Positions 1 to 64,000 are shown, counted from the stretch's first letter. The stretch: 64,000 nucleotides of DNA from Longimicrobiales bacterium (GCA_965238005.1 OZ250165.1:736001-800000), one strand, 5' to 3'. Notes: generated by a model from the letters alone, not told the origin. A program made the numbers and translations.

Positions 1-384
1 GGTACGCCCCCGGACCCGTGGTCCTGCCCCAATCAAGATGGCTGAGGCGCTTTACAAAATCCGGAAGCACCAGTTCGACACATGGGATGAAGCCCAAGAA
101 GGAGCCGGACGACCCCGATTTCGATCAGTGGTTGCTCGACTACATCGAGAAGGAAAGCGAGTGAGTTCGGGGGCTGTTCGTCTTTCCGGGGCGGCTGGGC
201 GCATCGTATGATGCCTTCACGCCAAACGCCAGGTCCGTCGTCTTTGACGTCGGGTCACCCGCTGAATACAACACCCTCGCCTTGGGAAATAGGCGGGACC
301 CTACATAGACGGACCGGGTGTTTGGCGACTGTCTCGGCGATCAAGGAAAGCCGGGGCGAACCCCACCACGAAGGGACTCGCCCG

Positions 385-1386
385 ATGCGCCGCCACCTAT
401 CCGTTGTACTCGTTGCTCTGCTGATCGTCGCTTGCGTAGGCGAGACCGGACCCACCGGTCCCCAAGGTTCCCGAGGAACCGCTGGGCTGGACGGTCGGGA
501 CGGGCAAGACGGCCGGCCGGGACCCGCAGGCCCTGCTGGCGAGCCGCTCAACTGGGCAGACGTGCTGGAAGAGCACCGCGTCAACGAGGCTACGTATGTC
601 CTTCTGTACTCGTACACACACCGTGACGGGAAAAGATATTACTACATGTTCTGCACCGGCTTCGCCGCCTACTACACAAGCGTGGTCTGGACGAACGCGC
701 ACTGCGTTGACGCCGCCCTCGAGCGCGCCCGGGAACTGCGGGGCGCCGACCCGCACTTCTTCATCGTTCGGGCCGAAACCCCCATCGGCGGCGACCAAAC
801 CTACGCCATCGATCTGGACCAGTATTGGAAGCATCCCGACTACGACAACACGGCCCGCTCCGAGGACGTTGGACTGCTGGACATCGATGGGGTTTTGCCC
901 ACCCTTCTGGACCTTCTGCCCAGGCGGTTCACCGACAATCTCAGCGTCGGCCAGCCCATAGGTACGTTGGGATTCCCAGGAGAACTGAATGCCACAGGAG
1001 GGGCGGGCAGGATGACGACCCCCACCTTCAAGAACGGCGTCGTCAGCGCCCTCAGGCTGATTGACTCGGGGGAGGGCCCGCATGTGGAGATCCAGTACAA
1101 CTTCGATACCTCGGGGGGCACAAGCGGGAGCCCGGTGTTCGACCACGACGGCTGGCTCGTCGCCGTTAACCATGCAACCATTGCCAACGGCAAGGCCCTG
1201 AACTTCGGCATCCACATCGATGCGGTATGGGATTACATCGACATCCTGGAAGCCGGGAGGACCGCCACCGCCCAGATGATACTCGACGCCCCTGTACTAC
1301 GAACCTACCCGCACGACACCTACCCGCACGACACCTACCGGCCGTTCCCAGAGAACTGGAACGGTGAGACGATCACCCCAGACTGA
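385..1386 (+). CDS. Lipoprotein with collagen-like repeat and trypsin-like serine protease domain
   Basis: Start moved to ATG 385 (MRRHLSVVLVALLIVAC, lipobox-like). Gly-X-Y run GPTGPQGSRG...GPAGPAG. Catalytic triad motifs TNAHC, EDVGLL, GTSGSPV. Confidence 0.85.
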   Translation: MRRHLSVVLVALLIVACVGETGPTGPQGSRGTAGLDGRDGQDGRPGPAGPAGEPLNWADVLEEHRVNEATYVLLYSYTHRDGKRYYYMFCTGFAAYYTSVVWTNAHCVDAALERARELRGADPHFFIVRAETPIGGDQTYAIDLDQYWKHPDYDNTARSEDVGLLDIDGVLPTLLDLLPRRFTDNLSVGQPIGTLGFPGELNATGGAGRMTTPTFKNGVVSALRLIDSGEGPHVEIQYNFDTSGGTSGSPVFDHDGWLVAVNHATIANGKALNFGIHIDAVWDYIDILEAGRTATAQMILDAPVLRTYPHDTYPHDTYRPFPENWNGETITPD

Positions 1387-1500
1387 GGCTCTAACCTTTA
1401 CACATGATTATACAGCCCGGAACAGCCTACATATCGAGCTACATATTGTTGAGCAGATAATGCATAGCTATACGGATTCTGCGAGAGGTATATATAATCA

Positions 1501-1543
1501 CAATGTTAGGATCGACCTGGTCTCGTTTCAGAGGGTCAGGTCA
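1501..1543. mobile_element. Solo IS3-family terminal fragment with inverted internal loop
   Basis: ACCTGGTCTCGTTTCAGAGGGTCAGGTCA matches the IS ends at 36570 and 38534 (1 mismatch). Confidence 0.75.
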
Positions 1544-1614
1544 GCTTGTGCTGGAACAGCTCCTTGAATTTTTCAAGGAACTCGTCCGTCGTGTACGGCT
1601 CCGGCTGTTCCGTG

Positions 1615-1854
1615 TCACTCATTGGTCACCTCGTCAGGAATGATTTCCGCCCAGGTGCGGTCACGGAGTAGATAGACCATCTCAACCAGGAAAGTAGCGT
1701 CGGGCTCTCTGTCACGGCCTTTAGCATAGCTCTTCACGAACTTCTCCACTAACCCTTTCTTACTCATAAATCCGTCTTCATAAGTCACTGTCCCGTCAGC
1801 ATGGAGTATGGCATAGCCCATCACTTCCCACATATGACTGAACTGTATTCTCAT
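1615..1854 (-). CDS. Small hypothetical protein
   Basis: 79-aa ORF of plausible composition in an AT-richer segment; no motif recognised. Confidence 0.4.
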   Translation of the reverse strand: MRIQFSHMWEVMGYAILHADGTVTYEDGFMSKKGLVEKFVKSYAKGRDREPDATFLVEMVYLLRDRTWAEIIPDEVTNE

Positions 1855-2353
1855 ATCAGTAACGTGTATGAGTTAGGCCAACGCGTACAACACGCGGCTA
1901 CGCCAGTCATTCCGACGCTACACACCCCCCGGCCGCCGCTCCGGAGACAGGCCGCCCCGTCATCGGCCAGCCCCCGGCGGCGGCGCTACGGGCGGGCGTC
2001 CACGGTGGATCATCACGTGGCCCGCCGGCTGGCTCTGTGCAGGCGCAGGCTGTCGGTCGCCGTGCCGCCCTCGGCCACCGTCAGGCTCCTCGGCGCCACG
2101 GTTACGCTGGCTGGGGGCGTGCCGTCATCGCCAGTGATGGTTGATCGTCGCCAGTGGAAATGGTCCGGGCGCTGACCCCGGCTGGCAGCCTGTTCGTACT
2201 AGGGTGACAGGGAAGTCTCGTCCAATGCCTCACCTACAGCTCCCTGGGGCTTCCCAAGGCTGTTGACGTCCACCGCGATACGGTTCGGACGTGAACATGC
2301 TGAGCTGTGCGCCTGGAGCGCAGCCCGTTGTCCGCGTCGGCTCTATCTGGAGG

Positions 2354-2845
2354 CTAGCCAGTCTCTTGCTTATTCCAGTACTCCGCTGCGAATTGCAGCG
2401 TTCGAAGGAGCGGGAGCCCCTGTGGAATTGCCGCGCGGCCGACCTTTCGGTGCTGGATACCCGCCCGGATGTCCTCCATGAAATCTCGAATAAAGACCAC
2501 CCGACCCCCAGCAATACGTTCTCGCGACTTGCCGCCGCCGTAAACGAACAGCGCGATCTGATCGATGTGCTTGGGAATCGCCATCCCTGGAAACAACCCA
2601 GGAATGTACTTGCGGCCCGCCTCAAATTTCTTCAAGTACCGAGCCTCCCGCTTTTTCCAGCTGTCCGAGTCAAGGGATGGTTCGATCTGGACTAACGAGC
2701 GTTGCTCGGGCTGGAACCCGACAACGTCAAGCTCGCACTCGTGGCCTCCATTGGGTCGCTTGCCAACCTTCACGTTCCGACGGATGAAGTACCCGCGGAG
2801 TTCGTACCATTCGGCGACCAACGATTCAAGGTGATTCCCCGTCAC
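2354..2845 (-). CDS. Putative PD-(D/E)xK restriction-endonuclease-fold protein
   Basis: LESLVAEWYELRGY...ELDVVG...VQIEPS resembles a REase-fold core; AAGGA RBS upstream. Confidence 0.65.
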   Translation of the reverse strand: MTGNHLESLVAEWYELRGYFIRRNVKVGKRPNGGHECELDVVGFQPEQRSLVQIEPSLDSDSWKKREARYLKKFEAGRKYIPGLFPGMAIPKHIDQIALFVYGGGKSRERIAGGRVVFIRDFMEDIRAGIQHRKVGRAAIPQGLPLLRTLQFAAEYWNKQETG

Positions 2846-3054
2846 GTGTATGTCCTTGTCTTACTACCTCTAGTAGCCTTCGAACGGACCGCTCACCCGG
2901 GATTACCTTTTGGCCGTCCCGGTCGGCACCGTTATACCTCAAGCGACCCTCCGCGTGGGCCGGATGTGTTCGTGGCCCCTGCTTCAAGCTCCCGACACCG
3001 TCTGCGGGGTTCACAGCGCGGTCGAACTGACCGGGCTGGCTCCGGCGCGGCGGC

Positions 3055-3255
3055 AGGGGTTTCGAAGGGGAAGCGCAACGCCCCCTCGCCAGCCCAATGT
3101 ACGGACATTGTCCGTTGTTCAGCCAGCCGCGCCGGAGTGCGGACCTCCGGGGGGTCGAAGGGGGCACAGCCCCCCGCCAAGCCCCTGCCGGGGACCCGCG
3201 AAGCGTGGCCCCAAGGGGTAGGCTGGCTCATGACAGGTAACGGGTGATGAGCCAG
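3055..3255. other. oriT-like region of element A (two scaffolds, CTGG/CTCA nic-like site, downstream hairpin)
   Basis: GCCCCTGCCGGGGACCCGCGAAGCGTGGCCCCAA.GGGTA.GCTGGCTC is shared with the site upstream of mobC at 54095-54172 and resembles the ColE1 nic CTGG^CTTA. Confidence 0.6.
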
Positions 3256-3259
3256 CGCC

Positions 3260-4444
3260 TCAGCGGATCGGTTCGGCCTCCGGGTCTCGACGCTTGCCAG
3301 CGAGATACGCGGCCCAAGCCTGCATGACCTCGCGCCTCCGGTCCAGCAGGTCCGAGCGGGCGTAGGCGGCCTCGGCCTGACTGCGGACCTTGTGTGCAAG
3401 CGCCGCCTCCGCCACCTCGCGCGCCACGCCCGTCTCCGAGCACCAGTCGCGGAACGAGGACCTCATCCCGTGGGACGTTCCTGCGATGCCGAGACGCCGG
3501 AGCAACTTGCTGAACATCGAGGCGTGGATCCCTCCTCCCTTCGCGCCCCGGAACACGATCCCGCCGCCGCCGTGGAGCTTCCGGGCTTCCTCGAGGATCT
3601 CCAAGGCCCGCCCCGACAGGGGAACCCGGTGCTCGCGCTTCGCCTTCATGCGGTCGGCGGGAATGGTCCAGACATCGTGCTCGACCTCGTCGCACGCCGC
3701 GCCCCGGACCTCGTTCGAGCGTGTCGCGGTCAGGACCATGAACTCGAGCGCCAGCCGGACACCGGCATGGGACTCCGAGTCGCGGACCATGGCCAGAGCC
3801 TCCGCCACCTCGCCGTGCGGGAGCGCCTTGTGATGCCGGATGGCGTTGCCGTTGCGCGGCAGCGCGGCGGCGATGGCGTCCCCCGCCGGGTTGTCCGGCC
3901 GGTAGCCCTTCGCGACGGCCCACTTCATCACCGCGCCGATCCGCTGGTGCACGGCCCTCGCGGTCGCGGGCTTGCTCGACCAGATGGGCTTGAGGATGGC
4001 GAGCACGTCGGCCGTCGCGACCTCGCTCACGCGCTTCCGGCCGATGCGCGGATGGGCGTAGTCCCGCAGCGTCTGCAGCCACTGCCCGGCCATGCGGGAT
4101 GGGTTCTTCCAGGTCGGCGAGTGGATCGCGATCACCTTCTCGACGGCCGCCTCGAAGGTGGGAACCCCCGCGTCTCTCGGGTCGTGGCCCCAATGGACCG
4201 CCCGCCTGTTCTCCAGCGCCTTCTCTCTCGCCTCCCTGAGCGTCACGACCGGGTACGAGCCCAGTCCGAGATTGGTCGGCTTCCCTCCCACTCGAATGCG
4301 CTGGCCCCAGGACTTGGAGACGCGCCCGGACTTCATCCGGTGGACGCGGAGGTACAGGCCGAGCCCGCCGAGCCCGCCGTCGCCGTAGCGTCCGGGCGTC
4401 TTCACTCGCGCCACGAAGGCGGCCGTAAGGGGTCGTTTGCGCAT
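3260..4444 (-). CDS. int: P4-type tyrosine integrase (Int A)
   Basis: Arm-binding N-terminus (PGRYGDG...GLYLRV...LGLGSYPVVTL). Catalytic motifs ATRSNE, HRVPL, HGMRSSF, LAH, AAY. Confidence 0.95.
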   Translation of the reverse strand: MRKRPLTAAFVARVKTPGRYGDGGLGGLGLYLRVHRMKSGRVSKSWGQRIRVGGKPTNLGLGSYPVVTLREAREKALENRRAVHWGHDPRDAGVPTFEAAVEKVIAIHSPTWKNPSRMAGQWLQTLRDYAHPRIGRKRVSEVATADVLAILKPIWSSKPATARAVHQRIGAVMKWAVAKGYRPDNPAGDAIAAALPRNGNAIRHHKALPHGEVAEALAMVRDSESHAGVRLALEFMVLTATRSNEVRGAACDEVEHDVWTIPADRMKAKREHRVPLSGRALEILEEARKLHGGGGIVFRGAKGGGIHASMFSKLLRRLGIAGTSHGMRSSFRDWCSETGVAREVAEAALAHKVRSQAEAAYARSDLLDRRREVMQAWAAYLAGKRRDPEAEPIR

Positions 4445-4623
4445 GTGGTTAATCCTACCTGTGTATCATATATCGACGGATACACCATGGTACAATACGG
4501 TACGTACCGGCACAAGAGGGAGCCTGTAAACACGGCTAGGATATGCCATATCACATTGTAATAACACGCTTTACGGAATACTATGGGACCGCAGGGGACG
4601 ATGTTCGCGATCATACTGCCGTA

Positions 4624-4636
4624 CTTGTGGCAAAAG
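4624..4636. other. Putative att core of element A (CTT-GTGGCAA-AAG)
   Basis: Homology with the element B right end stops here. Same CTT-N7-AAG layout as the element B core. The coupling-protein ORF loses homology-like character at this point. Confidence 0.7.
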
Positions 4637-5163
4637 TCGCCCTTGACCTCGAGCACCAGGGCACTGGCCCGGCGCCCGGCGCGGTCGGCTTGCCACGAGA
4701 GGAGCTGCTGGGCGAACGGGTACATGCAGGCGGTGGTCTTGCCGGTGCCGACGGCGCCGACGACGAGGACGCCGGTGTAGAGCCCTGTCTCGGGAATGAC
4801 GAGCCAGGAGGGCCGCTCGCTCTCTCGCGGGACGACGGGATGGTGCAGCTCGCCGATCACGAGCGAGGGTGCGTCGTCCTCGGGCGAGGCGGGCCAGGCG
4901 GGGAGCCCGCCCCGGCCGCCGCCCCTTGCGGGCGGCTGAAGCCACACCCTCCAGACCGAGAGGCACACGCTCCCGGCGAGGACGACGACGATGGCCGGGG
5001 CCGCGTAGTACCAGACGCGGATCACGGTGTGAAGGCCCGGATCGTGGTAGGCGATGAGGTCCAGCACGGGGTTGCCGCCCATGCCGGGGAACGGCGCCCG
5101 GAAAGCGTGGCCGGCGGCCGCTCCCAGAGCGGTGCCGATGATGGCGAGCGTAGCCGGCCTCAT
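4624..5163 (-). pseudogene. virD4: 5' part of type IV coupling protein (VirD4/TraD-like), interrupted by element A
   Basis: Two N-terminal hydrophobic segments, Walker A GAVGTGKTT, and LVLEVKGDFC, after which the frame runs into the integrase upstream region. Confidence 0.8.
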
Positions 5164-5197
5164 CGGTCCAACACCCTTCCTGGAAGGATCGATGGCT

Positions 5198-5287
5198 CGG
5201 GAGCGACCCCAGGAGGGCGGGGGCAGGTGCGCAAACACACCTGGTCCCGAACCCGTACCAGGCCCTCGGACTGGGGGGTCGCTCCCG
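5198..5287. repeat. Cis cassette bounded by inverted repeat CGGGAGCGACCCC/GGGGTCGCTCCCG (type 1)
   Basis: 13-bp perfect IR; homologous to 43088-43183 in the opposite orientation. Confidence 0.8.
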
Positions 5288-5461
5288 TCCCGGTCAGTGC
5301 TGCCCGTGCGGCGCTGACCGACCCGGCCGCGTAGGCGTAAGACGTTGCCGTGTCGTGGCCTACACCGCAGCAGCGGCGCGCATCGCCGGAGGGCCAAAGT
5401 GCGCATCGGCCCCCCGCGTCGTTTGCGCACTCCAGTGCGGCCATGAGACGCGCGCCGGTCG

Positions 5462-5915
5462 TCACCGGTAGCGCGCTCCCGCGAGGCGCACCGTTTGCCA
5501 GGCGACGCCGCGGTGAATCGCCCCGCGGCCTGCCTGCCGGCGGGCCTGCTTCTCCAGCGCCACGCTGCGTTTCAGGGCGGCTTGCAGGCCTCCGAACTCC
5601 TCGAGGATCTGGATCGCGCCCTGAAGGATCGCCCGCTCGATCCGGGCAAGTTCCTCACGGATCCCGGCGTCGGACTCGCCGGGGCCGGACGCCTCAGCCC
5701 AGCCGCTCATCACGGCCAGGGCCCGGTCCATCTCCCGCGAAGTGCGGGCGACGGCGACGACCTCGACGGACCGGCCTTGGTTTTCGAGCGCGTGCCAGAG
5801 CCCGCGGTGCGCCGCTCCCCAGGAACGGAGCGCGGTCGAGGTGTCGTGTCCGGGATCGACGTAGACGAACACTGCACGGCCCGAGTCCAGTGCGACCGGC
5901 AGCTTGAGCGGGAAG
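5462..5915 (-). pseudogene. 3' half of split T4SS-associated uncharacterised gene
   Basis: FPLKLPVALDSGRAVFVYVDPGHDTSTALRSWG...LAGARYR aligns with the C-terminal half of 41942-42916. Confidence 0.9.
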
Positions 5916-6589
5916 CAGGGATCAATCTTCGCAAGTCCCGATGGGACAACGACTTGGCAGTACCTTGCGAGAGACGTGTATCACTGGGTGTGTGCGAAGA
6001 TCGTAAATCGTGTTACCCGTTGGGTTTAGGACAGAAACCCACGGACCACGGACCCACGGATGGGCGGCCTCGAGCGCAACAAACACGAGTCCAAGAAGCA
6101 GAGGGCCGGGAGAGGCCCCGTGGGGAAGACGGCGGTCGGCCCGAGGGCCTGGTACGGGCGCGGGGCCGTGCGCGTCTCCCTAAAGGCAGCCTAACTTATT
6201 GATATAGATGCATATTAGGATCTTCGCCATTTGATGATGCCCCCATAGCCCTGATGCGGTCCGTCGGGGCGAGCCGTGCCGTTGCCTCGCCGTGCCGGCC
6301 AATTGTCGTGTCAAGAGAACCGGAGGCCGGACCGGTGCGCAACGTGAGCCAGGCCGGAGTCACGGCCACGCCAGATCAGATCGAGATCCCGACCGACCGG
6401 TAGTCGCGCCCTATCTCCAGAGTGACGCCGCCCCCAGGGTCCCGGCCAACCGGCTCCCGAGGGCCAGCGCGTAGGCGAGTTTGGCATCGAGGCGGGTCCA
6501 CTCGCCAGCCTCGGACTCACGGACTCCAGGAAACCTGATTCTACTGCCAGTCACGCTGGAGGCCGAGCGAGCCGTCTTCGTCAACGTCG

Positions 6590-6960
6590 ACCCGGAGCAT
6601 CCGGCACAGTTGCTTCTCCTCGAGCTGCTTGCCAATCCATTGGAAAACACGAACGGACCGGTTTCCTCCACGGCACGTGTGCCGTGTCGAGAACCTCCAT
6701 GGTGCGGCCGCACAGTGGGACCCGGTGCTCGCGGTTCGCCTTCGTCTGCGAAGCCGGTCCACACGGTCCACACACCCTCGTTCCGATCGATCTCGTTCCA
6801 CTCCGCTCCAGGAATCTCGTCGCCGTCGGCACCAGGAACTCGAGTCCGCAATGGACCAACGTGCCCAAGGAGCAGGAGGGAGCGGAGAAAGCCGCCGGTC
6901 CGATGGCGGAGACGACCGCTCCTCGGTAGACCCGCGAGGGCAGGTACCGGCGCTCGATGC
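6590..6960 (-). pseudogene. Frameshifted P4-type integrase relic
   Basis: Pieces LEFLVPTA, AEWNEIDRNEGVWTV, KANREHRVPLCGR and GKQLEEKQLCRM lie in different frames and match the integrase at 36697-37926. Confidence 0.8.
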
Positions 6961-7041
6961 CGGGAGCCTCGAATGCGGCAACCTCCTCCGGTTCGGTCGG
7001 GAGCCACGGCAGCCGTTAGCACCTACAAACTATTGGATCTC

Positions 7042-8901
7042 TCAGCTCACCGTGGAGATGCGCGTGCTTTCTGAAGTTGTCGAGTTGTAAGTGGCCGAGA
7101 GGCCCGCAACATGTACGACTGGTTTTCCCATTGCCTTCTCGATTAGGCAACTCAGTCGCCGTCGTCTGTCTTCGAGAAAGTCGTTGAACGCATCCGCCCG
7201 GAGGAGTTCCGGCGAGAGGGCGTGGCTCGCAAGCAGATCATTCATCGCAACGTCGTCCAGTGCCACCTGCTTCTCTGCTTGGATTCTCGGCAGGTATCGG
7301 GAGGGGGCGTCGCCACCAATCTTACGATTGGCCTTGTAGGAAATCTGCGTCTTGTTGAGGATGCTATCGTATTGACCTTGGTCAATGTCCTGCTGATCCG
7401 CGCACCATTTCTTGGGGAAGATGTGGTGGATATCCAATGCGATTTCGTTCGCATCTAGCTCCTTGATAGTGGCCTTCCAGAACCAATCTTTGGAGCCTTC
7501 CCGCAGAACTAGCACATTAATGCCTTTGTAAGCTGCGCTCAGGCGTGTGCGCAGGGTGTCGAAACGCTCCGGTTGGAAATTGGCGTCGCGCACCGTGCGC
7601 GGAAGTGCGTCCTCATCGTCGAACCAGGCGAGCAGTTCATCGTAGTCGTTAGCCATGCGGGTCTCCACTGCACCGCCATAGAGTTCTCCCAGCACTCCAG
7701 ACCAGAACCAGCGCGCTAGCTTGTCGTAGATCCGCGGCTCAAGCCAGCGGTCGCCCAAGCGCGTGAGCACCGCTGCCAACGGAATGACTTGGGTGCTGTA
7801 GGGCAGCTCACGCCGGTGGTAGAAGCACTCTTTTTGCAAGAACCGGGCGGCATTTAAAAACCCCGCCTCCAGCATGTCGGCCCATCGTTTCCAAGCGTCC
7901 AGTGGTAGCCTAAGGACGTCGGCACGCTTGCCGCTGACCGGACGCACCTGCTTCCCGGTCTTACCGGCCCGTAAGTCTGCCTTTCTCAACTCGTGCGTAT
8001 GCAGCAGACTGATTCCTTGGAGGAACTCCGTGGCCTGAATGCCACTGAGGAGAACGTGGCCCTCCAGTCGTTTCTTCCGTGACTCAGCCTTGCGCGCCCT
8101 GGAGCCGAACCAGTCGTCCCTCAGGTTATAGCCCTCCGCTGCGTAGCTAGCGGTGACCAGTTCGAATACGGTAAGCGGCTCCCCACCGGTATTGACCTTC
8201 TCGAAGACCAAGCAGACCGCTTCCTTGGTGGTCTCTTTCTCCAACTGGATTACCGGGATTTGATAGTTGCGGAAAGGCTTAAGAACTTGGTTCCGAAACG
8301 CCATGTAGATGCCAAGCTTATCCGGCACCACCTCGTACAACGTCGTCTCCCAATCGTCGGAGTCCATTATCTGACTGCAGGGGAAATAGAACTCCCGGCA
8401 TTCCAGCTCGGTCGTGGCCAGATCTAGCTTCACATCGCGGCCGAAGTTGGTGCGCAGTTGCCTATTCTCATCGACAGCTATCACCGCCTCGTCGAGCGCG
8501 TGAGGGGTATCCACAGCTTTCCTGATATCGAAGTAGTAGTGGCGCTTTATCCTTGTGCCCTTGGCAGTCCTAGTGCGTACCGGCTCGTCAAGTGAGATGG
8601 CTTGGGTCAGGGTCGTGAGACGCTGCTGTCCATCAAGGATCAGTCTTTCCGGCGCCCGGTCCTTAGGTATCCTGTCCTCCAATCCTTCCACCGGACGGGT
8701 CTGGAAGCGAATCTCGCCACCGGCTTTGAGCAGCATTACCGCGCCTATCGGGAACGATCGACCAATGCTGACGAGCAGATCGCGAATGTGGTCGTCGTCC
8801 CAGACCCAGCCACGCTGGAAGTCTGGCAACTGGATCTTTCCTTCCTTGATTTCTCCCAGAAGTTGGTTTAGCGAAGCTTTGGTGCTGTCGAAGGTCGTCA
8901 T
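7042..8901 (-). CDS. DUF262 + C-terminal HNH (GmrSD-like modification-dependent restriction protein)
   Basis: QLPDFQRGWVW, LDGQQRLT, FEKVNTGG, DIHHIFPK...NKT...ANRKIG. Confidence 0.88.
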   Translation of the reverse strand: MTTFDSTKASLNQLLGEIKEGKIQLPDFQRGWVWDDDHIRDLLVSIGRSFPIGAVMLLKAGGEIRFQTRPVEGLEDRIPKDRAPERLILDGQQRLTTLTQAISLDEPVRTRTAKGTRIKRHYYFDIRKAVDTPHALDEAVIAVDENRQLRTNFGRDVKLDLATTELECREFYFPCSQIMDSDDWETTLYEVVPDKLGIYMAFRNQVLKPFRNYQIPVIQLEKETTKEAVCLVFEKVNTGGEPLTVFELVTASYAAEGYNLRDDWFGSRARKAESRKKRLEGHVLLSGIQATEFLQGISLLHTHELRKADLRAGKTGKQVRPVSGKRADVLRLPLDAWKRWADMLEAGFLNAARFLQKECFYHRRELPYSTQVIPLAAVLTRLGDRWLEPRIYDKLARWFWSGVLGELYGGAVETRMANDYDELLAWFDDEDALPRTVRDANFQPERFDTLRTRLSAAYKGINVLVLREGSKDWFWKATIKELDANEIALDIHHIFPKKWCADQQDIDQGQYDSILNKTQISYKANRKIGGDAPSRYLPRIQAEKQVALDDVAMNDLLASHALSPELLRADAFNDFLEDRRRRLSCLIEKAMGKPVVHVAGLSATYNSTTSESTRISTVS

Positions 8902-9217
8902 GCTGACATGTCCGTCTCGTCGAGTCTCTCGGTTGGCCAAGCGGAACGCGGTCGGTCGGGATTACCGATTCGGTCCGCGCGTGGATATGACTCCCGAATC
9001 TTGAACACTCCACCATTGTGAAGGTGACCTCCGGGAGCGGGTACTCGTGTGGTGAGCTTCCCAAGGCGCCGGTGGTCGACTCCGGACGGGATGCGATCCC
9101 CAACGAATCGTAACAGGGATCAGGACCGGAAGGGAGCCTTGGCGGTCCCACACCTGACGCCGCCCGCTGTAGCAACAATTGATACAGGTATTGCCGTAGG
9201 TAGTGGGTCAGTTTCAA

Positions 9218-10066
9218 TCAAACGAAATTCGGGGGCAGTAATTCCTCAATCTTCCAGACCCGATCCGTCAGACCGGCAGCCTTGGCCGGGGTCGTTTTGA
9301 TCCCACCCGCCTCCTTGGTCAGCGTCGTGTGTGCCTTGCAGAAATTATAGTACATGAAGTGAAGCGCCACGGCATACTGGTGGAACTCGACCGTCTTGCT
9401 GAAGGCATTCGTCAGGCGGGTGAACCGGCGGGAGTGCATCCGCAGCGTGAGGTTCGATCGCTCGACATGCGACGTGCAAGTGTCATTCAGGGCGGGGTTA
9501 CCCATAACGCGCTTCTTCTCGGACCCGAGGCATACGGGCGGGCTGTACCGGCGCTGATCTTCGGAGCTTTGGCCGTAGGCCTTCACCACCGTTCCGTAGT
9601 CTGCCCCACCCCACCCAAACGCTCGCTCTACGGCTCGCGGATAGACCCCGTGACCGTCAGTGGAGAGGTGGACTCGGCTCACTAGGCGGTCGGCCAGATC
9701 CTGCATGAACGGCAAGCCGGTCGCAGCTCCCCTGCATCCGACGCGGTAGGCGATCAAGAGCTTTGTGTCCCGGCAGAGCGCTGTCCACGTCCACACGTCT
9801 CCGCGACCCTGGCCCCTTTCTTCCTTTGGGATGTTGCGCTCTTTCGCCCCACAGAACGACCAGATTTCATCGCACTGTACGCGCTCGGACTCCACACCCC
9901 TTACGAGAGCGTCGTGCTGCTCCATGCAATACGCGCCCACGTTCTTGAGCAACCGAGAAACGGTATTCTTGGAAGTGCCGGTAAGGCGTGCGGTGGCCCG
10001 GATCGAATTGCCCTCGACCAGTGCTTTGAGGATCATGGCCCGCTTTTCGTCGCTCAGTTTGTTCAT
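9218..10066 (-). CDS. IS1-family DDE transposase (single ORF)
   Basis: N-terminal HTH (GNSIRATARLTG); QCDEIWSF, STDG, HVERSNLTLR...RLTNAFSK. Confidence 0.9.
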   Translation of the reverse strand: MNKLSDEKRAMILKALVEGNSIRATARLTGTSKNTVSRLLKNVGAYCMEQHDALVRGVESERVQCDEIWSFCGAKERNIPKEERGQGRGDVWTWTALCRDTKLLIAYRVGCRGAATGLPFMQDLADRLVSRVHLSTDGHGVYPRAVERAFGWGGADYGTVVKAYGQSSEDQRRYSPPVCLGSEKKRVMGNPALNDTCTSHVERSNLTLRMHSRRFTRLTNAFSKTVEFHQYAVALHFMYYNFCKAHTTLTKEAGGIKTTPAKAAGLTDRVWKIEELLPPNFV

Positions 10067-10159
10067 CGGTAGCCCCTTTTGCTACCCCAATATATGCTTG
10101 ACCGCTCAAGTAGTCAAGCAATATAGTGGCTCACTTCTAGGTTCTGAGGTTACTATAGA

Positions 10160-10933
10160 ATGATGGATAACACCCTGACCCTGACCCTGGCCCTTGACGG
10201 GCAAGTAACCCTTGATGATTTCGCAAGGGCTATCAGCCGTTTTCACGGCATAGTTGTGGCATTATCTAGGGATATCCCCGGCACCGAAACGATTACCTGG
10301 GAAGTGTCAGACCTTCAGGTCGGAAGTGCTATTGCCGACGTGACGGGACATGGGCCAAGCTCCGATGTTGAGCTGGTTGTTCGAGAATACGAACGGCTGG
10401 GCGAGGAATTGGAAAGGCGCGGACCACTCAACTTCTCTCCCGCCGTCCAAGCGGAAGCAAGGGGCTTAGTGGAGCTCATTAACGGTCGCATTGAAGCTAT
10501 TCGCATGGAGACAGCGCACCAGGATCATTTAATCGGAGGCGGCGAACTACCCGAAGTCGGAGTACCTGAGGTTCTAGAGTTCCCACGTTCGGCCCTTGGG
10601 GCGATCCAGGGCACCATAGAGACCCTATCTCGCCGAGGGGGGCTGAAGTTCACCCTTTACGACTTGATGCACAAGCGAGCGATTTCCTGCCACCTCCCAC
10701 CGGGAAGCGAGGGCGTGATGAGGGACGCCTGGGGAAAGAATGCAACCGTACATGGTATCGTGCGGAGAGACCCTGCGACGGGGCGACCAACCTCCATCCG
10801 CGAAGTCTCCAAGGTGGAAACCGTTCCCGAAAGCGGGCCAGGAGATTGGCGACTGGCCGAGGGTGCCGCAGTTCGTCGCCCGGGCGACGAACTGTCCCCC
10901 GAAGATGCGATTCGGCTGATCCGGGATGCCTGA
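10160..10933 (+). CDS. Hypothetical protein, probable partner/antitoxin of the downstream PIN protein
   Basis: 257-aa ORF overlapping the PIN gene start by 8 nt; lies inside the IS. Confidence 0.7.
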   Translation: MMDNTLTLTLALDGQVTLDDFARAISRFHGIVVALSRDIPGTETITWEVSDLQVGSAIADVTGHGPSSDVELVVREYERLGEELERRGPLNFSPAVQAEARGLVELINGRIEAIRMETAHQDHLIGGGELPEVGVPEVLEFPRSALGAIQGTIETLSRRGGLKFTLYDLMHKRAISCHLPPGSEGVMRDAWGKNATVHGIVRRDPATGRPTSIREVSKVETVPESGPGDWRLAEGAAVRRPGDELSPEDAIRLIRDA

Positions 10934-11402
10934 CAGCCCACAACGCATCTACTGGGATGCGTGTGTCTTCCTGTCGTTTATTGAGGGACACCCCGACCGC
11001 TCTAAGGCGATTCGGACTTGGCTAGAAAAGGCGGAAAAGGGGAAGGTCGTGATCGTGACTTCCACCCTTTCAATTGTGGAAGTCGCATTTGGCAAGCAGG
11101 AAAAAGATCGAGGCGCGCTGATCCCGGAGGAGGAAGCCAAGATCAACCACCTTTGGACGCCTGAATCGCCCGTGGCGCTGGCTGAGTTTCACACAAGCAT
11201 AGCGCTTGAGGCCCGACGTTTGATGCGGGATGCGATGGCCTCGGAAATTGGGCTGAAACCGGCAGATGCGATCCACCTGGCGACGTGCCGAAACTTGGGA
11301 ATTGATGAATTTCATACCTACGACGGGAAGCTTGGCGGGGCCGCTGGAATTTCCCAACTCACGATTACCGAGCCCTCTCTTGAGCAGGGAGAGTTATTCT
11401 AG
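10926..11402 (+). CDS. PIN-domain (VapC-like) ribonuclease
   Basis: IYWDACVF, STLSIVEV, LKPADAIHLAT, FHTYD acidic PIN motifs. Confidence 0.88.
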   Translation: MPDSPQRIYWDACVFLSFIEGHPDRSKAIRTWLEKAEKGKVVIVTSTLSIVEVAFGKQEKDRGALIPEEEAKINHLWTPESPVALAEFHTSIALEARRLMRDAMASEIGLKPADAIHLATCRNLGIDEFHTYDGKLGGAAGISQLTITEPSLEQGELF

Positions 11403-11653
11403 CCCTGCTTCTCTTTGCTCCACCTAGCCCTGGCTGCTTTCTGGGCGATCTCCCGCTTCCGCTCTGGCGAAAGCGCCTCGGCCCTCGCCTTACCACCCTT
11501 GAGGCCCCCGAGACGCCCCAGCGCGACCGCAGCGGGATTCTTCGCGGGTATTGTCTCGGGTTCATCTTCGGCGGTAGCTTGCTGGACTACATCGAATGCG
11601 ATGACGTTGGGGTCGTCTTCGTCGGGTCTTTTCTTGCTTGAGCGCTTGGGCAT
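11399..11653 (-). CDS. Small basic protein with KGG-type motif
   Basis: KNPAAVALGRLGGLKGGKARAEALSPERKREIAQKAARARW. Confidence 0.8.
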   Translation of the reverse strand: MPKRSSKKRPDEDDPNVIAFDVVQQATAEDEPETIPAKNPAAVALGRLGGLKGGKARAEALSPERKREIAQKAARARWSKEKQG

Positions 11654-11757
11654 ACCTGAAAGCTAGCGCGTAGGGGCCACCCGGTGTCAACCCCTTCGAC
11701 CCCCTCTCGGATTTCAAACTGACCCACTACCTTGCCGTACGCCATCTTGACACATGG

Positions 11758-11905
11758 CTATTGCCGTCCGATCATCCACGGCTCGTCGTTCCAGGCGTTG
11801 AAGATCGGCCTGCCGCTGCCGGTCGCCCTCTCCAGCGCACGGCGGTTCGCTCCGCCCCGGATGGAGTTGGTCGCGACCAGGCCGACCCGCTTCGCGGCCG
11901 CCTGA
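11758..11905 (-). pseudogene. Fragment of MmeI-like type IIG/IIL DNA methyltransferase
   Basis: RVGLVATNSIRGGANRRALER...IFNAWNDEPW; no intact flanking ORF. Confidence 0.65.
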
Positions 11906-12173
11906 GTCCGCTCTGGATATCGCCGCACACTTCCTTGAGCAACCGGACATCCCCCTGGAGAATGGCCTACTCGATCCGGGCGATCTCCAGCTGACCTCCG
12001 CGTCGAACTCCGAAGGGCGGGTTCTCGAGCCCAGTTGTCAAGCATCGTCCGTTGCCGATGCCGGGAGCGATGTCTTCACGGGACGGCACGCGTGGCGATT
12101 GTCTCGCAGTGAGGTATGCCGCAAGCGAGCGCGGGACATCGATGCCACGGCACGACCGAACAGTAGCGAGCCG

Positions 12174-15100
12174 CTACTGCGGCTTTCCACCGCCCAGGAT
12201 GTCATCCACATCGCGATCCCTCGCGCCAAGCACATCACGAAAACGAAGCCTCAGTTGCGCTGTGAGGCGCTTAAGACCAAGAGACTCGAGCACTGCCCGG
12301 AGATGGTCATCGGAGCCAGATTCGAACCCCTCATCTTGCGACAGCTGGCGTGCCATGAGCTGAAGCTCGCTCTGCGGAATCTCATTGAAGGTGCGGGGGC
12401 CACGCTCGCGAAGCACGGTTGCAGGCGTACCCGTGATGCGCACGATCGAGTAGACGAGGCCCCCGGTGCCGGACTCGTCCTCCTTGGCGACTCGACCTTT
12501 TCGAATGGCGTGCTGGAGCGCCCTGTTCATGGATCGCTTGAGTTCGCCACCCATTCGGGCGATGCCAATGCCACGCAGGTAGAGGTTGTAGGATCGCTTG
12601 GCTAGCATCGGACCCTCTGTATCGATGATGCGGCAAAGCCCTTCGGCAACCTGGGCGGGTGTGGAGTGCCGCGGGTCCGGGCCAGCTGGTCCCTCGAATG
12701 CGACGTAGGGTACCGCTCTAATTGGGACAGGCGTGACCGGGTCACGGTTTGTAGGCAGCGGCCGGTTCTCGGGATAGGAGGTCGGTTCCGGTTCCTCCTG
12801 GGGCTCGTCCATAGCCTCGGGGGCAGCCGGCTTCGGGTCAGTGCCGTGCGTGGGCGTTGGCGAGGCTTCGTCAGGGGAACGTGTAACCGTAGGTACCACC
12901 TCGATCAACTCAGGGGATGGCGGCTGACCATCCGAAGGCTTATCGAGATCGGCTTCCGTTCGCCTCTCCGGGCCTCTCGACTTCGGTCGCGGCGGGGCTG
13001 CGGCTGAGTCATCGATGCCGCCGGGCCGGATGCCGAGGCGATCGAGTTCTGCCCACACGGGCTCCATGGCCTTTTCGCGATCCCGGTAGAAGTCGCTACC
13101 CCGAATTCGGGCGAACTGCCAGCCCGCCCGCTCGAGATCGCGTTGACGCGCCACATCCTGCTCGTAGCGATCGGGGCCATGCCACTCGTCGCCATCACAC
13201 TCTACCGCCAGTCGCCCTTGCATGCCCTCGACGACCAGGTCGATCCGGTAGCGGTGATTCGCCGGGTCGCCCACACACACCTGAGTTCTCACGTGAAATC
13301 CGCGCTCGGTGACGCGCTGGTAGACATGCCGTTCGAACTTTGAGTCGAATCGCTGCTCTTCCGGATCGGTCCTCTTCCGCCCGGGATCGAGCATGTAGCT
13401 GAGGAGCGAATGACGCATGCACTTGTCGCTGAGCAAATCGAGCTCGGCCGTATGGAAGAGCCAGAGCTGGTCTTGGGCGCGGCTGACCGCAACGTTGAAA
13501 CGCTGTCGGGCCGCCTCGTTTGCGAGCACACCGATCCGGTGCTCTCCTGGAGCCGCGACCAAGCTCAGGAAGATCACGTTGCGCTCGTCGCCCTGGAACG
13601 CATAGGCATCGCCGCAAATGAGCCGCCGCTCCACAACCACCTCGGGATCGAGCGCCTGGAGAAGCATGTTCTCGATCAGCTTTGCCTGCGCCTCGCCCTG
13701 GAGACTGATCGCGCCCATGGTCTTGCCGGCGTAACGCGGGTCGTCTATGCAAGCGCAAATCTGCTCGACGATTGCCTCCGCTTCCGGCGGGTTCTGGGCG
13801 TGGTCGGCCTTTCCCCTGCGATATCCGTCAGGCACGTGCCGACGTACGAGTGGTTGAAGCCGACTGGCGGGGTAGGCACGCAGTGGATCGAGGGGCGTAC
13901 CGTTACTGGCGTAACAAAGGTCATTCGAGAACTGGATGATCTCGGGCATGCACCGAAAGTGCTCGCGTAGCACGATGTTCTGATTAAACCGGATCTTCGC
14001 GTTACCGTAGACGCTACTCTGCGGGTAGAGCGCGACCTTGTGCGGGACACCATCCAGAAAGTGCTGTTGCAGGGCAGCGACATCGGCATCGGGAATGCCC
14101 ACGCCCGCGGGGCTGATCTGCTGATCATCACCGACGACGATGATCTTCTTGGAGATATAGAAGAGAAACAGGCTCTCGATACCCAGCTGGCTGGCCTCAT
14201 CGACGATAACAAGGTCGTAGAGACCCGGCGAAGGGTCGATCATTTCGGCCACAAGATACCGCGGCATGATCCAAATCGGGATCGCCTTGCGGCAGTCATC
14301 CATGTAGTTGCGTGCCTCCCGCCTAAGACGTGCTATCCTTGCAGATTTCCCTGTGGCCTTGCCCATCGCGCGCACCGCCTCGCGCCAGCCTTTGAGCGCA
14401 TTGCGTTCGCGCGGGGAGAGGCGCTTGAAGAAGTCCTTCCAGGCCCGGAGGGAAGCAGCTTTTGCGACGCGTCCGCTCTTCGAAACCTCTGCCTCGTGAC
14501 GCCTTCGCCAGAGCTCCTGCTGGTAGTTGAAGTCGGACCGCTTCTTGAGCCAGCCGTCAGCCCACGCCCAGCGCCAGGCCTCCTCCCAATGGGAGAGCCG
14601 ATCATCCCAGACCGGCTCGTTGAGGCTTGCCTCGACTTCCTCCACCAAGCTAGGTGCAGCCAGCCTGATCGCGGTCTCGATTCGAGCGCGTTCCGACTGG
14701 GCCACCCGCGCCCGTTCGATCGCAACTACATGCTCGTGACATTGGCTGTAGGCTGTCACGTCTCGCGCGGCTATCGCCTCGAGGAGCGAGTCCACGACAG
14801 GGTGGACGTCATGCAGCCCGCGAAGTCGCGCCAGGGGCTGGCCGCATGCTGCGACTTGCCGTTCTGCCTCGTCCAGCTCCTCGTCGATGCCCGCGCCGAC
14901 GATGAGATCGACCCACCGCAGCGCTTCTCCATCGAGCCAGTTGGGCGTCGGGACCGGGGGGGACTTGCCGGACATGTTCTGGGCAGCGTGGGTACACGCG
15001 TCGCCGTATTCGAGTACATCCGCGAGGGCTGACACCTGCGGTTTCAGATCGAGGAGGCAGAATCTCCGGTCGGCCAGGGTATCAGTGACTCCTATGTCCT

Positions 15101-17462
15101 TCCAGAGGCTCACAAGATCTGCAAACGCGAACTCGAGGTCGAGATCATCGTATACCAAGTCCAGCTTCTGGACGTTGTCGGCGGGTTGTCCGTCGACCAG
15201 AACATCTTTCTTAAGATAGGTTCGTCCCTTGAGTGCTTTTGGCGTGACCAATCCAAGTAACTTCCACTTGCCACCGGCCTGGAGATGTTTGGCCGCGGCC
15301 GCCGCATCCGACCGCACTTTCCGAGGATCGAGCCCTTCGGGGCGGGTCACGACTCGATTGCCGAGACTACGCAACAGAGGCTCAATCTGCTCGATGCGCT
15401 GCCTGCTGAGCTTGAGCAGCGCACGCCACTTTGCGGTGCGACCTACGACCACCTCTCGAAGCGCTGTGCCCAACCACTCAGCCTCAACACCATGGAGAGC
15501 GCGCCGTCGCTCCTCGATGCTCCTGAGATCGTCGGCTAGATTATTTCTCTCGTCGGTCGACAAAGCGCGAATCGGCGAGAAGGCTGGGTGCGGTCGGAGC
15601 GCGTCCACCTGCTCGGTGCTGCGCGTTCGTGCTGTAGCCTCTTTCGAGACGATGCCCCCGAAGTCCGCCGGAGCAGTGAGAGTGGCACTGTCCGGGATCT
15701 GGAGTGTCGAGGCCGCGACCTCCTCGTCCGAGTACCGCCTGCGAATCTCCAGCCATCTGGCTGCCTCGGCATTCGAGATCGTCGGATGATTCGTCGCATC
15801 CCGTGCCAACCGGAGCCACCCAAAGATCTCGCGCTCGGCGGCGACCCGGGCTGCGATATTCGAGGCCGTGCCTTCGTATGTGCCATCGAGCAGCGGATGT
15901 GAGAGCGTCTCGTATTCGCGCAGGCTTCGGATCTCCGAGTCGATCCTGGCGAGACGCCTCCGGGCCTCGTCGATCTCACGATCGATCTCGACGATCCTGT
16001 CATCATATGAGCCCGGGGAGTATGAGGCTTGCCGGTTTGTGATTCCCTGCACGGCGGTGTTAAGCTCCGCGAATGCGTCTCCGCCGTGCCCAAGCAAGCT
16101 GACGCACAAGGGTTGGATTTCCTTAGGGAGCATGCGCTTGAGAACCTGGAGGGCGCGCCCCGTCTCCGCCGTGATGAGTACTCGCTTCCCCGTGGCGAGC
16201 AGGTGGCACATGAGGTTCGCGATGGTGTGGCTCTTGCCGGTGCCGGGTGGACCCTGAACCAGCACTCCTTGATTGCAGTCGATCGCATCGACGATACGCC
16301 GCTGCTCGCGGTTGGCCGGCAACGGGAAATAGGCCTCTGACGGTGACGGCGTGCTCCCACTATGCGTTCCATCGTGGCCATGGTGCCCCGAAGGCTTCCC
16401 ACCTCCATCTCCCCAGTCGTCATCAGTCAGCTCGCCCCAGCCGCGGGGCACTTCGCCTTCTTCGTCCTCAAGGTTCTGGATCAGTTTCTCGTAGATGCGG
16501 ACCATGCCAGTCTGGAGGCGTTTGCGAAGGATCAGTGCCGGCGCGAAGCTCATGACTGGGTCATTTCCAGTTGACGGCTTGGCGCTGAGTCCCTCGGACC
16601 AGACCGTGTCGGGGCTTAGTGCCCCCGCCCAGGTCTTGAGCGGAGCATGGATGAGCGACTTGTCCCAGATCGCGTCACCCACCTCCTCAAGCTGCGCTTC
16701 GACCACGTCATAGTTTGATCGATCAGGTCGGAGTTCGGCCTCGAGCATGTCGTCTTCGACACGCAGGTTCGCCCCTTCACCGGGGGCGCCTACGCGAATG
16801 ACGCCCCTGCCTGGGTCAAAGGTCAACTCGACCTGCCCGACCACCGCGTGCCGGCGAATCGGAATCGACTTATTACCGCTCTTAGCTCGCCAGTCCATCA
16901 GGCCTAGCCCGAGGACGACCTCGACGATCTCGCTCTGCTTTTGCAACTGCGAATAAAGACTGAAGAGCTTCGCATAGATGTTCTGCACCGCCTCGCGACG
17001 GCGATGGTCGGCTGCCCAGGCTTCCCACTTCGGCCGGAAGGCCCGATACGCCTCGACGACTTCGGGGTAGTCCTCCAGTGGTCGCTCGACGAGCGGCGGT
17101 GTCTCGCCCTCCTCCAGATCGAGTTCGGTATCTTCCTCGAGGATGCTCGGGCGCAGTGGCGTAATACTCGGAGTAGCCCTGCGGAGGACCTCTGCGTCGA
17201 CCCATTTCGCGATCATGTCGGGTGGCTCTGGCGGCCTCTCGAACTCCTGCTTGCGGACCTCGAGCCAGGGCTCTTCCAGATCGTAGTCGTCGGTCCAGGC
17301 ACCACTGTGGCAGTCCGCGTCTTGCGGCATCTCGTCGAACCAGAGCACAGAATCGTACTTGGCTACATCGCGAACGGTCGTACTGCGAAGACCAACGAAC
17401 TCTTTCAAGTACCGCGCGAGTCGCAGCGCGGGACTCTCGATGTTGTTACTGTCCGTGCTCAA
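12174..17462 (-). CDS. Large SF1 (Upf1/DNA2-like) helicase with C-terminal Vsr/DUF559-like nuclease
   Basis: QGPPGTGKSHT, VIVDEASQ, VGDDQQI, LREHFRC, FQGDER, RFNVAVSRA, then FDSKFE...YRIDLVV...VECDGDEWH...RQRDLERAGW. Likely TTG start at 17462 after GGAG. Confidence 0.9.
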   Translation of the reverse strand: MSTDSNNIESPALRLARYLKEFVGLRSTTVRDVAKYDSVLWFDEMPQDADCHSGAWTDDYDLEEPWLEVRKQEFERPPEPPDMIAKWVDAEVLRRATPSITPLRPSILEEDTELDLEEGETPPLVERPLEDYPEVVEAYRAFRPKWEAWAADHRRREAVQNIYAKLFSLYSQLQKQSEIVEVVLGLGLMDWRAKSGNKSIPIRRHAVVGQVELTFDPGRGVIRVGAPGEGANLRVEDDMLEAELRPDRSNYDVVEAQLEEVGDAIWDKSLIHAPLKTWAGALSPDTVWSEGLSAKPSTGNDPVMSFAPALILRKRLQTGMVRIYEKLIQNLEDEEGEVPRGWGELTDDDWGDGGGKPSGHHGHDGTHSGSTPSPSEAYFPLPANREQRRIVDAIDCNQGVLVQGPPGTGKSHTIANLMCHLLATGKRVLITAETGRALQVLKRMLPKEIQPLCVSLLGHGGDAFAELNTAVQGITNRQASYSPGSYDDRIVEIDREIDEARRRLARIDSEIRSLREYETLSHPLLDGTYEGTASNIAARVAAEREIFGWLRLARDATNHPTISNAEAARWLEIRRRYSDEEVAASTLQIPDSATLTAPADFGGIVSKEATARTRSTEQVDALRPHPAFSPIRALSTDERNNLADDLRSIEERRRALHGVEAEWLGTALREVVVGRTAKWRALLKLSRQRIEQIEPLLRSLGNRVVTRPEGLDPRKVRSDAAAAAKHLQAGGKWKLLGLVTPKALKGRTYLKKDVLVDGQPADNVQKLDLVYDDLDLEFAFADLVSLWKDIGVTDTLADRRFCLLDLKPQVSALADVLEYGDACTHAAQNMSGKSPPVPTPNWLDGEALRWVDLIVGAGIDEELDEAERQVAACGQPLARLRGLHDVHPVVDSLLEAIAARDVTAYSQCHEHVVAIERARVAQSERARIETAIRLAAPSLVEEVEASLNEPVWDDRLSHWEEAWRWAWADGWLKKRSDFNYQQELWRRRHEAEVSKSGRVAKAASLRAWKDFFKRLSPRERNALKGWREAVRAMGKATGKSARIARLRREARNYMDDCRKAIPIWIMPRYLVAEMIDPSPGLYDLVIVDEASQLGIESLFLFYISKKIIVVGDDQQISPAGVGIPDADVAALQQHFLDGVPHKVALYPQSSVYGNAKIRFNQNIVLREHFRCMPEIIQFSNDLCYASNGTPLDPLRAYPASRLQPLVRRHVPDGYRRGKADHAQNPPEAEAIVEQICACIDDPRYAGKTMGAISLQGEAQAKLIENMLLQALDPEVVVERRLICGDAYAFQGDERNVIFLSLVAAPGEHRIGVLANEAARQRFNVAVSRAQDQLWLFHTAELDLLSDKCMRHSLLSYMLDPGRKRTDPEEQRFDSKFERHVYQRVTERGFHVRTQVCVGDPANHRYRIDLVVEGMQGRLAVECDGDEWHGPDRYEQDVARQRDLERAGWQFARIRGSDFYRDREKAMEPVWAELDRLGIRPGGIDDSAAAPPRPKSRGPERRTEADLDKPSDGQPPSPELIEVVPTVTRSPDEASPTPTHGTDPKPAAPEAMDEPQEEPEPTSYPENRPLPTNRDPVTPVPIRAVPYVAFEGPAGPDPRHSTPAQVAEGLCRIIDTEGPMLAKRSYNLYLRGIGIARMGGELKRSMNRALQHAIRKGRVAKEDESGTGGLVYSIVRITGTPATVLRERGPRTFNEIPQSELQLMARQLSQDEGFESGSDDHLRAVLESLGLKRLTAQLRLRFRDVLGARDRDVDDILGGGKPQ

Positions 17463-17834
17463 GCTGCGGCTCCGTAGACCTGATGCTGATGGATCTAGCT
17501 CTAGTGGTAGTGAGTGTCCCCGCCCATCCCGGTTTCGCTCTGCAGCTGAACCACCATAGCGTGAAGGGGCGGAGAGCTCATCTGAGGGTACGGTGGAACT
17601 GGAGGCCGGGGTACCATCTATCGATGGCCGAACACATTCCGTGCCAGATTCTGACCAAAATCTAATACACTTGACTGGAGGAGGCATCGGGGGGGCTCGC
17701 GACTTGGCTGATCTCCCGTTGGAGCGTGGGGCCGGGGCTGGAATCCGACCAAAGGCAGCCAGCGGCAGCGCTGATGCCGACAGGGGTTGGTGCCGCGCGC
17801 GCGAGTAACCGCTCTTGGGACGTCGTCTGGTTGG

Positions 17835-17941
17835 CCCATCGGTACACCGACCTGTTCGGGCGCCGACACCGGGCCATGGACGACCGGGCAGCCTACTTGG
17901 CCGGTGAGCGTCGAGACCCGGAGGCCGGTCCGGTTCGTTGA
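17835..17941 (+). pseudogene. Integrase C-terminal relic
   Basis: TDLFGRRHRAMDDRAAYLAGERRDPEAGPVR* matches the ends of the intact integrases. Confidence 0.75.
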
Positions 17942-18783
17942 TCCGCCGCGCTCCCGGCGGCGTTCGCCGTTATTCGGTCACTCAGTTCGTCGAGGAACCC
18001 GGACAGGGTCAGGCCGAATGCACCAGCGAACCTGGTCGCCGCATCGACAGTCAGGCGCACTTCCTTTTTCTCCAATCGCCGCACATGCCTCTCTGATAGC
18101 CCCGGAATCTCTGTCTGCTTCAGCCGCCGATCATTTCTCATGTCAAGTAGGACCAGTGACATTTTCTCCATCTGGTACCGGCGAATTTCCACATCAGCCA
18201 GATACATGGGATCCACGGCCTGTAGCATCTGAGACGCACCCATATGTACATTCTGGTCAGGCCAATACAAATAGGAACCGGCCGAATCAATCACGAACTG
18301 GCTGAGCACTGCTGGCTCAAACCCTCTTACTTTCGGCAGTTGACTGATCGGAAACTTCCGTGCGCTCATGTCTCCAAGGACGGCAACGAGAGACTCCTCA
18401 ATGACATATGCGTCGAGGATGCCCTCCCACGGAGCCGGTCTCGTAAGCGCGATGACCAGACGTTTCACAACCGAAGGATCCCGGCACACTTGCAGCCGCT
18501 GATCCGGCTTATGAAGTCGAAGTGTCGAGGCGAGTCGAAGTATCGCCTGCTCCGGCACGTCTAAGACAACCAGGTAGCGTGTCTCCGTATCCACCCACTT
18601 CGGCAACCTGACTCGCTCCGGACCCATTAGCTCACTTGCTTGAGCCACGACCAGGCTCTGCTCTGTTCCAGTGTGGGGCGTCGTAGATAGCTGTCTCGCC
18701 AGAGAGCGAAACTCGGCGTCGGGCAAGCAATCTTCCACCGTCCCGCAAAAGGCAATGTGGCTGAATGGATTTGCGTCACTCAT
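17893..18783 (-). CDS. DUF2442-like + XRE HTH protein (putative antitoxin)
   Basis: IDSAGSYLYWPDQNVHMG resembles DUF2442; C-terminal HTH GLSERHVRRLEK; ATGA overlap with the DUF4160 gene. Confidence 0.65.
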   Translation of the reverse strand: MSDANPFSHIAFCGTVEDCLPDAEFRSLARQLSTTPHTGTEQSLVVAQASELMGPERVRLPKWVDTETRYLVVLDVPEQAILRLASTLRLHKPDQRLQVCRDPSVVKRLVIALTRPAPWEGILDAYVIEESLVAVLGDMSARKFPISQLPKVRGFEPAVLSQFVIDSAGSYLYWPDQNVHMGASQMLQAVDPMYLADVEIRRYQMEKMSLVLLDMRNDRRLKQTEIPGLSERHVRRLEKKEVRLTVDAATRFAGAFGLTLSGFLDELSDRITANAAGSAADQRTGPASGSRRSPAK

Positions 18784-19037
18784 TCGCTCTGACTCCGCTC
18801 CCATTCTGCGAACAATTCCGCGCGGTGCGCAGCGGCCAGCTCCAAGATTTCCCTCACCTTGCTCGTGGAAACGTGTCTCACTTCAAACTTCACGTCATAC
18901 TGCGGAGGCTCCTGTAGGAAGTACACACGAATCTCCCACGCGTCCACGACTCCTGCGTGAAAGTGCGGCGGTCCGTGGTCACCAGTATGAAACCAAAATC
19001 GACACCCAGTTAGTTCAAACGCCTGAAGCAGCCCCAA
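18780..19037 (-). CDS. DUF4160-family protein (putative toxin)
   Basis: FWFHTGDHGPPHFH...ELFAEWE. Confidence 0.8.
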   Translation of the reverse strand: MGLLQAFELTGCRFWFHTGDHGPPHFHAGVVDAWEIRVYFLQEPPQYDVKFEVRHVSTSKVREILELAAAHRAELFAEWERSQSE

Positions 19038-19065
19038 GAGCTACCTCCAGGTGAACGCGACAGCT

Positions 19066-19293
19066 TCACCCTTCCGGTGGGTAGGAATCGCGGCCATATG
19101 TGTTCTTCTCCCGAATTTTCCCATCACGTCCATGGATCAACAGCTCAGACCGTTGATTCTTCGCGATGGAGCGCGCCTTCTTGATGGCTTCCTGTTGCGT
19201 GTCAAATACTTTTGTTGCTTTCCGACTACCTGCACCCTTGACGGCCCATCCATCCTTGGCTGGGACAACGTGCTGGTTACGCTTCTTGGCCAT
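19066..19293 (-). CDS. DUF2188-family protein
   Basis: QHVVP..GWAVKG...FDTQQEAI..AR.IA...ELLIHGRDGKIRE. Confidence 0.9.
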   Translation of the reverse strand: MAKKRNQHVVPAKDGWAVKGAGSRKATKVFDTQQEAIKKARSIAKNQRSELLIHGRDGKIREKNTYGRDSYPPEG

Positions 19294-19708
19294 GTGGTCT
19301 CCCTCCTCTACGCCTTATGCCGGACACGCAAATAGAGTAACCGCTATATTATGTCCGATCAAGGCATCAGAGGGCCTGCTGGGTCACCATCGTGCGGACC
19401 TCCGCACGTGTCTCACAGTGGAAAGTCGCTCTTGCAGCCTCATTCAAGACTGCTACCTCGGTTCGCAGCTCGTGTCGGCCAGAAACTCTGGCCACTGCTC
19501 GCCTGCTTCGCCATGTAGCGCCTCGACCCAGCTCCCCGGAGGGTGGTCTTGAAGGCCGACCGAGGAAGGTCCATGCCGATCAGGAGGCGCACTTCAGACA
19601 CTGAGGCGCATGTGCACCGGAGGGCTGTTTCCGGATGTGGTTGGTGTGACTTAAGTTACGGGATACCAGCACGAGCGGCCGGCCGTCTCTGATGGTCTCG
19701 GGGCAAAA

Positions 19709-19802
19709 CGGGAGCGACCCCCGATCTCGGCATGCCTCGATCGGCATCGGGGAGGGACGGCATGTGCACGCCATGCCACCCTCCCCGACGGGGTCGCTCC
19801 CG
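19709..19802. repeat. Cis cassette bounded by GGGAGCGACCC IR (type 2)
   Basis: 13-bp IR with internal hairpins; its reverse complement aligns with 43365-43457. Confidence 0.8.
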
Positions 19803-19949
19803 ATCCATCAGTCCCTTACGGGAAGGCCACCGAGCGCCGCTGAGAGCGCGGCGGATCAACGGGCCGATCCGGCGATCAGCCGTCAGCGCACCGGCAGGGG
19901 GGCGGGGGGCGAGCCCCCGCCCGCGAGCTCCGCCGCAGTGCGGGCGTCC

Positions 19950-20040
19950 TTCGGGATCGAAGGGGCGGAGCCCCTCGCCAGCCCCTTTGTGGGTACAAAG
20001 GGTATGCTGGCTCATGACAGGTAACGGGTCATGAGCCAGC
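19950..20040. other. oriT-like site of element B plus 13-bp hairpin below the integrase stop
   Basis: CCCTTTGT-GGGT-ACAAAGGG hairpin, then TATGCTGG/CTCA; IR GCTGGCTCATGAC...GTCATGAGCCAGC. Confidence 0.6.
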
Positions 20041-20043
20041 GCC

Positions 20044-21228
20044 TCAGCGGACCGGTTTGGCCTCCGGTTCTCGACGCTCGCCGACGAGATACGCGCCCCA
20101 AGCCTCCATGACCTCGCGCCTCCGGTCTAGCAGGTCGGAACGGGCGTAGGCGGCCTCGACCTTGTTCTTCACGACATGGGCCAGCGCCGCTTCGGCCACC
20201 TCGCGCGCCACGCCCGTCTCCGAGCACCAGTCGCGGAACGAGGACCTCATCCCGTGGGGCGTTCCCTCGATGGAGAGACACCGGAGCAGGCCGCTGAACA
20301 TCGAGGCGTTGATTCTTCCTCCCTTCGCGCCCCGGAACACGAGCCCGCCGCCGTCGTGGCGCTTCCGGGCTTCCTCAAGGATCTCCAAGGCCCGCCTCGA
20401 CAGGGGAACTCGGTGCTCGCGCTTCGCCTTCATGCGGCTGGCGGGAATGGTCCAGACATCGTGCTCGATCTCATCCCACGTCGCGCCCCGGACCTCGTTC
20501 GAGCGTGTCGCGGTCAGGACCATGAACTCGAGCGCCAGCCGGACACCGGCATGGGATCCCGAGTCGCGGACCTCGGCCAGCGCCGCCGACACCTCGCCAT
20601 GCGGGAGCGCCTTGTGATGTCTGGTGGCGTTGCCGTTGCGCGGCAGCGCGGCGGCGATGGCGTCCCCCGCCGGGTTGTCCGGCCGGTAGCCCTTCGCGAC
20701 GGCCCACTTCATCACCGCGCCGATCCGCTGGTGCACGGCCCTCGCGGTCGCGGGCTTGCTTGACCAGATGGGCTGTAGGATCGCGAGCACGTCGGCCGTC
20801 GCGACCTCGCTCACGCGTTTGCGGCCGATGCGCGGATGGGCGTAGTCCCTCAGCGTCTGCCGCCACTGTCCGGCGATGCAGGAAGGGCTCTTCCAGGTCG
20901 GCGAATGGATCGCGATCACCTTCTCGACGGCCGCCTCGAAGGTGGGAACCCCCACGGCTCTCGGGTCGTGGCCCCAATGGAGCGCGCGCCTGTTCTCAAG
21001 CGCCTTCTCCCTCGCCTCCTTGAGCGTCACGACCGGATACGAGCCCAGTCCGAGATTGGTGGGCTTCCCTCCCGCTCGAACGCGCTGGCCCCAGGACTTG
21101 GAGACGCGCCCGGACTTCATTCGGTGGACGCGGAGGTACAGCCCGAGTCCGCCGCGCCCCCCGTCGCCGTAGCGTCCCGGCGTCGTCACCCGTGCCACGA
21201 AGGCAGCCGTAAGCGGTCGTTTACGCAT
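20044..21228 (-). CDS. int: P4-type tyrosine integrase (Int B)
   Basis: Same motifs as Int A; about 45 differences in 394 aa by manual comparison. Confidence 0.95.
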   Translation of the reverse strand: MRKRPLTAAFVARVTTPGRYGDGGRGGLGLYLRVHRMKSGRVSKSWGQRVRAGGKPTNLGLGSYPVVTLKEAREKALENRRALHWGHDPRAVGVPTFEAAVEKVIAIHSPTWKSPSCIAGQWRQTLRDYAHPRIGRKRVSEVATADVLAILQPIWSSKPATARAVHQRIGAVMKWAVAKGYRPDNPAGDAIAAALPRNGNATRHHKALPHGEVSAALAEVRDSGSHAGVRLALEFMVLTATRSNEVRGATWDEIEHDVWTIPASRMKAKREHRVPLSRRALEILEEARKRHDGGGLVFRGAKGGRINASMFSGLLRCLSIEGTPHGMRSSFRDWCSETGVAREVAEAALAHVVKNKVEAAYARSDLLDRRREVMEAWGAYLVGERREPEAKPVR

Positions 21229-21404
21229 GGAGTGTGTCCTACTTGTGTATCACATTCTGACGGATACACCATGGTACAACACGGTACGACTCGGCACAAG
21301 AGGGAGCCTGCGAACACGGCCAAGACACGCCGTATCATGTTGTAATCAAGTATCTTGTGGAATCCTACGGGACAGCCTGAGACGATGTGCACGATCCTAC
21401 TGCG

Positions 21405-21887
21405 TTACTTGAGCGGGAAGTAACGCCGCGTGTTCCCGGCGGCTCCCCGGTAGAGCCGGCTGGGCAGGTGCCGGCGCTCGATGTCGAGCGCCTCGAACGC
21501 ACGGACTTTCTCTTTCTCGGTCGGGAGCCACGGCAAGCCGGGGTGTTCGAGTACGTAGTCGAGTGAGAGGAGGCGCCGCAGGAGCACTTCCTCCGAACCG
21601 GTCCGGCGGTGGCGGATGTCCTCGGCGCCTAGCGCCCGGTAGATCCTGCGTCCGAAGATCCGGCAGACCTTCCGCCGCTCGAGTGTGTCCTCGGCCGCGA
21701 GCCCCCTCTCGAGCAGGGCCCGGACGAACCGAAGCGCCTGCCAGCGATCGATCCGGAGATAGGCGGAGATCTGGGCGCGGGTGAACACGCCGCTGTGCAG
21801 ACAGGCCAGCGCGATCCACTCGGCCTGGCGTCCCGTCCAACCGAACGGCTCGAGGGCCTGTTCGCGTCCCTGCAGATGCGCGATCAC
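21405..21887 (-). pseudogene. 5' half of split T4SS-associated uncharacterised gene
   Basis: MIAHLQGREQALEPFGWTGRQAEWIALACLHSG...RRYFPLK* aligns with the N-half of 41942-42916; GTGA overlap with virB8. Confidence 0.9.
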
Positions 21888-22552
21888 CTGGGCGGCTCCG
21901 TGACCAGGACACGGTCGGCCTGGAGGTAGGTGATGAGGATGCCCATCGGGTTGTAGACGACGAGCTCGGAGGGGATCACGGTGAGGAAGTTGAACCGGAG
22001 CGTGATCGACCAGCGCTCCCTCAGGGTCTCCTGCCCCTGCCTGAGGTGGACCAGGTCGAAGTCGGCGGTCGCGCCGTGCGGCGCCTCCGGTGCGGGGTGG
22101 ATGCGGAGCACGACCTGCTCGACCTGGAGCTCGGTGTCGGCGGTGCCAGCCGCCATGGCGGCGACCTCGGCGCCGTCACGCGTGAACGCCGCGTTCGCCA
22201 ACTCGGTCGAGAGGAAGCGGAGGCTACGGGTCCAGTGCTCCTCGACCGTCGCCTGGCGCCTGGAGTAGAAGTCGGAGATGAACCGGTTCAGGAAATACTT
22301 GGTCGTGGGATCGAGCGGATCCGCCTGCGCCGTTGCGGCCTCGTAGGCCACGGCCTCGGCGCGGCCGACCTCGTCGACCCGCACGACGATGGGCCTGGGC
22401 GGCTCGACGGTCGCGACCCGGAGCAGGAGCACGCCGAGCGCGAGGCACGCTCCTCCGAGGATCATCGCCAGCGTCCGGAGCTTCCGGTTCGCCTCGACGG
22501 TCTCACCCCAGATTTCCGCGTACTCGCGGCCGGCATCGTGTTCTCGGTTCAT
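21884..22552 (-). CDS. virB8: VirB8/TrbF family protein
   Basis: Single TM, PRPIVVRVDEVG, C-terminal NPMGILITY; operon position. Confidence 0.85.
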   Translation of the reverse strand: MNREHDAGREYAEIWGETVEANRKLRTLAMILGGACLALGVLLLRVATVEPPRPIVVRVDEVGRAEAVAYEAATAQADPLDPTTKYFLNRFISDFYSRRQATVEEHWTRSLRFLSTELANAAFTRDGAEVAAMAAGTADTELQVEQVVLRIHPAPEAPHGATADFDLVHLRQGQETLRERWSITLRFNFLTVIPSELVVYNPMGILITYLQADRVLVTEPPR

Positions 22553-22563
22553 GGATGTCTCCT

Positions 22564-23574
22564 TCAGCCTCCGGGGATTGGGGGGCGGGCGGGGTTCGCG
22601 GCAGCGCTGAGGCGTCCGCCTCCGCGCATCACGAGCGCCATCATGCCCGACCCGACGGACCCGGACCCGGAGACGAGCATCGCGGCGAGCTCGCCCACCT
22701 TCATGCCGGCCATCAGGCCGGAGACGACGAGCGGGAGCAGGACGACGACCCAGAGCCCGAGCTCGGCCGGGTCGGAGGAGCCGGTGCCCATCAAGGCGCC
22801 GGTATAGGTGGTGACGTAGCCCATGCCCACGCCCATGAACACGCGGAGGATGGCTCCGGCCACGACGCCGTAGAGCGTGTAGACCATGAGCGTGCGGAAC
22901 CATCCCCAGAACAGGAACGCGAGCGGCTCGAACAGCAGCCAGGGGATGAACACCGGACCGAGCAGGATCACGATCGCGAGCGCCACCTGCGCCCAGATCA
23001 CCTGCGCGTAGGTGAGGCAGAAGAGCGCGACCAGGCCGAGCACGAGCGGCGCGCCCATCATCAGCGCGACGAGGGACGAGAAGAACACGCTCACTCCCTC
23101 GGTCACGAGGGTCATCAGGCTCCCGCCGGACCATGCCGCGCCGAGCCGTGCGGCGAACGCCTGCACGAGCGCGGTCATCTCCGTGTAGCCGACGGACACG
23201 ACATCGGAGATGAACAGGTTCTGGAGCCAGATCCCTCCGGCCGCCACCATGGCCGGGAACGTGAAGCCCACGCCCGGGATCGGGACGCTGTAGTAGTGGA
23301 GCAGCGTCCGGGGAATCGCGATCCCGAGCACGACCCGCACGAGCGCCCACGGTTCGAGCGTGCCTCTGTAGGCGATCTTGAGCCCGCTCCATGCGACGAC
23401 GATCGCCGCCAGACCGCCCCACAGCTGGTGGCCGAGCGTGAGCACGTCGGGCGCGGCGCCGCCGACCACGGTGTCGAGCACAACGTCCAGGAACCCCTTG
23501 AAGTCCTGGAGCTGATCCGCCGGGATCTGGGCCGGGACGTTCGGATCGATCGACTGCGGTGGGACGAGCTGCAT
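22564..23574 (-). CDS. virB6: VirB6/TrbL family protein
   Basis: Polytopic membrane protein; LLGPVFIPWLLFEPLAFLFWGWFR motif. Confidence 0.85.
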   Translation of the reverse strand: MQLVPPQSIDPNVPAQIPADQLQDFKGFLDVVLDTVVGGAAPDVLTLGHQLWGGLAAIVVAWSGLKIAYRGTLEPWALVRVVLGIAIPRTLLHYYSVPIPGVGFTFPAMVAAGGIWLQNLFISDVVSVGYTEMTALVQAFAARLGAAWSGGSLMTLVTEGVSVFFSSLVALMMGAPLVLGLVALFCLTYAQVIWAQVALAIVILLGPVFIPWLLFEPLAFLFWGWFRTLMVYTLYGVVAGAILRVFMGVGMGYVTTYTGALMGTGSSDPAELGLWVVVLLPLVVSGLMAGMKVGELAAMLVSGSGSVGSGMMALVMRGGGRLSAAANPARPPIPGG

Positions 23575-23592
23575 GACAGTCGCTCCCGGGGC

Positions 23593-24501
23593 CTAAACTT
23601 GGCCGCCCATGTAGAACGACGGGATCTTGAAGAGGAGCCCTTCACGGAGCCGGTCGCGGTTCTGGAACGCGGCCGTGCGCATCGCATCCGCCATCGCGTT
23701 CGTACGGAGGCGCGCGTCCCTCCACTCGGCGAGCCGCTCGAGCCGGTCGATCTCGGCCTGCTGCATCCGGTTCGCCTGCTCGACCGCCTGATAGGCGAGC
23801 ACCTGCGCCACGGCGGCGTTGATCCGGCCCTGCGTCAGCGCGGCAGCCACTTGCGCCTGCTGGAGCGCCGTGGCTGACAGATTGCCGTTCGCGGTCAGGT
23901 CGTCGAACGAGTCCTGCGCGCTCTCGACGGTCGAGGCGAGCGAGGCCGCGGCGTCCATCATCGCGTAGTCGAGCACGCGCTGGCGGTCGGCGGTCTCGCG
24001 GGCCTGGCGGTAGTCCTCAACCGCGCGCGACGACGCCTCGGCCGGGTGGTTGCGGAACAGCCCCAAGATGTCCGCCTCGCTCACCTGGTCGGCCACGCCC
24101 TGCGCGCTCCGCCAGACATCGGTGAACGAGTCGCCGCTCCCCATGCCCCGGACCGCGTCGACCAGCTCTCCGGCTGCGCCGGTGAACTCGGAGCCCCAGT
24201 CGAGGCCGTCGCCGACGAGGCCGATGGATCCGGCCGCCAGCTCCGAGAACGGTTCGATCAGCGCGTCGACCTCGCCCCGCGCGACGTCCTTCATGTAGTC
24301 GAGCTGCTCCTCGAGCTCGGTGAGCTGGCGAGTCATCGTCCGCATCTGGCGGATCTGGTTCGCGATCTGGGTCGCTTGGTTCACGATCATCTGGGCCCGC
24401 TGGATCACGCCGCCGATGTCGAAGAAGGCGTTGGCCGGCCCAGCGCTCGCGAGCATCAGGATGGAGACCAAGAGGACGGTGGTAAGGCTGCGGTGACGCA
24501 T
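23593..24501 (-). CDS. VirB5/TrbJ-like protein
   Basis: AAGGAG RBS, signal peptide ...ANA, Q-rich coiled coil NQATQIANQIRQ; lies directly before virB6. Confidence 0.65.
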   Translation of the reverse strand: MRHRSLTTVLLVSILMLASAGPANAFFDIGGVIQRAQMIVNQATQIANQIRQMRTMTRQLTELEEQLDYMKDVARGEVDALIEPFSELAAGSIGLVGDGLDWGSEFTGAAGELVDAVRGMGSGDSFTDVWRSAQGVADQVSEADILGLFRNHPAEASSRAVEDYRQARETADRQRVLDYAMMDAAASLASTVESAQDSFDDLTANGNLSATALQQAQVAAALTQGRINAAVAQVLAYQAVEQANRMQQAEIDRLERLAEWRDARLRTNAMADAMRTAAFQNRDRLREGLLFKIPSFYMGGQV

Positions 24502-24518
24502 GATGAGCTCCTTTGGTG

Positions 24519-25793
24519 TCATTGCCGTGTCCCGGCCCTCGGGACCAGGACATCGGACGTGAACCAGATGCGCAGGCGATGGCCGGCGCGGATCGTGATC
24601 GTGGGAAGCCGGTTCAGGAACCGGTCGAGAACCGAGGTCGCGCTCTGGCCGAGTCCCTGGCCGACGCCCGCCCTGAGGCCGAACGGCGAACCGCCGGCCA
24701 GGGCGAGTCCGCTTACGACACCGACGGCTCCGGCCGCAGCGAACGTGCTGAAGTAGTGGCGATCGACCTGGTCCTGAAGGGCGCCCTCGCCCGCCTGGTT
24801 CAGGCCCGTGAACTCGAGGTCGATCCAGCTGCCGTCGGGCAGGATCAACCGGTGGAACGCGACGGCCAGCCGACTCTGGTCCCGGTCCTGAACCGCCTGG
24901 GCCATGCCGACGACGCGCGTTCCGCGCGGGATCAGGATCCGCTGGCGGTCGGCCGAATAGAACGGGACCGAGACCATGGCGAGCACCGGTCCCGGGAAAT
25001 CGCCCGTGAGCTGCGTGAGGAGCACCCCTTCGAGGAACGAGCCCTCGTAGATCCGCTCCCAACCCGGCGGGTCGGCAGGCCGGACGCTACGCCCTGGCTC
25101 AGCCGTGCCGGGCGCTCGGAGGGAGGCCTGCGGCCCGGACGCGGGCGCCATCGCAGCGGCGATGCCAGGGGACCCGAGGAGAAGCTGCTCCGCCGCCAGC
25201 TCGCCCTCGAGCGCCCCGAGCGACTGCTCGAAGGATGCGAGCGCCGCTTGGACCGTGTTCTCGAGGAGCGCCACATCCGCGTCGGCCGCATCGCCGGTGC
25301 CGGCTTCGGACGACTCCGCGGTCGCGTTCGGATCCCTGTACGACTGAGCCACGGGAAGGGCACGGAGCGAGCGGGTTCTTCGCTCCAGCTCCTCCAGCCG
25401 AAGCGCCTCCCTAAGCTCCGACTCGGCCGCGCTCACGCCTGGGATCAAGGCTGCGGTGTTCGGCGTCTCCGACTCCGTCTGGAGCCGAGCCATCTCCCCG
25501 GCGGCCGCAGCCTGCCGGCGCTCGAGCTCGGCGCGCGCCCGGGCGGCGGCCTCCAGAGTCTGCCGCTCGGCCTCTTGCCGAATGCGCGCCTGGAGCGACC
25601 TCCCCATCCCGTCGTCGACCGCCTGCGCCTCAGGCAGGGCTACGAGAGTGTCGGCTTCCTGGGGACCCGTCATCGCCCACGAGAAGAGGAGTCCGCCGAC
25701 GAGCACGGCGATCAACACCACGCCGGCCTTCGTGACGATGCCGCCGGGGAGCGCACCTTCCGGCGGCGATACCCACTGCTTCCAGCGGCTCAT
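24519..25793 (-). CDS. virB10: VirB10/TrbI family protein
   Basis: EGSFLEGVL, ILIPRGTRVVG, GLNQAGEGALQDQVDRHY, PTITIRAGHR. Confidence 0.9.
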   Translation of the reverse strand: MSRWKQWVSPPEGALPGGIVTKAGVVLIAVLVGGLLFSWAMTGPQEADTLVALPEAQAVDDGMGRSLQARIRQEAERQTLEAAARARAELERRQAAAAGEMARLQTESETPNTAALIPGVSAAESELREALRLEELERRTRSLRALPVAQSYRDPNATAESSEAGTGDAADADVALLENTVQAALASFEQSLGALEGELAAEQLLLGSPGIAAAMAPASGPQASLRAPGTAEPGRSVRPADPPGWERIYEGSFLEGVLLTQLTGDFPGPVLAMVSVPFYSADRQRILIPRGTRVVGMAQAVQDRDQSRLAVAFHRLILPDGSWIDLEFTGLNQAGEGALQDQVDRHYFSTFAAAGAVGVVSGLALAGGSPFGLRAGVGQGLGQSATSVLDRFLNRLPTITIRAGHRLRIWFTSDVLVPRAGTRQ

Positions 25794-26668
25794 CTGAGTT
25801 CTTCCCGCGGCGTGAACCGCCAGCTGGCCCGCTTGTCGCCGATCTGGAGCCACCCGTCTCCCAGTACGTGGCGGGCGATGTAGAGGCCCTCCTCCGTCAG
25901 GTCGTAAGCGACGAGCGCCGGTTCGCCGTCCCGGAGCTCATAGAGGGCCGGCGACTCCTGGGCGTGGGACCGGAGGTAGGTGAACTGCCCGTCGTGCCAC
26001 ATCGCTTCGACCAGGAACGGCCGGTCCGCCGCGTCCCCGTCGAGCCGGTACTCGAAGGCGAGACGCTCCGGATAGCCGGCACGGAACTCCTCGATCGCCG
26101 ACTCAGCCTGCGTCCGGGCCTCCAGGATGCCGGCCTCGGCCGCCTCCCGGGCGCTGCGAGCCGCCTCGGCCGCCTCGGCGGCCATCTGCTGATAGGCCGC
26201 GACCTCGCTCCGCGCGACGAACGCGGGACGGCCCGTGCCGCCGCTGGACAGCCCCGTCTTCTCCGCGCGGGACTCGACCCGGACGACCAGATGGGGCGGT
26301 CGCTCGTTCTCCTCGGCGCTCTGCTCGGCCACCAGGAACGAGTAGATGTGCCCCGACTCGCATACGAGCGCGATATTCGTCGCCGCGTCCGGCCGCAGAG
26401 GCTTCAGGAACGCGACGTTCGCGGCGCCGGTCAGGTGCCAGTACTCCGAGTCGCCGACCACGAAATCCAGGATGTTCTCACCGGCGGGGAGCACGATCAC
26501 CGTCGTGTGACGGACCTGGGTGCGGAGCCGATGGATCCGATCCTCCCCCTCCTCCGGGACACTCACGCGGAGAAAGGAGTCGTCGTCCGCCTGCTGGGCG
26601 GTAGCCGCGACAGGGAAGGCAGCCAGGAGAAGGGCGGTTAGAACGAGGGGTGTCATTGGTGGTCGCAT
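25790..26668 (-). CDS. virB9: VirB9/TrbG family protein
   Basis: Signal peptide; TTVIVLPAGE, VGDSEYW, FLKP, WHDGQFTYL, PALYE. Confidence 0.88.
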   Translation of the reverse strand: MRPPMTPLVLTALLLAAFPVAATAQQADDDSFLRVSVPEEGEDRIHRLRTQVRHTTVIVLPAGENILDFVVGDSEYWHLTGAANVAFLKPLRPDAATNIALVCESGHIYSFLVAEQSAEENERPPHLVVRVESRAEKTGLSSGGTGRPAFVARSEVAAYQQMAAEAAEAARSAREAAEAGILEARTQAESAIEEFRAGYPERLAFEYRLDGDAADRPFLVEAMWHDGQFTYLRSHAQESPALYELRDGEPALVAYDLTEEGLYIARHVLGDGWLQIGDKRASWRFTPREELR

Positions 26669-26674
26669 GGCGTA

Positions 26675-29119
26675 TCAGCTCCTTGCGTTGGGGGTGGGTG
26701 TGGGATCGTCTCGGCTCGCGAGCACCTCGAGGGCCCGGGCCAGCCCGTGGCGCTCGACGGCGCGGGCCCTCTCCTCGGCGTCCAATGCGGACGAGGTGTA
26801 GAGCCAGTAGCTCTCCGGATCGACCTCGAGCCGGAGCACCGCCGCCCCGTCCGGGCGACGGAGGTAGAGCTCGCGCTTGGGGATCAGGCCCCGGACCCGG
26901 GCCACCTCCGACTCGTTCAGCCGGAAGAGCGCTCCGACCTCGTCGGGGAGCTCCGGGTTCGCGAGGAAGAGTTTCGTCGGGATCGACTCGAGGAGCGCCG
27001 CCGCGCCGGGCGTAGCCGTGACGTCCACCGCGGACTGCGTGGCGAGGACCAGCGCGGCGTTCTTCTTGCGCCACGTCTTCGCCGCCTCGGCCAGGTAGTT
27101 CAGTACGGCCGGGTCCTGCAGGTAGCGCCAGGCCTCGTCGACCACCATCACCTTGAGCCGCGCCGCCTCGGCCGGGTCCTCCACCTCGAGGCGCATCCGC
27201 TCGAGCAGGTAGGAGAGTGCCGCGTCGCAGAGATCCGGATGCTCGACCGCCCCGGCGAGATCGATCACCTGCCAGTCGGCGAACTCGAGGTCCGGTGTCC
27301 CGCCAGCCGGGTTATCGAAGTACGCGCCCCACGCGCCGCCTTGGGTCCAGCGGCTCCAGGCCGGCCACGTCGCGGACGGAAGCGAGGCGGCCAGGACGCT
27401 CAGCGTCCGTCGCTCCGGCTCGAACGCGTAGAGGTCCTCGATCCGGGCCCGGATCTCGCTCGTATCCGCTCCGCTCGCCTCCCAGCCGCCGAGCTTGAGT
27501 AGCCGCAGCACCCAGCCGGTCAGGAACTGGAACGTCCGCGTGCCCGCCGGGAGGGCGAACGGCTGCAGCCGGAGCGTGGGCTCCGCCTCGCCGGGCGAGA
27601 GCTCCAGGTAGCGGCCTCCCAGAAACCGGGTCAGCCAGCGGTAGGAGCCGCCGAGATCCAGAATCAGGACCCGCGGGTCGTACCTGAGAGCCTCGACCAG
27701 CAGGAAGTTCAGTGTGAAGCTCTTGCCCGAGCCGGTCGCGCCGAGCATCAGCGTGTGGCCCACGTCGCCGGCGAACAGATCGTAGTGGTACGCCGTACGC
27801 CACGGCGTCTCCAAGACCGCGAGCGACTCACGGCCAAGGTGTTTGCTCTTAGCCCGGCCCCTGGGCGGCCCGAACAGCGGCGCCAGGCAGGCCGCGACGC
27901 CGGCCGACACGAACACCTTCCGCACCTGCCGCCCACGCGGCTGGGCCGGGAGCCGCGAGAACCAGGCCGGCAGCTGGCCGTAGCCCTCACGGATCACCTT
28001 CGCGTCGTGGGCTGCGAAGAGACGACGCAGGTCGCCGTCCAGCCGCTCGATGCTTCCCAGCTCGCCGTGGAGCGCCACCGTCAGCGTGGCCTCGCCGTAG
28101 CTCACTCCGTCCGCTTCCAGCTCGACCAGCGCCTCGCCCAGCCGGTCCGACTCCGTGGCCGCGGCCGAGTCGACCATCGCGGCGGCCGTGCCCTCCGTCT
28201 CCTGCACGTGCGCCATCATCGAGTAGCGGCGCGCGAAGTAGTGCCGCTGCGCGCCACGGATCCGGCGCCTCGCCGCCTCCACCGCCCAGGGCCGCCACTC
28301 GAGCGACACCGTCATCGCCGCATCCAGGCAGTAGAGCTCCCGGAGCAGGTTCGCGTAGGCTTGGCCGGGCGGGGACAGAAGCGAGTAGAGGATCACGGGC
28401 TCGCCGTCGAGGCGCAGGTGGGAGCGCTCCGCCTCGAGTTCCGAGAGGGCGAGCCGCCAGTTCATCCCGCTTCCCGTCGCGCCGTCCCAGATCATGCCCG
28501 GACGGTTGATCAGCTCGGAGAGAAGCCGCGAGGCTTCGGCGGGCTCGAGCATCTCGATCGGCGTGTGCTCCTCCACGAGCGCACGGCCCGCGTCCACCGT
28601 CGAGCGAAAGCGGGCGGCGGCCGCCTCGATCTCGGAACCGAGGTAGGTCGGCGCGCCCCCTCGGCGGCGCTTCCACCACTGCATGAGCCGGGAGGCGCTT
28701 CCTGTTCTGGGCCCGTCTGCGACCGTGCGTAGACGGGGATCGTGCGACCAGACCAGATAGGCCTCGAGCTGCTGGACGCGGCCCGACAGAAACGCACTCC
28801 GCTTCCGCTGCGACACCGCTACGATGCCGGAGCCCTCGTCGTCCGCGGCCTCGGGCACACTTGGCCGGCGGAGCAGATAGAAGTAGAGGCGCGTGTCGGC
28901 GTCCAAACCCGAGAGCAACCGCTGCCAGCGGCCCAGCACGCGGTCGATCTGCTCGGGCGAACGCCCATCGACCACCGCGGGCTCCAGCCGGCCGGCCGCG
29001 ATCAGCTCGCCCGAGCGGGTCAGGCAGGTGCGTCCGTCCTCGAGCCAGCCCCAGTAGGGCAGCTCCTCCGCCAACGAACCGGCCACCTCGTGGTTCCGGA
29101 GCTCCGCGGAGATCCTCAT
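26675..29119 (-). CDS. virB4: VirB4/TrbE ATPase
   Basis: DVGHTLMLGATGSGKS, ILDLGGSY, VVDEAWRYL, KTWRKKNA, LATQS. Confidence 0.93.
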   Translation of the reverse strand: MRISAELRNHEVAGSLAEELPYWGWLEDGRTCLTRSGELIAAGRLEPAVVDGRSPEQIDRVLGRWQRLLSGLDADTRLYFYLLRRPSVPEAADDEGSGIVAVSQRKRSAFLSGRVQQLEAYLVWSHDPRLRTVADGPRTGSASRLMQWWKRRRGGAPTYLGSEIEAAAARFRSTVDAGRALVEEHTPIEMLEPAEASRLLSELINRPGMIWDGATGSGMNWRLALSELEAERSHLRLDGEPVILYSLLSPPGQAYANLLRELYCLDAAMTVSLEWRPWAVEAARRRIRGAQRHYFARRYSMMAHVQETEGTAAAMVDSAAATESDRLGEALVELEADGVSYGEATLTVALHGELGSIERLDGDLRRLFAAHDAKVIREGYGQLPAWFSRLPAQPRGRQVRKVFVSAGVAACLAPLFGPPRGRAKSKHLGRESLAVLETPWRTAYHYDLFAGDVGHTLMLGATGSGKSFTLNFLLVEALRYDPRVLILDLGGSYRWLTRFLGGRYLELSPGEAEPTLRLQPFALPAGTRTFQFLTGWVLRLLKLGGWEASGADTSEIRARIEDLYAFEPERRTLSVLAASLPSATWPAWSRWTQGGAWGAYFDNPAGGTPDLEFADWQVIDLAGAVEHPDLCDAALSYLLERMRLEVEDPAEAARLKVMVVDEAWRYLQDPAVLNYLAEAAKTWRKKNAALVLATQSAVDVTATPGAAALLESIPTKLFLANPELPDEVGALFRLNESEVARVRGLIPKRELYLRRPDGAAVLRLEVDPESYWLYTSSALDAEERARAVERHGLARALEVLASRDDPTPTPNARS

Positions 29120-29430
29120 CGCCCGCTCCGGATCACGAGATGCCACGGCTCTTCGGCCCACTTGCCCGGGTCGAACCGCGCCGGGTAGCGGGTCCCGGCC
29201 CGGAGCACGCCAAGCATGTCCGGGTCTCTGCGGCCAGCCAGCCATCCGGCCCCGTAGCCCACCGCGAACACCACGCCGCCCGTCACCAGCGAAGCCGTCG
29301 CGTTCCACATCGCGAGCCCGAGCGTGGCGACGAGCAGAAACCCCCTACGCTCCACCCCCAGGATCGTGAGCGGACGGTTCAGCGCCGGATAGCCGGCCCA
29401 GCGCCTCAGACCCCTCATCAGAATAGCCAC
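29116..29430 (-). CDS. virB3: VirB3/TrbD family protein
   Basis: LNRPLTILGVER, two TMs, RDP; lies between the pilin and virB4. Confidence 0.85.
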   Translation of the reverse strand: MAILMRGLRRWAGYPALNRPLTILGVERRGFLLVATLGLAMWNATASLVTGGVVFAVGYGAGWLAGRRDPDMLGVLRAGTRYPARFDPGKWAEEPWHLVIRSGR

Positions 29431-29705
29431 GCCAGGAAGTTGGCCGCGCCCATCGCCATCCCGAGACCGAAGATGATCCCGGCCAGCGTCCGCTTGCTAC
29501 CGCCCTCGCCGAACGCAAACATCAGCCCGCCCACCACGATCGCGATCAGCGAGAGCCCCCTCGCGATCGGGCCCGTGAACTGCGCCTGCAGCTCGTTCAC
29601 CGCCTCCACCCACGGGCTCGTCCCCTGCGCCCACAGCAGCCCGGGGGACAGCAACCACAGCGCGGCCCAGGCCGCCGCTCGTACCGTCCTTATGAAAGGT
29701 TGCAT
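29418..29705 (-). CDS. virB2: VirB2/TrbC pilin
   Basis: Signal peptide; SPWVEAV..L...FTGPIARGLSLIAIVVGGLMFAFGEGG. Confidence 0.9.
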   Translation of the reverse strand: MQPFIRTVRAAAWAALWLLSPGLLWAQGTSPWVEAVNELQAQFTGPIARGLSLIAIVVGGLMFAFGEGGSKRTLAGIIFGLGMAMGAANFLAWLF

Positions 29706-29740
29706 CGTCTGCTCCTTGGTCTCTCGCTGGGATGCGCCGG

Positions 29741-30232
29741 TCACTCGGCCTCGCCGCGGCTCAACGCGATCTGCTTGCGGATCCACTCGTCCACTTCCTC
29801 CTCGATCCAGCCGACAGCGCGCGCGCCTAGCTGGACGGGTCTGGGGAAGGACCCCTCGGCCAACCGCACATAGATCGTGCTCCGCCCGAGCCCCGTGCGA
29901 GCTTGCACGGCCGGGAGCCGCACGATGCGGATCGGCACCTCCATTTCCTGCACCATGGTTCTCGTCATCGGTCTGCCTCTGCGTTCTCTCGGGGATGAAT
30001 CCCGGAGCCGGTCGCTCCGGGAGGAAACAGGGTCCACACCGGCCTCGTCGAAGCCTTCCATGAACGCCAGGAGCTGATCGACCGTCGCGAGCGTCGGGGA
30101 GCGGCCATGGCGTAGCTCACGCACCAGGTTCGGATCGCCCACCGCCCGTCGGCCGAGCGTCGTCGGTCCCACTCCCGTGCGCTTGAGGAACGCATCCACT
30201 CGCGCCATGAAAAGCCCCTTCAGCGTCTCCAT
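29741..30232 (-). CDS. Regulator: N-terminal HTH fused to AlpA domain
   Basis: VGDPNLVRELRHGRSPTL N-domain; RLPAVQARTGLGRSTIY...FPRPVQLGARAVGW AlpA motif. Confidence 0.88.
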   Translation of the reverse strand: METLKGLFMARVDAFLKRTGVGPTTLGRRAVGDPNLVRELRHGRSPTLATVDQLLAFMEGFDEAGVDPVSSRSDRLRDSSPRERRGRPMTRTMVQEMEVPIRIVRLPAVQARTGLGRSTIYVRLAEGSFPRPVQLGARAVGWIEEEVDEWIRKQIALSRGEAE

Positions 30233-30249
30233 GCGAGGGACGGTGAAGG

Positions 30250-30290
30250 CACTTGCGCAACTACGTCAATCCGTAGGATTTAACCGACGT
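30250..30290 (-). promoter_or_regulatory. Putative promoter of the alpA-virB operon
   Basis: TCCTACGGATTGAC (-35-like TTGAC), conserved at the same distance from the ATG at 41896 and 54840. Confidence 0.6.
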
Positions 30291-30736
30291 TCTTAGTAGA
30301 ACTATTGGGATTTAATTAGGAGACCAGCCTGTCCGGCCGCTCCGCCAGCGGGGCGGCGAGCGGGTCCGGGCGAGGCGCTAGAAGCCGGGGAGAGCGTGGA
30401 CCGCGGTCCGGCAAGACGCGACTTGTCAGCAGTACTTGATCCAATGCGGCAGACGCCGGTTCCTGGCCGGCCACTCCCGCACCCTTCGGCAGAGCATCCG
30501 GCTCTCTGCCCGAACGGCTCAGGCAAGACCGGATCCTGCCTCAGTAAGTGCTGCTATATGTCCTGAACGCTGGCAGATGGCGGGTTATGCCGACGGGCTA
30601 CCGTGTGCGGGCCGAGAGCGCCCCGCGCGCTACACCGGGACCGGTGGTACATGAAGAGCGGGAGCAGGCAAGGACCCGTACCGTATGGCCGATTTCGTCT
30701 TCTGTAACGATCTTCCAGTGTCAGACCGAGAAATCT

Positions 30737-31732
30737 ATGGACGACTCATCGCGTCAGGACGAGCAGCTGATGGAGCATTTTCGCCGACTCGGCAACCGTA
30801 TCTCGATATCGATTCCGCCAGACGAGAACTCCTTCACCGGACGGGAGTGCCCACAGCCGGATTGCGAGGGTTACTTCAAGATTGAATTTGGCACTGGTCT
30901 AGAGGGCGGCGGACTCCCGTGCCACTGCCCTTATTGCGGTCACGCAGCTGGGCAAGATCAGTTCTATACCAAGGCGCAACTCGAATACGCTAAGTCTGTC
31001 GGACTGCGAAAGATCACCGCCGCGATTCAGAAGGACCTCAAGAAGCTGGAGTTTGACCACAAACCGAAAGGCCCATTCGGCATAGGCTTGTCGATGAAGG
31101 TCACGCCAGGTCCGCAGCCTCCAATCCGCTACTACAGGGAGACACAGCTCGAAACCGAGGTCCTCTGTACCCACTGTACACTCCGGTACTCGGTATACGG
31201 CGTCTTCGCCTTCTGCCCGGACTGCGGCCAACACAACTCGATCCAAATCCTTGAGAAAAACCTCGCGATGGTGGGCAAGATGTTGAAGATGGTAACGAGG
31301 GAAGATAATAATCTTGCCGAAAAGTTCATTGAGAACGCCTTGGAAGACTGCGTTTCCTCCTTTGACGGGTTCGGGCGTGAGCTATGCCGGGTACACGCGA
31401 ACAAGGCACGGAGTCCAGAGAAGGCGGAAAAGATGAATTTTCAAAATCTGGAGAACGCGAGACAAGGTTTTCTGGATCTGTTCGGGATTGATTTGTCTGC
31501 TGCGGTAGAGTTGGAGGAGTGGAAGACGGCTACCATAGCGTTCCAGAAGCGTCATCTCATCGCACACAAACTGAGTGTTGTGGATCAGGGCTACATAACG
31601 AAGACTGGTGACACCCGTGCCGTCGTGGGGCGGAAGATTGTTATCGATGCTGGCGAAGTGCAGGGCCTCGCTGAAGTCGTTAACACCCTGGCTCTGCACA
31701 TGGCAGCGGTGCTCCAGAAGGCAGATGAATAG
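30737..31732 (+). CDS. Zn-ribbon protein with C-terminal HEPN-like domain
   Basis: Cys pairs CPQPDC, CPYC, CTHC, CPDC; RxxxxH motif KRHLIAH. Confidence 0.7.
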   Translation: MDDSSRQDEQLMEHFRRLGNRISISIPPDENSFTGRECPQPDCEGYFKIEFGTGLEGGGLPCHCPYCGHAAGQDQFYTKAQLEYAKSVGLRKITAAIQKDLKKLEFDHKPKGPFGIGLSMKVTPGPQPPIRYYRETQLETEVLCTHCTLRYSVYGVFAFCPDCGQHNSIQILEKNLAMVGKMLKMVTREDNNLAEKFIENALEDCVSSFDGFGRELCRVHANKARSPEKAEKMNFQNLENARQGFLDLFGIDLSAAVELEEWKTATIAFQKRHLIAHKLSVVDQGYITKTGDTRAVVGRKIVIDAGEVQGLAEVVNTLALHMAAVLQKADE

Positions 31733-31795
31733 ACGAGATTCGCCGGTAAGGAGAACGGAATCACAGATCACCAACCGATCGATCTCGTATCATAA

Positions 31796-31846
31796 GCCGA
31801 GACCGACCACCCGCGCGAGGTCATCAAGGCGGCGCTCGTCCATGCC
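31796..31846 (+). pseudogene. Short integrase relic
   Basis: AETDHPREVIKAALVHA versus ETDHPREVIEAALAHV in the integrase at 36697. Confidence 0.65.
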
Positions 31847-32004
31847 ACTCAGAGGGGCGCAATACGGGAGAAATGAGAGTGGCCGCGGCATGCAACATGC
31901 TTACGATTCGCGCTCCAAGATCAACCACATGCTCTGGAACGTCAGCGTGTTCGCAGACAGACGGTAGGCTTGCAGCTCGAACGTTCATCGAACAAGGAGC
32001 CTGA

Positions 32005-33687
32005 ATGGATCCCGGACACATCATTTTCAGCCTCCGTGGTATCGCCACGGAGCTCAAGGAGCGTTTGCTCGCAGTTCCGGTGTACCAGCGATCCTATGCG
32101 TGGACGACTGATGAGATTGGCGAGTATTGGGCAGACTTGATAGGAGCCTTCTCAGACAACGTACTCGAGTACTTCTTGGGCACGATCGTGCTGACGAAGT
32201 CATCATCCTCATCTTCACGCAAGACGATCATTGATGGCCAGCAACGTCTGGCAACAACGTCAATCTTGCTGGCAGCTATACGCGACGAATTCAAGAGTCG
32301 CGGGGATGAGAAACGTGCCGGGATTGTTCAACAGAAGTATCTGTCGACATCTGATCTAGCGACCGCAAGCGAGGTTGCACGTCTCACGCTTAATAGTGAC
32401 GACGTGAACTTCTTTGAGCAGCACGTCATCAATGGAAAGACGTCACCCCAGCCGACAAGACCTTCGCACGAGCTAGTCCTGCAGGCACTTGTCTATTTTC
32501 GAACCCAAACGGGCAGAGTCGCCGACGACGCTGGGCCGGACTGGCCGCTACGATTGACTCAGTGGGCCGACTTTCTTGAGCATCGTGTTAAGGTGATCGT
32601 TCTCGAGGTTCCGACCGACGCCGATGCCTACTTGATCTTCGAGACGCTCAATGATCGTGGGGCCGATCTCACAATTGCGGACCTCTTGAAGAACTATCTC
32701 TTCGGCCATGCGGGCTCGAAGCTAGATGCGGTGCGTGACGGTTGGATGATGGCACTCGGTGCTTTGGAGATCTCTGCGGAGAATGCGCTATTTACGACGT
32801 TCCTCCGCCACTACTGGAGTTCAGTTCACGGCGCGGTCCGGGAGCGCGACCTCTACAAGAGTATCAAGGACCACATCGCCACTGAGACGCAGGTTCTGGA
32901 ATTCATCGCTCAAATCCAGAACGGGGCCGCCCTCTATGCAGCGCTGATCAGTAGCGATCACGACTACTGGGATGACCTCGGTGGAACGGTTAAGAGGAAC
33001 GTTGAGACGCTTCTTCACCTCAACTTAGGGCAGAATCGTCCTCTACTTCTGGCTGCTCTACAGCACTTTACAGATCCAGAAAAGAAGACGTTGCTCAAGT
33101 CGCTGGTCGCTTGGTCGGTCCGAGGGTTGATCGTCGGCGGTATTGGCGGCGGCACAGCGGAAAAGGCGTATTGCGGAGCGGCCGTCAAGATCCGCCGAGG
33201 AGAGATCAAGACTACCGTCGAACTGTTGGCCGAATTGTCGCCGATTGTACCGTCGGACAACGATTTCGAGGAAGCTCTTGCTGTTGCGCGGGTTCCGAAG
33301 GCCAAGCTTGCCCGGTACTACCTCATCGCTCTCGAGAACGGAAACCAGAGTCAGGAAGAGGCGGAGTTCGTTCCCAACTCGAACGAGGATGAAGTGAACC
33401 TAGAGCACATTCTTCCAAAACGGGCCACGGCGGCAGATTGGGGCGGGCAATTCAATTCCGACGAACGACGCGATTACGTGCACCGTCTCGGAAATATGGT
33501 ACTACTCCAAAAGGGTCCGAACGGTCGAATCGGGAACAAGCCGTTCAGTGTCAAGAAGCCGATCCTCGAGCAGTCAGCATTTGCCCTGACCGCGGAAGTG
33601 GGCGCTGAGGATGATTGGACCAAGACCACGATAAGAGACCGTCAGACGACTTTGGCACAGTTGGCTGGCAAGGTCTGGCCGAGATAG
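32005..33687 (+). CDS. DUF262 + DUF1524 (HNH) protein, GmrSD/SspE-like
   Basis: VPVYQRSYAW, IDGQQRL, IFETLNDRG, NLEHILPK, LGNMVLL. Confidence 0.9.
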   Translation: MDPGHIIFSLRGIATELKERLLAVPVYQRSYAWTTDEIGEYWADLIGAFSDNVLEYFLGTIVLTKSSSSSSRKTIIDGQQRLATTSILLAAIRDEFKSRGDEKRAGIVQQKYLSTSDLATASEVARLTLNSDDVNFFEQHVINGKTSPQPTRPSHELVLQALVYFRTQTGRVADDAGPDWPLRLTQWADFLEHRVKVIVLEVPTDADAYLIFETLNDRGADLTIADLLKNYLFGHAGSKLDAVRDGWMMALGALEISAENALFTTFLRHYWSSVHGAVRERDLYKSIKDHIATETQVLEFIAQIQNGAALYAALISSDHDYWDDLGGTVKRNVETLLHLNLGQNRPLLLAALQHFTDPEKKTLLKSLVAWSVRGLIVGGIGGGTAEKAYCGAAVKIRRGEIKTTVELLAELSPIVPSDNDFEEALAVARVPKAKLARYYLIALENGNQSQEEAEFVPNSNEDEVNLEHILPKRATAADWGGQFNSDERRDYVHRLGNMVLLQKGPNGRIGNKPFSVKKPILEQSAFALTAEVGAEDDWTKTTIRDRQTTLAQLAGKVWPR

Positions 33688-33844
33688 GCTACGGTGAGGT
33701 GTCAAACCTTGGGTTGAGGTTGGGTGCTGCTGGCCGCCGTCCGTGATGGCCCGCATGTTCCTTAAGACATGTCTTGTTACGCGGCGGTAACTCGTTGCAG
33801 TAGAAATAGAATCCACTAGTTAGACAGAGGCCTAGGGGGCCGCG

Positions 33845-35107
33845 GTGTTTGAGGAGGAGCTGCTCGATCGCTTTCGCCAGAAGGCGCTCCTAGCGGCCCC
33901 ATCGATGAGATTCGCTCCCGACCTAGTGAACGAAGCCGTGGCCGTGCTCGTACACACCTTGGGCGTGGACTGGATTGAGAAAAAAGCCAAAGAACGAAGC
34001 CGCGCCCTGCCTCTTCCCATTTTGAAGCACCCGGTCGGCGGAATGATCCATACGGGCGGCGAGGTTCAGGTCGCGGAGGTACTTGAACTTTCCGAGTACC
34101 TGAAAATGGTAGCCTCCTCGACCGCCTTTCCGCTCATCGTCGCCGGGCTCAGGGCACAGTTTCGACCAACTCTGCTTCAGCTGGCGTTTTCCTACCGTAT
34201 CGAGCAAATCACGTCCGCGGCACCTATACTTGAGCCGCCAGTTTCAGGTGGACGGCTCGGCGACATCGGGTTCTCCTTGGGCGGCCAGTCGTACTTCGCT
34301 GAGTGTTATGCCCCGGGAACCAGGGCGAGGAAACTCGACGAGCTGCAATGGCTCACGTCTAAGGTGATGGCCGACGTTCAGGAGCGAGAGAATACGTATT
34401 CGGTCGCGATCCAGTTCCGGACCATCCCGGATGCCGTGGAAAGAAAGGCACTGGAAAGGCTGATCGTGCGTCTCGTGGGCGACCTAGACCCGGTCGACTG
34501 GAACGGACGTGGTTACCCCCCCTCAGTGCTCGAACAGAACGAGATCGCGCTCGTGTCAGTGTCGCGAACGCTCGTGAGCCAGCCCGGCCAGCGAGCCTTG
34601 GGGGCCCTCCACCCCGACTTCCCTGAGTTGGGAGAGCCTCAACAATTCATCGCCGTGAAGCAAGTACCGATCTCGCGGGTCAAGGCTCTCCAGTCGGATA
34701 CGCTCGGAGATCCATACCGCGACCACATCGCCATCTGGTTACCCGATGAAGATGCTGGTCTGCCGGATGTGGTCGATAAACAGGTTTTGGCCTTGCTACC
34801 GAAGCTTAGGGCAAAACTATCTCAGGCGAAGGCCCCTGGCGCGCACAGACTCTTGATCGTCGATACTTGGACGGCCGGTGCCCGGTACACCTTCTCTGAA
34901 GCTGCGAGGGCTGAGGTGGAGCGTACCCTCTTCGACAATCACTCAGACGTCGCCGGTGTACTAATGGTGACCCGACGTTACTCAGAATCGAACAAGCGAT
35001 ATCGATACGAGATGCGGGCGTGCATCAACGAAAGTGTCGGCGGTCAACCGATCTCACGACTGATTGAAGCTGAGCCTCAGTTGCTAGTGCCAGCGGTCTC
35101 CGTCTAA
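33845..35107 (+). CDS. Hypothetical protein, possible REase fold
   Basis: 420-aa ORF; LEP...GRLGDIGF...YFAECY resembles a PD-(D/E)xK core. Confidence 0.6.
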   Translation: MFEEELLDRFRQKALLAAPSMRFAPDLVNEAVAVLVHTLGVDWIEKKAKERSRALPLPILKHPVGGMIHTGGEVQVAEVLELSEYLKMVASSTAFPLIVAGLRAQFRPTLLQLAFSYRIEQITSAAPILEPPVSGGRLGDIGFSLGGQSYFAECYAPGTRARKLDELQWLTSKVMADVQERENTYSVAIQFRTIPDAVERKALERLIVRLVGDLDPVDWNGRGYPPSVLEQNEIALVSVSRTLVSQPGQRALGALHPDFPELGEPQQFIAVKQVPISRVKALQSDTLGDPYRDHIAIWLPDEDAGLPDVVDKQVLALLPKLRAKLSQAKAPGAHRLLIVDTWTAGARYTFSEAARAEVERTLFDNHSDVAGVLMVTRRYSESNKRYRYEMRACINESVGGQPISRLIEAEPQLLVPAVSV

Positions 35108-35162
35108 CGTGCGATTGCTCCGTCGGGAGCGCCCTGACCGTTATGCGTCACGACAAGAACTG

Positions 35163-36467
35163 ATGATTGTCTTTCTAGATACGAACGTGCTTCTGCACTA
35201 CGACTTCGAGCAGATCAACTGGGAGTCGGAACTCGGCGTGCCGGTCAGGCAGGTCGTGATTTGCTGGGTCAATGTCGAAGAACTTGACCGCCTCAAGGCG
35301 AATCATCCCAAGACAAGACGACGGGAGCGCGCTCGCCGACTACTCAGACTGGTCGTACAGACCCGAGAGGCGGGCGCACCCCATGATCTGCCCGGAGGTT
35401 CAGAACTGACGTTTTGTCCGCTTCAACCCTCGATCGATTTCCTCCAGCACAACCTCGACGCGTCCAAGCCCGACCATCGTCTAGTTGCGACTGCACTCCA
35501 GCTTCAGACGACCGAGAACATGCCGGTCACGTTGATCACTGAGGACGCAACACCGCGGCTCGCCGCAATCGAACTCGGCATTAGCGCCGTTGCCCCTCCA
35601 GTAGCCTTCCGGCTCCCAGCGTCCGATGACCCGGCTGAACAGGAGATCCGAGAGCTAAAGCGCCAGCTGGAGTTAGAACGTCACCGGAGGCCCAAGCTCT
35701 CAGTTCACTTCGACCGAACGGACGTGCTCACTCTTGCTTGGCCCCCGAACCCTATCCAAATCCATGGCCCGGTGTTGAAGGAGGTGATCGCCCAAGAGAG
35801 GGAACGCTTCCCGCAGCCCTCGCGAGGCTTTCGCGATATGGATCCAATCATGATTCCGGAAGACGCCAAACAGCTCGAGCGTCGCGTCGCACGGTACTTC
35901 CAAGAGCTGCCTGGCTCGCTCAACAAGATGAATGAACACCTTGGGGTTAGCGCGCACCTACAGCCGCTTTCCTTCGTCGTGCGGAATAGCGGATCGGCTC
36001 CGGCCACGGACGTTACGCTCGACCTGCTCTTTCCAACCGGCGTCGAGGTGCAAACCAAAGCCACAGCTCCTGCGCCGCCATCTCCACCCACGCCGCCTGA
36101 TCGATCGAAACAACCACGCCGCTTGGACCTAGTGCAGACTGCGGCGCGAGCCCTTCCATATGGCACCTGGATGGGCACGAACGTCTCGCCCGTCGCTGCG
36201 GTGCGCCAACACGATGGAACGTGGTTGGCCAAGATCCGATTCAAGAAGATCTCGCAGCTGCGAGAGGAGCACACCGACCCCGTATGGATCGAGTTCAGTG
36301 GTCAACCGCACTCGTTTTCCATCGCGGCCACGTTGCTGGCGGATGAATCCCCGGATGATATCCACGTCGAGTTGCCGGTTGTGGTCGACACCAGCCCTAT
36401 ATCACCGGAGATCACGGCGGACGACCTACTAACGGTGATCGAGCAGTTCGGCGCCGGGGGGACGTAG
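35163..36467 (+). CDS. PIN-domain protein with coiled coil and beta-rich C-terminus
   Basis: MIVFLDTNVLLHY, VEELDRLK, PDHRLV, LITED. Confidence 0.8.
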   Translation: MIVFLDTNVLLHYDFEQINWESELGVPVRQVVICWVNVEELDRLKANHPKTRRRERARRLLRLVVQTREAGAPHDLPGGSELTFCPLQPSIDFLQHNLDASKPDHRLVATALQLQTTENMPVTLITEDATPRLAAIELGISAVAPPVAFRLPASDDPAEQEIRELKRQLELERHRRPKLSVHFDRTDVLTLAWPPNPIQIHGPVLKEVIAQERERFPQPSRGFRDMDPIMIPEDAKQLERRVARYFQELPGSLNKMNEHLGVSAHLQPLSFVVRNSGSAPATDVTLDLLFPTGVEVQTKATAPAPPSPPTPPDRSKQPRRLDLVQTAARALPYGTWMGTNVSPVAAVRQHDGTWLAKIRFKKISQLREEHTDPVWIEFSGQPHSFSIAATLLADESPDDIHVELPVVVDTSPISPEITADDLLTVIEQFGAGGT

Positions 36468-36495
36468 AGCGCAATTCCTGTTCGCAGGTCGGTGG

Positions 36496-36570
36496 GACCT
36501 CCTCGCTGAAAAGCTTCAGACCAGGTCGATCCTAACATTGCACCTGGTCTCGTTTCAGGGGGTCAGGTCA
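36496..36570 (-). mobile_element. Solo IS3-family left end
   Basis: 75 bp nearly identical to 38460-38534. Confidence 0.85.
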
Positions 36571-36696
36571 GCCGTGGGAATGTCTAAGGACGGGGCTCAT
36601 AACAGGTGTCACACAAACTCTGACGCACATCGATTTCGGCCGGGCATGGTCAGGTGTAAGGTAGGCCAGAAGCGAGGCGGATAAAGACACTTGCCA

Positions 36697-37926
36697 TCAG
36701 AACTGCTTGCCCGCTTGGCCAGGTTCCCCGCTGAGGTAGGCGGCCCAGTCGTTCATGAGCTTGCGCCGCCGCTCGAACAGGTCGGTGCGCCGATAGGCTG
36801 CCTCGACCCTGTCCTGGACCACATGTGCGAGGGCCGCTTCGATGACCTCGCGGGGATGATCCGTCTCTTCGGCCGCCCAGTCCCGGAAGCTCGAGCGAAA
36901 ACCGTGTGGCACGGCCGCGATCCCGTGCTTCTGGAACATCCGGCGCAGTTGCTTCTCTTCGAGCTGCTTGCCGACCCGATTGGGAAACAGGAACGGGCTG
37001 GTTCCCTCCACGAGCGTCCGTGCCTCGTCCAGAATCTCCACGGCCCGGCCACACAGCGGCACCCGGTGCTCCCGGTTCGACTTCATCCGCTTAGCCGGTA
37101 CGGTCCACACGCCGTTCTCCCGATCGATCTCGGTCCACTCCGCCCACCGCACCTCGCCCCATCGCGCGGCCGTCAGTACCAGGAACTCGAATGCCAGCCG
37201 GACGGCCAGCGGAACCGTCGATTCCCGCGCCGTCCGGATGGCCGCGGCCACCTCGCGATGCGGCAAGGCCCGCATGTGCTGCACAACGTTATGCTGTGGG
37301 CCCAGGACCGGGCCAATCCGGTCACAGGGGTTGTCGATCCGGAACTCCATCGCCACCGCCCACTCCAACACCGCGCGGATGCGCTGCCGCAACCGCCGGG
37401 CGGTGTCCGCCTTCGTGTGCCAGATAGGAGCGAGGATCTCCAGCACGTCGGCGCTAGTGACCTCCGAGACCGGCATCTTCCCGATGCGCGGGAAGGCGTA
37501 CCGCTCGAAGGTCAAGATCCACTCGCGGCCGTGCGCCCGACTTCGCCAGCCGGCTTGCTTCTGTTCTACCACACGCGCGGTGGCTTCGGCGAAGCTCGGT
37601 ACGCCCTGCCTACGACGCTTCTCGGCAAGCGGGTCGCCGCCCTCGCGGGCCAGCTTACGGTTGGCCAGCGCCTTTTCCCGGGCCTCGGCGAGGGAGACCA
37701 GCGCGACGCTGCCGAGCCCGAGCTCGCGGCGCCGACCCCGGATGACCAGGCGCTGAATCCAGCTTCGGGTTCCGCTCGGCTGGACGAAGAGGTACAACCC
37801 GTTGCCGTCCGCGTGTCTTCCAGGCGGGGCAGTGCGCACGAAGGCGGCCGACAGGGCCTTGTCTGGATGGCGGCCCTTGGGCTTGGTTTTCCGCGGCGGA
37901 GTGGCCTTGTTCGTTACAGTAACCAT
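36697..37926 (-). CDS. int: P4-type tyrosine integrase (Int C)
   Basis: GRHADGNGLYL, AARWGEVR, HRVPL, HGFRSSF, LAH, AAY. Confidence 0.95.
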   Translation of the reverse strand: MVTVTNKATPPRKTKPKGRHPDKALSAAFVRTAPPGRHADGNGLYLFVQPSGTRSWIQRLVIRGRRRELGLGSVALVSLAEAREKALANRKLAREGGDPLAEKRRRQGVPSFAEATARVVEQKQAGWRSRAHGREWILTFERYAFPRIGKMPVSEVTSADVLEILAPIWHTKADTARRLRQRIRAVLEWAVAMEFRIDNPCDRIGPVLGPQHNVVQHMRALPHREVAAAIRTARESTVPLAVRLAFEFLVLTAARWGEVRWAEWTEIDRENGVWTVPAKRMKSNREHRVPLCGRAVEILDEARTLVEGTSPFLFPNRVGKQLEEKQLRRMFQKHGIAAVPHGFRSSFRDWAAEETDHPREVIEAALAHVVQDRVEAAYRRTDLFERRRKLMNDWAAYLSGEPGQAGKQF

Positions 37927-38076
37927 CCCCGCATAATATAGGGGATGGGAATGGATATCAATGGATGTTGTGAGCGGGGTGCGTTGCTAGTCTATGCTCG
38001 TAACTTACTGTTATCACAGTCATTTATGGACTTAACTGGACGATACTGCACACCGGTCCAGATAGTCTGCCCATTC

Positions 38077-38534
38077 CTGGGTCGTGCGTGGCTGCCCGAG
38101 CACCCGGCACGCTCTCCTCTCCGACGCCCCGAGCTGCTGACGTACACGCACCACACAACGTCGTCGGCGCTCGGGGCTCAGAAGTTTCCCTTGGCCGCTT
38201 CCTCCACGATCAGCTTGTCCAGTGTCAAGTCCGCCACTGCTCGCTTCAGGCGCCCGTTCTCGCGCTCGAGCTCCTTCAGGCGCCGTGCCTGGCTCACCTT
38301 CATCCCGCCGTACTCCCGCCTCCACCGCTAGTACGTCTGCTCGGTGATGCCGAGCTCCCGGCTGATCAGCTTCACGGATTTGCCGCGGGCCAGACCGACC
38401 TCTGCCTCCCGCAGTGCAGTGATGATCTGCTCCGGAGTGTGTCGCTTCCTTCCCATCCTGACCTCCTCGCTGAAAAGCTTCAGACCAGGCCGATCCTAAC
38501 ATTGCACCTGGTCTCGTTTCAGGGGGTCAGGTCA
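38077..38534 (-). mobile_element. Truncated IS3-family element (orfA with premature TAG, start of orfB)
   Basis: TG-terminated IRL. orfA MGRKRHTPEQII...EQTY*RWRREYGGM...LKELERENGRLK (38456-38178). orfB start SPERRR...SERRACRVLG. Confidence 0.88.
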
Positions 38535-38543
38535 CCTCGGCTG

Positions 38544-39785
38544 CTAAAGTTGCACGATACGGGGTGCTGGGCGATTGGTATGGATTGTCACATTCGGTGG
38601 TTGTCCATCAAGCCAGACAATTTTCCATCCGGCCCATCTGAGCTCATCGAAATTTACGTCTCGTGACGGTATCGAGGCTACAGTCTGAAATCCGAAGGTC
38701 GTGGATGTGAGAAGTTCACCATAGCATTGCAGCCAGTTAGTATCTAGAGTCCAGGCCCCAGAATCGAGGATCAAGATTGTCGGTCTTGTCACGGCCAGTC
38801 GACCAGCGGCAAGCATTGCTAATTCCATCAATACTCGCGCGCATTCTGAATGCGATAATACCTGAAGAGGACGGGGACTACCGCCCTTTACAGCAGCAAG
38901 CATATGGCATCCCTCATCATCATCGTGAAACGATGCATGTGTAACATAAGGGGAGCCTCTCGACGATACGTCCTCGCACAAAGCCAATACCTCATATGGG
39001 TGTAACCGCAATGCGGTTGAAACACGATCGAGATCATTGGGCTTCTCTTCGGGAAAAAAACGTAGCACTTTGGGGAATATGACCCGCAGCGGTGTGATTG
39101 GCATCGCTGTCAATGCACCATCCAGACTGTATTTGGGCGAAGTGCCAGACAAAAAAGAGACGCTAGCCGAGTGAGTCATGGGGTCAAGATAGTTGACCTC
39201 AACGCTAACGCGGTCTAAGCCACGTGGTGTTTTTCCTGCCGACCAGCGTTCCATATAGTGGGCGTCTGTAGTTGCTGCGAGCCATTCACATAAGGCAGTC
39301 TTGCCGATGCTATTCCCACCGACGAAAAGCGTGAGTCTTGCAAACTCTATTTCGGTTGGCTCAGCTAAAAGAGGGCTCGAATGGATTTTCAGGTTCTTCA
39401 CCCATCCAAAAGGCGCATGAATTCCGCTGAGTTCTCGAGCAATCCTGGCCTCATGCAAAGCTTTGTAGCCGATTAGTAGCTCACGCGGATATTCCGCTCC
39501 TTTGTGCTTGTCAATGAGGCTGGCGTGATCCTCGCATAGCCAGACTGCATTTGCCGGGGACTTCAGCTCTTCTTTACTCAGGCCATTGGAACCGCGAGGC
39601 CCACCAGAGGCAGCGGCATAGATATGAGCGGCAATCCCAATACACGACGATTTATCGGCCTCCGCGCTGGGGCCGACCGTTATCCGATCACAGGATGGGA
39701 AACTGCACCGGAATCCAGCCCTTCGGGCCGTTAACTCCCGTGTTGTTTTAGTGAACTCGGCTTCCTTTCTTTCGCTCTTGCCCAT
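38544..39785 (-). CDS. HNH endonuclease fused to degenerate ABC-type ATPase
   Basis: CSFPSC...AAHIYAA..GGPRG...NAVWLCEDHASLID; then GGNSIGKT, LSHSE, ILILDSG...LD. Confidence 0.75.
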   Translation of the reverse strand: MGKSERKEAEFTKTTRELTARRAGFRCSFPSCDRITVGPSAEADKSSCIGIAAHIYAAASGGPRGSNGLSKEELKSPANAVWLCEDHASLIDKHKGAEYPRELLIGYKALHEARIARELSGIHAPFGWVKNLKIHSSPLLAEPTEIEFARLTLFVGGNSIGKTALCEWLAATTDAHYMERWSAGKTPRGLDRVSVEVNYLDPMTHSASVSFLSGTSPKYSLDGALTAMPITPLRVIFPKVLRFFPEEKPNDLDRVSTALRLHPYEVLALCEDVSSRGSPYVTHASFHDDDEGCHMLAAVKGGSPRPLQVLSHSECARVLMELAMLAAGRLAVTRPTILILDSGAWTLDTNWLQCYGELLTSTTFGFQTVASIPSRDVNFDELRWAGWKIVWLDGQPPNVTIHTNRPAPRIVQL

Positions 39786-40120
39786 TGGTGTTGTCACCTC
39801 TCAGAGACAATCGATGCGCCGGCCAACGCTTATTACGTGACGCTGGCCAGTATGTCTGGAGCCGTCCGTGCCGTATGGCACCTCACCCGGGATTTCCGTT
39901 GTGCCTGCCCCAGATGGGCCCCTTCTACGCCCGAAAGGCGCAGCGCTGATGAGAATCTTCTTCATCGCACCATCCTCCAGGTTCTGAGGCCGCCACGTAG
40001 CCCGCGCTGACGTGTGGCGGGCCGGAGGCCCGGGCTCCCAGGACATTCCATAGTCACCGCTCCTCACGTGTGTCCTCGTTTTGCCAAGCCGGCGTCCTTG
40101 CGTAAGCTGAGCTAGGATCA

Positions 40121-41486
40121 AAGGGTGAGTAAAAAGAGAGGCGACGTACCTTTGCGCTGAGATTTAAACCAGCGAGCCCGGGTGACAGCCCGGGGAAAGG
40201 AACGTCGCCTCATGAGAGAGGATATCGCGGGACCCCAGGGTGCGTCCAGCAGGCCGATGTGGGAGACGCTCGAGGGGATGGTTAGGGAGAAGGCGCAGGA
40301 GTTCATCCAACAGATCATGGAGGAGGAAGTCACGGGGTTGTTAGGCCGGGAGAAGTCAGAGCGCAGGAGTACGGTGGACTCGGCCGAGGGCTACCGCAAC
40401 GGATATGGCAAGCCGAGGCGGTTGGCGATGAGCTCGGGCACGATCACACTCCGACGTCCTCGGGTTCGGGGCGTCGAGGAGCGGTTCGAGAGTCGGGTGC
40501 TGCCGTTGTTCGCGAGGCGGACGAAGGAGCTGGGGCGCTCTGCTTCCGGAGCTGTATCTGCACGGACTGGCAGAGGGAGACTTCGAGCTGGCGATGCGGG
40601 GACTGCTAGGCGAGGGGGCACCGCTGTCGAAGTCTTCGATTCGGCGGCTGCGGGCGGGATGGACAAGGGAATTCGAGGAATGGAGCCAGCGTCGCCTGGA
40701 GGGCCGTGAGGTCGTCTACGTATGGGCGGACGGGATCTACGTGAAGGCAGGGCTCGAGCGGGACAAGGCGGCGCTGCTGGTGGTGCTGGGCGCGATGCGA
40801 GACGGGACGAAGGAGGTGTTGGCCCTGAGATCGGGCTACCGAGAGTCGGTCGAGTCCTGGTCGGAGGTGTTGCGGGATCTGAAGGCACGCGGCATCGAGG
40901 CGCCCCGGCTTCTGATGGCGGACGGTAACGCGGCGATCTGGGGCGCAGTAGGGCAGGTATGGCCTGAGGCGGGCGAGCAACGGTGCTGGAACCACAAGAT
41001 GAGGAACGTGCTGGACCGGCTGCCGCAGCGGGAGCAGAGCGAGGCGAAGGACCTTCTCAGGACCGTGGTCTACGCACCGAGGCGGTCCGAGGCGGTGAGG
41101 GCCCGTGAGGCGTTCGCCAGACGCTACAGGCCGTGGTATCCGAAAGCAGTGGACGTACTCGAGGACGACTGGGAGCGGATGGTGGCCTTCTACGACTTCC
41201 CCGAGGATCACTGGAAGCATCTGCGCACGACGAACGTGGTCGAGAGCCCGTTCGCCGCGGTACGGCTCAGAACCACGGCTGCGAAGCGGTTCAAGCGAGT
41301 GGAGAGCGCTACGGCGCTGATCTGGAAGTTACTCTTGGTGGCCGAGAAGCGGTTCCGAAAGCTCGACGCTCCTCACCTCCTCAAGGACGTGTTTGAAGGA
41401 AGAAAGTTCGAAGACGGAAAGCCCGTCTCAACCCAACAGCGGAAGAATGCCGCCTGATACGTTTACACACCTATTGACCCAACCTC
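40121..41486 (+). mobile_element. IS256-family element
   Basis: Imperfect terminal IRs (AAGGGTGAGTAAAAAG / rc GAGGTTGGGTCAATAG). No TSD seen. Confidence 0.85.
40212..41457 (+). pseudogene. IS256 transposase with frameshift near 40535
   Basis: YRNGY..R, VWADGIY, MADG, QRCWNHK, RTTNVVES are split over two frames; the homologous fragment at 59400-59620 reads through this spot. Confidence 0.85.
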
Positions 41487-41572
41487 CCCCCGCGTGGGCG
41501 GGGATAGACCCCACGGGTACGCAGTGGGCGATAGGGTGATACCGGCTCCCCTGCGTGGGCTGGCTTACGCAC
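41483..41572 (+). CRISPR. Orphan type I-E-like repeat-spacer-degenerate repeat
   Basis: CCCCCGCGTGGGCGGGGATAGACCC, 32-nt spacer, GGCTCCCCTGCGTGGGCTGG...; 61-bp period; abuts the IS256 right end. Confidence 0.7.
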
Positions 41573-41886
41573 CGAACGGTGCTCGGAACCAGCCCGGCGG
41601 GCGCGGCCGAAGCGGCGGGGGAGGGCCTCGGCTGTGGCCCGTCCAGATAGGCCCGCCCGAGCTATCTGCCGCAGTAACGCGGCTGCGGACTGCCGCAGAC
41701 CCGGAACACGCACTCCGGTTCGACGATTCCCAGAATCGTTCGTGCGCAGGGCCGACGTCCGGTCAAGATCCGTCCCCCTTTGACCGAGCCCTCGGTGAAG
41801 GCCGGCCGGGGCGTTCGACGAGCCGCTGGCGGCGGTGTCCAACAGCTCGCGTACCGTACTGAACGTCTCTGACCGCCACAGGTGCT

Positions 41887-41935
41887 TAGGATATTTCCTA
41901 CGGGTTGACTTCCTTGCAAACGGCTCTTCACTGTT
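41887..41935 (+). promoter_or_regulatory. ICE-type promoter with TAGGA-N4-TCCTA palindrome
   Basis: TAGGATATTTCCTACGGGTTGAC, homologous to the alpA promoters. Confidence 0.6.
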
Positions 41936-41941
41936 CCGGGC

Positions 41942-42916
41942 ATGGAGACGCGGAAGCAGCAGTTCAACTCGGCGGTGAGCGATGCGATCGTTCACCTCCA
42001 GGGAAGCGAAGAGGCGCTCGCGCCATTCGGCTGGACGGGAGAAAAGGCCGGGTGGATCGCGTTCGTCTGCCTCCACAGCGGCGCGTTCACCCGCGTCCAG
42101 TGCGCGCGATTCCTCGATGCACACCCGGAACAGGTGCGGCGCGTCGTCCACGCGCTGATCGCGCAGGGCCTGGCCGCCGAGGACACCGTGCCCGGCATCC
42201 GGGGGATCGGCCGCGTGTGCCGCATCTTCTCGCGGCGGATCTACCGAGCGCTCGGAGCCGAGCACATCCGCCACCGCCACGACGCCTCTCCAGAGGTGCT
42301 CATGCGGCGCCTGCTCTCGCTCGACTACGTCATCGATCATCCCGGCCTGCCGTGGCTTGCCACCGAAGCCGAGAAGGTCGCCGCGTTCGAGGCCCTCGAC
42401 ATCCACCGGGGGCTGCTGCCCGTCAGGGTGTACCGGGGAGCCGCCAGCACCGCGCGGCGCTACTTCCCGGTCAAGCTGCCGGTCGCGCTGGACGCCGAGC
42501 GCGCCGTCTTCGTCTACGCCGATCCCGGCCACGATACCGCGACCGCGCTCCGCTCCTGGGGCGTGGCGCACCGCCAACTCTGGTACGCGCTCCGGAGACA
42601 AGGCAGGTCCGTTGAGGTCGTCGTCGCCGCGCGCACGCATCGGGAGATGGAGCGGGCGCGGCAGGTCATGCGAGGCTGGGCCAGGCCTTCCGGCCACGCC
42701 GAACCCGCCCCCGAGGTCCGTGAGGAACTCGACCGGATCGAGCGGGCCATTCTCGAGGGCGCGGTCCAGATCCTCGAAGAGTTCGGCGGCCTCCAGGCCG
42801 CCATGAAGCGCAGCGTCGCGCTCACGAAACAGGCACGGCGACAGGCCGTCCACGGATCGATCCGCCGGGGCAGCGTCTGGCGGACCGCGCGCCTCGCCGG
42901 GGCTCGCTACCGATGA
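41942..42916 (+). CDS. Intact homologue of the T4SS-associated uncharacterised gene (possible DNA-processing protein)
   Basis: Aligns with both halves of the split gene (21405-21887 and 5462-5915). The first ~13 codons resemble the alpA-fusion gene start. Confidence 0.85.
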   Translation: METRKQQFNSAVSDAIVHLQGSEEALAPFGWTGEKAGWIAFVCLHSGAFTRVQCARFLDAHPEQVRRVVHALIAQGLAAEDTVPGIRGIGRVCRIFSRRIYRALGAEHIRHRHDASPEVLMRRLLSLDYVIDHPGLPWLATEAEKVAAFEALDIHRGLLPVRVYRGAASTARRYFPVKLPVALDAERAVFVYADPGHDTATALRSWGVAHRQLWYALRRQGRSVEVVVAARTHREMERARQVMRGWARPSGHAEPAPEVREELDRIERAILEGAVQILEEFGGLQAAMKRSVALTKQARRQAVHGSIRRGSVWRTARLAGARYR

Positions 42917-43087
42917 TCGGGGCGCGACTTACGGCCGGACTGGAGTGCGCAAACGACGTGGGGGTGCGATTCACACTTTGGCCCTCCGGCGATTCACAGG
43001 GGCCTTCCCGCGTATCCACTGGCGGGGCCGTGTCTTGCGCATCCGTGGCCCGGACGGCCGGCGCCGCGCGGGCCGCACCGGCCGTGG

Positions 43088-43457
43088 CGGGAGCGACCCA
43101 CCACCAGTCCGAGGGCCTGGTACGGGTTCGGGGCCGGGTGTGCTTGCGCACCCCCGCCCCCCACCCTCCTGGGGTCGCTCCCGAGCCAATTATCCCGTGC
43201 GGGAAGGCCTCCAAGCGCCGCGGCCAGCACGGCGGATCAACGGATCCCCCTCCGACAGCCGCCATCGCCCAGACGTATCGCTCAAAACGCAGCCCATTCC
43301 GCCAGACTCGGGACGCGCCTGTCCCAGGCGTCCCAAGACAGCCTTCCTGCACAGGACTGATGGACGGGAGCGACCCGCAGCGGAGGGGAGGATGGGGATG
43401 CACATCGCCATCCTCCCCGATGCCGATCGAGGCATGCCGAGATGGGGGGTCGCTCCC
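43088..43457. repeat. Two cis cassettes bounded by GGGAGCGACCC IRs (43088-43183 type 1; 43365-43457 type 2)
   Basis: Homologous to 5198-5287 and 19709-19802 respectively. Confidence 0.8.
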
Positions 43458-43850
43458 ATCCACGTCCAAGGAGCGCGGATCGGCATCCGCGCTTCGCTGG
43501 CCGTGGCGCAACCGAAAGCGCGCCAGCGACATGCGGAATCGGCGGCGTGCCCATCACAGGCGCGATTTCGTGTCCGGTCACCCCCAAAGTGCCCCGGACA
43601 CTCGCGGATCGGCATCGGCCGGGCGGTTTCTGGCCCCCAAGACCGACTCCCAGCCGTCCTTGGAAGCACCGCGCCCGAAACCTCCAGGTCCATGGATCCG
43701 AACTTGGGAATCGGAGTGCACCGGCCCGGGGGGTCAACCCCTCGGACCTGCGCGAACGCCGCCCTTGAAGCCCGCTACTGGCCAGCAAGCCCCGCCGACG
43801 CGACGTTTCAAACGCGCAGATCGTGCAGTCCATCAATCGAGAGGAATCGA

Positions 43851-43888
43851 ATGATGGCACGCACGAAACGAGTCCGGCGCAGCTACGG
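43851..43888 (+). pseudogene. 5' end of tyrosine recombinase Int E, separated by element D
   Basis: GAGAGGA RBS + MMARTKRVRRSYG; continues in frame as RRSYGAGEWGRNRVRVFPDP at 52617. Confidence 0.85.
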
Positions 43889-44155
43889 ATACAATGTAGT
43901 AAATGACTTCTATACAACGAGTTACATATGATTATCCCGAAGCAATTACCTCATTAACTCCCTCGTTCCTAATTGGAATGCATTCGACCGTAGAAGATGT
44001 CCGTGGACCGTGAACGAGTTGTCGATCAACCTTGGAGTCCGGAAGGATGAGGCTCCAGTCGGGGAGGTACAGGATCAGGCACATTCATCGCGGGCGGCGC
44101 AAGTCTTTTCCTAATCCGTGGTCAGGTTGATCTCCTCAGGGTTGCACGTACTGCT

Positions 44156-44881
44156 TCAATAGCCCTCGTAGAGAATTGGCGATGCCATTCCTGGTTTTCT
44201 CATGCGATCGGGGATGCGTCTTCCCTTATAGATCGTCGAGACTGGTTCCTCGGCCTCACGACCACGAAACTCGTATCTCCCCGGCACCTCTTCCGATGCC
44301 TGCCAAGCATCGACGACGAATACACCTTGACATATGCCGTCTACCACGGCGAGGACATAGTCTGCTTTCTCCGCTCTTGCCCGATCGATCTTCCAGGCCC
44401 ACCGGACGGCATCGTAGAGTCTGCGTTCTTCGACGGTCTCACGCTTCACCTTGATTACAAGGAGCTTGTGCGTCGGGTCGAACTCGATCTCCGCCGCCCC
44501 GTACTGCTCTACCAACTGGTCAACATGGGCAGGACCGCGTTCATTGGACCCATGACCTGACACGACATTCGTCAAGCCCGGTGTGGCGTCTATCAATGCG
44601 GCTTCAACCTCAAGGGACGATTCTCCCGACATTCCATGGCGATGGATGACGTGAATCGGTTGAAGGTTGGCGGCCCTTATCCTCCTGATTACGTCAAGCC
44701 TGAGTGGCAACTCATTGCCGTCCATATCGTCATTGCTCTCGATCTCGGCCCGGACATGGGCAAACACCCGGTTACCTTGACCTCTGCCTATATAGAACGT
44801 CTTTCCGTTCCTGGGATCAATCAACCTGTAGACGTAATGACCGAGTTTCTTGCTTACTTCGTCGGTGAAGTTGTTTCTCAT
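44156..44881 (-). CDS. LEM-3-like GIY-YIG nuclease domain protein
   Basis: YVYRLIDPRNGKTFYIGRGQGNRVFAH, EVEAALID, LTN. Confidence 0.88.
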   Translation of the reverse strand: MRNNFTDEVSKKLGHYVYRLIDPRNGKTFYIGRGQGNRVFAHVRAEIESNDDMDGNELPLRLDVIRRIRAANLQPIHVIHRHGMSGESSLEVEAALIDATPGLTNVVSGHGSNERGPAHVDQLVEQYGAAEIEFDPTHKLLVIKVKRETVEERRLYDAVRWAWKIDRARAEKADYVLAVVDGICQGVFVVDAWQASEEVPGRYEFRGREAEEPVSTIYKGRRIPDRMRKPGMASPILYEGY

Positions 44882-44969
44882 TCTACACAGCCAAGTTCCC
44901 GGGTGGGAGACCTTGATCGTTCCCCCGGCACCTTACTCTGATGAGACGGTATAAGGAGCGTCAGCTTCG

Positions 44970-45578
44970 TCACAGTTCTGTGGCACTAGGGTGTTCCGGC
45001 CAAAAGTAACACATCGGCGCAAGCCAGTAGCTTAGCGGATCCTGCTCCGACTTATGCCGTTGAACGGCGAGGTCTGTACGCCAACGCTTCTCGAAACCTT
45101 CCCTCGCGCAAACGGCAGCAACGGCGGCGTCACGCTCATCCTCGTTCTTCCAATCGGTACCAACTTTGAAGCATTTAGCAAAGGCCGATTCGTCGAGATT
45201 GAGGGCTCGTAGCAAAGCCTTGGGGTGCGATTCGGTAATCCTTGTGCAAGGGAAGGCTTGCCGGACCCGGAAGGCTAGCATCGCACCGCCTACGAGCGCT
45301 GCACCCCTCAGCGAGTTCGCCGACTGCACTGTCCCGGAAGGAATGCTGTAACCCTTTCGAATCCTTTCGTCCGCCTCTCGGCCGCCGCCCCCGCGTGTAG
45401 ACCACCACATCGGTGCGTCAATGCCTAAGCCGAGCGGCTTTCCCTTCGCGATTATTTTTTCGGCAGCTTTATCCACCGAGGAGACTGTAGTGCAACACAG
45501 CGCACCGGCCGCGTCAAGGAAAGCCAAACCGAACTTGTCCTTCCCGCCGGGATCGGCACCGACCCAGAATCCGCTCAT
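44970..45578 (-). CDS. DUF429-like predicted nuclease (RNase H fold)
   Basis: VGADPG, LGIDAPM, ITESHP, DERDAAVAA. Confidence 0.8.
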   Translation of the reverse strand: MSGFWVGADPGGKDKFGLAFLDAAGALCCTTVSSVDKAAEKIIAKGKPLGLGIDAPMWWSTRGGGGREADERIRKGYSIPSGTVQSANSLRGAALVGGAMLAFRVRQAFPCTRITESHPKALLRALNLDESAFAKCFKVGTDWKNEDERDAAVAAVCAREGFEKRWRTDLAVQRHKSEQDPLSYWLAPMCYFWPEHPSATEL

Positions 45579-45818
45579 CGCTCTCAATCCAACGAAGCCG
45601 TATGCAACGTGCCACTGTCAATATTAAAGGATTGAAAGAAGTGGCGCACGGACAGGCTGGCGACGGGCTGATCCGGGCTACGCGACCGCACCTGGCAGAC
45701 GATACGGCGCTCTGCGAGGGAGGGTGTGCTTCCCCCATGGCGACTGGGACGGTCGTCCTTTCGCCAGGATGATGTTCTTTGTCATAGCTGTTCCTCCCGT
45801 CGTCGTGACTCACTCATG

Positions 45819-48800
45819 TTACGATAGTGGCACTGTGATGTGTTTGGGGTCTTCCGCCACCCAGCGCCAAGCTCTGCCACTGAGGATCCACCGGGTAGCG
45901 ACATGGGCGGGGTTCTCAATGGGTAGCACGTGGAAGGCATTGTCGGCCGTTTTCTCCACGACGTACAGATACCACGAACCCGCTGCTTGCCCGTCCGTCG
46001 CTTTGAATGCTTCGCGTACTTGCGCACGGCTCAACTCTACCACCTCGTCTTCATCCCAGGAACGTCCCTTGCCCTTCACCTCGATCAGTCGAACTGCGCT
46101 CGTCTTCGGATCGACGCTGCGGATATCCCAGCCGGTCTGACGAGGATCGCCAAGCTCCGGTTCGCGGTCAGCCTCTCTCTCGTATTGCGCCGCGGCCTCT
46201 CGGTACTCTTCATCACCCAGGTCCCCACGGGAGTCTTTGTTGGTAGTCCCGGGCTCATCCGTGCCGTCCTCTTCATGGCTTGGTGCAATCTCACCTTTCA
46301 GTGAACTCTTCAACTGCTCGACCAGGGAGTTTTGCTTCGCAAGAGCTCTGCCTTTGGGGTAGGAGTTGCCCGTGGGATCCGACGCTCCAGGTGTACGGGC
46401 AGGGGCGTCGACCGCCCCGGCGTCGGGGTGCCCCTCTCCCTGTGCCTCGGCCTGAGTCGTGTCGTCAGCTTCGCTCGGGTCGTCCTGCCCCATCGTTTGT
46501 TTCGTCATCCACACGAGACTGCCTTGCGCGTCCGTCGATTCATAACCGGGGACGTGGGACCGCGCGAACTTTTCCACCGACAAACGGAAATCCTCCTCGG
46601 TGCCGATAGCGGACAACATGCCGGTAAGGTCGGCAGCGAGGTTGGCACGTTGGCCGAAGGAGAATTCTCGTAGGAGTTCCTTGGCCGCGTCGGCACCAAA
46701 CTCTACCGGCCGACCCGCGACCGTGAGGGTACCCCGGTGCAAGCGGGCGTTCACGGGCACATGTTGGGCAGCATCGCTACCGACGCGAACGTCCACAGCA
46801 AGCTTACGAGCGGACACTAACGCTGGCGGCGCGCCAGTATCGCTGCCCGTTCCGTCGCTTTCCGCACGTTCGCTTTGCCGAACCCGTAGGAGAAGCCCGT
46901 GGATGATGTCGAACCGTGAGATCCAGTTGTCGTCAACGGCAGTTTCGTCTCCGACACGCCAATCCAGAGTGACCACCGATGACAGGAGCGGCACGCTAAT
47001 GGCATCCGCAGTGCGAAACTGCTCGTCCCGTGAACGGCCGAGGTGACCGGCTGTGACTATTCGCACCGGGACATGGCCGGGAAAGAACCTCTTATCCTCG
47101 ATGTCATCAAGATAGGTGCTGTCGGACTCCGCTAAAACGATCCATTCGCGTTCCGCAAAGACGATGGCGTCGGGAAAGGCCGCGGTCCATCGATCGTGCA
47201 GCGAGGTATCCTCTTCACAATCTTCTAGGCAGTAGGCATAGGCCATCGGGAGGACGTCGCGGACCTCGTTCGCTAGCCCTTCTGGTAACGACCGGGCGCG
47301 CTTCCAGATCTCGAGGATGTAGTCCAGTGATTGTTCACCTGTGGTCGTCTCCGGGAAGTCGCTGGGAAAATCGGGATGCTGAAGCTCCATCCGAAGTGTC
47401 TCGTTGATTCGATCAAGCGGCACAATCCAGCCGCCGAGCGCTCCCCGACGCCCTCCAACACGCTGAACGATCCGCTTGAGCGGAATACGGCGACCGTCGT
47501 CCGACGGCACTCTTAAGTCTTGTAGAGCCTGCTCCAAGAGACGCAAGTCAGCGTCCGTCATTACCTGTTCGCGGCAGTCCGAGATAAGTTGCGCAAGCTC
47601 CTCTGCTTCGATGTGAGTGCCTGTCGCCAAGAGTCTGCGGAGCGAAGTGGCTTCTGGTATCGCCGTGCCAAATTCCAATCCCTCCTGGTCCAATACCGAC
47701 AGGAGTTCGGGTAATAGTTGTGCAACCGGTGCGTCTTCTCGCACCGGATCGGGTGTTGGAAGTGCATCTTGCGGACACCTGAGTTTCTCGTCGTCGCAAG
47801 GCACCCACGCGAGCTCGGCCAGCTTGCTCGCCCAAGCACTCGGCCTGTTCCCCACGGATTCATACTTCGAGTAATAGAAATACGACGCCTTCCGCTTGCC
47901 CGTTTGCTTGAGGGCTCCCAAGCCGTCGTCTAGCCAAGTGGCCAAGGCTTTCCGGAGTTCTTCGGGTGCATCCGGATCGGGAAGACTCGGCTCGATATCG
48001 AAATCCAGAAGTAGATAGCCACTATCGTTCGATTCACTGATCATGGCGACGTCGCAGTCAAGGAATTCCGCAACGCGCTGATCCTCCACTCGCCAACACC
48101 GTTCCTCTAAGGGTTGTACTTGGAGCTTGCCCCGGGCGTGGGCCTTCTCGAAGAAAACACGCCACTCATAGGTACCGCCGCTCTTGGGGTCGTCTTCGAA
48201 ATAGACCGCGGCGATTGCGGGAGCCGCTGGAAATAACTGGCGACGGTCCTGGCCGTGCTCGACATATGGATTGGCTAGGAGTGCCTCGCTAGTCGGCACA
48301 CCTTGTAGGTCGCTCTCTGATTCCACGAGCACGTAGGTCAACAGTCCAGGACGATTCCGATGCTTCGCCCAATGCCCGAGTGGTAGGAGCACCGACCAGT
48401 CTGGATTGGCCGATGACCCTACTAGAGCGTTCACGGCATCCTTGACGATGTCCTGGAGACTGATGCCGTGGGCATGGTCCTCGACCCAGTCCCAAACTTG
48501 AGAGAGCCGCACACGTTCGGGCTCGTTCTGTCTCCCTTGGCGGAGGGCGGAAACCCATCCTTCGTCCAAACGGTTGGCGTCCTGAATGACGGATTGCATG
48601 AACTGGCGAGTCTCCCGACCGCCCGGCTCGTGTTCCGTGGGGAGCGGCTCGTTGAGGAATGTCGTCTCGCTCACCGACAACCACTGCCCGGTGACCGATC
48701 GGATGCAAGGAAGCTCGATGTCCGTCCACGCGTCGTCAGGGCCTAGGTCGGCGACAGCCGCCCAGATGTGGAAGAGCAGGTGCCGACGGATCTCATGGTT

Positions 48801-50321
48801 GTCAGGAAGTGTCTCCCACCAGTCCTCCAGACCTCCTTCCCACGCGTGCTCTAAGTCGCGCGGTAACATCTCAGTCCGAAGCTCAAGTCGCCCAAGAAGC
48901 TCTACCGCACCGCGTCCGAGCACATCATCCCTGAGCACGGACCCTTTCAGGAGAACCGCAGGTTGTAAGTCCGGTTGCGCCCTGAATGCCTTCGCGAGTG
49001 GGACGGGCGGAACGAGAGCATCCCTCGGCTTGGCGTATGCCAGCTTGCTGGTCCCCGCAGTCCAAACCGGAATCACCGTCGTGTCCTCAAAGCGGTCCCG
49101 TAATCGTGACAACCAATCGTCCTCTGCAAGGAGCGCTTCAAGGCCGCTTGCTTCGGTCGATGGCAATGCGAGTGCCTGGAAGGCTATCTTCGCAGCATGG
49201 GGCTCTACAAGCGTATCTGCGGACCATTCGAGGAACTGTGCCAATATTTCTACGATGCCATCCGCGATACCGCGTTGCCAGGGATTGTCCTCGAGCCCTC
49301 TAAGCCCGCTGCGTGAGAGGTCCAACAGCCAGTCGGCGTTGACGTGGAGGCCAAACGGCAACGTGACCTCCGTGGGCAAAGTGGCATAAACAGACCCTCT
49401 GTTCGGTGGCGCCGGTAGACCTTCGTTATCCAGGGGGAGCACTCCAAGAATCTGGCGCGGCCTGCCGGCGTCGGCATACACTTGATCGCGTTCATCCTTG
49501 GCAGGTCGAATTTTCCTGTGTTCGAGAAAACAGGCGATCGCTTGCTTAGAAGGTTGGAATTGCGTCGAAAATAGTTGCCACATCCGATTCTCTGCTTCCG
49601 ACAGCGCCGTCGCTTCAAGGCTCCCGCTATGTTCCCCGGTGACTCCCAATTCCCAAACACACCCGTTCACCTCAAGGCGCTTTAGGTTTGACGCTGCGAG
49701 GATGGCGAGGGGTGTGCGATCATTGTCGGGGAGGAAGCGCGCCAAGTCGGATTCGAGATCCGCTCGTTGGTTTGTTCGTCTGCTTAGTTCGAAACGGGTA
49801 GTGAATCCCGGTTCGGGCAGCGAGACCGCGCCATCCCATATCGGAACCACAGCCCCAAGCAGATCCGTCTGTACGTCTCCATATTCTTCGCCTCGGATCT
49901 GGGCGATTTCATAGCGGAATGTCCAACCCCAACCAGAGATTCGAGCTTCCTGAAACCGCATGAAGACGCTCTTGAAGCCGACGCCCATGAAGCCCACAGT
50001 GGAGGCACCCTTGGTCGATCGGAAAACCATCGAGAGTGCCTCGACATCTCCCTCGTCGAGTGCACGCGTTCCATCATGCTGAAAGATCAGGGCGTCGCCG
50101 TCATCAGAAATGTGAATCGCAATGGACCTCGCAGACGCATCGAGAGCATTCTGGATCAGTTCGAAAATGTAGACCCAACGGTGCTTGAAGGTCAGCTCGA
50201 GCGCGCGTAGCATGCCACGCCCTTGCGGCCTGTCATAGAACTCTCTATTCGTGTTGGCGAGCCCTGCGACGAACTCTCCTCGCTCTTTCCTAGCTGCGTC
50301 CACTCGGACTCCTGCCTGCAT
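45819..50321 (-). CDS. Sacsin/NO VEIN-like GHKL ATPase with C-terminal DUF3883 nuclease-like domain
   Basis: FELIQNALDA, FQHDG, VGFMGVGFKSVF, LHVNADW; C-terminal GWDIRS...LIEVKG...LSRAQ. Confidence 0.85.
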   Translation of the reverse strand: MQAGVRVDAARKERGEFVAGLANTNREFYDRPQGRGMLRALELTFKHRWVYIFELIQNALDASARSIAIHISDDGDALIFQHDGTRALDEGDVEALSMVFRSTKGASTVGFMGVGFKSVFMRFQEARISGWGWTFRYEIAQIRGEEYGDVQTDLLGAVVPIWDGAVSLPEPGFTTRFELSRRTNQRADLESDLARFLPDNDRTPLAILAASNLKRLEVNGCVWELGVTGEHSGSLEATALSEAENRMWQLFSTQFQPSKQAIACFLEHRKIRPAKDERDQVYADAGRPRQILGVLPLDNEGLPAPPNRGSVYATLPTEVTLPFGLHVNADWLLDLSRSGLRGLEDNPWQRGIADGIVEILAQFLEWSADTLVEPHAAKIAFQALALPSTEASGLEALLAEDDWLSRLRDRFEDTTVIPVWTAGTSKLAYAKPRDALVPPVPLAKAFRAQPDLQPAVLLKGSVLRDDVLGRGAVELLGRLELRTEMLPRDLEHAWEGGLEDWWETLPDNHEIRRHLLFHIWAAVADLGPDDAWTDIELPCIRSVTGQWLSVSETTFLNEPLPTEHEPGGRETRQFMQSVIQDANRLDEGWVSALRQGRQNEPERVRLSQVWDWVEDHAHGISLQDIVKDAVNALVGSSANPDWSVLLPLGHWAKHRNRPGLLTYVLVESESDLQGVPTSEALLANPYVEHGQDRRQLFPAAPAIAAVYFEDDPKSGGTYEWRVFFEKAHARGKLQVQPLEERCWRVEDQRVAEFLDCDVAMISESNDSGYLLLDFDIEPSLPDPDAPEELRKALATWLDDGLGALKQTGKRKASYFYYSKYESVGNRPSAWASKLAELAWVPCDDEKLRCPQDALPTPDPVREDAPVAQLLPELLSVLDQEGLEFGTAIPEATSLRRLLATGTHIEAEELAQLISDCREQVMTDADLRLLEQALQDLRVPSDDGRRIPLKRIVQRVGGRRGALGGWIVPLDRINETLRMELQHPDFPSDFPETTTGEQSLDYILEIWKRARSLPEGLANEVRDVLPMAYAYCLEDCEEDTSLHDRWTAAFPDAIVFAEREWIVLAESDSTYLDDIEDKRFFPGHVPVRIVTAGHLGRSRDEQFRTADAISVPLLSSVVTLDWRVGDETAVDDNWISRFDIIHGLLLRVRQSERAESDGTGSDTGAPPALVSARKLAVDVRVGSDAAQHVPVNARLHRGTLTVAGRPVEFGADAAKELLREFSFGQRANLAADLTGMLSAIGTEEDFRLSVEKFARSHVPGYESTDAQGSLVWMTKQTMGQDDPSEADDTTQAEAQGEGHPDAGAVDAPARTPGASDPTGNSYPKGRALAKQNSLVEQLKSSLKGEIAPSHEEDGTDEPGTTNKDSRGDLGDEEYREAAAQYEREADREPELGDPRQTGWDIRSVDPKTSAVRLIEVKGKGRSWDEDEVVELSRAQVREAFKATDGQAAGSWYLYVVEKTADNAFHVLPIENPAHVATRWILSGRAWRWVAEDPKHITVPLS

Positions 50322-50724
50322 GGCTTGCGTGGTCTGGTGGCGGTTATCTTACAGATCCTCGCTGTTCATGGCGAACGTCGAGCAGGAACGAACTCCATGC
50401 GCAGCGGCCATCGCGGATCGTGCGGGACAGCATTGGGCCGCTGGGTGGCCACGAATTACGCGGACCCCGCTACGCGTGCCACATGGCTCGACCAAGAGAT
50501 AGAGCGGGATCGGGAAGAAGTTGGGTCTTGCGAGGCTTAATCCGCAGACTCGCTGGCAGACCCGGCGCCCTGATTCGATCCACCCCACCTCCTCATCGGC
50601 TCCGTTTCCTTCTCGCGGGATGGTTGGACCGCCGCTCCGGAGCGACGCGGTCGCTGTTGCGGCTATCGCGACCGAGGCCCCCGGCTGGTTCAAGCGGTCC
50701 TCCAGAGCGTGGGTGGACGAGTTC

Positions 50725-50805
50725 GTTTAGTGCACGGGAGCCAGCCTACGCAATGTGAAACATTGCGGTCTGGCCAAGGGGACGCTGCGCCCCCCTTGCA
50801 CCCCC
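50725..50805 (-). other. Second, inverted oriT-like site in element D
   Basis: On the minus strand: CGCAATGT-TTC-ACATTGCG hairpin, then TAGGCTGG/CTCCCGTGC, with a tail resembling 54166-54198. Confidence 0.55.
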
Positions 50806-50897
50806 AACTTCCCGGGCCGCTGCCGGGGCAGCGAGCGGTGGGTGCCGCCGTCGCGAACCGCGTCGCCGGTGCGCTCCCCGCGGACCGCCTCACCGTC

Positions 50898-51015
50898 ATG
50901 GCGGCCGCACGCACGCCGCCTACGAGGTCGCGGCGACCGACGATGGCGCGGAGGCGAACGTGGACCGTGCCTGCACGCGCCATTGAGCGCGAGCGGAGCC
51001 GCCTGGCCAGGCTCC
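50898..51015 (+). pseudogene. Decayed mobC relic
   Basis: RRRTWTVPARAIERERSRLARL versus RVRTWTVAHSEVERERTRELARL in mobC at 53817-54074. Confidence 0.6.
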
Positions 51016-51084
51016 ATCGGGCGCGACCGGACACGGCTCGCACGATGGGCGAGCACGCACCCCGCAGCGGAGCGCGGGCGTCCT

Positions 51085-51190
51085 TCGGGATCGAAGGGGC
51101 GGAGCCCCTCGCCAGCCCCTGCCGGGGACGCGCGAAGCGTGGCCCCAAAGGGTATGCTGGCTCTTGACCCTTAAGGGGTCATGAGCCAGC
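51085..51190. other. oriT-like site of element D plus hairpin
   Basis: Near-identical to 3180-3255 and 54120-54172. Confidence 0.6.
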
Positions 51191-51229
51191 CGTGGATCGG
51201 CCTCGGCTCGCGCCTCAACGGCTCGCGCC

Positions 51230-52465
51230 TCAGCGGCTGGGACCGGCCTCCGGGTCTCGACGCTCGGTGGCCAGATACGCGGCCCAATCGGCCATCAAGA
51301 TGCGCCTGCGCTCGAACAGATCCGAGCGAGCGTAGGCGGCCTCCACCTTGTTGCGGACCACGTGCGCCAACGCCGCCTCCATGACCGCATGGGGGGTGTC
51401 CGTGCATTCGGCCGCCCAGTCCCGGAACGACGACCGGAAGCCGTGCGGCACGGCCGCGATCGCGTTCTCCCGGACCAGTTGGCGCAGCTGCGGGTCGGCG
51501 AGTGGCCTCCCGCCCTCCCGGGCGAAGACCAACCGAGCGGCGCCATTGGCCAGCGTCCGCGCCTCGTCGAGAATCTCCAGCGCCCGGCGGCACAGGGGCA
51601 CCCGGTGCTCGCGCTTCGTCTTCATGCGCATGGCGGGAACCGTCCACACGCCCTCCACCGCGTCGATCTCCGGCCACTCGGCCCGCCGCACCTCGCCCCA
51701 CCTCGCCGCCGTCAGCAACAGGAACTCGAAGGCCAGCTTTACGACCGGCAGGGCGTCCGAGGACTGCACTGTCCCGAGAGCCGCCGCTACTTCGCGATGC
51801 GGCAACGCCCTCATGTGCCGCACCACGCGGTGCTGCGGGCCGAGCACCGATTGTACCCGGTCGCACGGGTTGTCGGTGCGGTACTCCATCGCCACCGCCC
51901 ACTCCAGCACCGAGCGCATGCGCTGATGCACGGACCGGGCCATGGCCATCTTCGCGTGCCAGATCGGAGCGAGGACCTCCAGAACATCGGCGGCCGTGAC
52001 CTCCGAGACGGGCATCTTGCCGATGCGCGGGAAGGCATGGCGCCTCAGGCTCGTCATCCAGTTGTGGGCATGTCGTTGGTTGCGCCAACCGGACCGCTTC
52101 TGCTCCAGGACGCGCTCGGCGGCTTCGGCGAAGCTCGGCATGCCCCGGGCGCGCCGTCTCTCGGCGAGCGGATCGCCGCCCTCGCGGGCCAGCCTGCGGT
52201 TCGCCCGCGCTTTTTCGCGGGCATCGGCGAGCGGGACCAGTTGGGCGCTGCCGAGCCCGAAGTCGCGCCGCCGCCCGCGAATGACGAGCCGCTGGACCCA
52301 GCTTCGGGCTCCGCTCGGCTGGACGTAGAGGTAGAGCCCGTGGCCGTCGCAGTATCTTCCGGGAGGCGCCGCGCGCACGAATGCGGCCGAGAGCGCCTTG
52401 TGGGGGTGGCGGCCTTTCGGCTTCGTTTCCCGTGGCGGATTCGGGGATTGGGTTACGTCATCCAT
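51230..52465 (-). CDS. int: P4-type tyrosine integrase (Int D)
   Basis: GRYCDGHGLYL, AARWGEVR, HGFRSSF, LAH, AAY; start MDDVTQ after GGAG. Confidence 0.95.
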   Translation of the reverse strand: MDDVTQSPNPPRETKPKGRHPHKALSAAFVRAAPPGRYCDGHGLYLYVQPSGARSWVQRLVIRGRRRDFGLGSAQLVPLADAREKARANRRLAREGGDPLAERRRARGMPSFAEAAERVLEQKRSGWRNQRHAHNWMTSLRRHAFPRIGKMPVSEVTAADVLEVLAPIWHAKMAMARSVHQRMRSVLEWAVAMEYRTDNPCDRVQSVLGPQHRVVRHMRALPHREVAAALGTVQSSDALPVVKLAFEFLLLTAARWGEVRRAEWPEIDAVEGVWTVPAMRMKTKREHRVPLCRRALEILDEARTLANGAARLVFAREGGRPLADPQLRQLVRENAIAAVPHGFRSSFRDWAAECTDTPHAVMEAALAHVVRNKVEAAYARSDLFERRRILMADWAAYLATERRDPEAGPSR

Positions 52466-52616
52466 TACTCCATAATATGGAGGATGAGGATGGATATCAA
52501 GGGACACCACGGGGAACACAGGGCGAGGATACATATGCATAACCCTATGTAATAACAACAGATACGAAACACCACCGGATGTCACGGGATTTCTATAGAC
52601 TCTTAGCAACTGTTGT

Positions 52617-53756
52617 CGGCGCAGCTATGGCGCCGGAGAATGGGGCCGGAACCGGGTGAGGGTCTTCCCCGATCCCAAGACCGGCTTGTACCAGATCGAG
52701 TGGCGAGAGAACGGGCGCAGGCTCACAAGGTCGCTGCAACACCGCGACTGGAGGCAGGCGAAGACGCAGGCGGACGAGTTCGCTGCGGGATTCGCCGGGC
52801 CGGAGCTGAACGGCAAGAAGAACGCCGAGCCCGAGCCGCTCACGCTGGGCACGCTTTTTGACATCTACGGTGAAGAGGTGACGCCCACCAAGGCCGAGCA
52901 GACACGGCGGCGCGACAGGACCGCGACGAGGATGTTCCTCCAGTTCTTCGGCAGGGACCGAGACCCGGCAACGCTCTCCCAGCGCGACTGGGACCGATTC
53001 ATCGGCGCGCGGCGCGCGGGAAGGATCGGCATCTCGGGCAAGCCCGTGTCCAACAGGACGATCGAGTGGGACCTGACGTTCCTGATGGCCGTGCTCAACT
53101 GGGCGGCGAGGTCGAAGGACGAAGGGGGCCGCCCGATGCTCGACAGGAATCCGCTGAAGGGCCTCAGGAAGCCCAGGGAGAAGAACCCCACCCGGGTCGT
53201 CCTCACCGAACAGGAGTACCAGGGGTTGTTGAGGGTGTCCCGGGAGGTGGACTGGCGGTTCCATGTCGCGCTCGTACTCGCGCATGAGACCGGGCACCGC
53301 ATCGGTGCCATCCGCAAGCTCCGGTGGTCCGATATCGACTTCGAGGGCGAAGCGGTGCGGTGGCGGGCGAAGCACGAGAAGACGGGCTACGAGCACACCA
53401 CGCCCGTGACCGACGAGGCGTTGGACGCTTTGGAGGAAGCGCGAGCGATGAGCGCCGGGACCGGGGACGGGCCGGTGCTGCCCGCCCCGACGGATGCCTC
53501 GCGGTGCGTGGGCCGGTCGCTGCCGAGCTTCTGGTGGCAGAGAGCCCAGACGCTCGCGGCGCTGGAACCGAAGCGGGGCCGAGGCTGGCACTCGCTGAGG
53601 CGGAAATTCGCGTCCGACCTCATGGACCATCCGCTCAAGGTGCTGTGCGAACTCGGAGGCTGGAAGACGGCCAAGACCGTCCTCCAGTGCTATCAGAGAG
53701 CCGACGAGGGACAGCTGAGACAGGCGCTCGCGGACCGCCGGAGAGTTCGGGCCTGA
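52617..53756 (+). CDS. Tyrosine recombinase Int E (5' end detached; internal GTG at 52656 possible)
   Basis: ETGHRIGAI, EKT, HSLRRKFA, LGGWK, QCY. Confidence 0.88.
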   Translation, partial: RRSYGAGEWGRNRVRVFPDPKTGLYQIEWRENGRRLTRSLQHRDWRQAKTQADEFAAGFAGPELNGKKNAEPEPLTLGTLFDIYGEEVTPTKAEQTRRRDRTATRMFLQFFGRDRDPATLSQRDWDRFIGARRAGRIGISGKPVSNRTIEWDLTFLMAVLNWAARSKDEGGRPMLDRNPLKGLRKPREKNPTRVVLTEQEYQGLLRVSREVDWRFHVALVLAHETGHRIGAIRKLRWSDIDFEGEAVRWRAKHEKTGYEHTTPVTDEALDALEEARAMSAGTGDGPVLPAPTDASRCVGRSLPSFWWQRAQTLAALEPKRGRGWHSLRRKFASDLMDHPLKVLCELGGWKTAKTVLQCYQRADEGQLRQALADRRRVRA

Positions 53757-53760
53757 TCCC

Positions 53761-53788
53761 AATCAGCGGGAATCAATCGGCGGGAATC
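53761..53788 (+). repeat. Tandem 14-bp repeat AATC(A/G)GCGGGAATC, probable arm-type sites
   Basis: Two copies directly after the Int E stop. Confidence 0.65.
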
Positions 53789-53816
53789 GCGCCAGCCGAA
53801 TCCGTAAGTTCAATGA

Positions 53817-54074
53817 TCACAACAAGATCCGCACGGGAATGTGCATGCTCGCCCAGCGGGCGATCTGGTTGAGGTTGTTGCCGAGACGCGCCAGCTCGCG
53901 GGTGCGCTCGCGCTCCACCTCGGAGTGCGCCACGGTCCAGGTGCGCACCCGGCCAACCGACCGGCGCACCAGATCCGACAGCGTCAAGCCCGCGGAGCGC
54001 GCCTTGGCGTGCCACTCGGCACGCTCCGCCTCGCTGGCGCGGATCTTCACCCGCACGGCGCGTCCAGCGCTCAT
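53817..54074 (-). CDS. mobC: MobC-family relaxosome accessory protein, probably 3'-truncated
   Basis: RHH-like N-terminus and LARLGNNLNQIARW motif; no relaxase follows. Confidence 0.85.
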   Translation of the reverse strand: MSAGRAVRVKIRASEAERAEWHAKARSAGLTLSDLVRRSVGRVRTWTVAHSEVERERTRELARLGNNLNQIARWASMHIPVRILL

Positions 54075-54094
54075 GACGCGCCGTCGCCGTTGGG

Positions 54095-54172
54095 GGGGTG
54101 AGAGGGGGCACAGCCCCCCGCCAGCCCCTGCCGGGGACCCGCGAAGCGTGGCCCCAAAGGGTAAGCTGGCTC
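54095..54172. other. oriT-like site upstream of mobC
   Basis: Hairpins + GGGTAAGCTGG/CTCT in the typical oriT-mobC position. Confidence 0.7.
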
Positions 54173-54249
54173 TCCCGTGCTAACGGCGAACTCGTCCGCC
54201 GACGCGGACGACCCGGAGACGGCCCCATCGGCGCGCTTTCCGGGGACCG

Positions 54250-54807
54250 TCACGGTCCGCGCGAACTCCATCCGGGTGCGGGCGACGGCCACGACCTGGC
54301 CCAGGCATCCTCGCCCCGGCTCTCCTCGATCCGCTCGCGGATCCACTCCTCGACCTCCGACTCGATCCAGCCCACGGCGCGCGATCCCAGCGAAACCGGC
54401 CGGGGGAACCGCCCCTGGTCCAGCCGCGCATAGATCGTGCTCCGCGACAGGCCTGTGCGGTCCTGCACCTCCGGCAGCCGCAGGAAGCGGGTCGGTGGGT
54501 TCGTTCTCTGTTCGATCGGTTGTTCGGTCATCTCTCTGCTCCTCCTCGTTCTCCTGGCCTGTGGTGAAGGCGTCCGGTGTCGAGCGGGGCGGGGCGGCGC
54601 GCGCGCGCCGCTCGAGTCCCCGTCGTACTCGGCCATGAATGCCAGAACCCGGTCCGCCGTCCTCAGCGACAGCGAGCGTCCACCATCGATCTGGCGCACC
54701 AGATTTGGGTCGCCCAGCGCCTTGATGCCGAACGTCGTCGGCCTCAGGCCCGTGCGCCGGAGGAACGCACTCAACCGCGAGCCGAACTGCTGCTCCAGCG
54801 TCTGCAT
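54250..54807 (-). CDS. HTH-AlpA fusion regulator
   Basis: Homologue of 29741-30232; RLPEVQDRTGLSRSTIY...FPRPVSLGSRAVGW. Confidence 0.85.
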   Translation of the reverse strand: MQTLEQQFGSRLSAFLRRTGLRPTTFGIKALGDPNLVRQIDGGRSLSLRTADRVLAFMAEYDGDSSGARAPPRPARHRTPSPQARRTRRSREMTEQPIEQRTNPPTRFLRLPEVQDRTGLSRSTIYARLDQGRFPRPVSLGSRAVGWIESEVEEWIRERIEESRGEDAWARSWPSPAPGWSSRGP

Positions 54808-54839
54808 GCCCGTAACGGTGAAGACCCGTTTGGAAGAAC

Positions 54840-54862
54840 GTCAACCCGTAGGAAATGTCCTA
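54840..54862 (-). promoter_or_regulatory. ICE-type promoter/operator
   Basis: rc TAGGACATTTCCTACGGGTTGAC. Confidence 0.6.
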
Positions 54863-55387
54863 AGTTCTTGCAGTGTATATCGATATCCAGTAATGACAGC
54901 AGCCTTTCCGATGCCTCCGCCAGCGGCGTGGCGAGCGCCCCCGCAGCGCTGGCCACCGACCCCGTCAAGCGTGTGGAACTCGACCGGGAGGTCGGCCCGG
55001 ACCGGGCCGGTCTGGAATCGTCCAGCCGGAGTGGCAGACTGCGAATGCGTGGTCTGAGTGCAGTCGTCGCGCCCCGCCGAAGCCGGGTGCGGAGGCGCGC
55101 GGCAGCCACGGTCCGGCGGACCGGGCCGATTCGCACCGAGGGGCTCACCGATCCTGGAAGGCGGGGATCCGCACGGCGGAGTGCCCCTCGGCGGCCCGGG
55201 GTCTGGAGGTTGCCGGAGAAAACGGGTGCGGAGTTCGAACCCTCTGCGCCCTCGTGCTCCGGTGCGCCCAGGAGGCGGTTCAGCGCGTCAAGGAGGGTAG
55301 GAAGGAGCCGCGCCTTGGAATCGGAGGGGGCTACGTCCGGGCGTCTCGGTATCGGATGCGAGAGCGCCCGGACCGTGACCACGACGG

Positions 55388-56059
55388 CTAGTGGAAGCGG
55401 ATGTCCCCGCGCAGCACTAGGGCCTCCTTCGCTGGCTGCGCTGCGTTGTCCATTCGGCCGAACTCCAAGCCGATGTCGAGCGACGGGCCGGAGTTGAGCC
55501 TGAGGCCGAAACGTTTCTGGCCGGTGGCGTCGGCGACGAGGTAGGGATACCAGAGAAGGCCGCCGCCGAGCCCGAAGCCGACCTCGGTGTCGGAGCGCCG
55601 AGGAGGGGCATGCCGCCCTGGCGTACGAGGCCTGCCGCGTTCTCGAGCGCCCACAGGCTCCGCACGCGGCTGGCCGCCGCGCCCGAGCTGTATCCGAGCC
55701 GCATCCGCAGGCCGCGACCGTCGGCACCGGGCTCGTAGACCAAGGAGCCGCCGTAGCCGCTTTCCTGGTAGGATTCGTCGGCGTAGGCGAGCAAGTATTC
55801 TCCCGCTGACTCTAAACGCCAGCACTCCACCGGCCCAGTCCAGACCGCATGCGCCCGCCACCGTCGGGATGCGCGCTCCGCGCCGCCGAAGCAAGTAGCC
55901 CCCCACCCGACCGCAAGGGGGGGGGCTGCCCACCAGGCCCGTCCAGTCGCCGGCCCCGGCACCGTCGCGTGCGTCGCGCCGCTCATCGGCCTCGGACCCT
56001 TCTTGTGATCGCGTGGGCCGCATGGTCCCGCCGCTACGCGCCCGAATCGCGCTAGCCAC
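55388..56059 (-). pseudogene. Frameshifted C-terminal outer-membrane beta-domain fragment
   Basis: Alternating beta-strand pattern over several frames (YQESGYGGSLVYEPG; EVGFGLG; LVLRGDIRF). Confidence 0.5.
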
Positions 56060-56076
56060 TCCCTTGGCCCATCGGG

Positions 56077-57297
56077 TCAGCCGGTGTCCCTTATAGTCCT
56101 GATCGCTTCGCCGTCCGCGATCGTCACCGGATTGCTCCAGACCGACATTGTACTCACCTCCCGGGCGCCGGTGATCTCCACCACTATCGTCTCGCCGTCG
56201 TCGTCAATCTCGTCGGCCATAAGCGCGACCCCCATCTTCTGGCTGGTGGTCCCGGGCTTGCAGAGGAGCATCACCTCGCCACTCGAACCGAAGTCCACGT
56301 CCGCAGTGGCCGTCCCCCTGATGGTGGTCCGCGCCAGCAATGTGACCGGGTGTATCGACGACTTCGACAGCGTGACCTCAAAGAGCATCACACCGTCGTC
56401 CTCGTTGGCGGTTGCGTCGGCGATGGAGACCGTGAGGTCCGGGCGACCCGGCTTGAGTGTGAGCGTTGCTCTTTGTGAGAGCATCCGCCCGTCCGGGGTG
56501 CATATCGCGCCCGTCGTGCTGCAAGCCCTGTTGGCCGGCAGGATGACCGTCACGTTGGCCCTATGCCGTTCGGGTTTGATGTCGAGCCTCCAACTGCTGG
56601 TCACCGAGCGGGCGCGGCCGTCAATCACTTCGGTACGCTTCCAGCACCGCTTCGCCGCCACCACCGTCCCGCCCGTGACGGTAAACACATGGTCGCGCAT
56701 CGTGCGCCACGATATGGCCGTCGGCTCGCTCAGATCGAGGTACATGCCGTAGCGGACTGCTCCAGATCGATCCGTGGTGCTCCTGACCTGCGTAAGCGTG
56801 GCCGTAAGGGGGGAAAACGCCAGCTTCATCGTCGCCCCCGTCTCGTCTACCGACGGCGTCCCCACCTCCAAGTCCGGAACGGTGACGGCGATCAGTTGCG
56901 TGGCAGCCAATCCACCTGGGTCCGTGGCCCTAACCATCACAGTCGCGCTACCGCGACTCACGGGGGTGAGCGTCAGACTGCTTGCCGAGACGCTGGCGGC
57001 TACGACGCCGATATCACCGGAGACGGCTGCATAAGCAAGCCTGTCGCCATCCGGGTCAGCAAAATGCGGACCCACGTCCAGCGTCGATGTCTCTCCATCG
57101 ACGGTCAATGCCTGCTGAGGGATCGATTCCATGGCGGCTGGAGGGCGGTTGGCCGCAGGCTCGATTGGCGTTGAGACCGACGAAGACGGACCGCCTTCGC
57201 AACCCAACATCTGAGAGAAGATAAGGAACGAAAGACAGTAGAAGTGCCAGATGCGACTGCACGCTCCCGGAGGCCGGGCTCTCACGGAGCTGGCCAC
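56077..57297 (-). CDS. Putative lipoprotein/adhesin with cadherin-like Ig and Calx-beta-like domains
   Basis: MLGC lipobox-like; NRPP...FADPDGD...VRATDPGGL; SIADATANE...GTATADVDF...DDGET. Confidence 0.7.
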   Translation of the reverse strand: MASSVRARPPGACSRIWHFYCLSFLIFSQMLGCEGGPSSSVSTPIEPAANRPPAAMESIPQQALTVDGETSTLDVGPHFADPDGDRLAYAAVSGDIGVVAASVSASSLTLTPVSRGSATVMVRATDPGGLAATQLIAVTVPDLEVGTPSVDETGATMKLAFSPLTATLTQVRSTTDRSGAVRYGMYLDLSEPTAISWRTMRDHVFTVTGGTVVAAKRCWKRTEVIDGRARSVTSSWRLDIKPERHRANVTVILPANRACSTTGAICTPDGRMLSQRATLTLKPGRPDLTVSIADATANEDDGVMLFEVTLSKSSIHPVTLLARTTIRGTATADVDFGSSGEVMLLCKPGTTSQKMGVALMADEIDDDGETIVVEITGAREVSTMSVWSNPVTIADGEAIRTIRDTG

Positions 57298-57442
57298 GTC
57301 AGCGGACGAAAAGCCACTCCGGGAGGCACTTCCGCAACTTCCCGGCTGTAGTGATCCACGACGGGCAGTTCACGCGCGCGACGCGAAGAGGAGATTTGAA
57401 GACATCCGTTTATAGCTCCCTTGAGCGGTAGTGTCCGCCCTT

Positions 57443-58486
57443 TTAGTGATGCCCCCCGATCGGCTCGAAGGACTTCTGCCATCCCAACGTCAGGATCCAG
57501 TCGGTCTGGAGCTGCGGCCCGTTCAGGCTCTGATAGATCGGCAGGCTCCACTCGACGGCCAACCGGTGCCCGCCCAGCACTCCCGCAGGGAACTGGAAGT
57601 TGAGGCCGAGCGGTAAGTCGATGCGCCTTCCTCCTCGAAGATCCTCGCGGACGGTCGGAACGACCATGGGGTTCATGAAGGCTTCGTCGTGTCCCGAGTA
57701 ATCGCCCCAAGTCTTGGCGCACAGTCGCACCGAGAGGCTGATGGGGTCGTGTGGCTTGACGGCATACCATACGGTCCCTTCCATCGACGTTCCCCTTGCG
57801 TAGCCGCGGCTGTTTTCGCCCAACCGGAAGTTTCCGAGGGCCTGCATGCCCCAGGATGTCCGCTCGGTCATACCAAGGAACGTGATTCCGGGAAGAAGGT
57901 CCCAGGTGCCGGATCCGAGCTGCATCGGATACGGCAGCTGCACGGGATTGCCGCCACTCATCGGGGTGACGTCCATCTGCTCGATCGAGCCGGTGGGTAT
58001 CGATACGGCGAGATTGAGGTGGGTGCGTGTTGATCCGGACTGCTTGAGTCCGACGAGGGCGCCGAGCCGAGTGTCGCCCAGTCCCGACGAAGTTGTCGTG
58101 AACTTCCCGCCCATCCGGGTCTCGTGATCCATGGAGTAGGAGTGCCAATTCCCCATGACCATCGTGGTGACCCTGTCGCTGGGCGCATACATCAATCCCG
58201 CCATGTGCATGGCCATCGGCATGTTCGTCGGCGACACCATGAAGTTCTTCAGGACATCCTGGGTCGTCACCTTGTCCGCGCCGGTGCGGTTCGCCGTCAT
58301 GGGCATGCTCATGAAACGATAGGAGAGCATGAACTCTCCCTTGGAGTGCATATGCTCGCCCATCACTCCAATGGGCGCGTGACCATCGGGCCGCGATGAA
58401 GTCCATTCGTACTGCGCCCGCAGCGGAAGCGCACTGCCCAACATCGCCAACACCACGAAAACCAGTTGCCTCATTCGAATTCTCAT
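57443..58486 (-). CDS. Met/His-rich outer-membrane beta-barrel 'transporter' (MetA-pathway/phenol-degradation-like family)
   Basis: Signal peptide; RPDGHAPIGVMGEHMH, SGLGD, PYPMQLGSGTWD, LNGPQL, GWQKSF. Confidence 0.8.
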   Translation of the reverse strand: MRIRMRQLVFVVLAMLGSALPLRAQYEWTSSRPDGHAPIGVMGEHMHSKGEFMLSYRFMSMPMTANRTGADKVTTQDVLKNFMVSPTNMPMAMHMAGLMYAPSDRVTTMVMGNWHSYSMDHETRMGGKFTTTSSGLGDTRLGALVGLKQSGSTRTHLNLAVSIPTGSIEQMDVTPMSGGNPVQLPYPMQLGSGTWDLLPGITFLGMTERTSWGMQALGNFRLGENSRGYARGTSMEGTVWYAVKPHDPISLSVRLCAKTWGDYSGHDEAFMNPMVVPTVREDLRGGRRIDLPLGLNFQFPAGVLGGHRLAVEWSLPIYQSLNGPQLQTDWILTLGWQKSFEPIGGHH

Positions 58487-58497
58487 CTGCCACCCTT

Positions 58498-58743
58498 TCA
58501 TCGCAGCGTCGTGGCAGGATCTTTCAGCAGGTGAAGATTGAGGCTCACAAGGCCACCTGTGAGCAGAAACCCTTCCAAGAGAATGTTCTGACGCCACGCC
58601 TCTTCCAGCGCGTCCAAGAGGTGGCCCCGAACTTCAAGCATCTTCGCTCGCGCTTCAAGTACCTCCGTGTACACTTCGCCGAGTGCTTGGTGGCAATCGA
58701 GGGCGAAGCCGGCAGCCCGGCGCAGGGAATCGATCCACGGCAT
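58498..58743 (-). CDS. Small hypothetical protein
   Basis: 81-aa helical ORF directly upstream of the transporter gene. Confidence 0.35.
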   Translation of the reverse strand: MPWIDSLRRAAGFALDCHQALGEVYTEVLEARAKMLEVRGHLLDALEEAWRQNILLEGFLLTGGLVSLNLHLLKDPATTLR

Positions 58744-59149
58744 GACCGAACGATTACGTCCGTTCGCGGCTGAGGAGAGCCAGCAAGATCCGCTTCATGT
58801 CGGCGGAAGGAATGGTGGGGATACCAGACTTTATAGATAGGTAACTCACTCATAATAAACGGCTTACAGCGCATGAGGACCTAGCCGTTCTGGCAGCAAG
58901 CCTATACGAATCTCGTGCGCTGGATCAGCGGAGCACGGGTGGCACCAATCACGGCAAGTAATCGTCTAAGTTCAACTGGGACTGCACGATCTGCCGCACT
59001 TGCCGCTTTGAGGACATCTGATTCCGCCGCACTGAAATAGCGGGGAAACGGTATCAAAAGGCGGGAGTCCCGGCTCCGCGCTGTTCAGTGTGGGCAATCC
59101 GCCAGCGGGTGTCAGCATGAGGTCCGGTGCCTATCCGCTCCGAGCGAAG

Positions 59150-59243
59150 CCGTCCGGGTTGGAGCGGAATCGGTGGACGGCTTGGCCTGGAACAGGTGGA
59201 CGGCTTGGCTCGGAATGAGTGGACGACTTCGTCGGAATAGGCA
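59150..59243 (-). mobile_element. IS21-family terminal region
   Basis: rc TGCCTATTCCG terminus and ~23-bp-periodic repeats AAGCCGTCCACC..TTCC. Confidence 0.65.
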
Positions 59244-59377
59244 AACTTGGCATAACCCGTCGCGGTAAACCCCGCCTGTTTCGATCCGCGCCCCCCGCGC
59301 GGGGCGGGGCGACGGCATCAAGGGGTTGAACGTCACGCTTATCAGCATAGCACCGGCCCCCGGGGGGGACCGGCGAC
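59244..59377 (-). CRISPR. Orphan type I-C-like mini-array (degenerate repeat, spacer, repeat, spacer)
   Basis: rc GTCGCCCCGCCCCGCGCGGGGGGCGCGGATCGAAAC at 59278-59313; a second GTCGCC hairpin copy is offset by 64 bp. Confidence 0.6.
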
Positions 59378-59399
59378 ATGAGAGAGAAACTGTGCCATT

Positions 59400-59620
59400 G
59401 ACCACACGGCCCTGAGCCTGCGGATCGAAGCCTTCGACAGCGGCGCCCCCTCACCGAGTAGGCCCCTGAGCGCCAGCTCGAAATCCCCCTCGGCCAACCC
59501 GTGTAGGTACAGCTCCGGTATCAACTCCCCTACCTCCTTCGTCCGTCTCGCAAACAGCGGCAACACCCGACTCTCGAAGCGTTCCTCCAGACCCCGTACC
59601 CGGGGGCGTCGCACTGTCAA
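59400..59620 (-). pseudogene. IS256 transposase internal fragment
   Basis: TVRRPRVRGLEERFESRVLPLFARRTKE...LYLHGLAEGDF. Confidence 0.85.
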
Positions 59621-59634
59621 CGACTGCCCCTGGT

Positions 59635-60056
59635 TCATTTTTCTCGGCGGTGATACCAGATACAGCCTACCAAGATCGGAAAATCGGGAGGCAGCCCAGC
59701 GAAGGGTTGGTACCATGGCGTATCATCCGAGATCCGGAGATGACCAGAGCACAGTGGGCGTAGCCGATGATTCGTGAAAGCGTATACGGTCGGCAAAACA
59801 TAGCCGAACGATTGACAGCCCATTTCTCTCATGTCCACGAACCCATCGTTGTTGTATAGCAGAAAATCCCACCGATCCTCCGAGGGGCTTCTGTCCTCAC
59901 GATAAGCAATGCTCTGGGCTACTGTCCAGCAGGTCCGATATTTAGGAGATCCTGACTGCCAAATCTGAGTTCCAAGCCGGGTCGACCTCTTGGCCGGAGA
60001 GGGTCGGCGCATAGAGGATCGTGAGCAAGGCGGCTAGTCTTATCATTTTGTGCCTC
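59635..60056 (-). pseudogene. Probable frameshifted secreted protein
   Basis: A signal-peptide ORF (MRHKMIRLAALLTIL...) stops at 59942 while a protein-like frame continues to 59635. Confidence 0.35.
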
Positions 60057-60107
60057 ATCCATTCAGGAACCATGGTGGACCAGTGCCGGGATGTTTCCGA
60101 GGTTCTT

Positions 60108-61091
60108 CTACCCGGCGTCCGCACGCACACCTTCACGAAGAAGCGCGATGCTGTTGATCCAGCCTTTCTCCCCACGACGCTCGGGAAGCACGACCTGGTA
60201 CCATGGATCGCCAGAGCGGTATTTCACTTCGAGTACGGAGATTAGGGTGCCGGCGGGCATGTACCTTATTCCTTGCAAATCCTCAAGACGCTTGGCATCG
60301 AGCGAAGGCATCAAGGGAACGCGGTCTCCAATCAGCCGATAAGACTTGCCAGCCTTCAAGCTGTTCCCGGCGATCAGTGACGCCTCGTGTACCTCTACTC
60401 CCGTCGCAAGCGGGCGAGCAATAGAGGTTTCGGCCTTCCCCGCCAGGTCTCGGCCTTGGACCGCCGCGATGAGGTCCGGGTATTCACGGGCTCCAAACCG
60501 ATTGCCGGAATTGTGGCCGTATGCGTAGGCGGAAATCTCCAGTTCTGACCGGACGGAAACCCCGGTTGTTGGCATTCCCAATTGGGAAAACTTGTTCAGT
60601 TCGGATTGGAGCGCGCGCGCCCACGCCGCATCGTCAATGCGGACCAAGCGGGGCTCTCGCCAGTCGCCAATCGTGCCAGCCTCCGAGAAGTAGTCGAGGC
60701 TGTACGTCTCCGCCTTGCCATCTGACCTGCCGTCGTAGAGCCGTGTGACGCTTAGCTTTACCTCAGCTCGGTCCGGAAGATTGGTGTGGAGCGACACGCG
60801 AATCCCGGCCGTTCCGGCACTCTCCCATCGCAGCTTTAATGTGTCTGCGGCCTTAGCCGCCGGAGCTGGCAGCGCTTTAGCCTCCGGCTCAGCGACTTGT
60901 GCCGTGCTGCTAGTGGCGGTAGCGACCTGTCCCGCACCCTCCGATCCATCGGACAACCCGATTCCGATGAAGAGTATCGCCCAGGACGCCAGCCACACGA
61001 GGAAGGATTTCCCTTTCGAATTCGAGCCGAACATCCCCAGGAAGGATACAGATCCGCTCAGCACGCTCAGGACAATCAGAAATGTGGCCAT
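60108..61091 (-). CDS. Membrane-anchored hypothetical protein with SH3-like C-terminus
   Basis: Two N-terminal TMs; ISVLEV...WYQVVL...KGWINS. Confidence 0.65.
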   Translation of the reverse strand: MATFLIVLSVLSGSVSFLGMFGSNSKGKSFLVWLASWAILFIGIGLSDGSEGAGQVATATSSTAQVAEPEAKALPAPAAKAADTLKLRWESAGTAGIRVSLHTNLPDRAEVKLSVTRLYDGRSDGKAETYSLDYFSEAGTIGDWREPRLVRIDDAAWARALQSELNKFSQLGMPTTGVSVRSELEISAYAYGHNSGNRFGAREYPDLIAAVQGRDLAGKAETSIARPLATGVEVHEASLIAGNSLKAGKSYRLIGDRVPLMPSLDAKRLEDLQGIRYMPAGTLISVLEVKYRSGDPWYQVVLPERRGEKGWINSIALLREGVRADAG

Positions 61092-61563
61092 GACCCTCAC
61101 TCCCGTGGTGGGCAATCCGTAGGCGTCGCACCCTTGTAGCGCGGGTTGAGTGCCGGTGTGTTGGCCCAATCGCGACCCTTCTTGCCCTTCTTATCGGACG
61201 TCATTATTAGCCGCCTTAACATGTGTTATCCCTTCCGGAGGTATCGGGGGGACCGTGAAATGCCAAGTCACGGGTCCGGCAGCCACTCGATGATGCACGG
61301 GCTCGCGGGCTCGCTTTAGCTGCCACCTATAGACTAAGTGAGCAACCAGCTTAACGGCGTCTTTTATGGCTCCGATGGCTTCCAGTATCCTCCATAACGA
61401 TTCGTCGTCGACAAAAGCGCTCGTGTTCATCTCGCGGATGTTGTGGCGTCCGGCGATCAGGCGTGGCTCTGGGATCTTGCGCTTGTGCGGCTTCACGGCA
61501 GGGAACCTCATATTCGGGGGATTCTACTTTTGGCTTGACGGGTTCGGCATCATCTAAAACTGG

Positions 61564-61821
61564 TTAGTCGGCGGGAGCCGGTCCAAGCCTGATCTCGACT
61601 GCCCGCAGCCGATCATCGATCCCGATCAGTTGTCCCTCGATCTTGTCGATCCGGGCGTTCACGCTGTTGAACCCCGAGACCATACCAGCATCTAAGCGAC
61701 CGACCTGAACAGCGAGATCCCCTACCTGCCCCATTAGGGCCAACATGAGTCCCGCTATCGTCACGAACCCGGTGATCATCCCCACGAATCCGCCGACCGT
61801 CGTCCAGCCATCACGTGTCAT
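61564..61821 (-). CDS. Small membrane protein with coiled coil
   Basis: N-terminal TM, heptad RIDKIEGQLIGIDDRLRAVE; GGAG RBS. Confidence 0.6.
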   Translation of the reverse strand: MTRDGWTTVGGFVGMITGFVTIAGLMLALMGQVGDLAVQVGRLDAGMVSGFNSVNARIDKIEGQLIGIDDRLRAVEIRLGPAPAD

Positions 61822-62049
61822 CGGGTGCCATCTCCGTCCGAAGGGCTCGCCACTGAATACACCTGCTTGCCGAGGCGTGTTTCAGTGTCGGGAAGAAGGA
61901 TAACTCCTAATATCGTGGTCCGTATACGTCAACACATTGCCTTGTGTCGTTTAGAAGCACTTGCCGTTACCCCCACGAACGCCCTATCCTTTCAGCTTGC
62001 AGATGTACAAGGACTTGATCGCGGATTGAAGGCTGTCCGCACCGCTATC

Positions 62050-62357
62050 TCTATCCGATTCGCGCAGACCTTGCGCACGCGCTGATCCGATTCGCGCACA
62101 ATACCGAGCACCGCCATGGCGGCATCTCGATGCTGACGCCCGAACAGGTCCACTTCGGTTTCGCCGATCAGGTCATCGCCCGCAGGAAGGCCGTGCTCCG
62201 CGAGGCATGGGCCGCTCATCCCGACCGCTTCGTCTCCGGTCAACCGAAGCCTAAACCACTCCCGGAGGCCGTCTGGATCAATCCTCCAAGCCCCACCCTC
62301 ACTACACAGGAGATTGCTCTCTAATTGATTCCCCCAAGTGTCTCATCCGGGTTGACA
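62050..62357 (+). mobile_element. IS end with repeated ATCCGATTCGCGCA abutting the 3' fragment of an IS3-like transposase
   Basis: 14-bp repeat at 62053 and 62085; NTEHRHGGISMLTPEQVHFG...HPDRF...VWINPP; terminus ...GTTGACA. Confidence 0.65.
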
Positions 62358-62433
62358 GGCTCCGAAACGCGGGAGGGATAGCCCAGGCTCGGGTTATCCA
62401 GGATTCTCACCGGCAGCGACGAGGACGGCCCTA

Positions 62434-62739
62434 CTAGTCCATGTACGGCATGGGCGGCACGAGCCCGCTGACGCGCGCGTAGACGGTCAGCGCGCCGCGA
62501 TGGTGCGCGGTGTGGTCGGTGATGGCGCTGATGATGGCCATGCGGGGTGCGCCGCCCATGATCGGCCCGTCGGCGATCGGCGCCGTCAACTCCGCGTTGC
62601 TCTTGGAGGACAGCGTGGCCTTGGCAACGGCCACCGCCTTGGCAAACCAAGCCCGCGCGTCGGTGAGCGAGCGGGTCGAGCGGTTGAAGAATTGCTCAGT
62701 GCTCTCGAGTTCGGCGACCGCCTGGTCTGCGAGTGACAT
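62434..62739 (-). pseudogene. DinB-family protein, apparently internally deleted
   Basis: DHTAHHRGALTVYAR...PPMPY motif; only 101 aa. Confidence 0.65.
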
Positions 62740-62862
62740 CGGATCCTCCTGACAGGGAGAAGAGGGCGCGGGCGGGCGGACAGCAGTCTCGGCGATTGAT
62801 CAAACAGGTGAGTGATCCGGGACCAAGCGTTCCATCGTGGCGGATAGGCTAGATCGTCGCTT

Positions 62863-63837
62863 TCACTCGCACACGATCCCGTCCCCGTCAGCATCGCGCA
62901 TGTACTGATAGGCGGGATGACCGCGGGGCACCGGTGCAATCCCATGTGCGCGGGCCTCAGCGCAGGTGATCCGGCCGTTGCCGTTATCGTCGTACTGACT
63001 GAGCGCGTCTCCACCCCGGGTTACCGTCGAGGGTACCGGCACTTGGCGCGCGGTGCTGCCCCTGTCCGCACGGCCGTCCGTTTCGCACACGATGCCGTCC
63101 CCGTCAGCATCGCGCATGTACTGATAGGCGGGATGACCGCGGGGCACCGGCGCGATCCCGTGTGCGCGGGCCTCGGCGCAGGTGATCTGGCCGTTGCCGT
63201 TGTCATCCCATTGGGCGACCGCAGCGCTGTCCGTGCCGACGGCGTCAGGGGAGTCGCCAGCAGAGGCAGGTGGAACGGTGCCACGACCCACCACGACCAA
63301 GCTGGTCGAGGTGCAACCAGCCAGTACGCGCTCAAGGGTATCGGCTTCGCGCCGGTCGATGGTGAGCCGGTACTTTTGACGAACCGCGATGACGCGACCA
63401 GCGAACCAACAAGTGTTCTGATCGGGAAGCCAATCGGTGGCGTCGCGGGCACCCTTCTGGCTACGGTTCACTCCGGGAGCCGCCAGCGTCAGGTTGAGCA
63501 GGTCGGTTGCGAAGCGACGCCGGGTCGCCTCGTCTGCTGTGCAGAGGCCACTGTCGTGCGCCTCTGAGCGCGCGACCATGTGCTCGATGTCGGTCTCGAA
63601 CTGGCTGGCGAACCATCGGCCGGTGTAGGGACCATAGACACCGCCGAGTTCGGTGACGATCTGATCTTCTACAGACTGTGGGTACCGGTAGTCGTCCGCG
63701 TTGTAGGCAGAGCAGCGCTGCTCGGGCGCGACAACTAGGCCACGCCACAATGATCGTTGCTGTTGTGCCCGAGCCGATGGGGGCACACATAACACTGCCA
63801 GCGCAGCACTGAGTAGGCCAATGATCGCTCGTCGCAT
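62863..63837 (-). CDS. Secreted DUF1524/HNH nuclease with two Excalibur Ca-binding domains
   Basis: Signal peptide; DIEHMVA..EA.DSG, DLLNL...VNRSQKG; two copies of ITCAEARAHG...YMRDADGDGIVCE. Confidence 0.85.
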   Translation of the reverse strand: MRRAIIGLLSAALAVLCVPPSARAQQQRSLWRGLVVAPEQRCSAYNADDYRYPQSVEDQIVTELGGVYGPYTGRWFASQFETDIEHMVARSEAHDSGLCTADEATRRRFATDLLNLTLAAPGVNRSQKGARDATDWLPDQNTCWFAGRVIAVRQKYRLTIDRREADTLERVLAGCTSTSLVVVGRGTVPPASAGDSPDAVGTDSAAVAQWDDNGNGQITCAEARAHGIAPVPRGHPAYQYMRDADGDGIVCETDGRADRGSTARQVPVPSTVTRGGDALSQYDDNGNGRITCAEARAHGIAPVPRGHPAYQYMRDADGDGIVCE

Positions 63838-64000
63838 ACGTGAGAGAGCTTTACTCTTTATGATGAGCCCTCCAGAAATGACCTGCCCCCAAGAGCGGAT
63901 TGGGGGTGGGTCAGAGGCAGCCTGCAGGAGCACGGGCCCTTCCAGCTTCTCCCATCTCGATCTAGGGTGAGAAACAGGCAATGGGGGCTGAACTACACGG

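Follow-up and report, generated by a model that had tools for sequence, protein, structure and literature searches.

Probable P4-integrase islands inside conjugation genes of VirB-type ICEs in a Longimicrobiales genome

Nesting of mobile elements in ICE genes is already known, mainly from streptococci and their relatives. Among Firmicutes, IME_Sco1050_traG_site1 and site2, Tn6104 and IMESp2907 reside in genes of Tn5252-superfamily ICEs (Guedon et al. 2017, PMC5704250). Table 1 of that survey lists the recombinase of such IMEs as 'Ser', and its account of the IMEs in traG already proposes that they excise on induction and then hitch-hike (PMC5704250). The same source describes tyrosine-integrase IMEs in the oriT nic site of Tn916- and ICESt3-related ICEs, and relaxase-less mobilizable islands of SXT/R391 ICEs, in which the helper oriT is mimicked (PMC5704250).

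The locus reported here lies in a window of 64 kb, the whole stretch of DNA that we analysed. Like the Tn5252-ICE IMEs described in that survey, its elements are small, occupy specific internal sites of ICE genes and disrupt them, and the Firmicute examples include two sites in a VirD4-type coupling gene. Unlike those IMEs, which use serine recombinases and usually carry replication or mobilization genes, ours have P4-type tyrosine integrases and occur in a Gram-negative phylum, at no fewer than ten positions in six genes that include the integrase gene of the ICE itself; moreover, the copies in the window carry defence genes and no relaxase. The oriT-nic-site IMEs, as presented there, share a tyrosine recombinase and a target within the ICE, but their target is non-coding oriT whereas ours is coding, and they have other hosts and integrases of another clade. 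The SXT/R391 islands, again as presented there, resemble ours in having an integrase, lacking conjugation genes and depending on an ICE, and a copy of an ICE intergenic sequence in our element B is a candidate oriT mimic; those islands insert into the chromosome, whereas ours insert into the ICE itself.

Classical P4-type islands, such as P4 and CP4-57, insert at the 3′ ends of tRNA or tmRNA genes and leave the target undisrupted. Our elements share with them a three-domain integrase, an int gene beside attL with its arm region and, in a relative from another species, an AlpA-type partner; in contrast, the targets here are internal codons, and only 1 of the 24 family integrases in this genome has a tRNA within 1 kb. 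The integrases of lambda and HK022 are closely related and have different att cores. Similarly, A and B differ mainly in a 7-bp overlap, although the alternative targets here are genes of another mobile element. The open-access literature yielded the Firmicute cases, but nothing comparable from Gemmatimonadota or involving P4-type integrases. What is new is the use of tyrosine recombinases, the Gram-negative phylum and the many target sites.

Integrases and insertion sites in the window

Of the five P4-type integrase genes in the window, four are intact and the fifth is degraded (Table 1). IntA to IntD all carry the three Pfam domains Arm-DNA-bind_3, Phage_int_M and Phage_integrase above cut-off. 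IntA and IntB are 89% identical, and IntC and IntD are 50–52% identical to IntA. R242, K267, H325, R328, H351 and Y361 are invariant across the four-way alignment; we take these to be the tyrosine-integrase catalytic set (R, K, H, R, H, Y). We conclude with good confidence that A, B and D are site-specific integrative islands with their own P4-type integrases and with att sites inside genes of a VirB-type ICE. Both B and D combine an integrase with flanking att repeats (13 and 11 bp, respectively), whereas A has a single junction and C has no definable ends.

Element B (15.5 kb, 5916–21420) splits gene X, the gene after virB8, in frame between 13-bp direct repeats of the core CTTCCCGCTCAAG (21408–21420 and 5903–5915). 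The two halves of gene X share one frame, and eight uninterrupted paralogues span the site, each at least one base different from the B core. Relaxing the Pfam threshold to E ≤ 1 gave no family for gene X, which falls only into unnamed clusters of the protein atlas and has no Foldseek match in the PDB at E ≤ 0.001. Its residues ~18–145 resemble a MarR-like winged helix (VIA-align wide, Z ~8); the C-terminal half gave one weak match to the SdaI restriction endonuclease (Z 7.7, r.m.s.d. 4.0, 122 aligned), which is within the stated noise of the tool. In four runs of assembled metagenome contigs on 3000–22500, the sides of the joints were short (20–45 letters), and none lay at 5915/21408 among the 15 joints listed (there were 87 others).

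Element D (8.7 kb, 43886–52616) interrupts rec, which encodes the tyrosine recombinase of the conjugative element itself, near codon 10. Its 11-bp repeat CGGCGCAGCTA occurs at 43875–43885 and 52617–52627, placing the insertion within codons 9–12 of rec, the true start of which (ATGATG) is at 43851. A 97% identical empty site is present at genome position 679685–679775. Uninterrupted paralogues are thus available for the targets of both B and D, and they uphold the original prediction that these elements interrupt the gene after virB8 and a tyrosine recombinase gene.

Element A cuts virD4 at codon ~187, with one junction only. The virD4-like frame, which includes the Walker A motif GAVGTGKT, stops after VKGDFCH at the core CTTTTGCCACAAG (4624–4636, minus strand). 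Homology of the locus to six or seven virD4 paralogues ends at 4624, exactly at the junction, in agreement with the predicted insertion of A into a virD4-like gene. The far end of A is absent from the genome: the core occurs only once in it, and no virD4 piece begins near residue 188, the pieces found beginning at residues 212, 245, 248 and 499–501. We considered that this end was perhaps lost through a recombination deletion between elements that fused two ICE copies. A complete A-type element of 9.2 kb occupies the same virD4 position in another species (genome G132), with the core CTTCTGCCAC at both ends. Its distal arm resembles that of B, and it encodes NikA/MobC, a MobA/VirD2-like relaxase and AlpA. 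Besides the interrupted copy, G132 contains one that is intact.

A shared layout of att site, upstream arm, int, hairpin and cargo had been proposed, and its arm and hairpin recur in A, B and D. Between core and int start, A and B each have an arm of 180 bp and D has one of about 150 bp, and a 35-bp palindrome found by palindrome scan lies directly past the int stop in each (3222–3256, 20006–20040 and 51156–51190); the palindrome is absent from C. The last ~12 codons of IntC are replaced, and a copy at 4.82 Mb that is 98.8% identical matches it only as far as 36733. An IS3-like fragment, whose ORF matches no Pfam family and whose outer 75 bp are repeated at 36497–36571, adjoins the IntC arm. 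A candidate target of C, the fragment ends at the same base with or without an adjoining integrase. Element C is a remnant.

Table 1 Features of the locus (positions in the window)
Feature	Position	Strand	Evidence
A: conserved GC-rich block and 35-bp palindrome	3122–3256	.	repeat families D5/D9, palindrome scan
IntA, P4-type tyrosine integrase, 394 aa	3260–4444	-	three Pfam domains
A arm (180 bp) and attL core	4445–4636	-	88% identical to B arm up to core
virD4-like coupling-protein gene, N-terminal ~187 codons, truncated by A	4637–5163	-	tblastn to intact paralogue: residues 1–187 of 679
Structured X–virD4 IG-IR native to the host ICE, diverged	5166–5296	-	nhmmer E = 4e-4; alignment, fold
Gene X 3′ half and B attR core	5462–5915	-	
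Element B, inserted in gene X	5916–21407	-	13-bp direct repeats; backbone homology ends at 5918 and 21408
Debris in B: 99-nt gene X copy (78% identical) fused to last third of fifth P4-type integrase	6580–7011	-	repeat families D6, D10–D12; frames; tblastn
B cargo: GmrSD_N-like protein	7042–8940	-	Pfam; PADLOC PDC-M55C/HEC-05
B cargo: IS1-family transposase	9218–10066	-	Pfam DDE_Tnp_IS1
B cargo: PIN-domain protein	10926–11402	+	Pfam
B cargo: 1837-aa helicase-nuclease (AAA_11/12 and MTES_1575 REase)	12174–17687	-	Pfam; PADLOC PDC-S37 3e-71, also Hhe and MkoC-like
IG-IR copy inside B, 220 bp past intB stop, opposite orientation	19710–19824	+	nhmmer E = 6e-27; alignments
IntB, 394 aa	20044–21228	-	Pfam, alignment
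B arm (180 bp) and attL core; stop codon directly after core	21229–21420	-	
Gene X 5′ half, winged-helix domain kept	21421–21887	-	fold results
Host ICE transfer operon: alpA, virB2, virB3, virB4, virB9, virB10, virB6, virB8	21884–30232	-	Pfam
IntC, 409 aa	36697–37926	-	Pfam, alignment
IS3-like transposase 5′ fragment adjoining IntC arm	38070–38534	-	by eye from frames
Uninterrupted gene X paralogue, 324 aa; empty B-type site, one base off in overlap	41942–42916	+	
rec, first 11–12 codons, and left D core	43851–43885	+	
Element D, inserted in rec	43886–52616	-	11-bp direct repeats, 97% identical empty site
D cargo: PD-T4-3-like GIY-YIG protein	44156–44881	-	PADLOC 1e-82
D cargo: 1500-aa TmtA-like protein with NOV_C	45819–50321	-	Pfam, PADLOC
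IntD	51230–~52465	-	likely start MDDVTQ; ORF open back to 52609
Remainder of rec (ICE-type tyrosine recombinase) and right D core	52617–53756	+	

Cargo, candidate transfer sites and the host ICE

Nuclease and defence genes are prominent in the cargo (Pfam, PADLOC), as had been predicted. Besides the PDC-S37 and PD-T4-3 matches in Table 1, PADLOC returned GmrSD/HEC-06 (2e-178), TmtA-like (8e-30) and PDC-M55C (1e-28). These are family matches to known or candidate defence proteins, the function of which is predicted from sequence. No relaxase was found within the window in Pfam and further searches, consistent with the original prediction, and neither B nor D contains a recognizable excisionase gene.

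The hairpin past int had also been described as oriT-like. This idea found no support, as the 35-bp palindrome occurs in no ICE backbone; a role as a classical terminator is ruled out by the lack of a T-run, and Rfam at the gathering threshold returned no matches in the window. Element B does contain a 115-nt copy of a conserved, structured intergenic inverted repeat (IG-IR) of the ICE, which is located between gene X and virD4. Outside the canonical ICE positions, the IG-IR occurs alone in only two elements, B and one other, and a third has it together with the whole gene X. The copy in B could be an oriT mimic.

The transfer operon of the host ICE opens with an AlpA-domain gene (29741–30232), and a further AlpA-domain gene lies at 54250–54807. 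From the ICE carrying A and B, the remainder of virD4 is missing, as are virB11, ardC and rec, and there is therefore nothing left to switch back on here; excision of B would not revive this dead element. The locus as a whole is decayed, with the far end of A lost, the host ICE of A and B truncated and C reduced to a remnant. Elsewhere in the genome, which has at least eight ICE backbones or remnants, three virD4 genes are intact.

Targets of the integrase family

To classify targets, we counted an integrase as adjoining a conjugation gene when no more than 700 bp separated it from a gene of the ICE backbone. Fourteen of the 24 family integrases in this genome do so, at 10 positions in 6 genes. 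Eleven of them are at internal breaks, and the other three share one site, 17–29 bp before virD4 begins. In seven of the insertions, the target survives as two collinear halves. Two positions recur, virD4 at about codon 500 and the site upstream of virD4, each with three insertions. The insertions are not due to chance, as identical positions are occupied in other copies and in a second species. For this genome, these counts bear out the proposal that the family enters mobility genes rather than tRNAs. In other genomes the pattern is less common: at 28 loci in 18 of them, an ICE gene lies within 1.5 kb upstream of int in only 2, and the flanks, judged from neighbouring genes, are mostly chromosomal. 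ICE targeting therefore characterizes some of the clade rather than the whole.

Proposed mechanism, alternatives and implications

The host of the insertions is a VirB-type ICE family with many copies in this Gemmatimonadota-like genome. Each island has an arm of ~150–180 bp beside int, next to a short core that in B and D is duplicated at both ends, and the core of A and B probably consists of a 7-bp overlap between CTT and AAG. In the mechanism that we propose, the integrase would join the attP of the island to an identical core in the target gene. A and B share their integrase and both arms and differ in seven bases, and a change of overlap may be how closely related islands acquire new targets. 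Insertion cuts the target gene short; for B and D, its frame would be restored by precise excision. The islands deliver defence cargo, and their spread presumably depends on the ICE, either as internal passengers or by mobilization in trans, because those in the window lack transfer genes of their own.

That the pattern is an artefact, with integrases stacked at one att site such as a tRNA or repeats misassembled, is very improbable. The region is highly repetitive and rearranged, and tandem integrases do occur at two loci in other genomes (L040 and L041), but the window contains no tRNA, the nearest lying at a distance of over 200 kb; A, B and D each have a core and a target gene of their own, matched by empty paralogues; virD4 is occupied at the same site in G132; and the genome is a single 4.84-Mb contig. 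A reading to which we give close to an even chance is that the islands are passengers, for which ICE genes are conserved, chromosome-neutral landing sites. Intact ICE copies would supply function in trans, the islands would not need to excise and damage to the ICE would be a tolerated cost rather than a form of control. The number of ICE backbones and of intact virD4 genes fits this, as do the many insertions within rearranged or truncated ICEs and the persistence of islands in dead ICEs, as in the window. The choice of essential-gene interiors over gene ends would nevertheless be odd for a harmless passenger, and the mismatch of every empty X paralogue to the B core would fit selection for ICE escape, although it may be chance.

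It is also possible, if doubtful, that the islands act, as was originally suggested, as hyperparasites that keep an essential ICE gene switched off until induction of the ICE, perhaps by way of its AlpA-like protein, triggers their excision, so that the gene is restored, the ICE mobilizes the islands and the two transfers are coupled. The same model was earlier proposed for the Firmicute IMEs in the survey cited above (PMC5704250). The frames that excision of B and D would restore are consistent with such a switch, as are their intact integrases and cores in the absence of an excisionase of their own, given that the ICE operon starts with an AlpA-domain gene, and the IG-IR copies. Against it, the joints listed from the metagenome contigs include no sign of excision, circularization or a restored gene, the truncated ICE around A and B precludes a working switch at this locus, the IG-IR occurs outside its canonical ICE positions in only the few elements noted above, and the complete A-type relative in G132, with its own relaxase and AlpA, has no need of those of the host. 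Broader still is the idea of an ICE-satellite system resembling phage satellites, which we regard as rather unlikely in its entirety. In such a system, a radiating P4-type clade would retarget itself by swapping the 7-bp overlap and carry putative transfer-origin pieces derived from the IG-IR (once with gene X) together with a family-specific 35-bp palindrome; it would need the AlpA-like protein of the ICE to excise, thereby gating ICE transfer, ICEs would escape by changing the overlap, and defence genes would be the payload.

Nesting in conjugation genes would no longer be a curiosity of streptococcal and clostridial serine recombinases, but would have arisen also with P4-type tyrosine integrases in a distant and poorly studied phylum. 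At the scale seen in this one genome, it could shape the evolution and decay of ICEs. The near-related integrases with different targets form a natural series that would be useful for studies of how att specificity changes, and ICE-borne satellites are indicated as carriers of anti-phage defence genes.

Insertion of integrase elements in mobility genes

Pfam annotation of 67 candidate ORFs of the window identified four proteins, each encoded on the minus strand, in which the P4-type integrase architecture is complete; they belong to islands or remnants A to D (IntA to IntD). IntA and IntB share 89% identity with each other and about 50% with IntC and IntD, and the R-K-H-R-H-Y positions, which we take to be the catalytic set, are invariant in an alignment of the four. 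The original prediction seated three of these elements in mobility genes: A in virD4 (coupling-protein gene) and B in X (the gene after virB8) of a VirB-type integrative conjugative element (ICE), and D in rec, a tyrosine recombinase gene. That observation is genuine and exceeds chance by a wide margin. No tRNA genes were found in the 64-kb window and no relaxase either, as predicted for A, B and D.

Features of the window (IG-IR, inverted repeat between X and virD4)
Feature	Position	Strand	Basis
Trypsin-like protease with collagen-triple-helix repeat	208-1386	+	
IntA	3260-4444	-	Pfam
Break of virD4 frame	4624-4636		
IG-IR copy	5166-5296	-	
Distal 13-bp repeat of B	5903-5915		
Fifth integrase fragment, degraded	~6580-6912		
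Fusion of X copy and fifth integrase	6580-7011		
IG-IR copy in B	19710-19824		
IntB	20044-21228	-	Pfam
Proximal 13-bp repeat of B	21408-21420		
VirB-type transfer operon: AlpA-domain gene (30232), virB2, B3, B4, B9, B10, B6, virB8 (21884)		-	
Repeat of outer 75 bp of IS3-like fragment	36497-36571		
IntC	36697-37926	-	Pfam
IS3-like fragment	38070-38534		
417-aa protein	38544-39797	-	
IS256-family transposase, split over two frames	40182-41457		
Uninterrupted X paralogue	41942-42916		
IG-IR copy	43089-43206	+	
IG-IR copy	43345-43457	-	
IntD	51230-52609, likely start near 52465	-	Pfam
rec, tyrosine recombinase distinct from IntA-IntD	52656-53756	+	Pfam
Recent duplication	62098-63498		

B is a precise 15.5-kb insertion, because four observations agree. 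The minus-strand X frame reads ...YFPLK and then stops at CTTCCCGCTCAAG, next to the 180-bp upstream arm of IntB; the same 13 bp recur at the far end, followed by the remaining X frame in unchanged phase; tblastn with both halves finds them contiguous at eight places in the genome, one within the window; and blastn homology to the backbone ends exactly at 5918 and 21408. X has more than 1,100 full-length homologues of about 310 aa in public data, all unnamed and several from Gemmatimonadota, and no Pfam family. Its AlphaFold model (pLDDT 76) has a predicted N-terminal winged helix with MarR-like structural matches (Z ~8); structural comparison of the model gave no clear relative of the second domain. 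Inside B, a 99-nt copy of X codons ~136–171 (78% identical) is joined directly to the last third of the fifth P4-type integrase, a fusion that resembles an old attL junction after internal deletion of ~840 bp.

At A, a virD4-like frame with a Walker A motif corresponds to residues 1–187 of an intact 679-aa paralogue and is broken at CTTTTGCCACAAG, beyond which the sequence matches the arm and integrase of B at 88% identity. In three paralogues, an intact virD4 continues across this site. A's core (the short repeat at an element junction) occurs once in the genome, and neither a second junction of A nor, genome-wide, a virD4 fragment starting near residue 188 was found. Left of the window, virB11, ardC and two unnamed genes, which follow virD4 in intact ICEs, are all absent; the ICE hosting A and B is therefore a truncated remnant.

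Alignments of rec paralogues all begin at 52617 (9 of 9), and genome 679685–679775, 97% identical, is an empty copy that is continuous where window positions 43885 and 52617 are separated. Both ends of D bear CGGCGCAGCTA. The empty-copy rec frame opens MMARTRRVRRSYGAGEW... and the paralogue alignments begin at residue 1; therefore, D is inserted in rec codons 9–12, cutting rec off from its start codon and promoter. Uninterrupted paralogues exist for X, virD4 and rec alike. IntD is divergent from its target, and IntA and IntB are co-oriented with theirs. As rec is the last backbone gene in intact ICE copies, and one copy (genome 2837434–2838731) ends 69 bp ahead of a tRNA-Ile gene, it is probably the ICE's own integrase; the same 69-bp spacing suggests a tRNA as the integration site of the ICE itself.

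IntC's arm adjoins a 465-bp fragment whose frames, judged by eye, resemble orfA and the first orfB codons at the 5′ end of an IS3-family element; its ORF has no Pfam match. The fragment has the same end base beside two other copies of C-type integrase and at two integrase-free places (copies at genome 486386, 492609, 716676 and 4824529), and its outer 75 bp are repeated on IntC's other side. The last ~12 codons of IntC are replaced. Between the fragment and the split transposase sits a 417-aa protein with an N terminus that matches nuclease effector models (CBASS-type endonuclease, SduA/DUF4263). Elsewhere in the window, the trypsin-like protease has paralogues in two other integrase elements (genome ~702.8–703.2 kb and ~2112.6 kb), and the recent duplication, which spans DinB-like and Excalibur/GmrSD_C-like genes, is 97–99% identical to genome 4788225–4789794 and partly to 2174139–2174411.

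Shared layout and attachment sites

Arms and hairpins follow a common layout. The arm between core and integrase start measures 180 bp in A and B and ~150 bp in C and D, and a 35-bp palindrome, GCTGGCTC(A/T)TGAC...GTCA(T/A)GAGCCAGC, follows the integrase in A, B and D and is absent after IntC. All 12 copies genome-wide lie 7–102 nt past the stop codon of a family integrase; the whole-genome scan found no copy in ICE backbones, which gives no support to the oriT-like part of the prediction. The palindrome-bearing block is 85% conserved between A and D, versus 66% for the integrase genes, and has no Rfam match. The cargo is nuclease-rich, as proposed, with defence-model matches in B (PDC-S37/Hhe-like helicase-nuclease, GmrSD-like protein and PIN) and D (PD-T4-3 and TmtA-like protein), and to the left of IntC (GmrSD/HEC-06).

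A and B have the integrase, int-proximal arm and distal arm in common, and their cores are CTT-TTGCCAC-AAG and CTT-CCCGCTC-AAG, respectively. Acquisition of a new target through a changed 7-bp overlap is a known route in lambda-type recombination. None of the eight uninterrupted X paralogues (including the region of window 42464) matches the 13-bp core of B exactly: each deviates at one or more bases, several synonymously, and exact matches occur only at both occupied sites. Either ICE escape or chance could account for these mismatches.

Every ICE copy carries an inverted repeat of ~115 nt (IG-IR), 181 nt past X and ~127 nt before virD4. Its 12-bp outer stem (GGGAGCGACCCC/GGGGTCGCTCCC) is invariant, and two inner hairpins keep their pairing through compensatory changes despite differing sequences. 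Additional copies lie 175–250 bp past three integrase genes in opposite orientation. One copy is in B and another is at genome 2807030–2807144; at 43.1–43.5 kb, a further pair of copies is arranged face to face, 138 bp apart. The repeat may be the ICE's origin of transfer, which the islands would have copied, or a single-strand structure, or else debris left by recombination with ICEs.

The integrase family within and beyond this genome

We searched for backbone proteins and IntB by tblastn, tabulated the matches by script and counted integrases with at least 240 aligned residues. The genome has 24 family genes, and in 14 of them the integrase start lies no more than 700 bp from an ICE backbone gene. 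Eleven of those 14 face an internal break, at residues 269 and 744 of virB4, 84 of virB8, 178 of X, 242 of virB11, ~10 of rec and 187, ~250 and ~500 (three times) of virD4; the other three share one site, 17–29 bp upstream of the virD4 start codon. Both target halves are present and collinear for seven, giving elements of 4.2–15.5 kb. Only one of the 24 is near a tRNA (tRNA-Val, 353 bp off), with a relaxase gene alongside, which supports the observation that conjugation genes rather than tRNAs are targeted.

The neighbours of homologues point to ICE genes as targets within this genome and, elsewhere, in part of the clade. In a sample of 201 genomes of the phylum, 19 carry the family at E ≤ 1e-60, this one among them; they belong to two families, in which 10 of 23 and 8 of 11 genomes are positive. 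The 1.5 kb before the integrase, surveyed at 28 loci in 18 other genomes for neighbours rather than mapped junctions, contained an ICE gene at two loci: virD4 residues 1–185 in genome G132 and rec from residue 72 in genome G071. Other neighbours were a tRNA (1), another family integrase (2), LRR proteins (5) and DUF222 proteins (3), and the remaining flanks held assorted chromosomal genes or nothing recognisable. Three relatives come closest to A and B (at least 79% identity), and two of these are the ICE-linked ones.

In G132, another species, virD4 halves (residues 1–184 and 176–587) are separated by a complete A-type element of 9.2 kb (L045 2549–11704), and an intact copy lies elsewhere. 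The element is flanked by CTTCTGCCAC, has a distal arm similar to B's and encodes int, AlpA, an OLD-like nuclease, NikA/MobC, a MobA/VirD2-like relaxase, a cytosine methylase (Dcm), a GIY-YIG protein and Vsr. Given its own integrase, NikA/MobC and relaxase, the complete A-type form is a canonical integrative mobilizable element (IME), whereas the window copies are without mobilisation genes.

Guedon et al. 2017 (PMC5704250) describe serine-recombinase IMEs that occupy internal sites in the traG (VirD4), Maff2 and SNF2 genes of Tn5252-type ICEs, as well as IMEs with a tyrosine integrase that lie in the nic site of oriT in Tn916- and ICESt3-type ICEs. The authors also propose that ICE induction leads to IME excision, which restores the conjugation module; the original interpretation of the islands as a hyperparasite switch that disables the ICE until excision is the hypothesis already stated there. 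In the open-access literature, we found nothing on ICE-gene targeting in Gemmatimonadota or with P4-type integrases. The regulatory switch is unproven and cannot operate at the decayed locus of the window. The insertion mechanism is ordinary site-specific recombination; it is the targets that are unusual.
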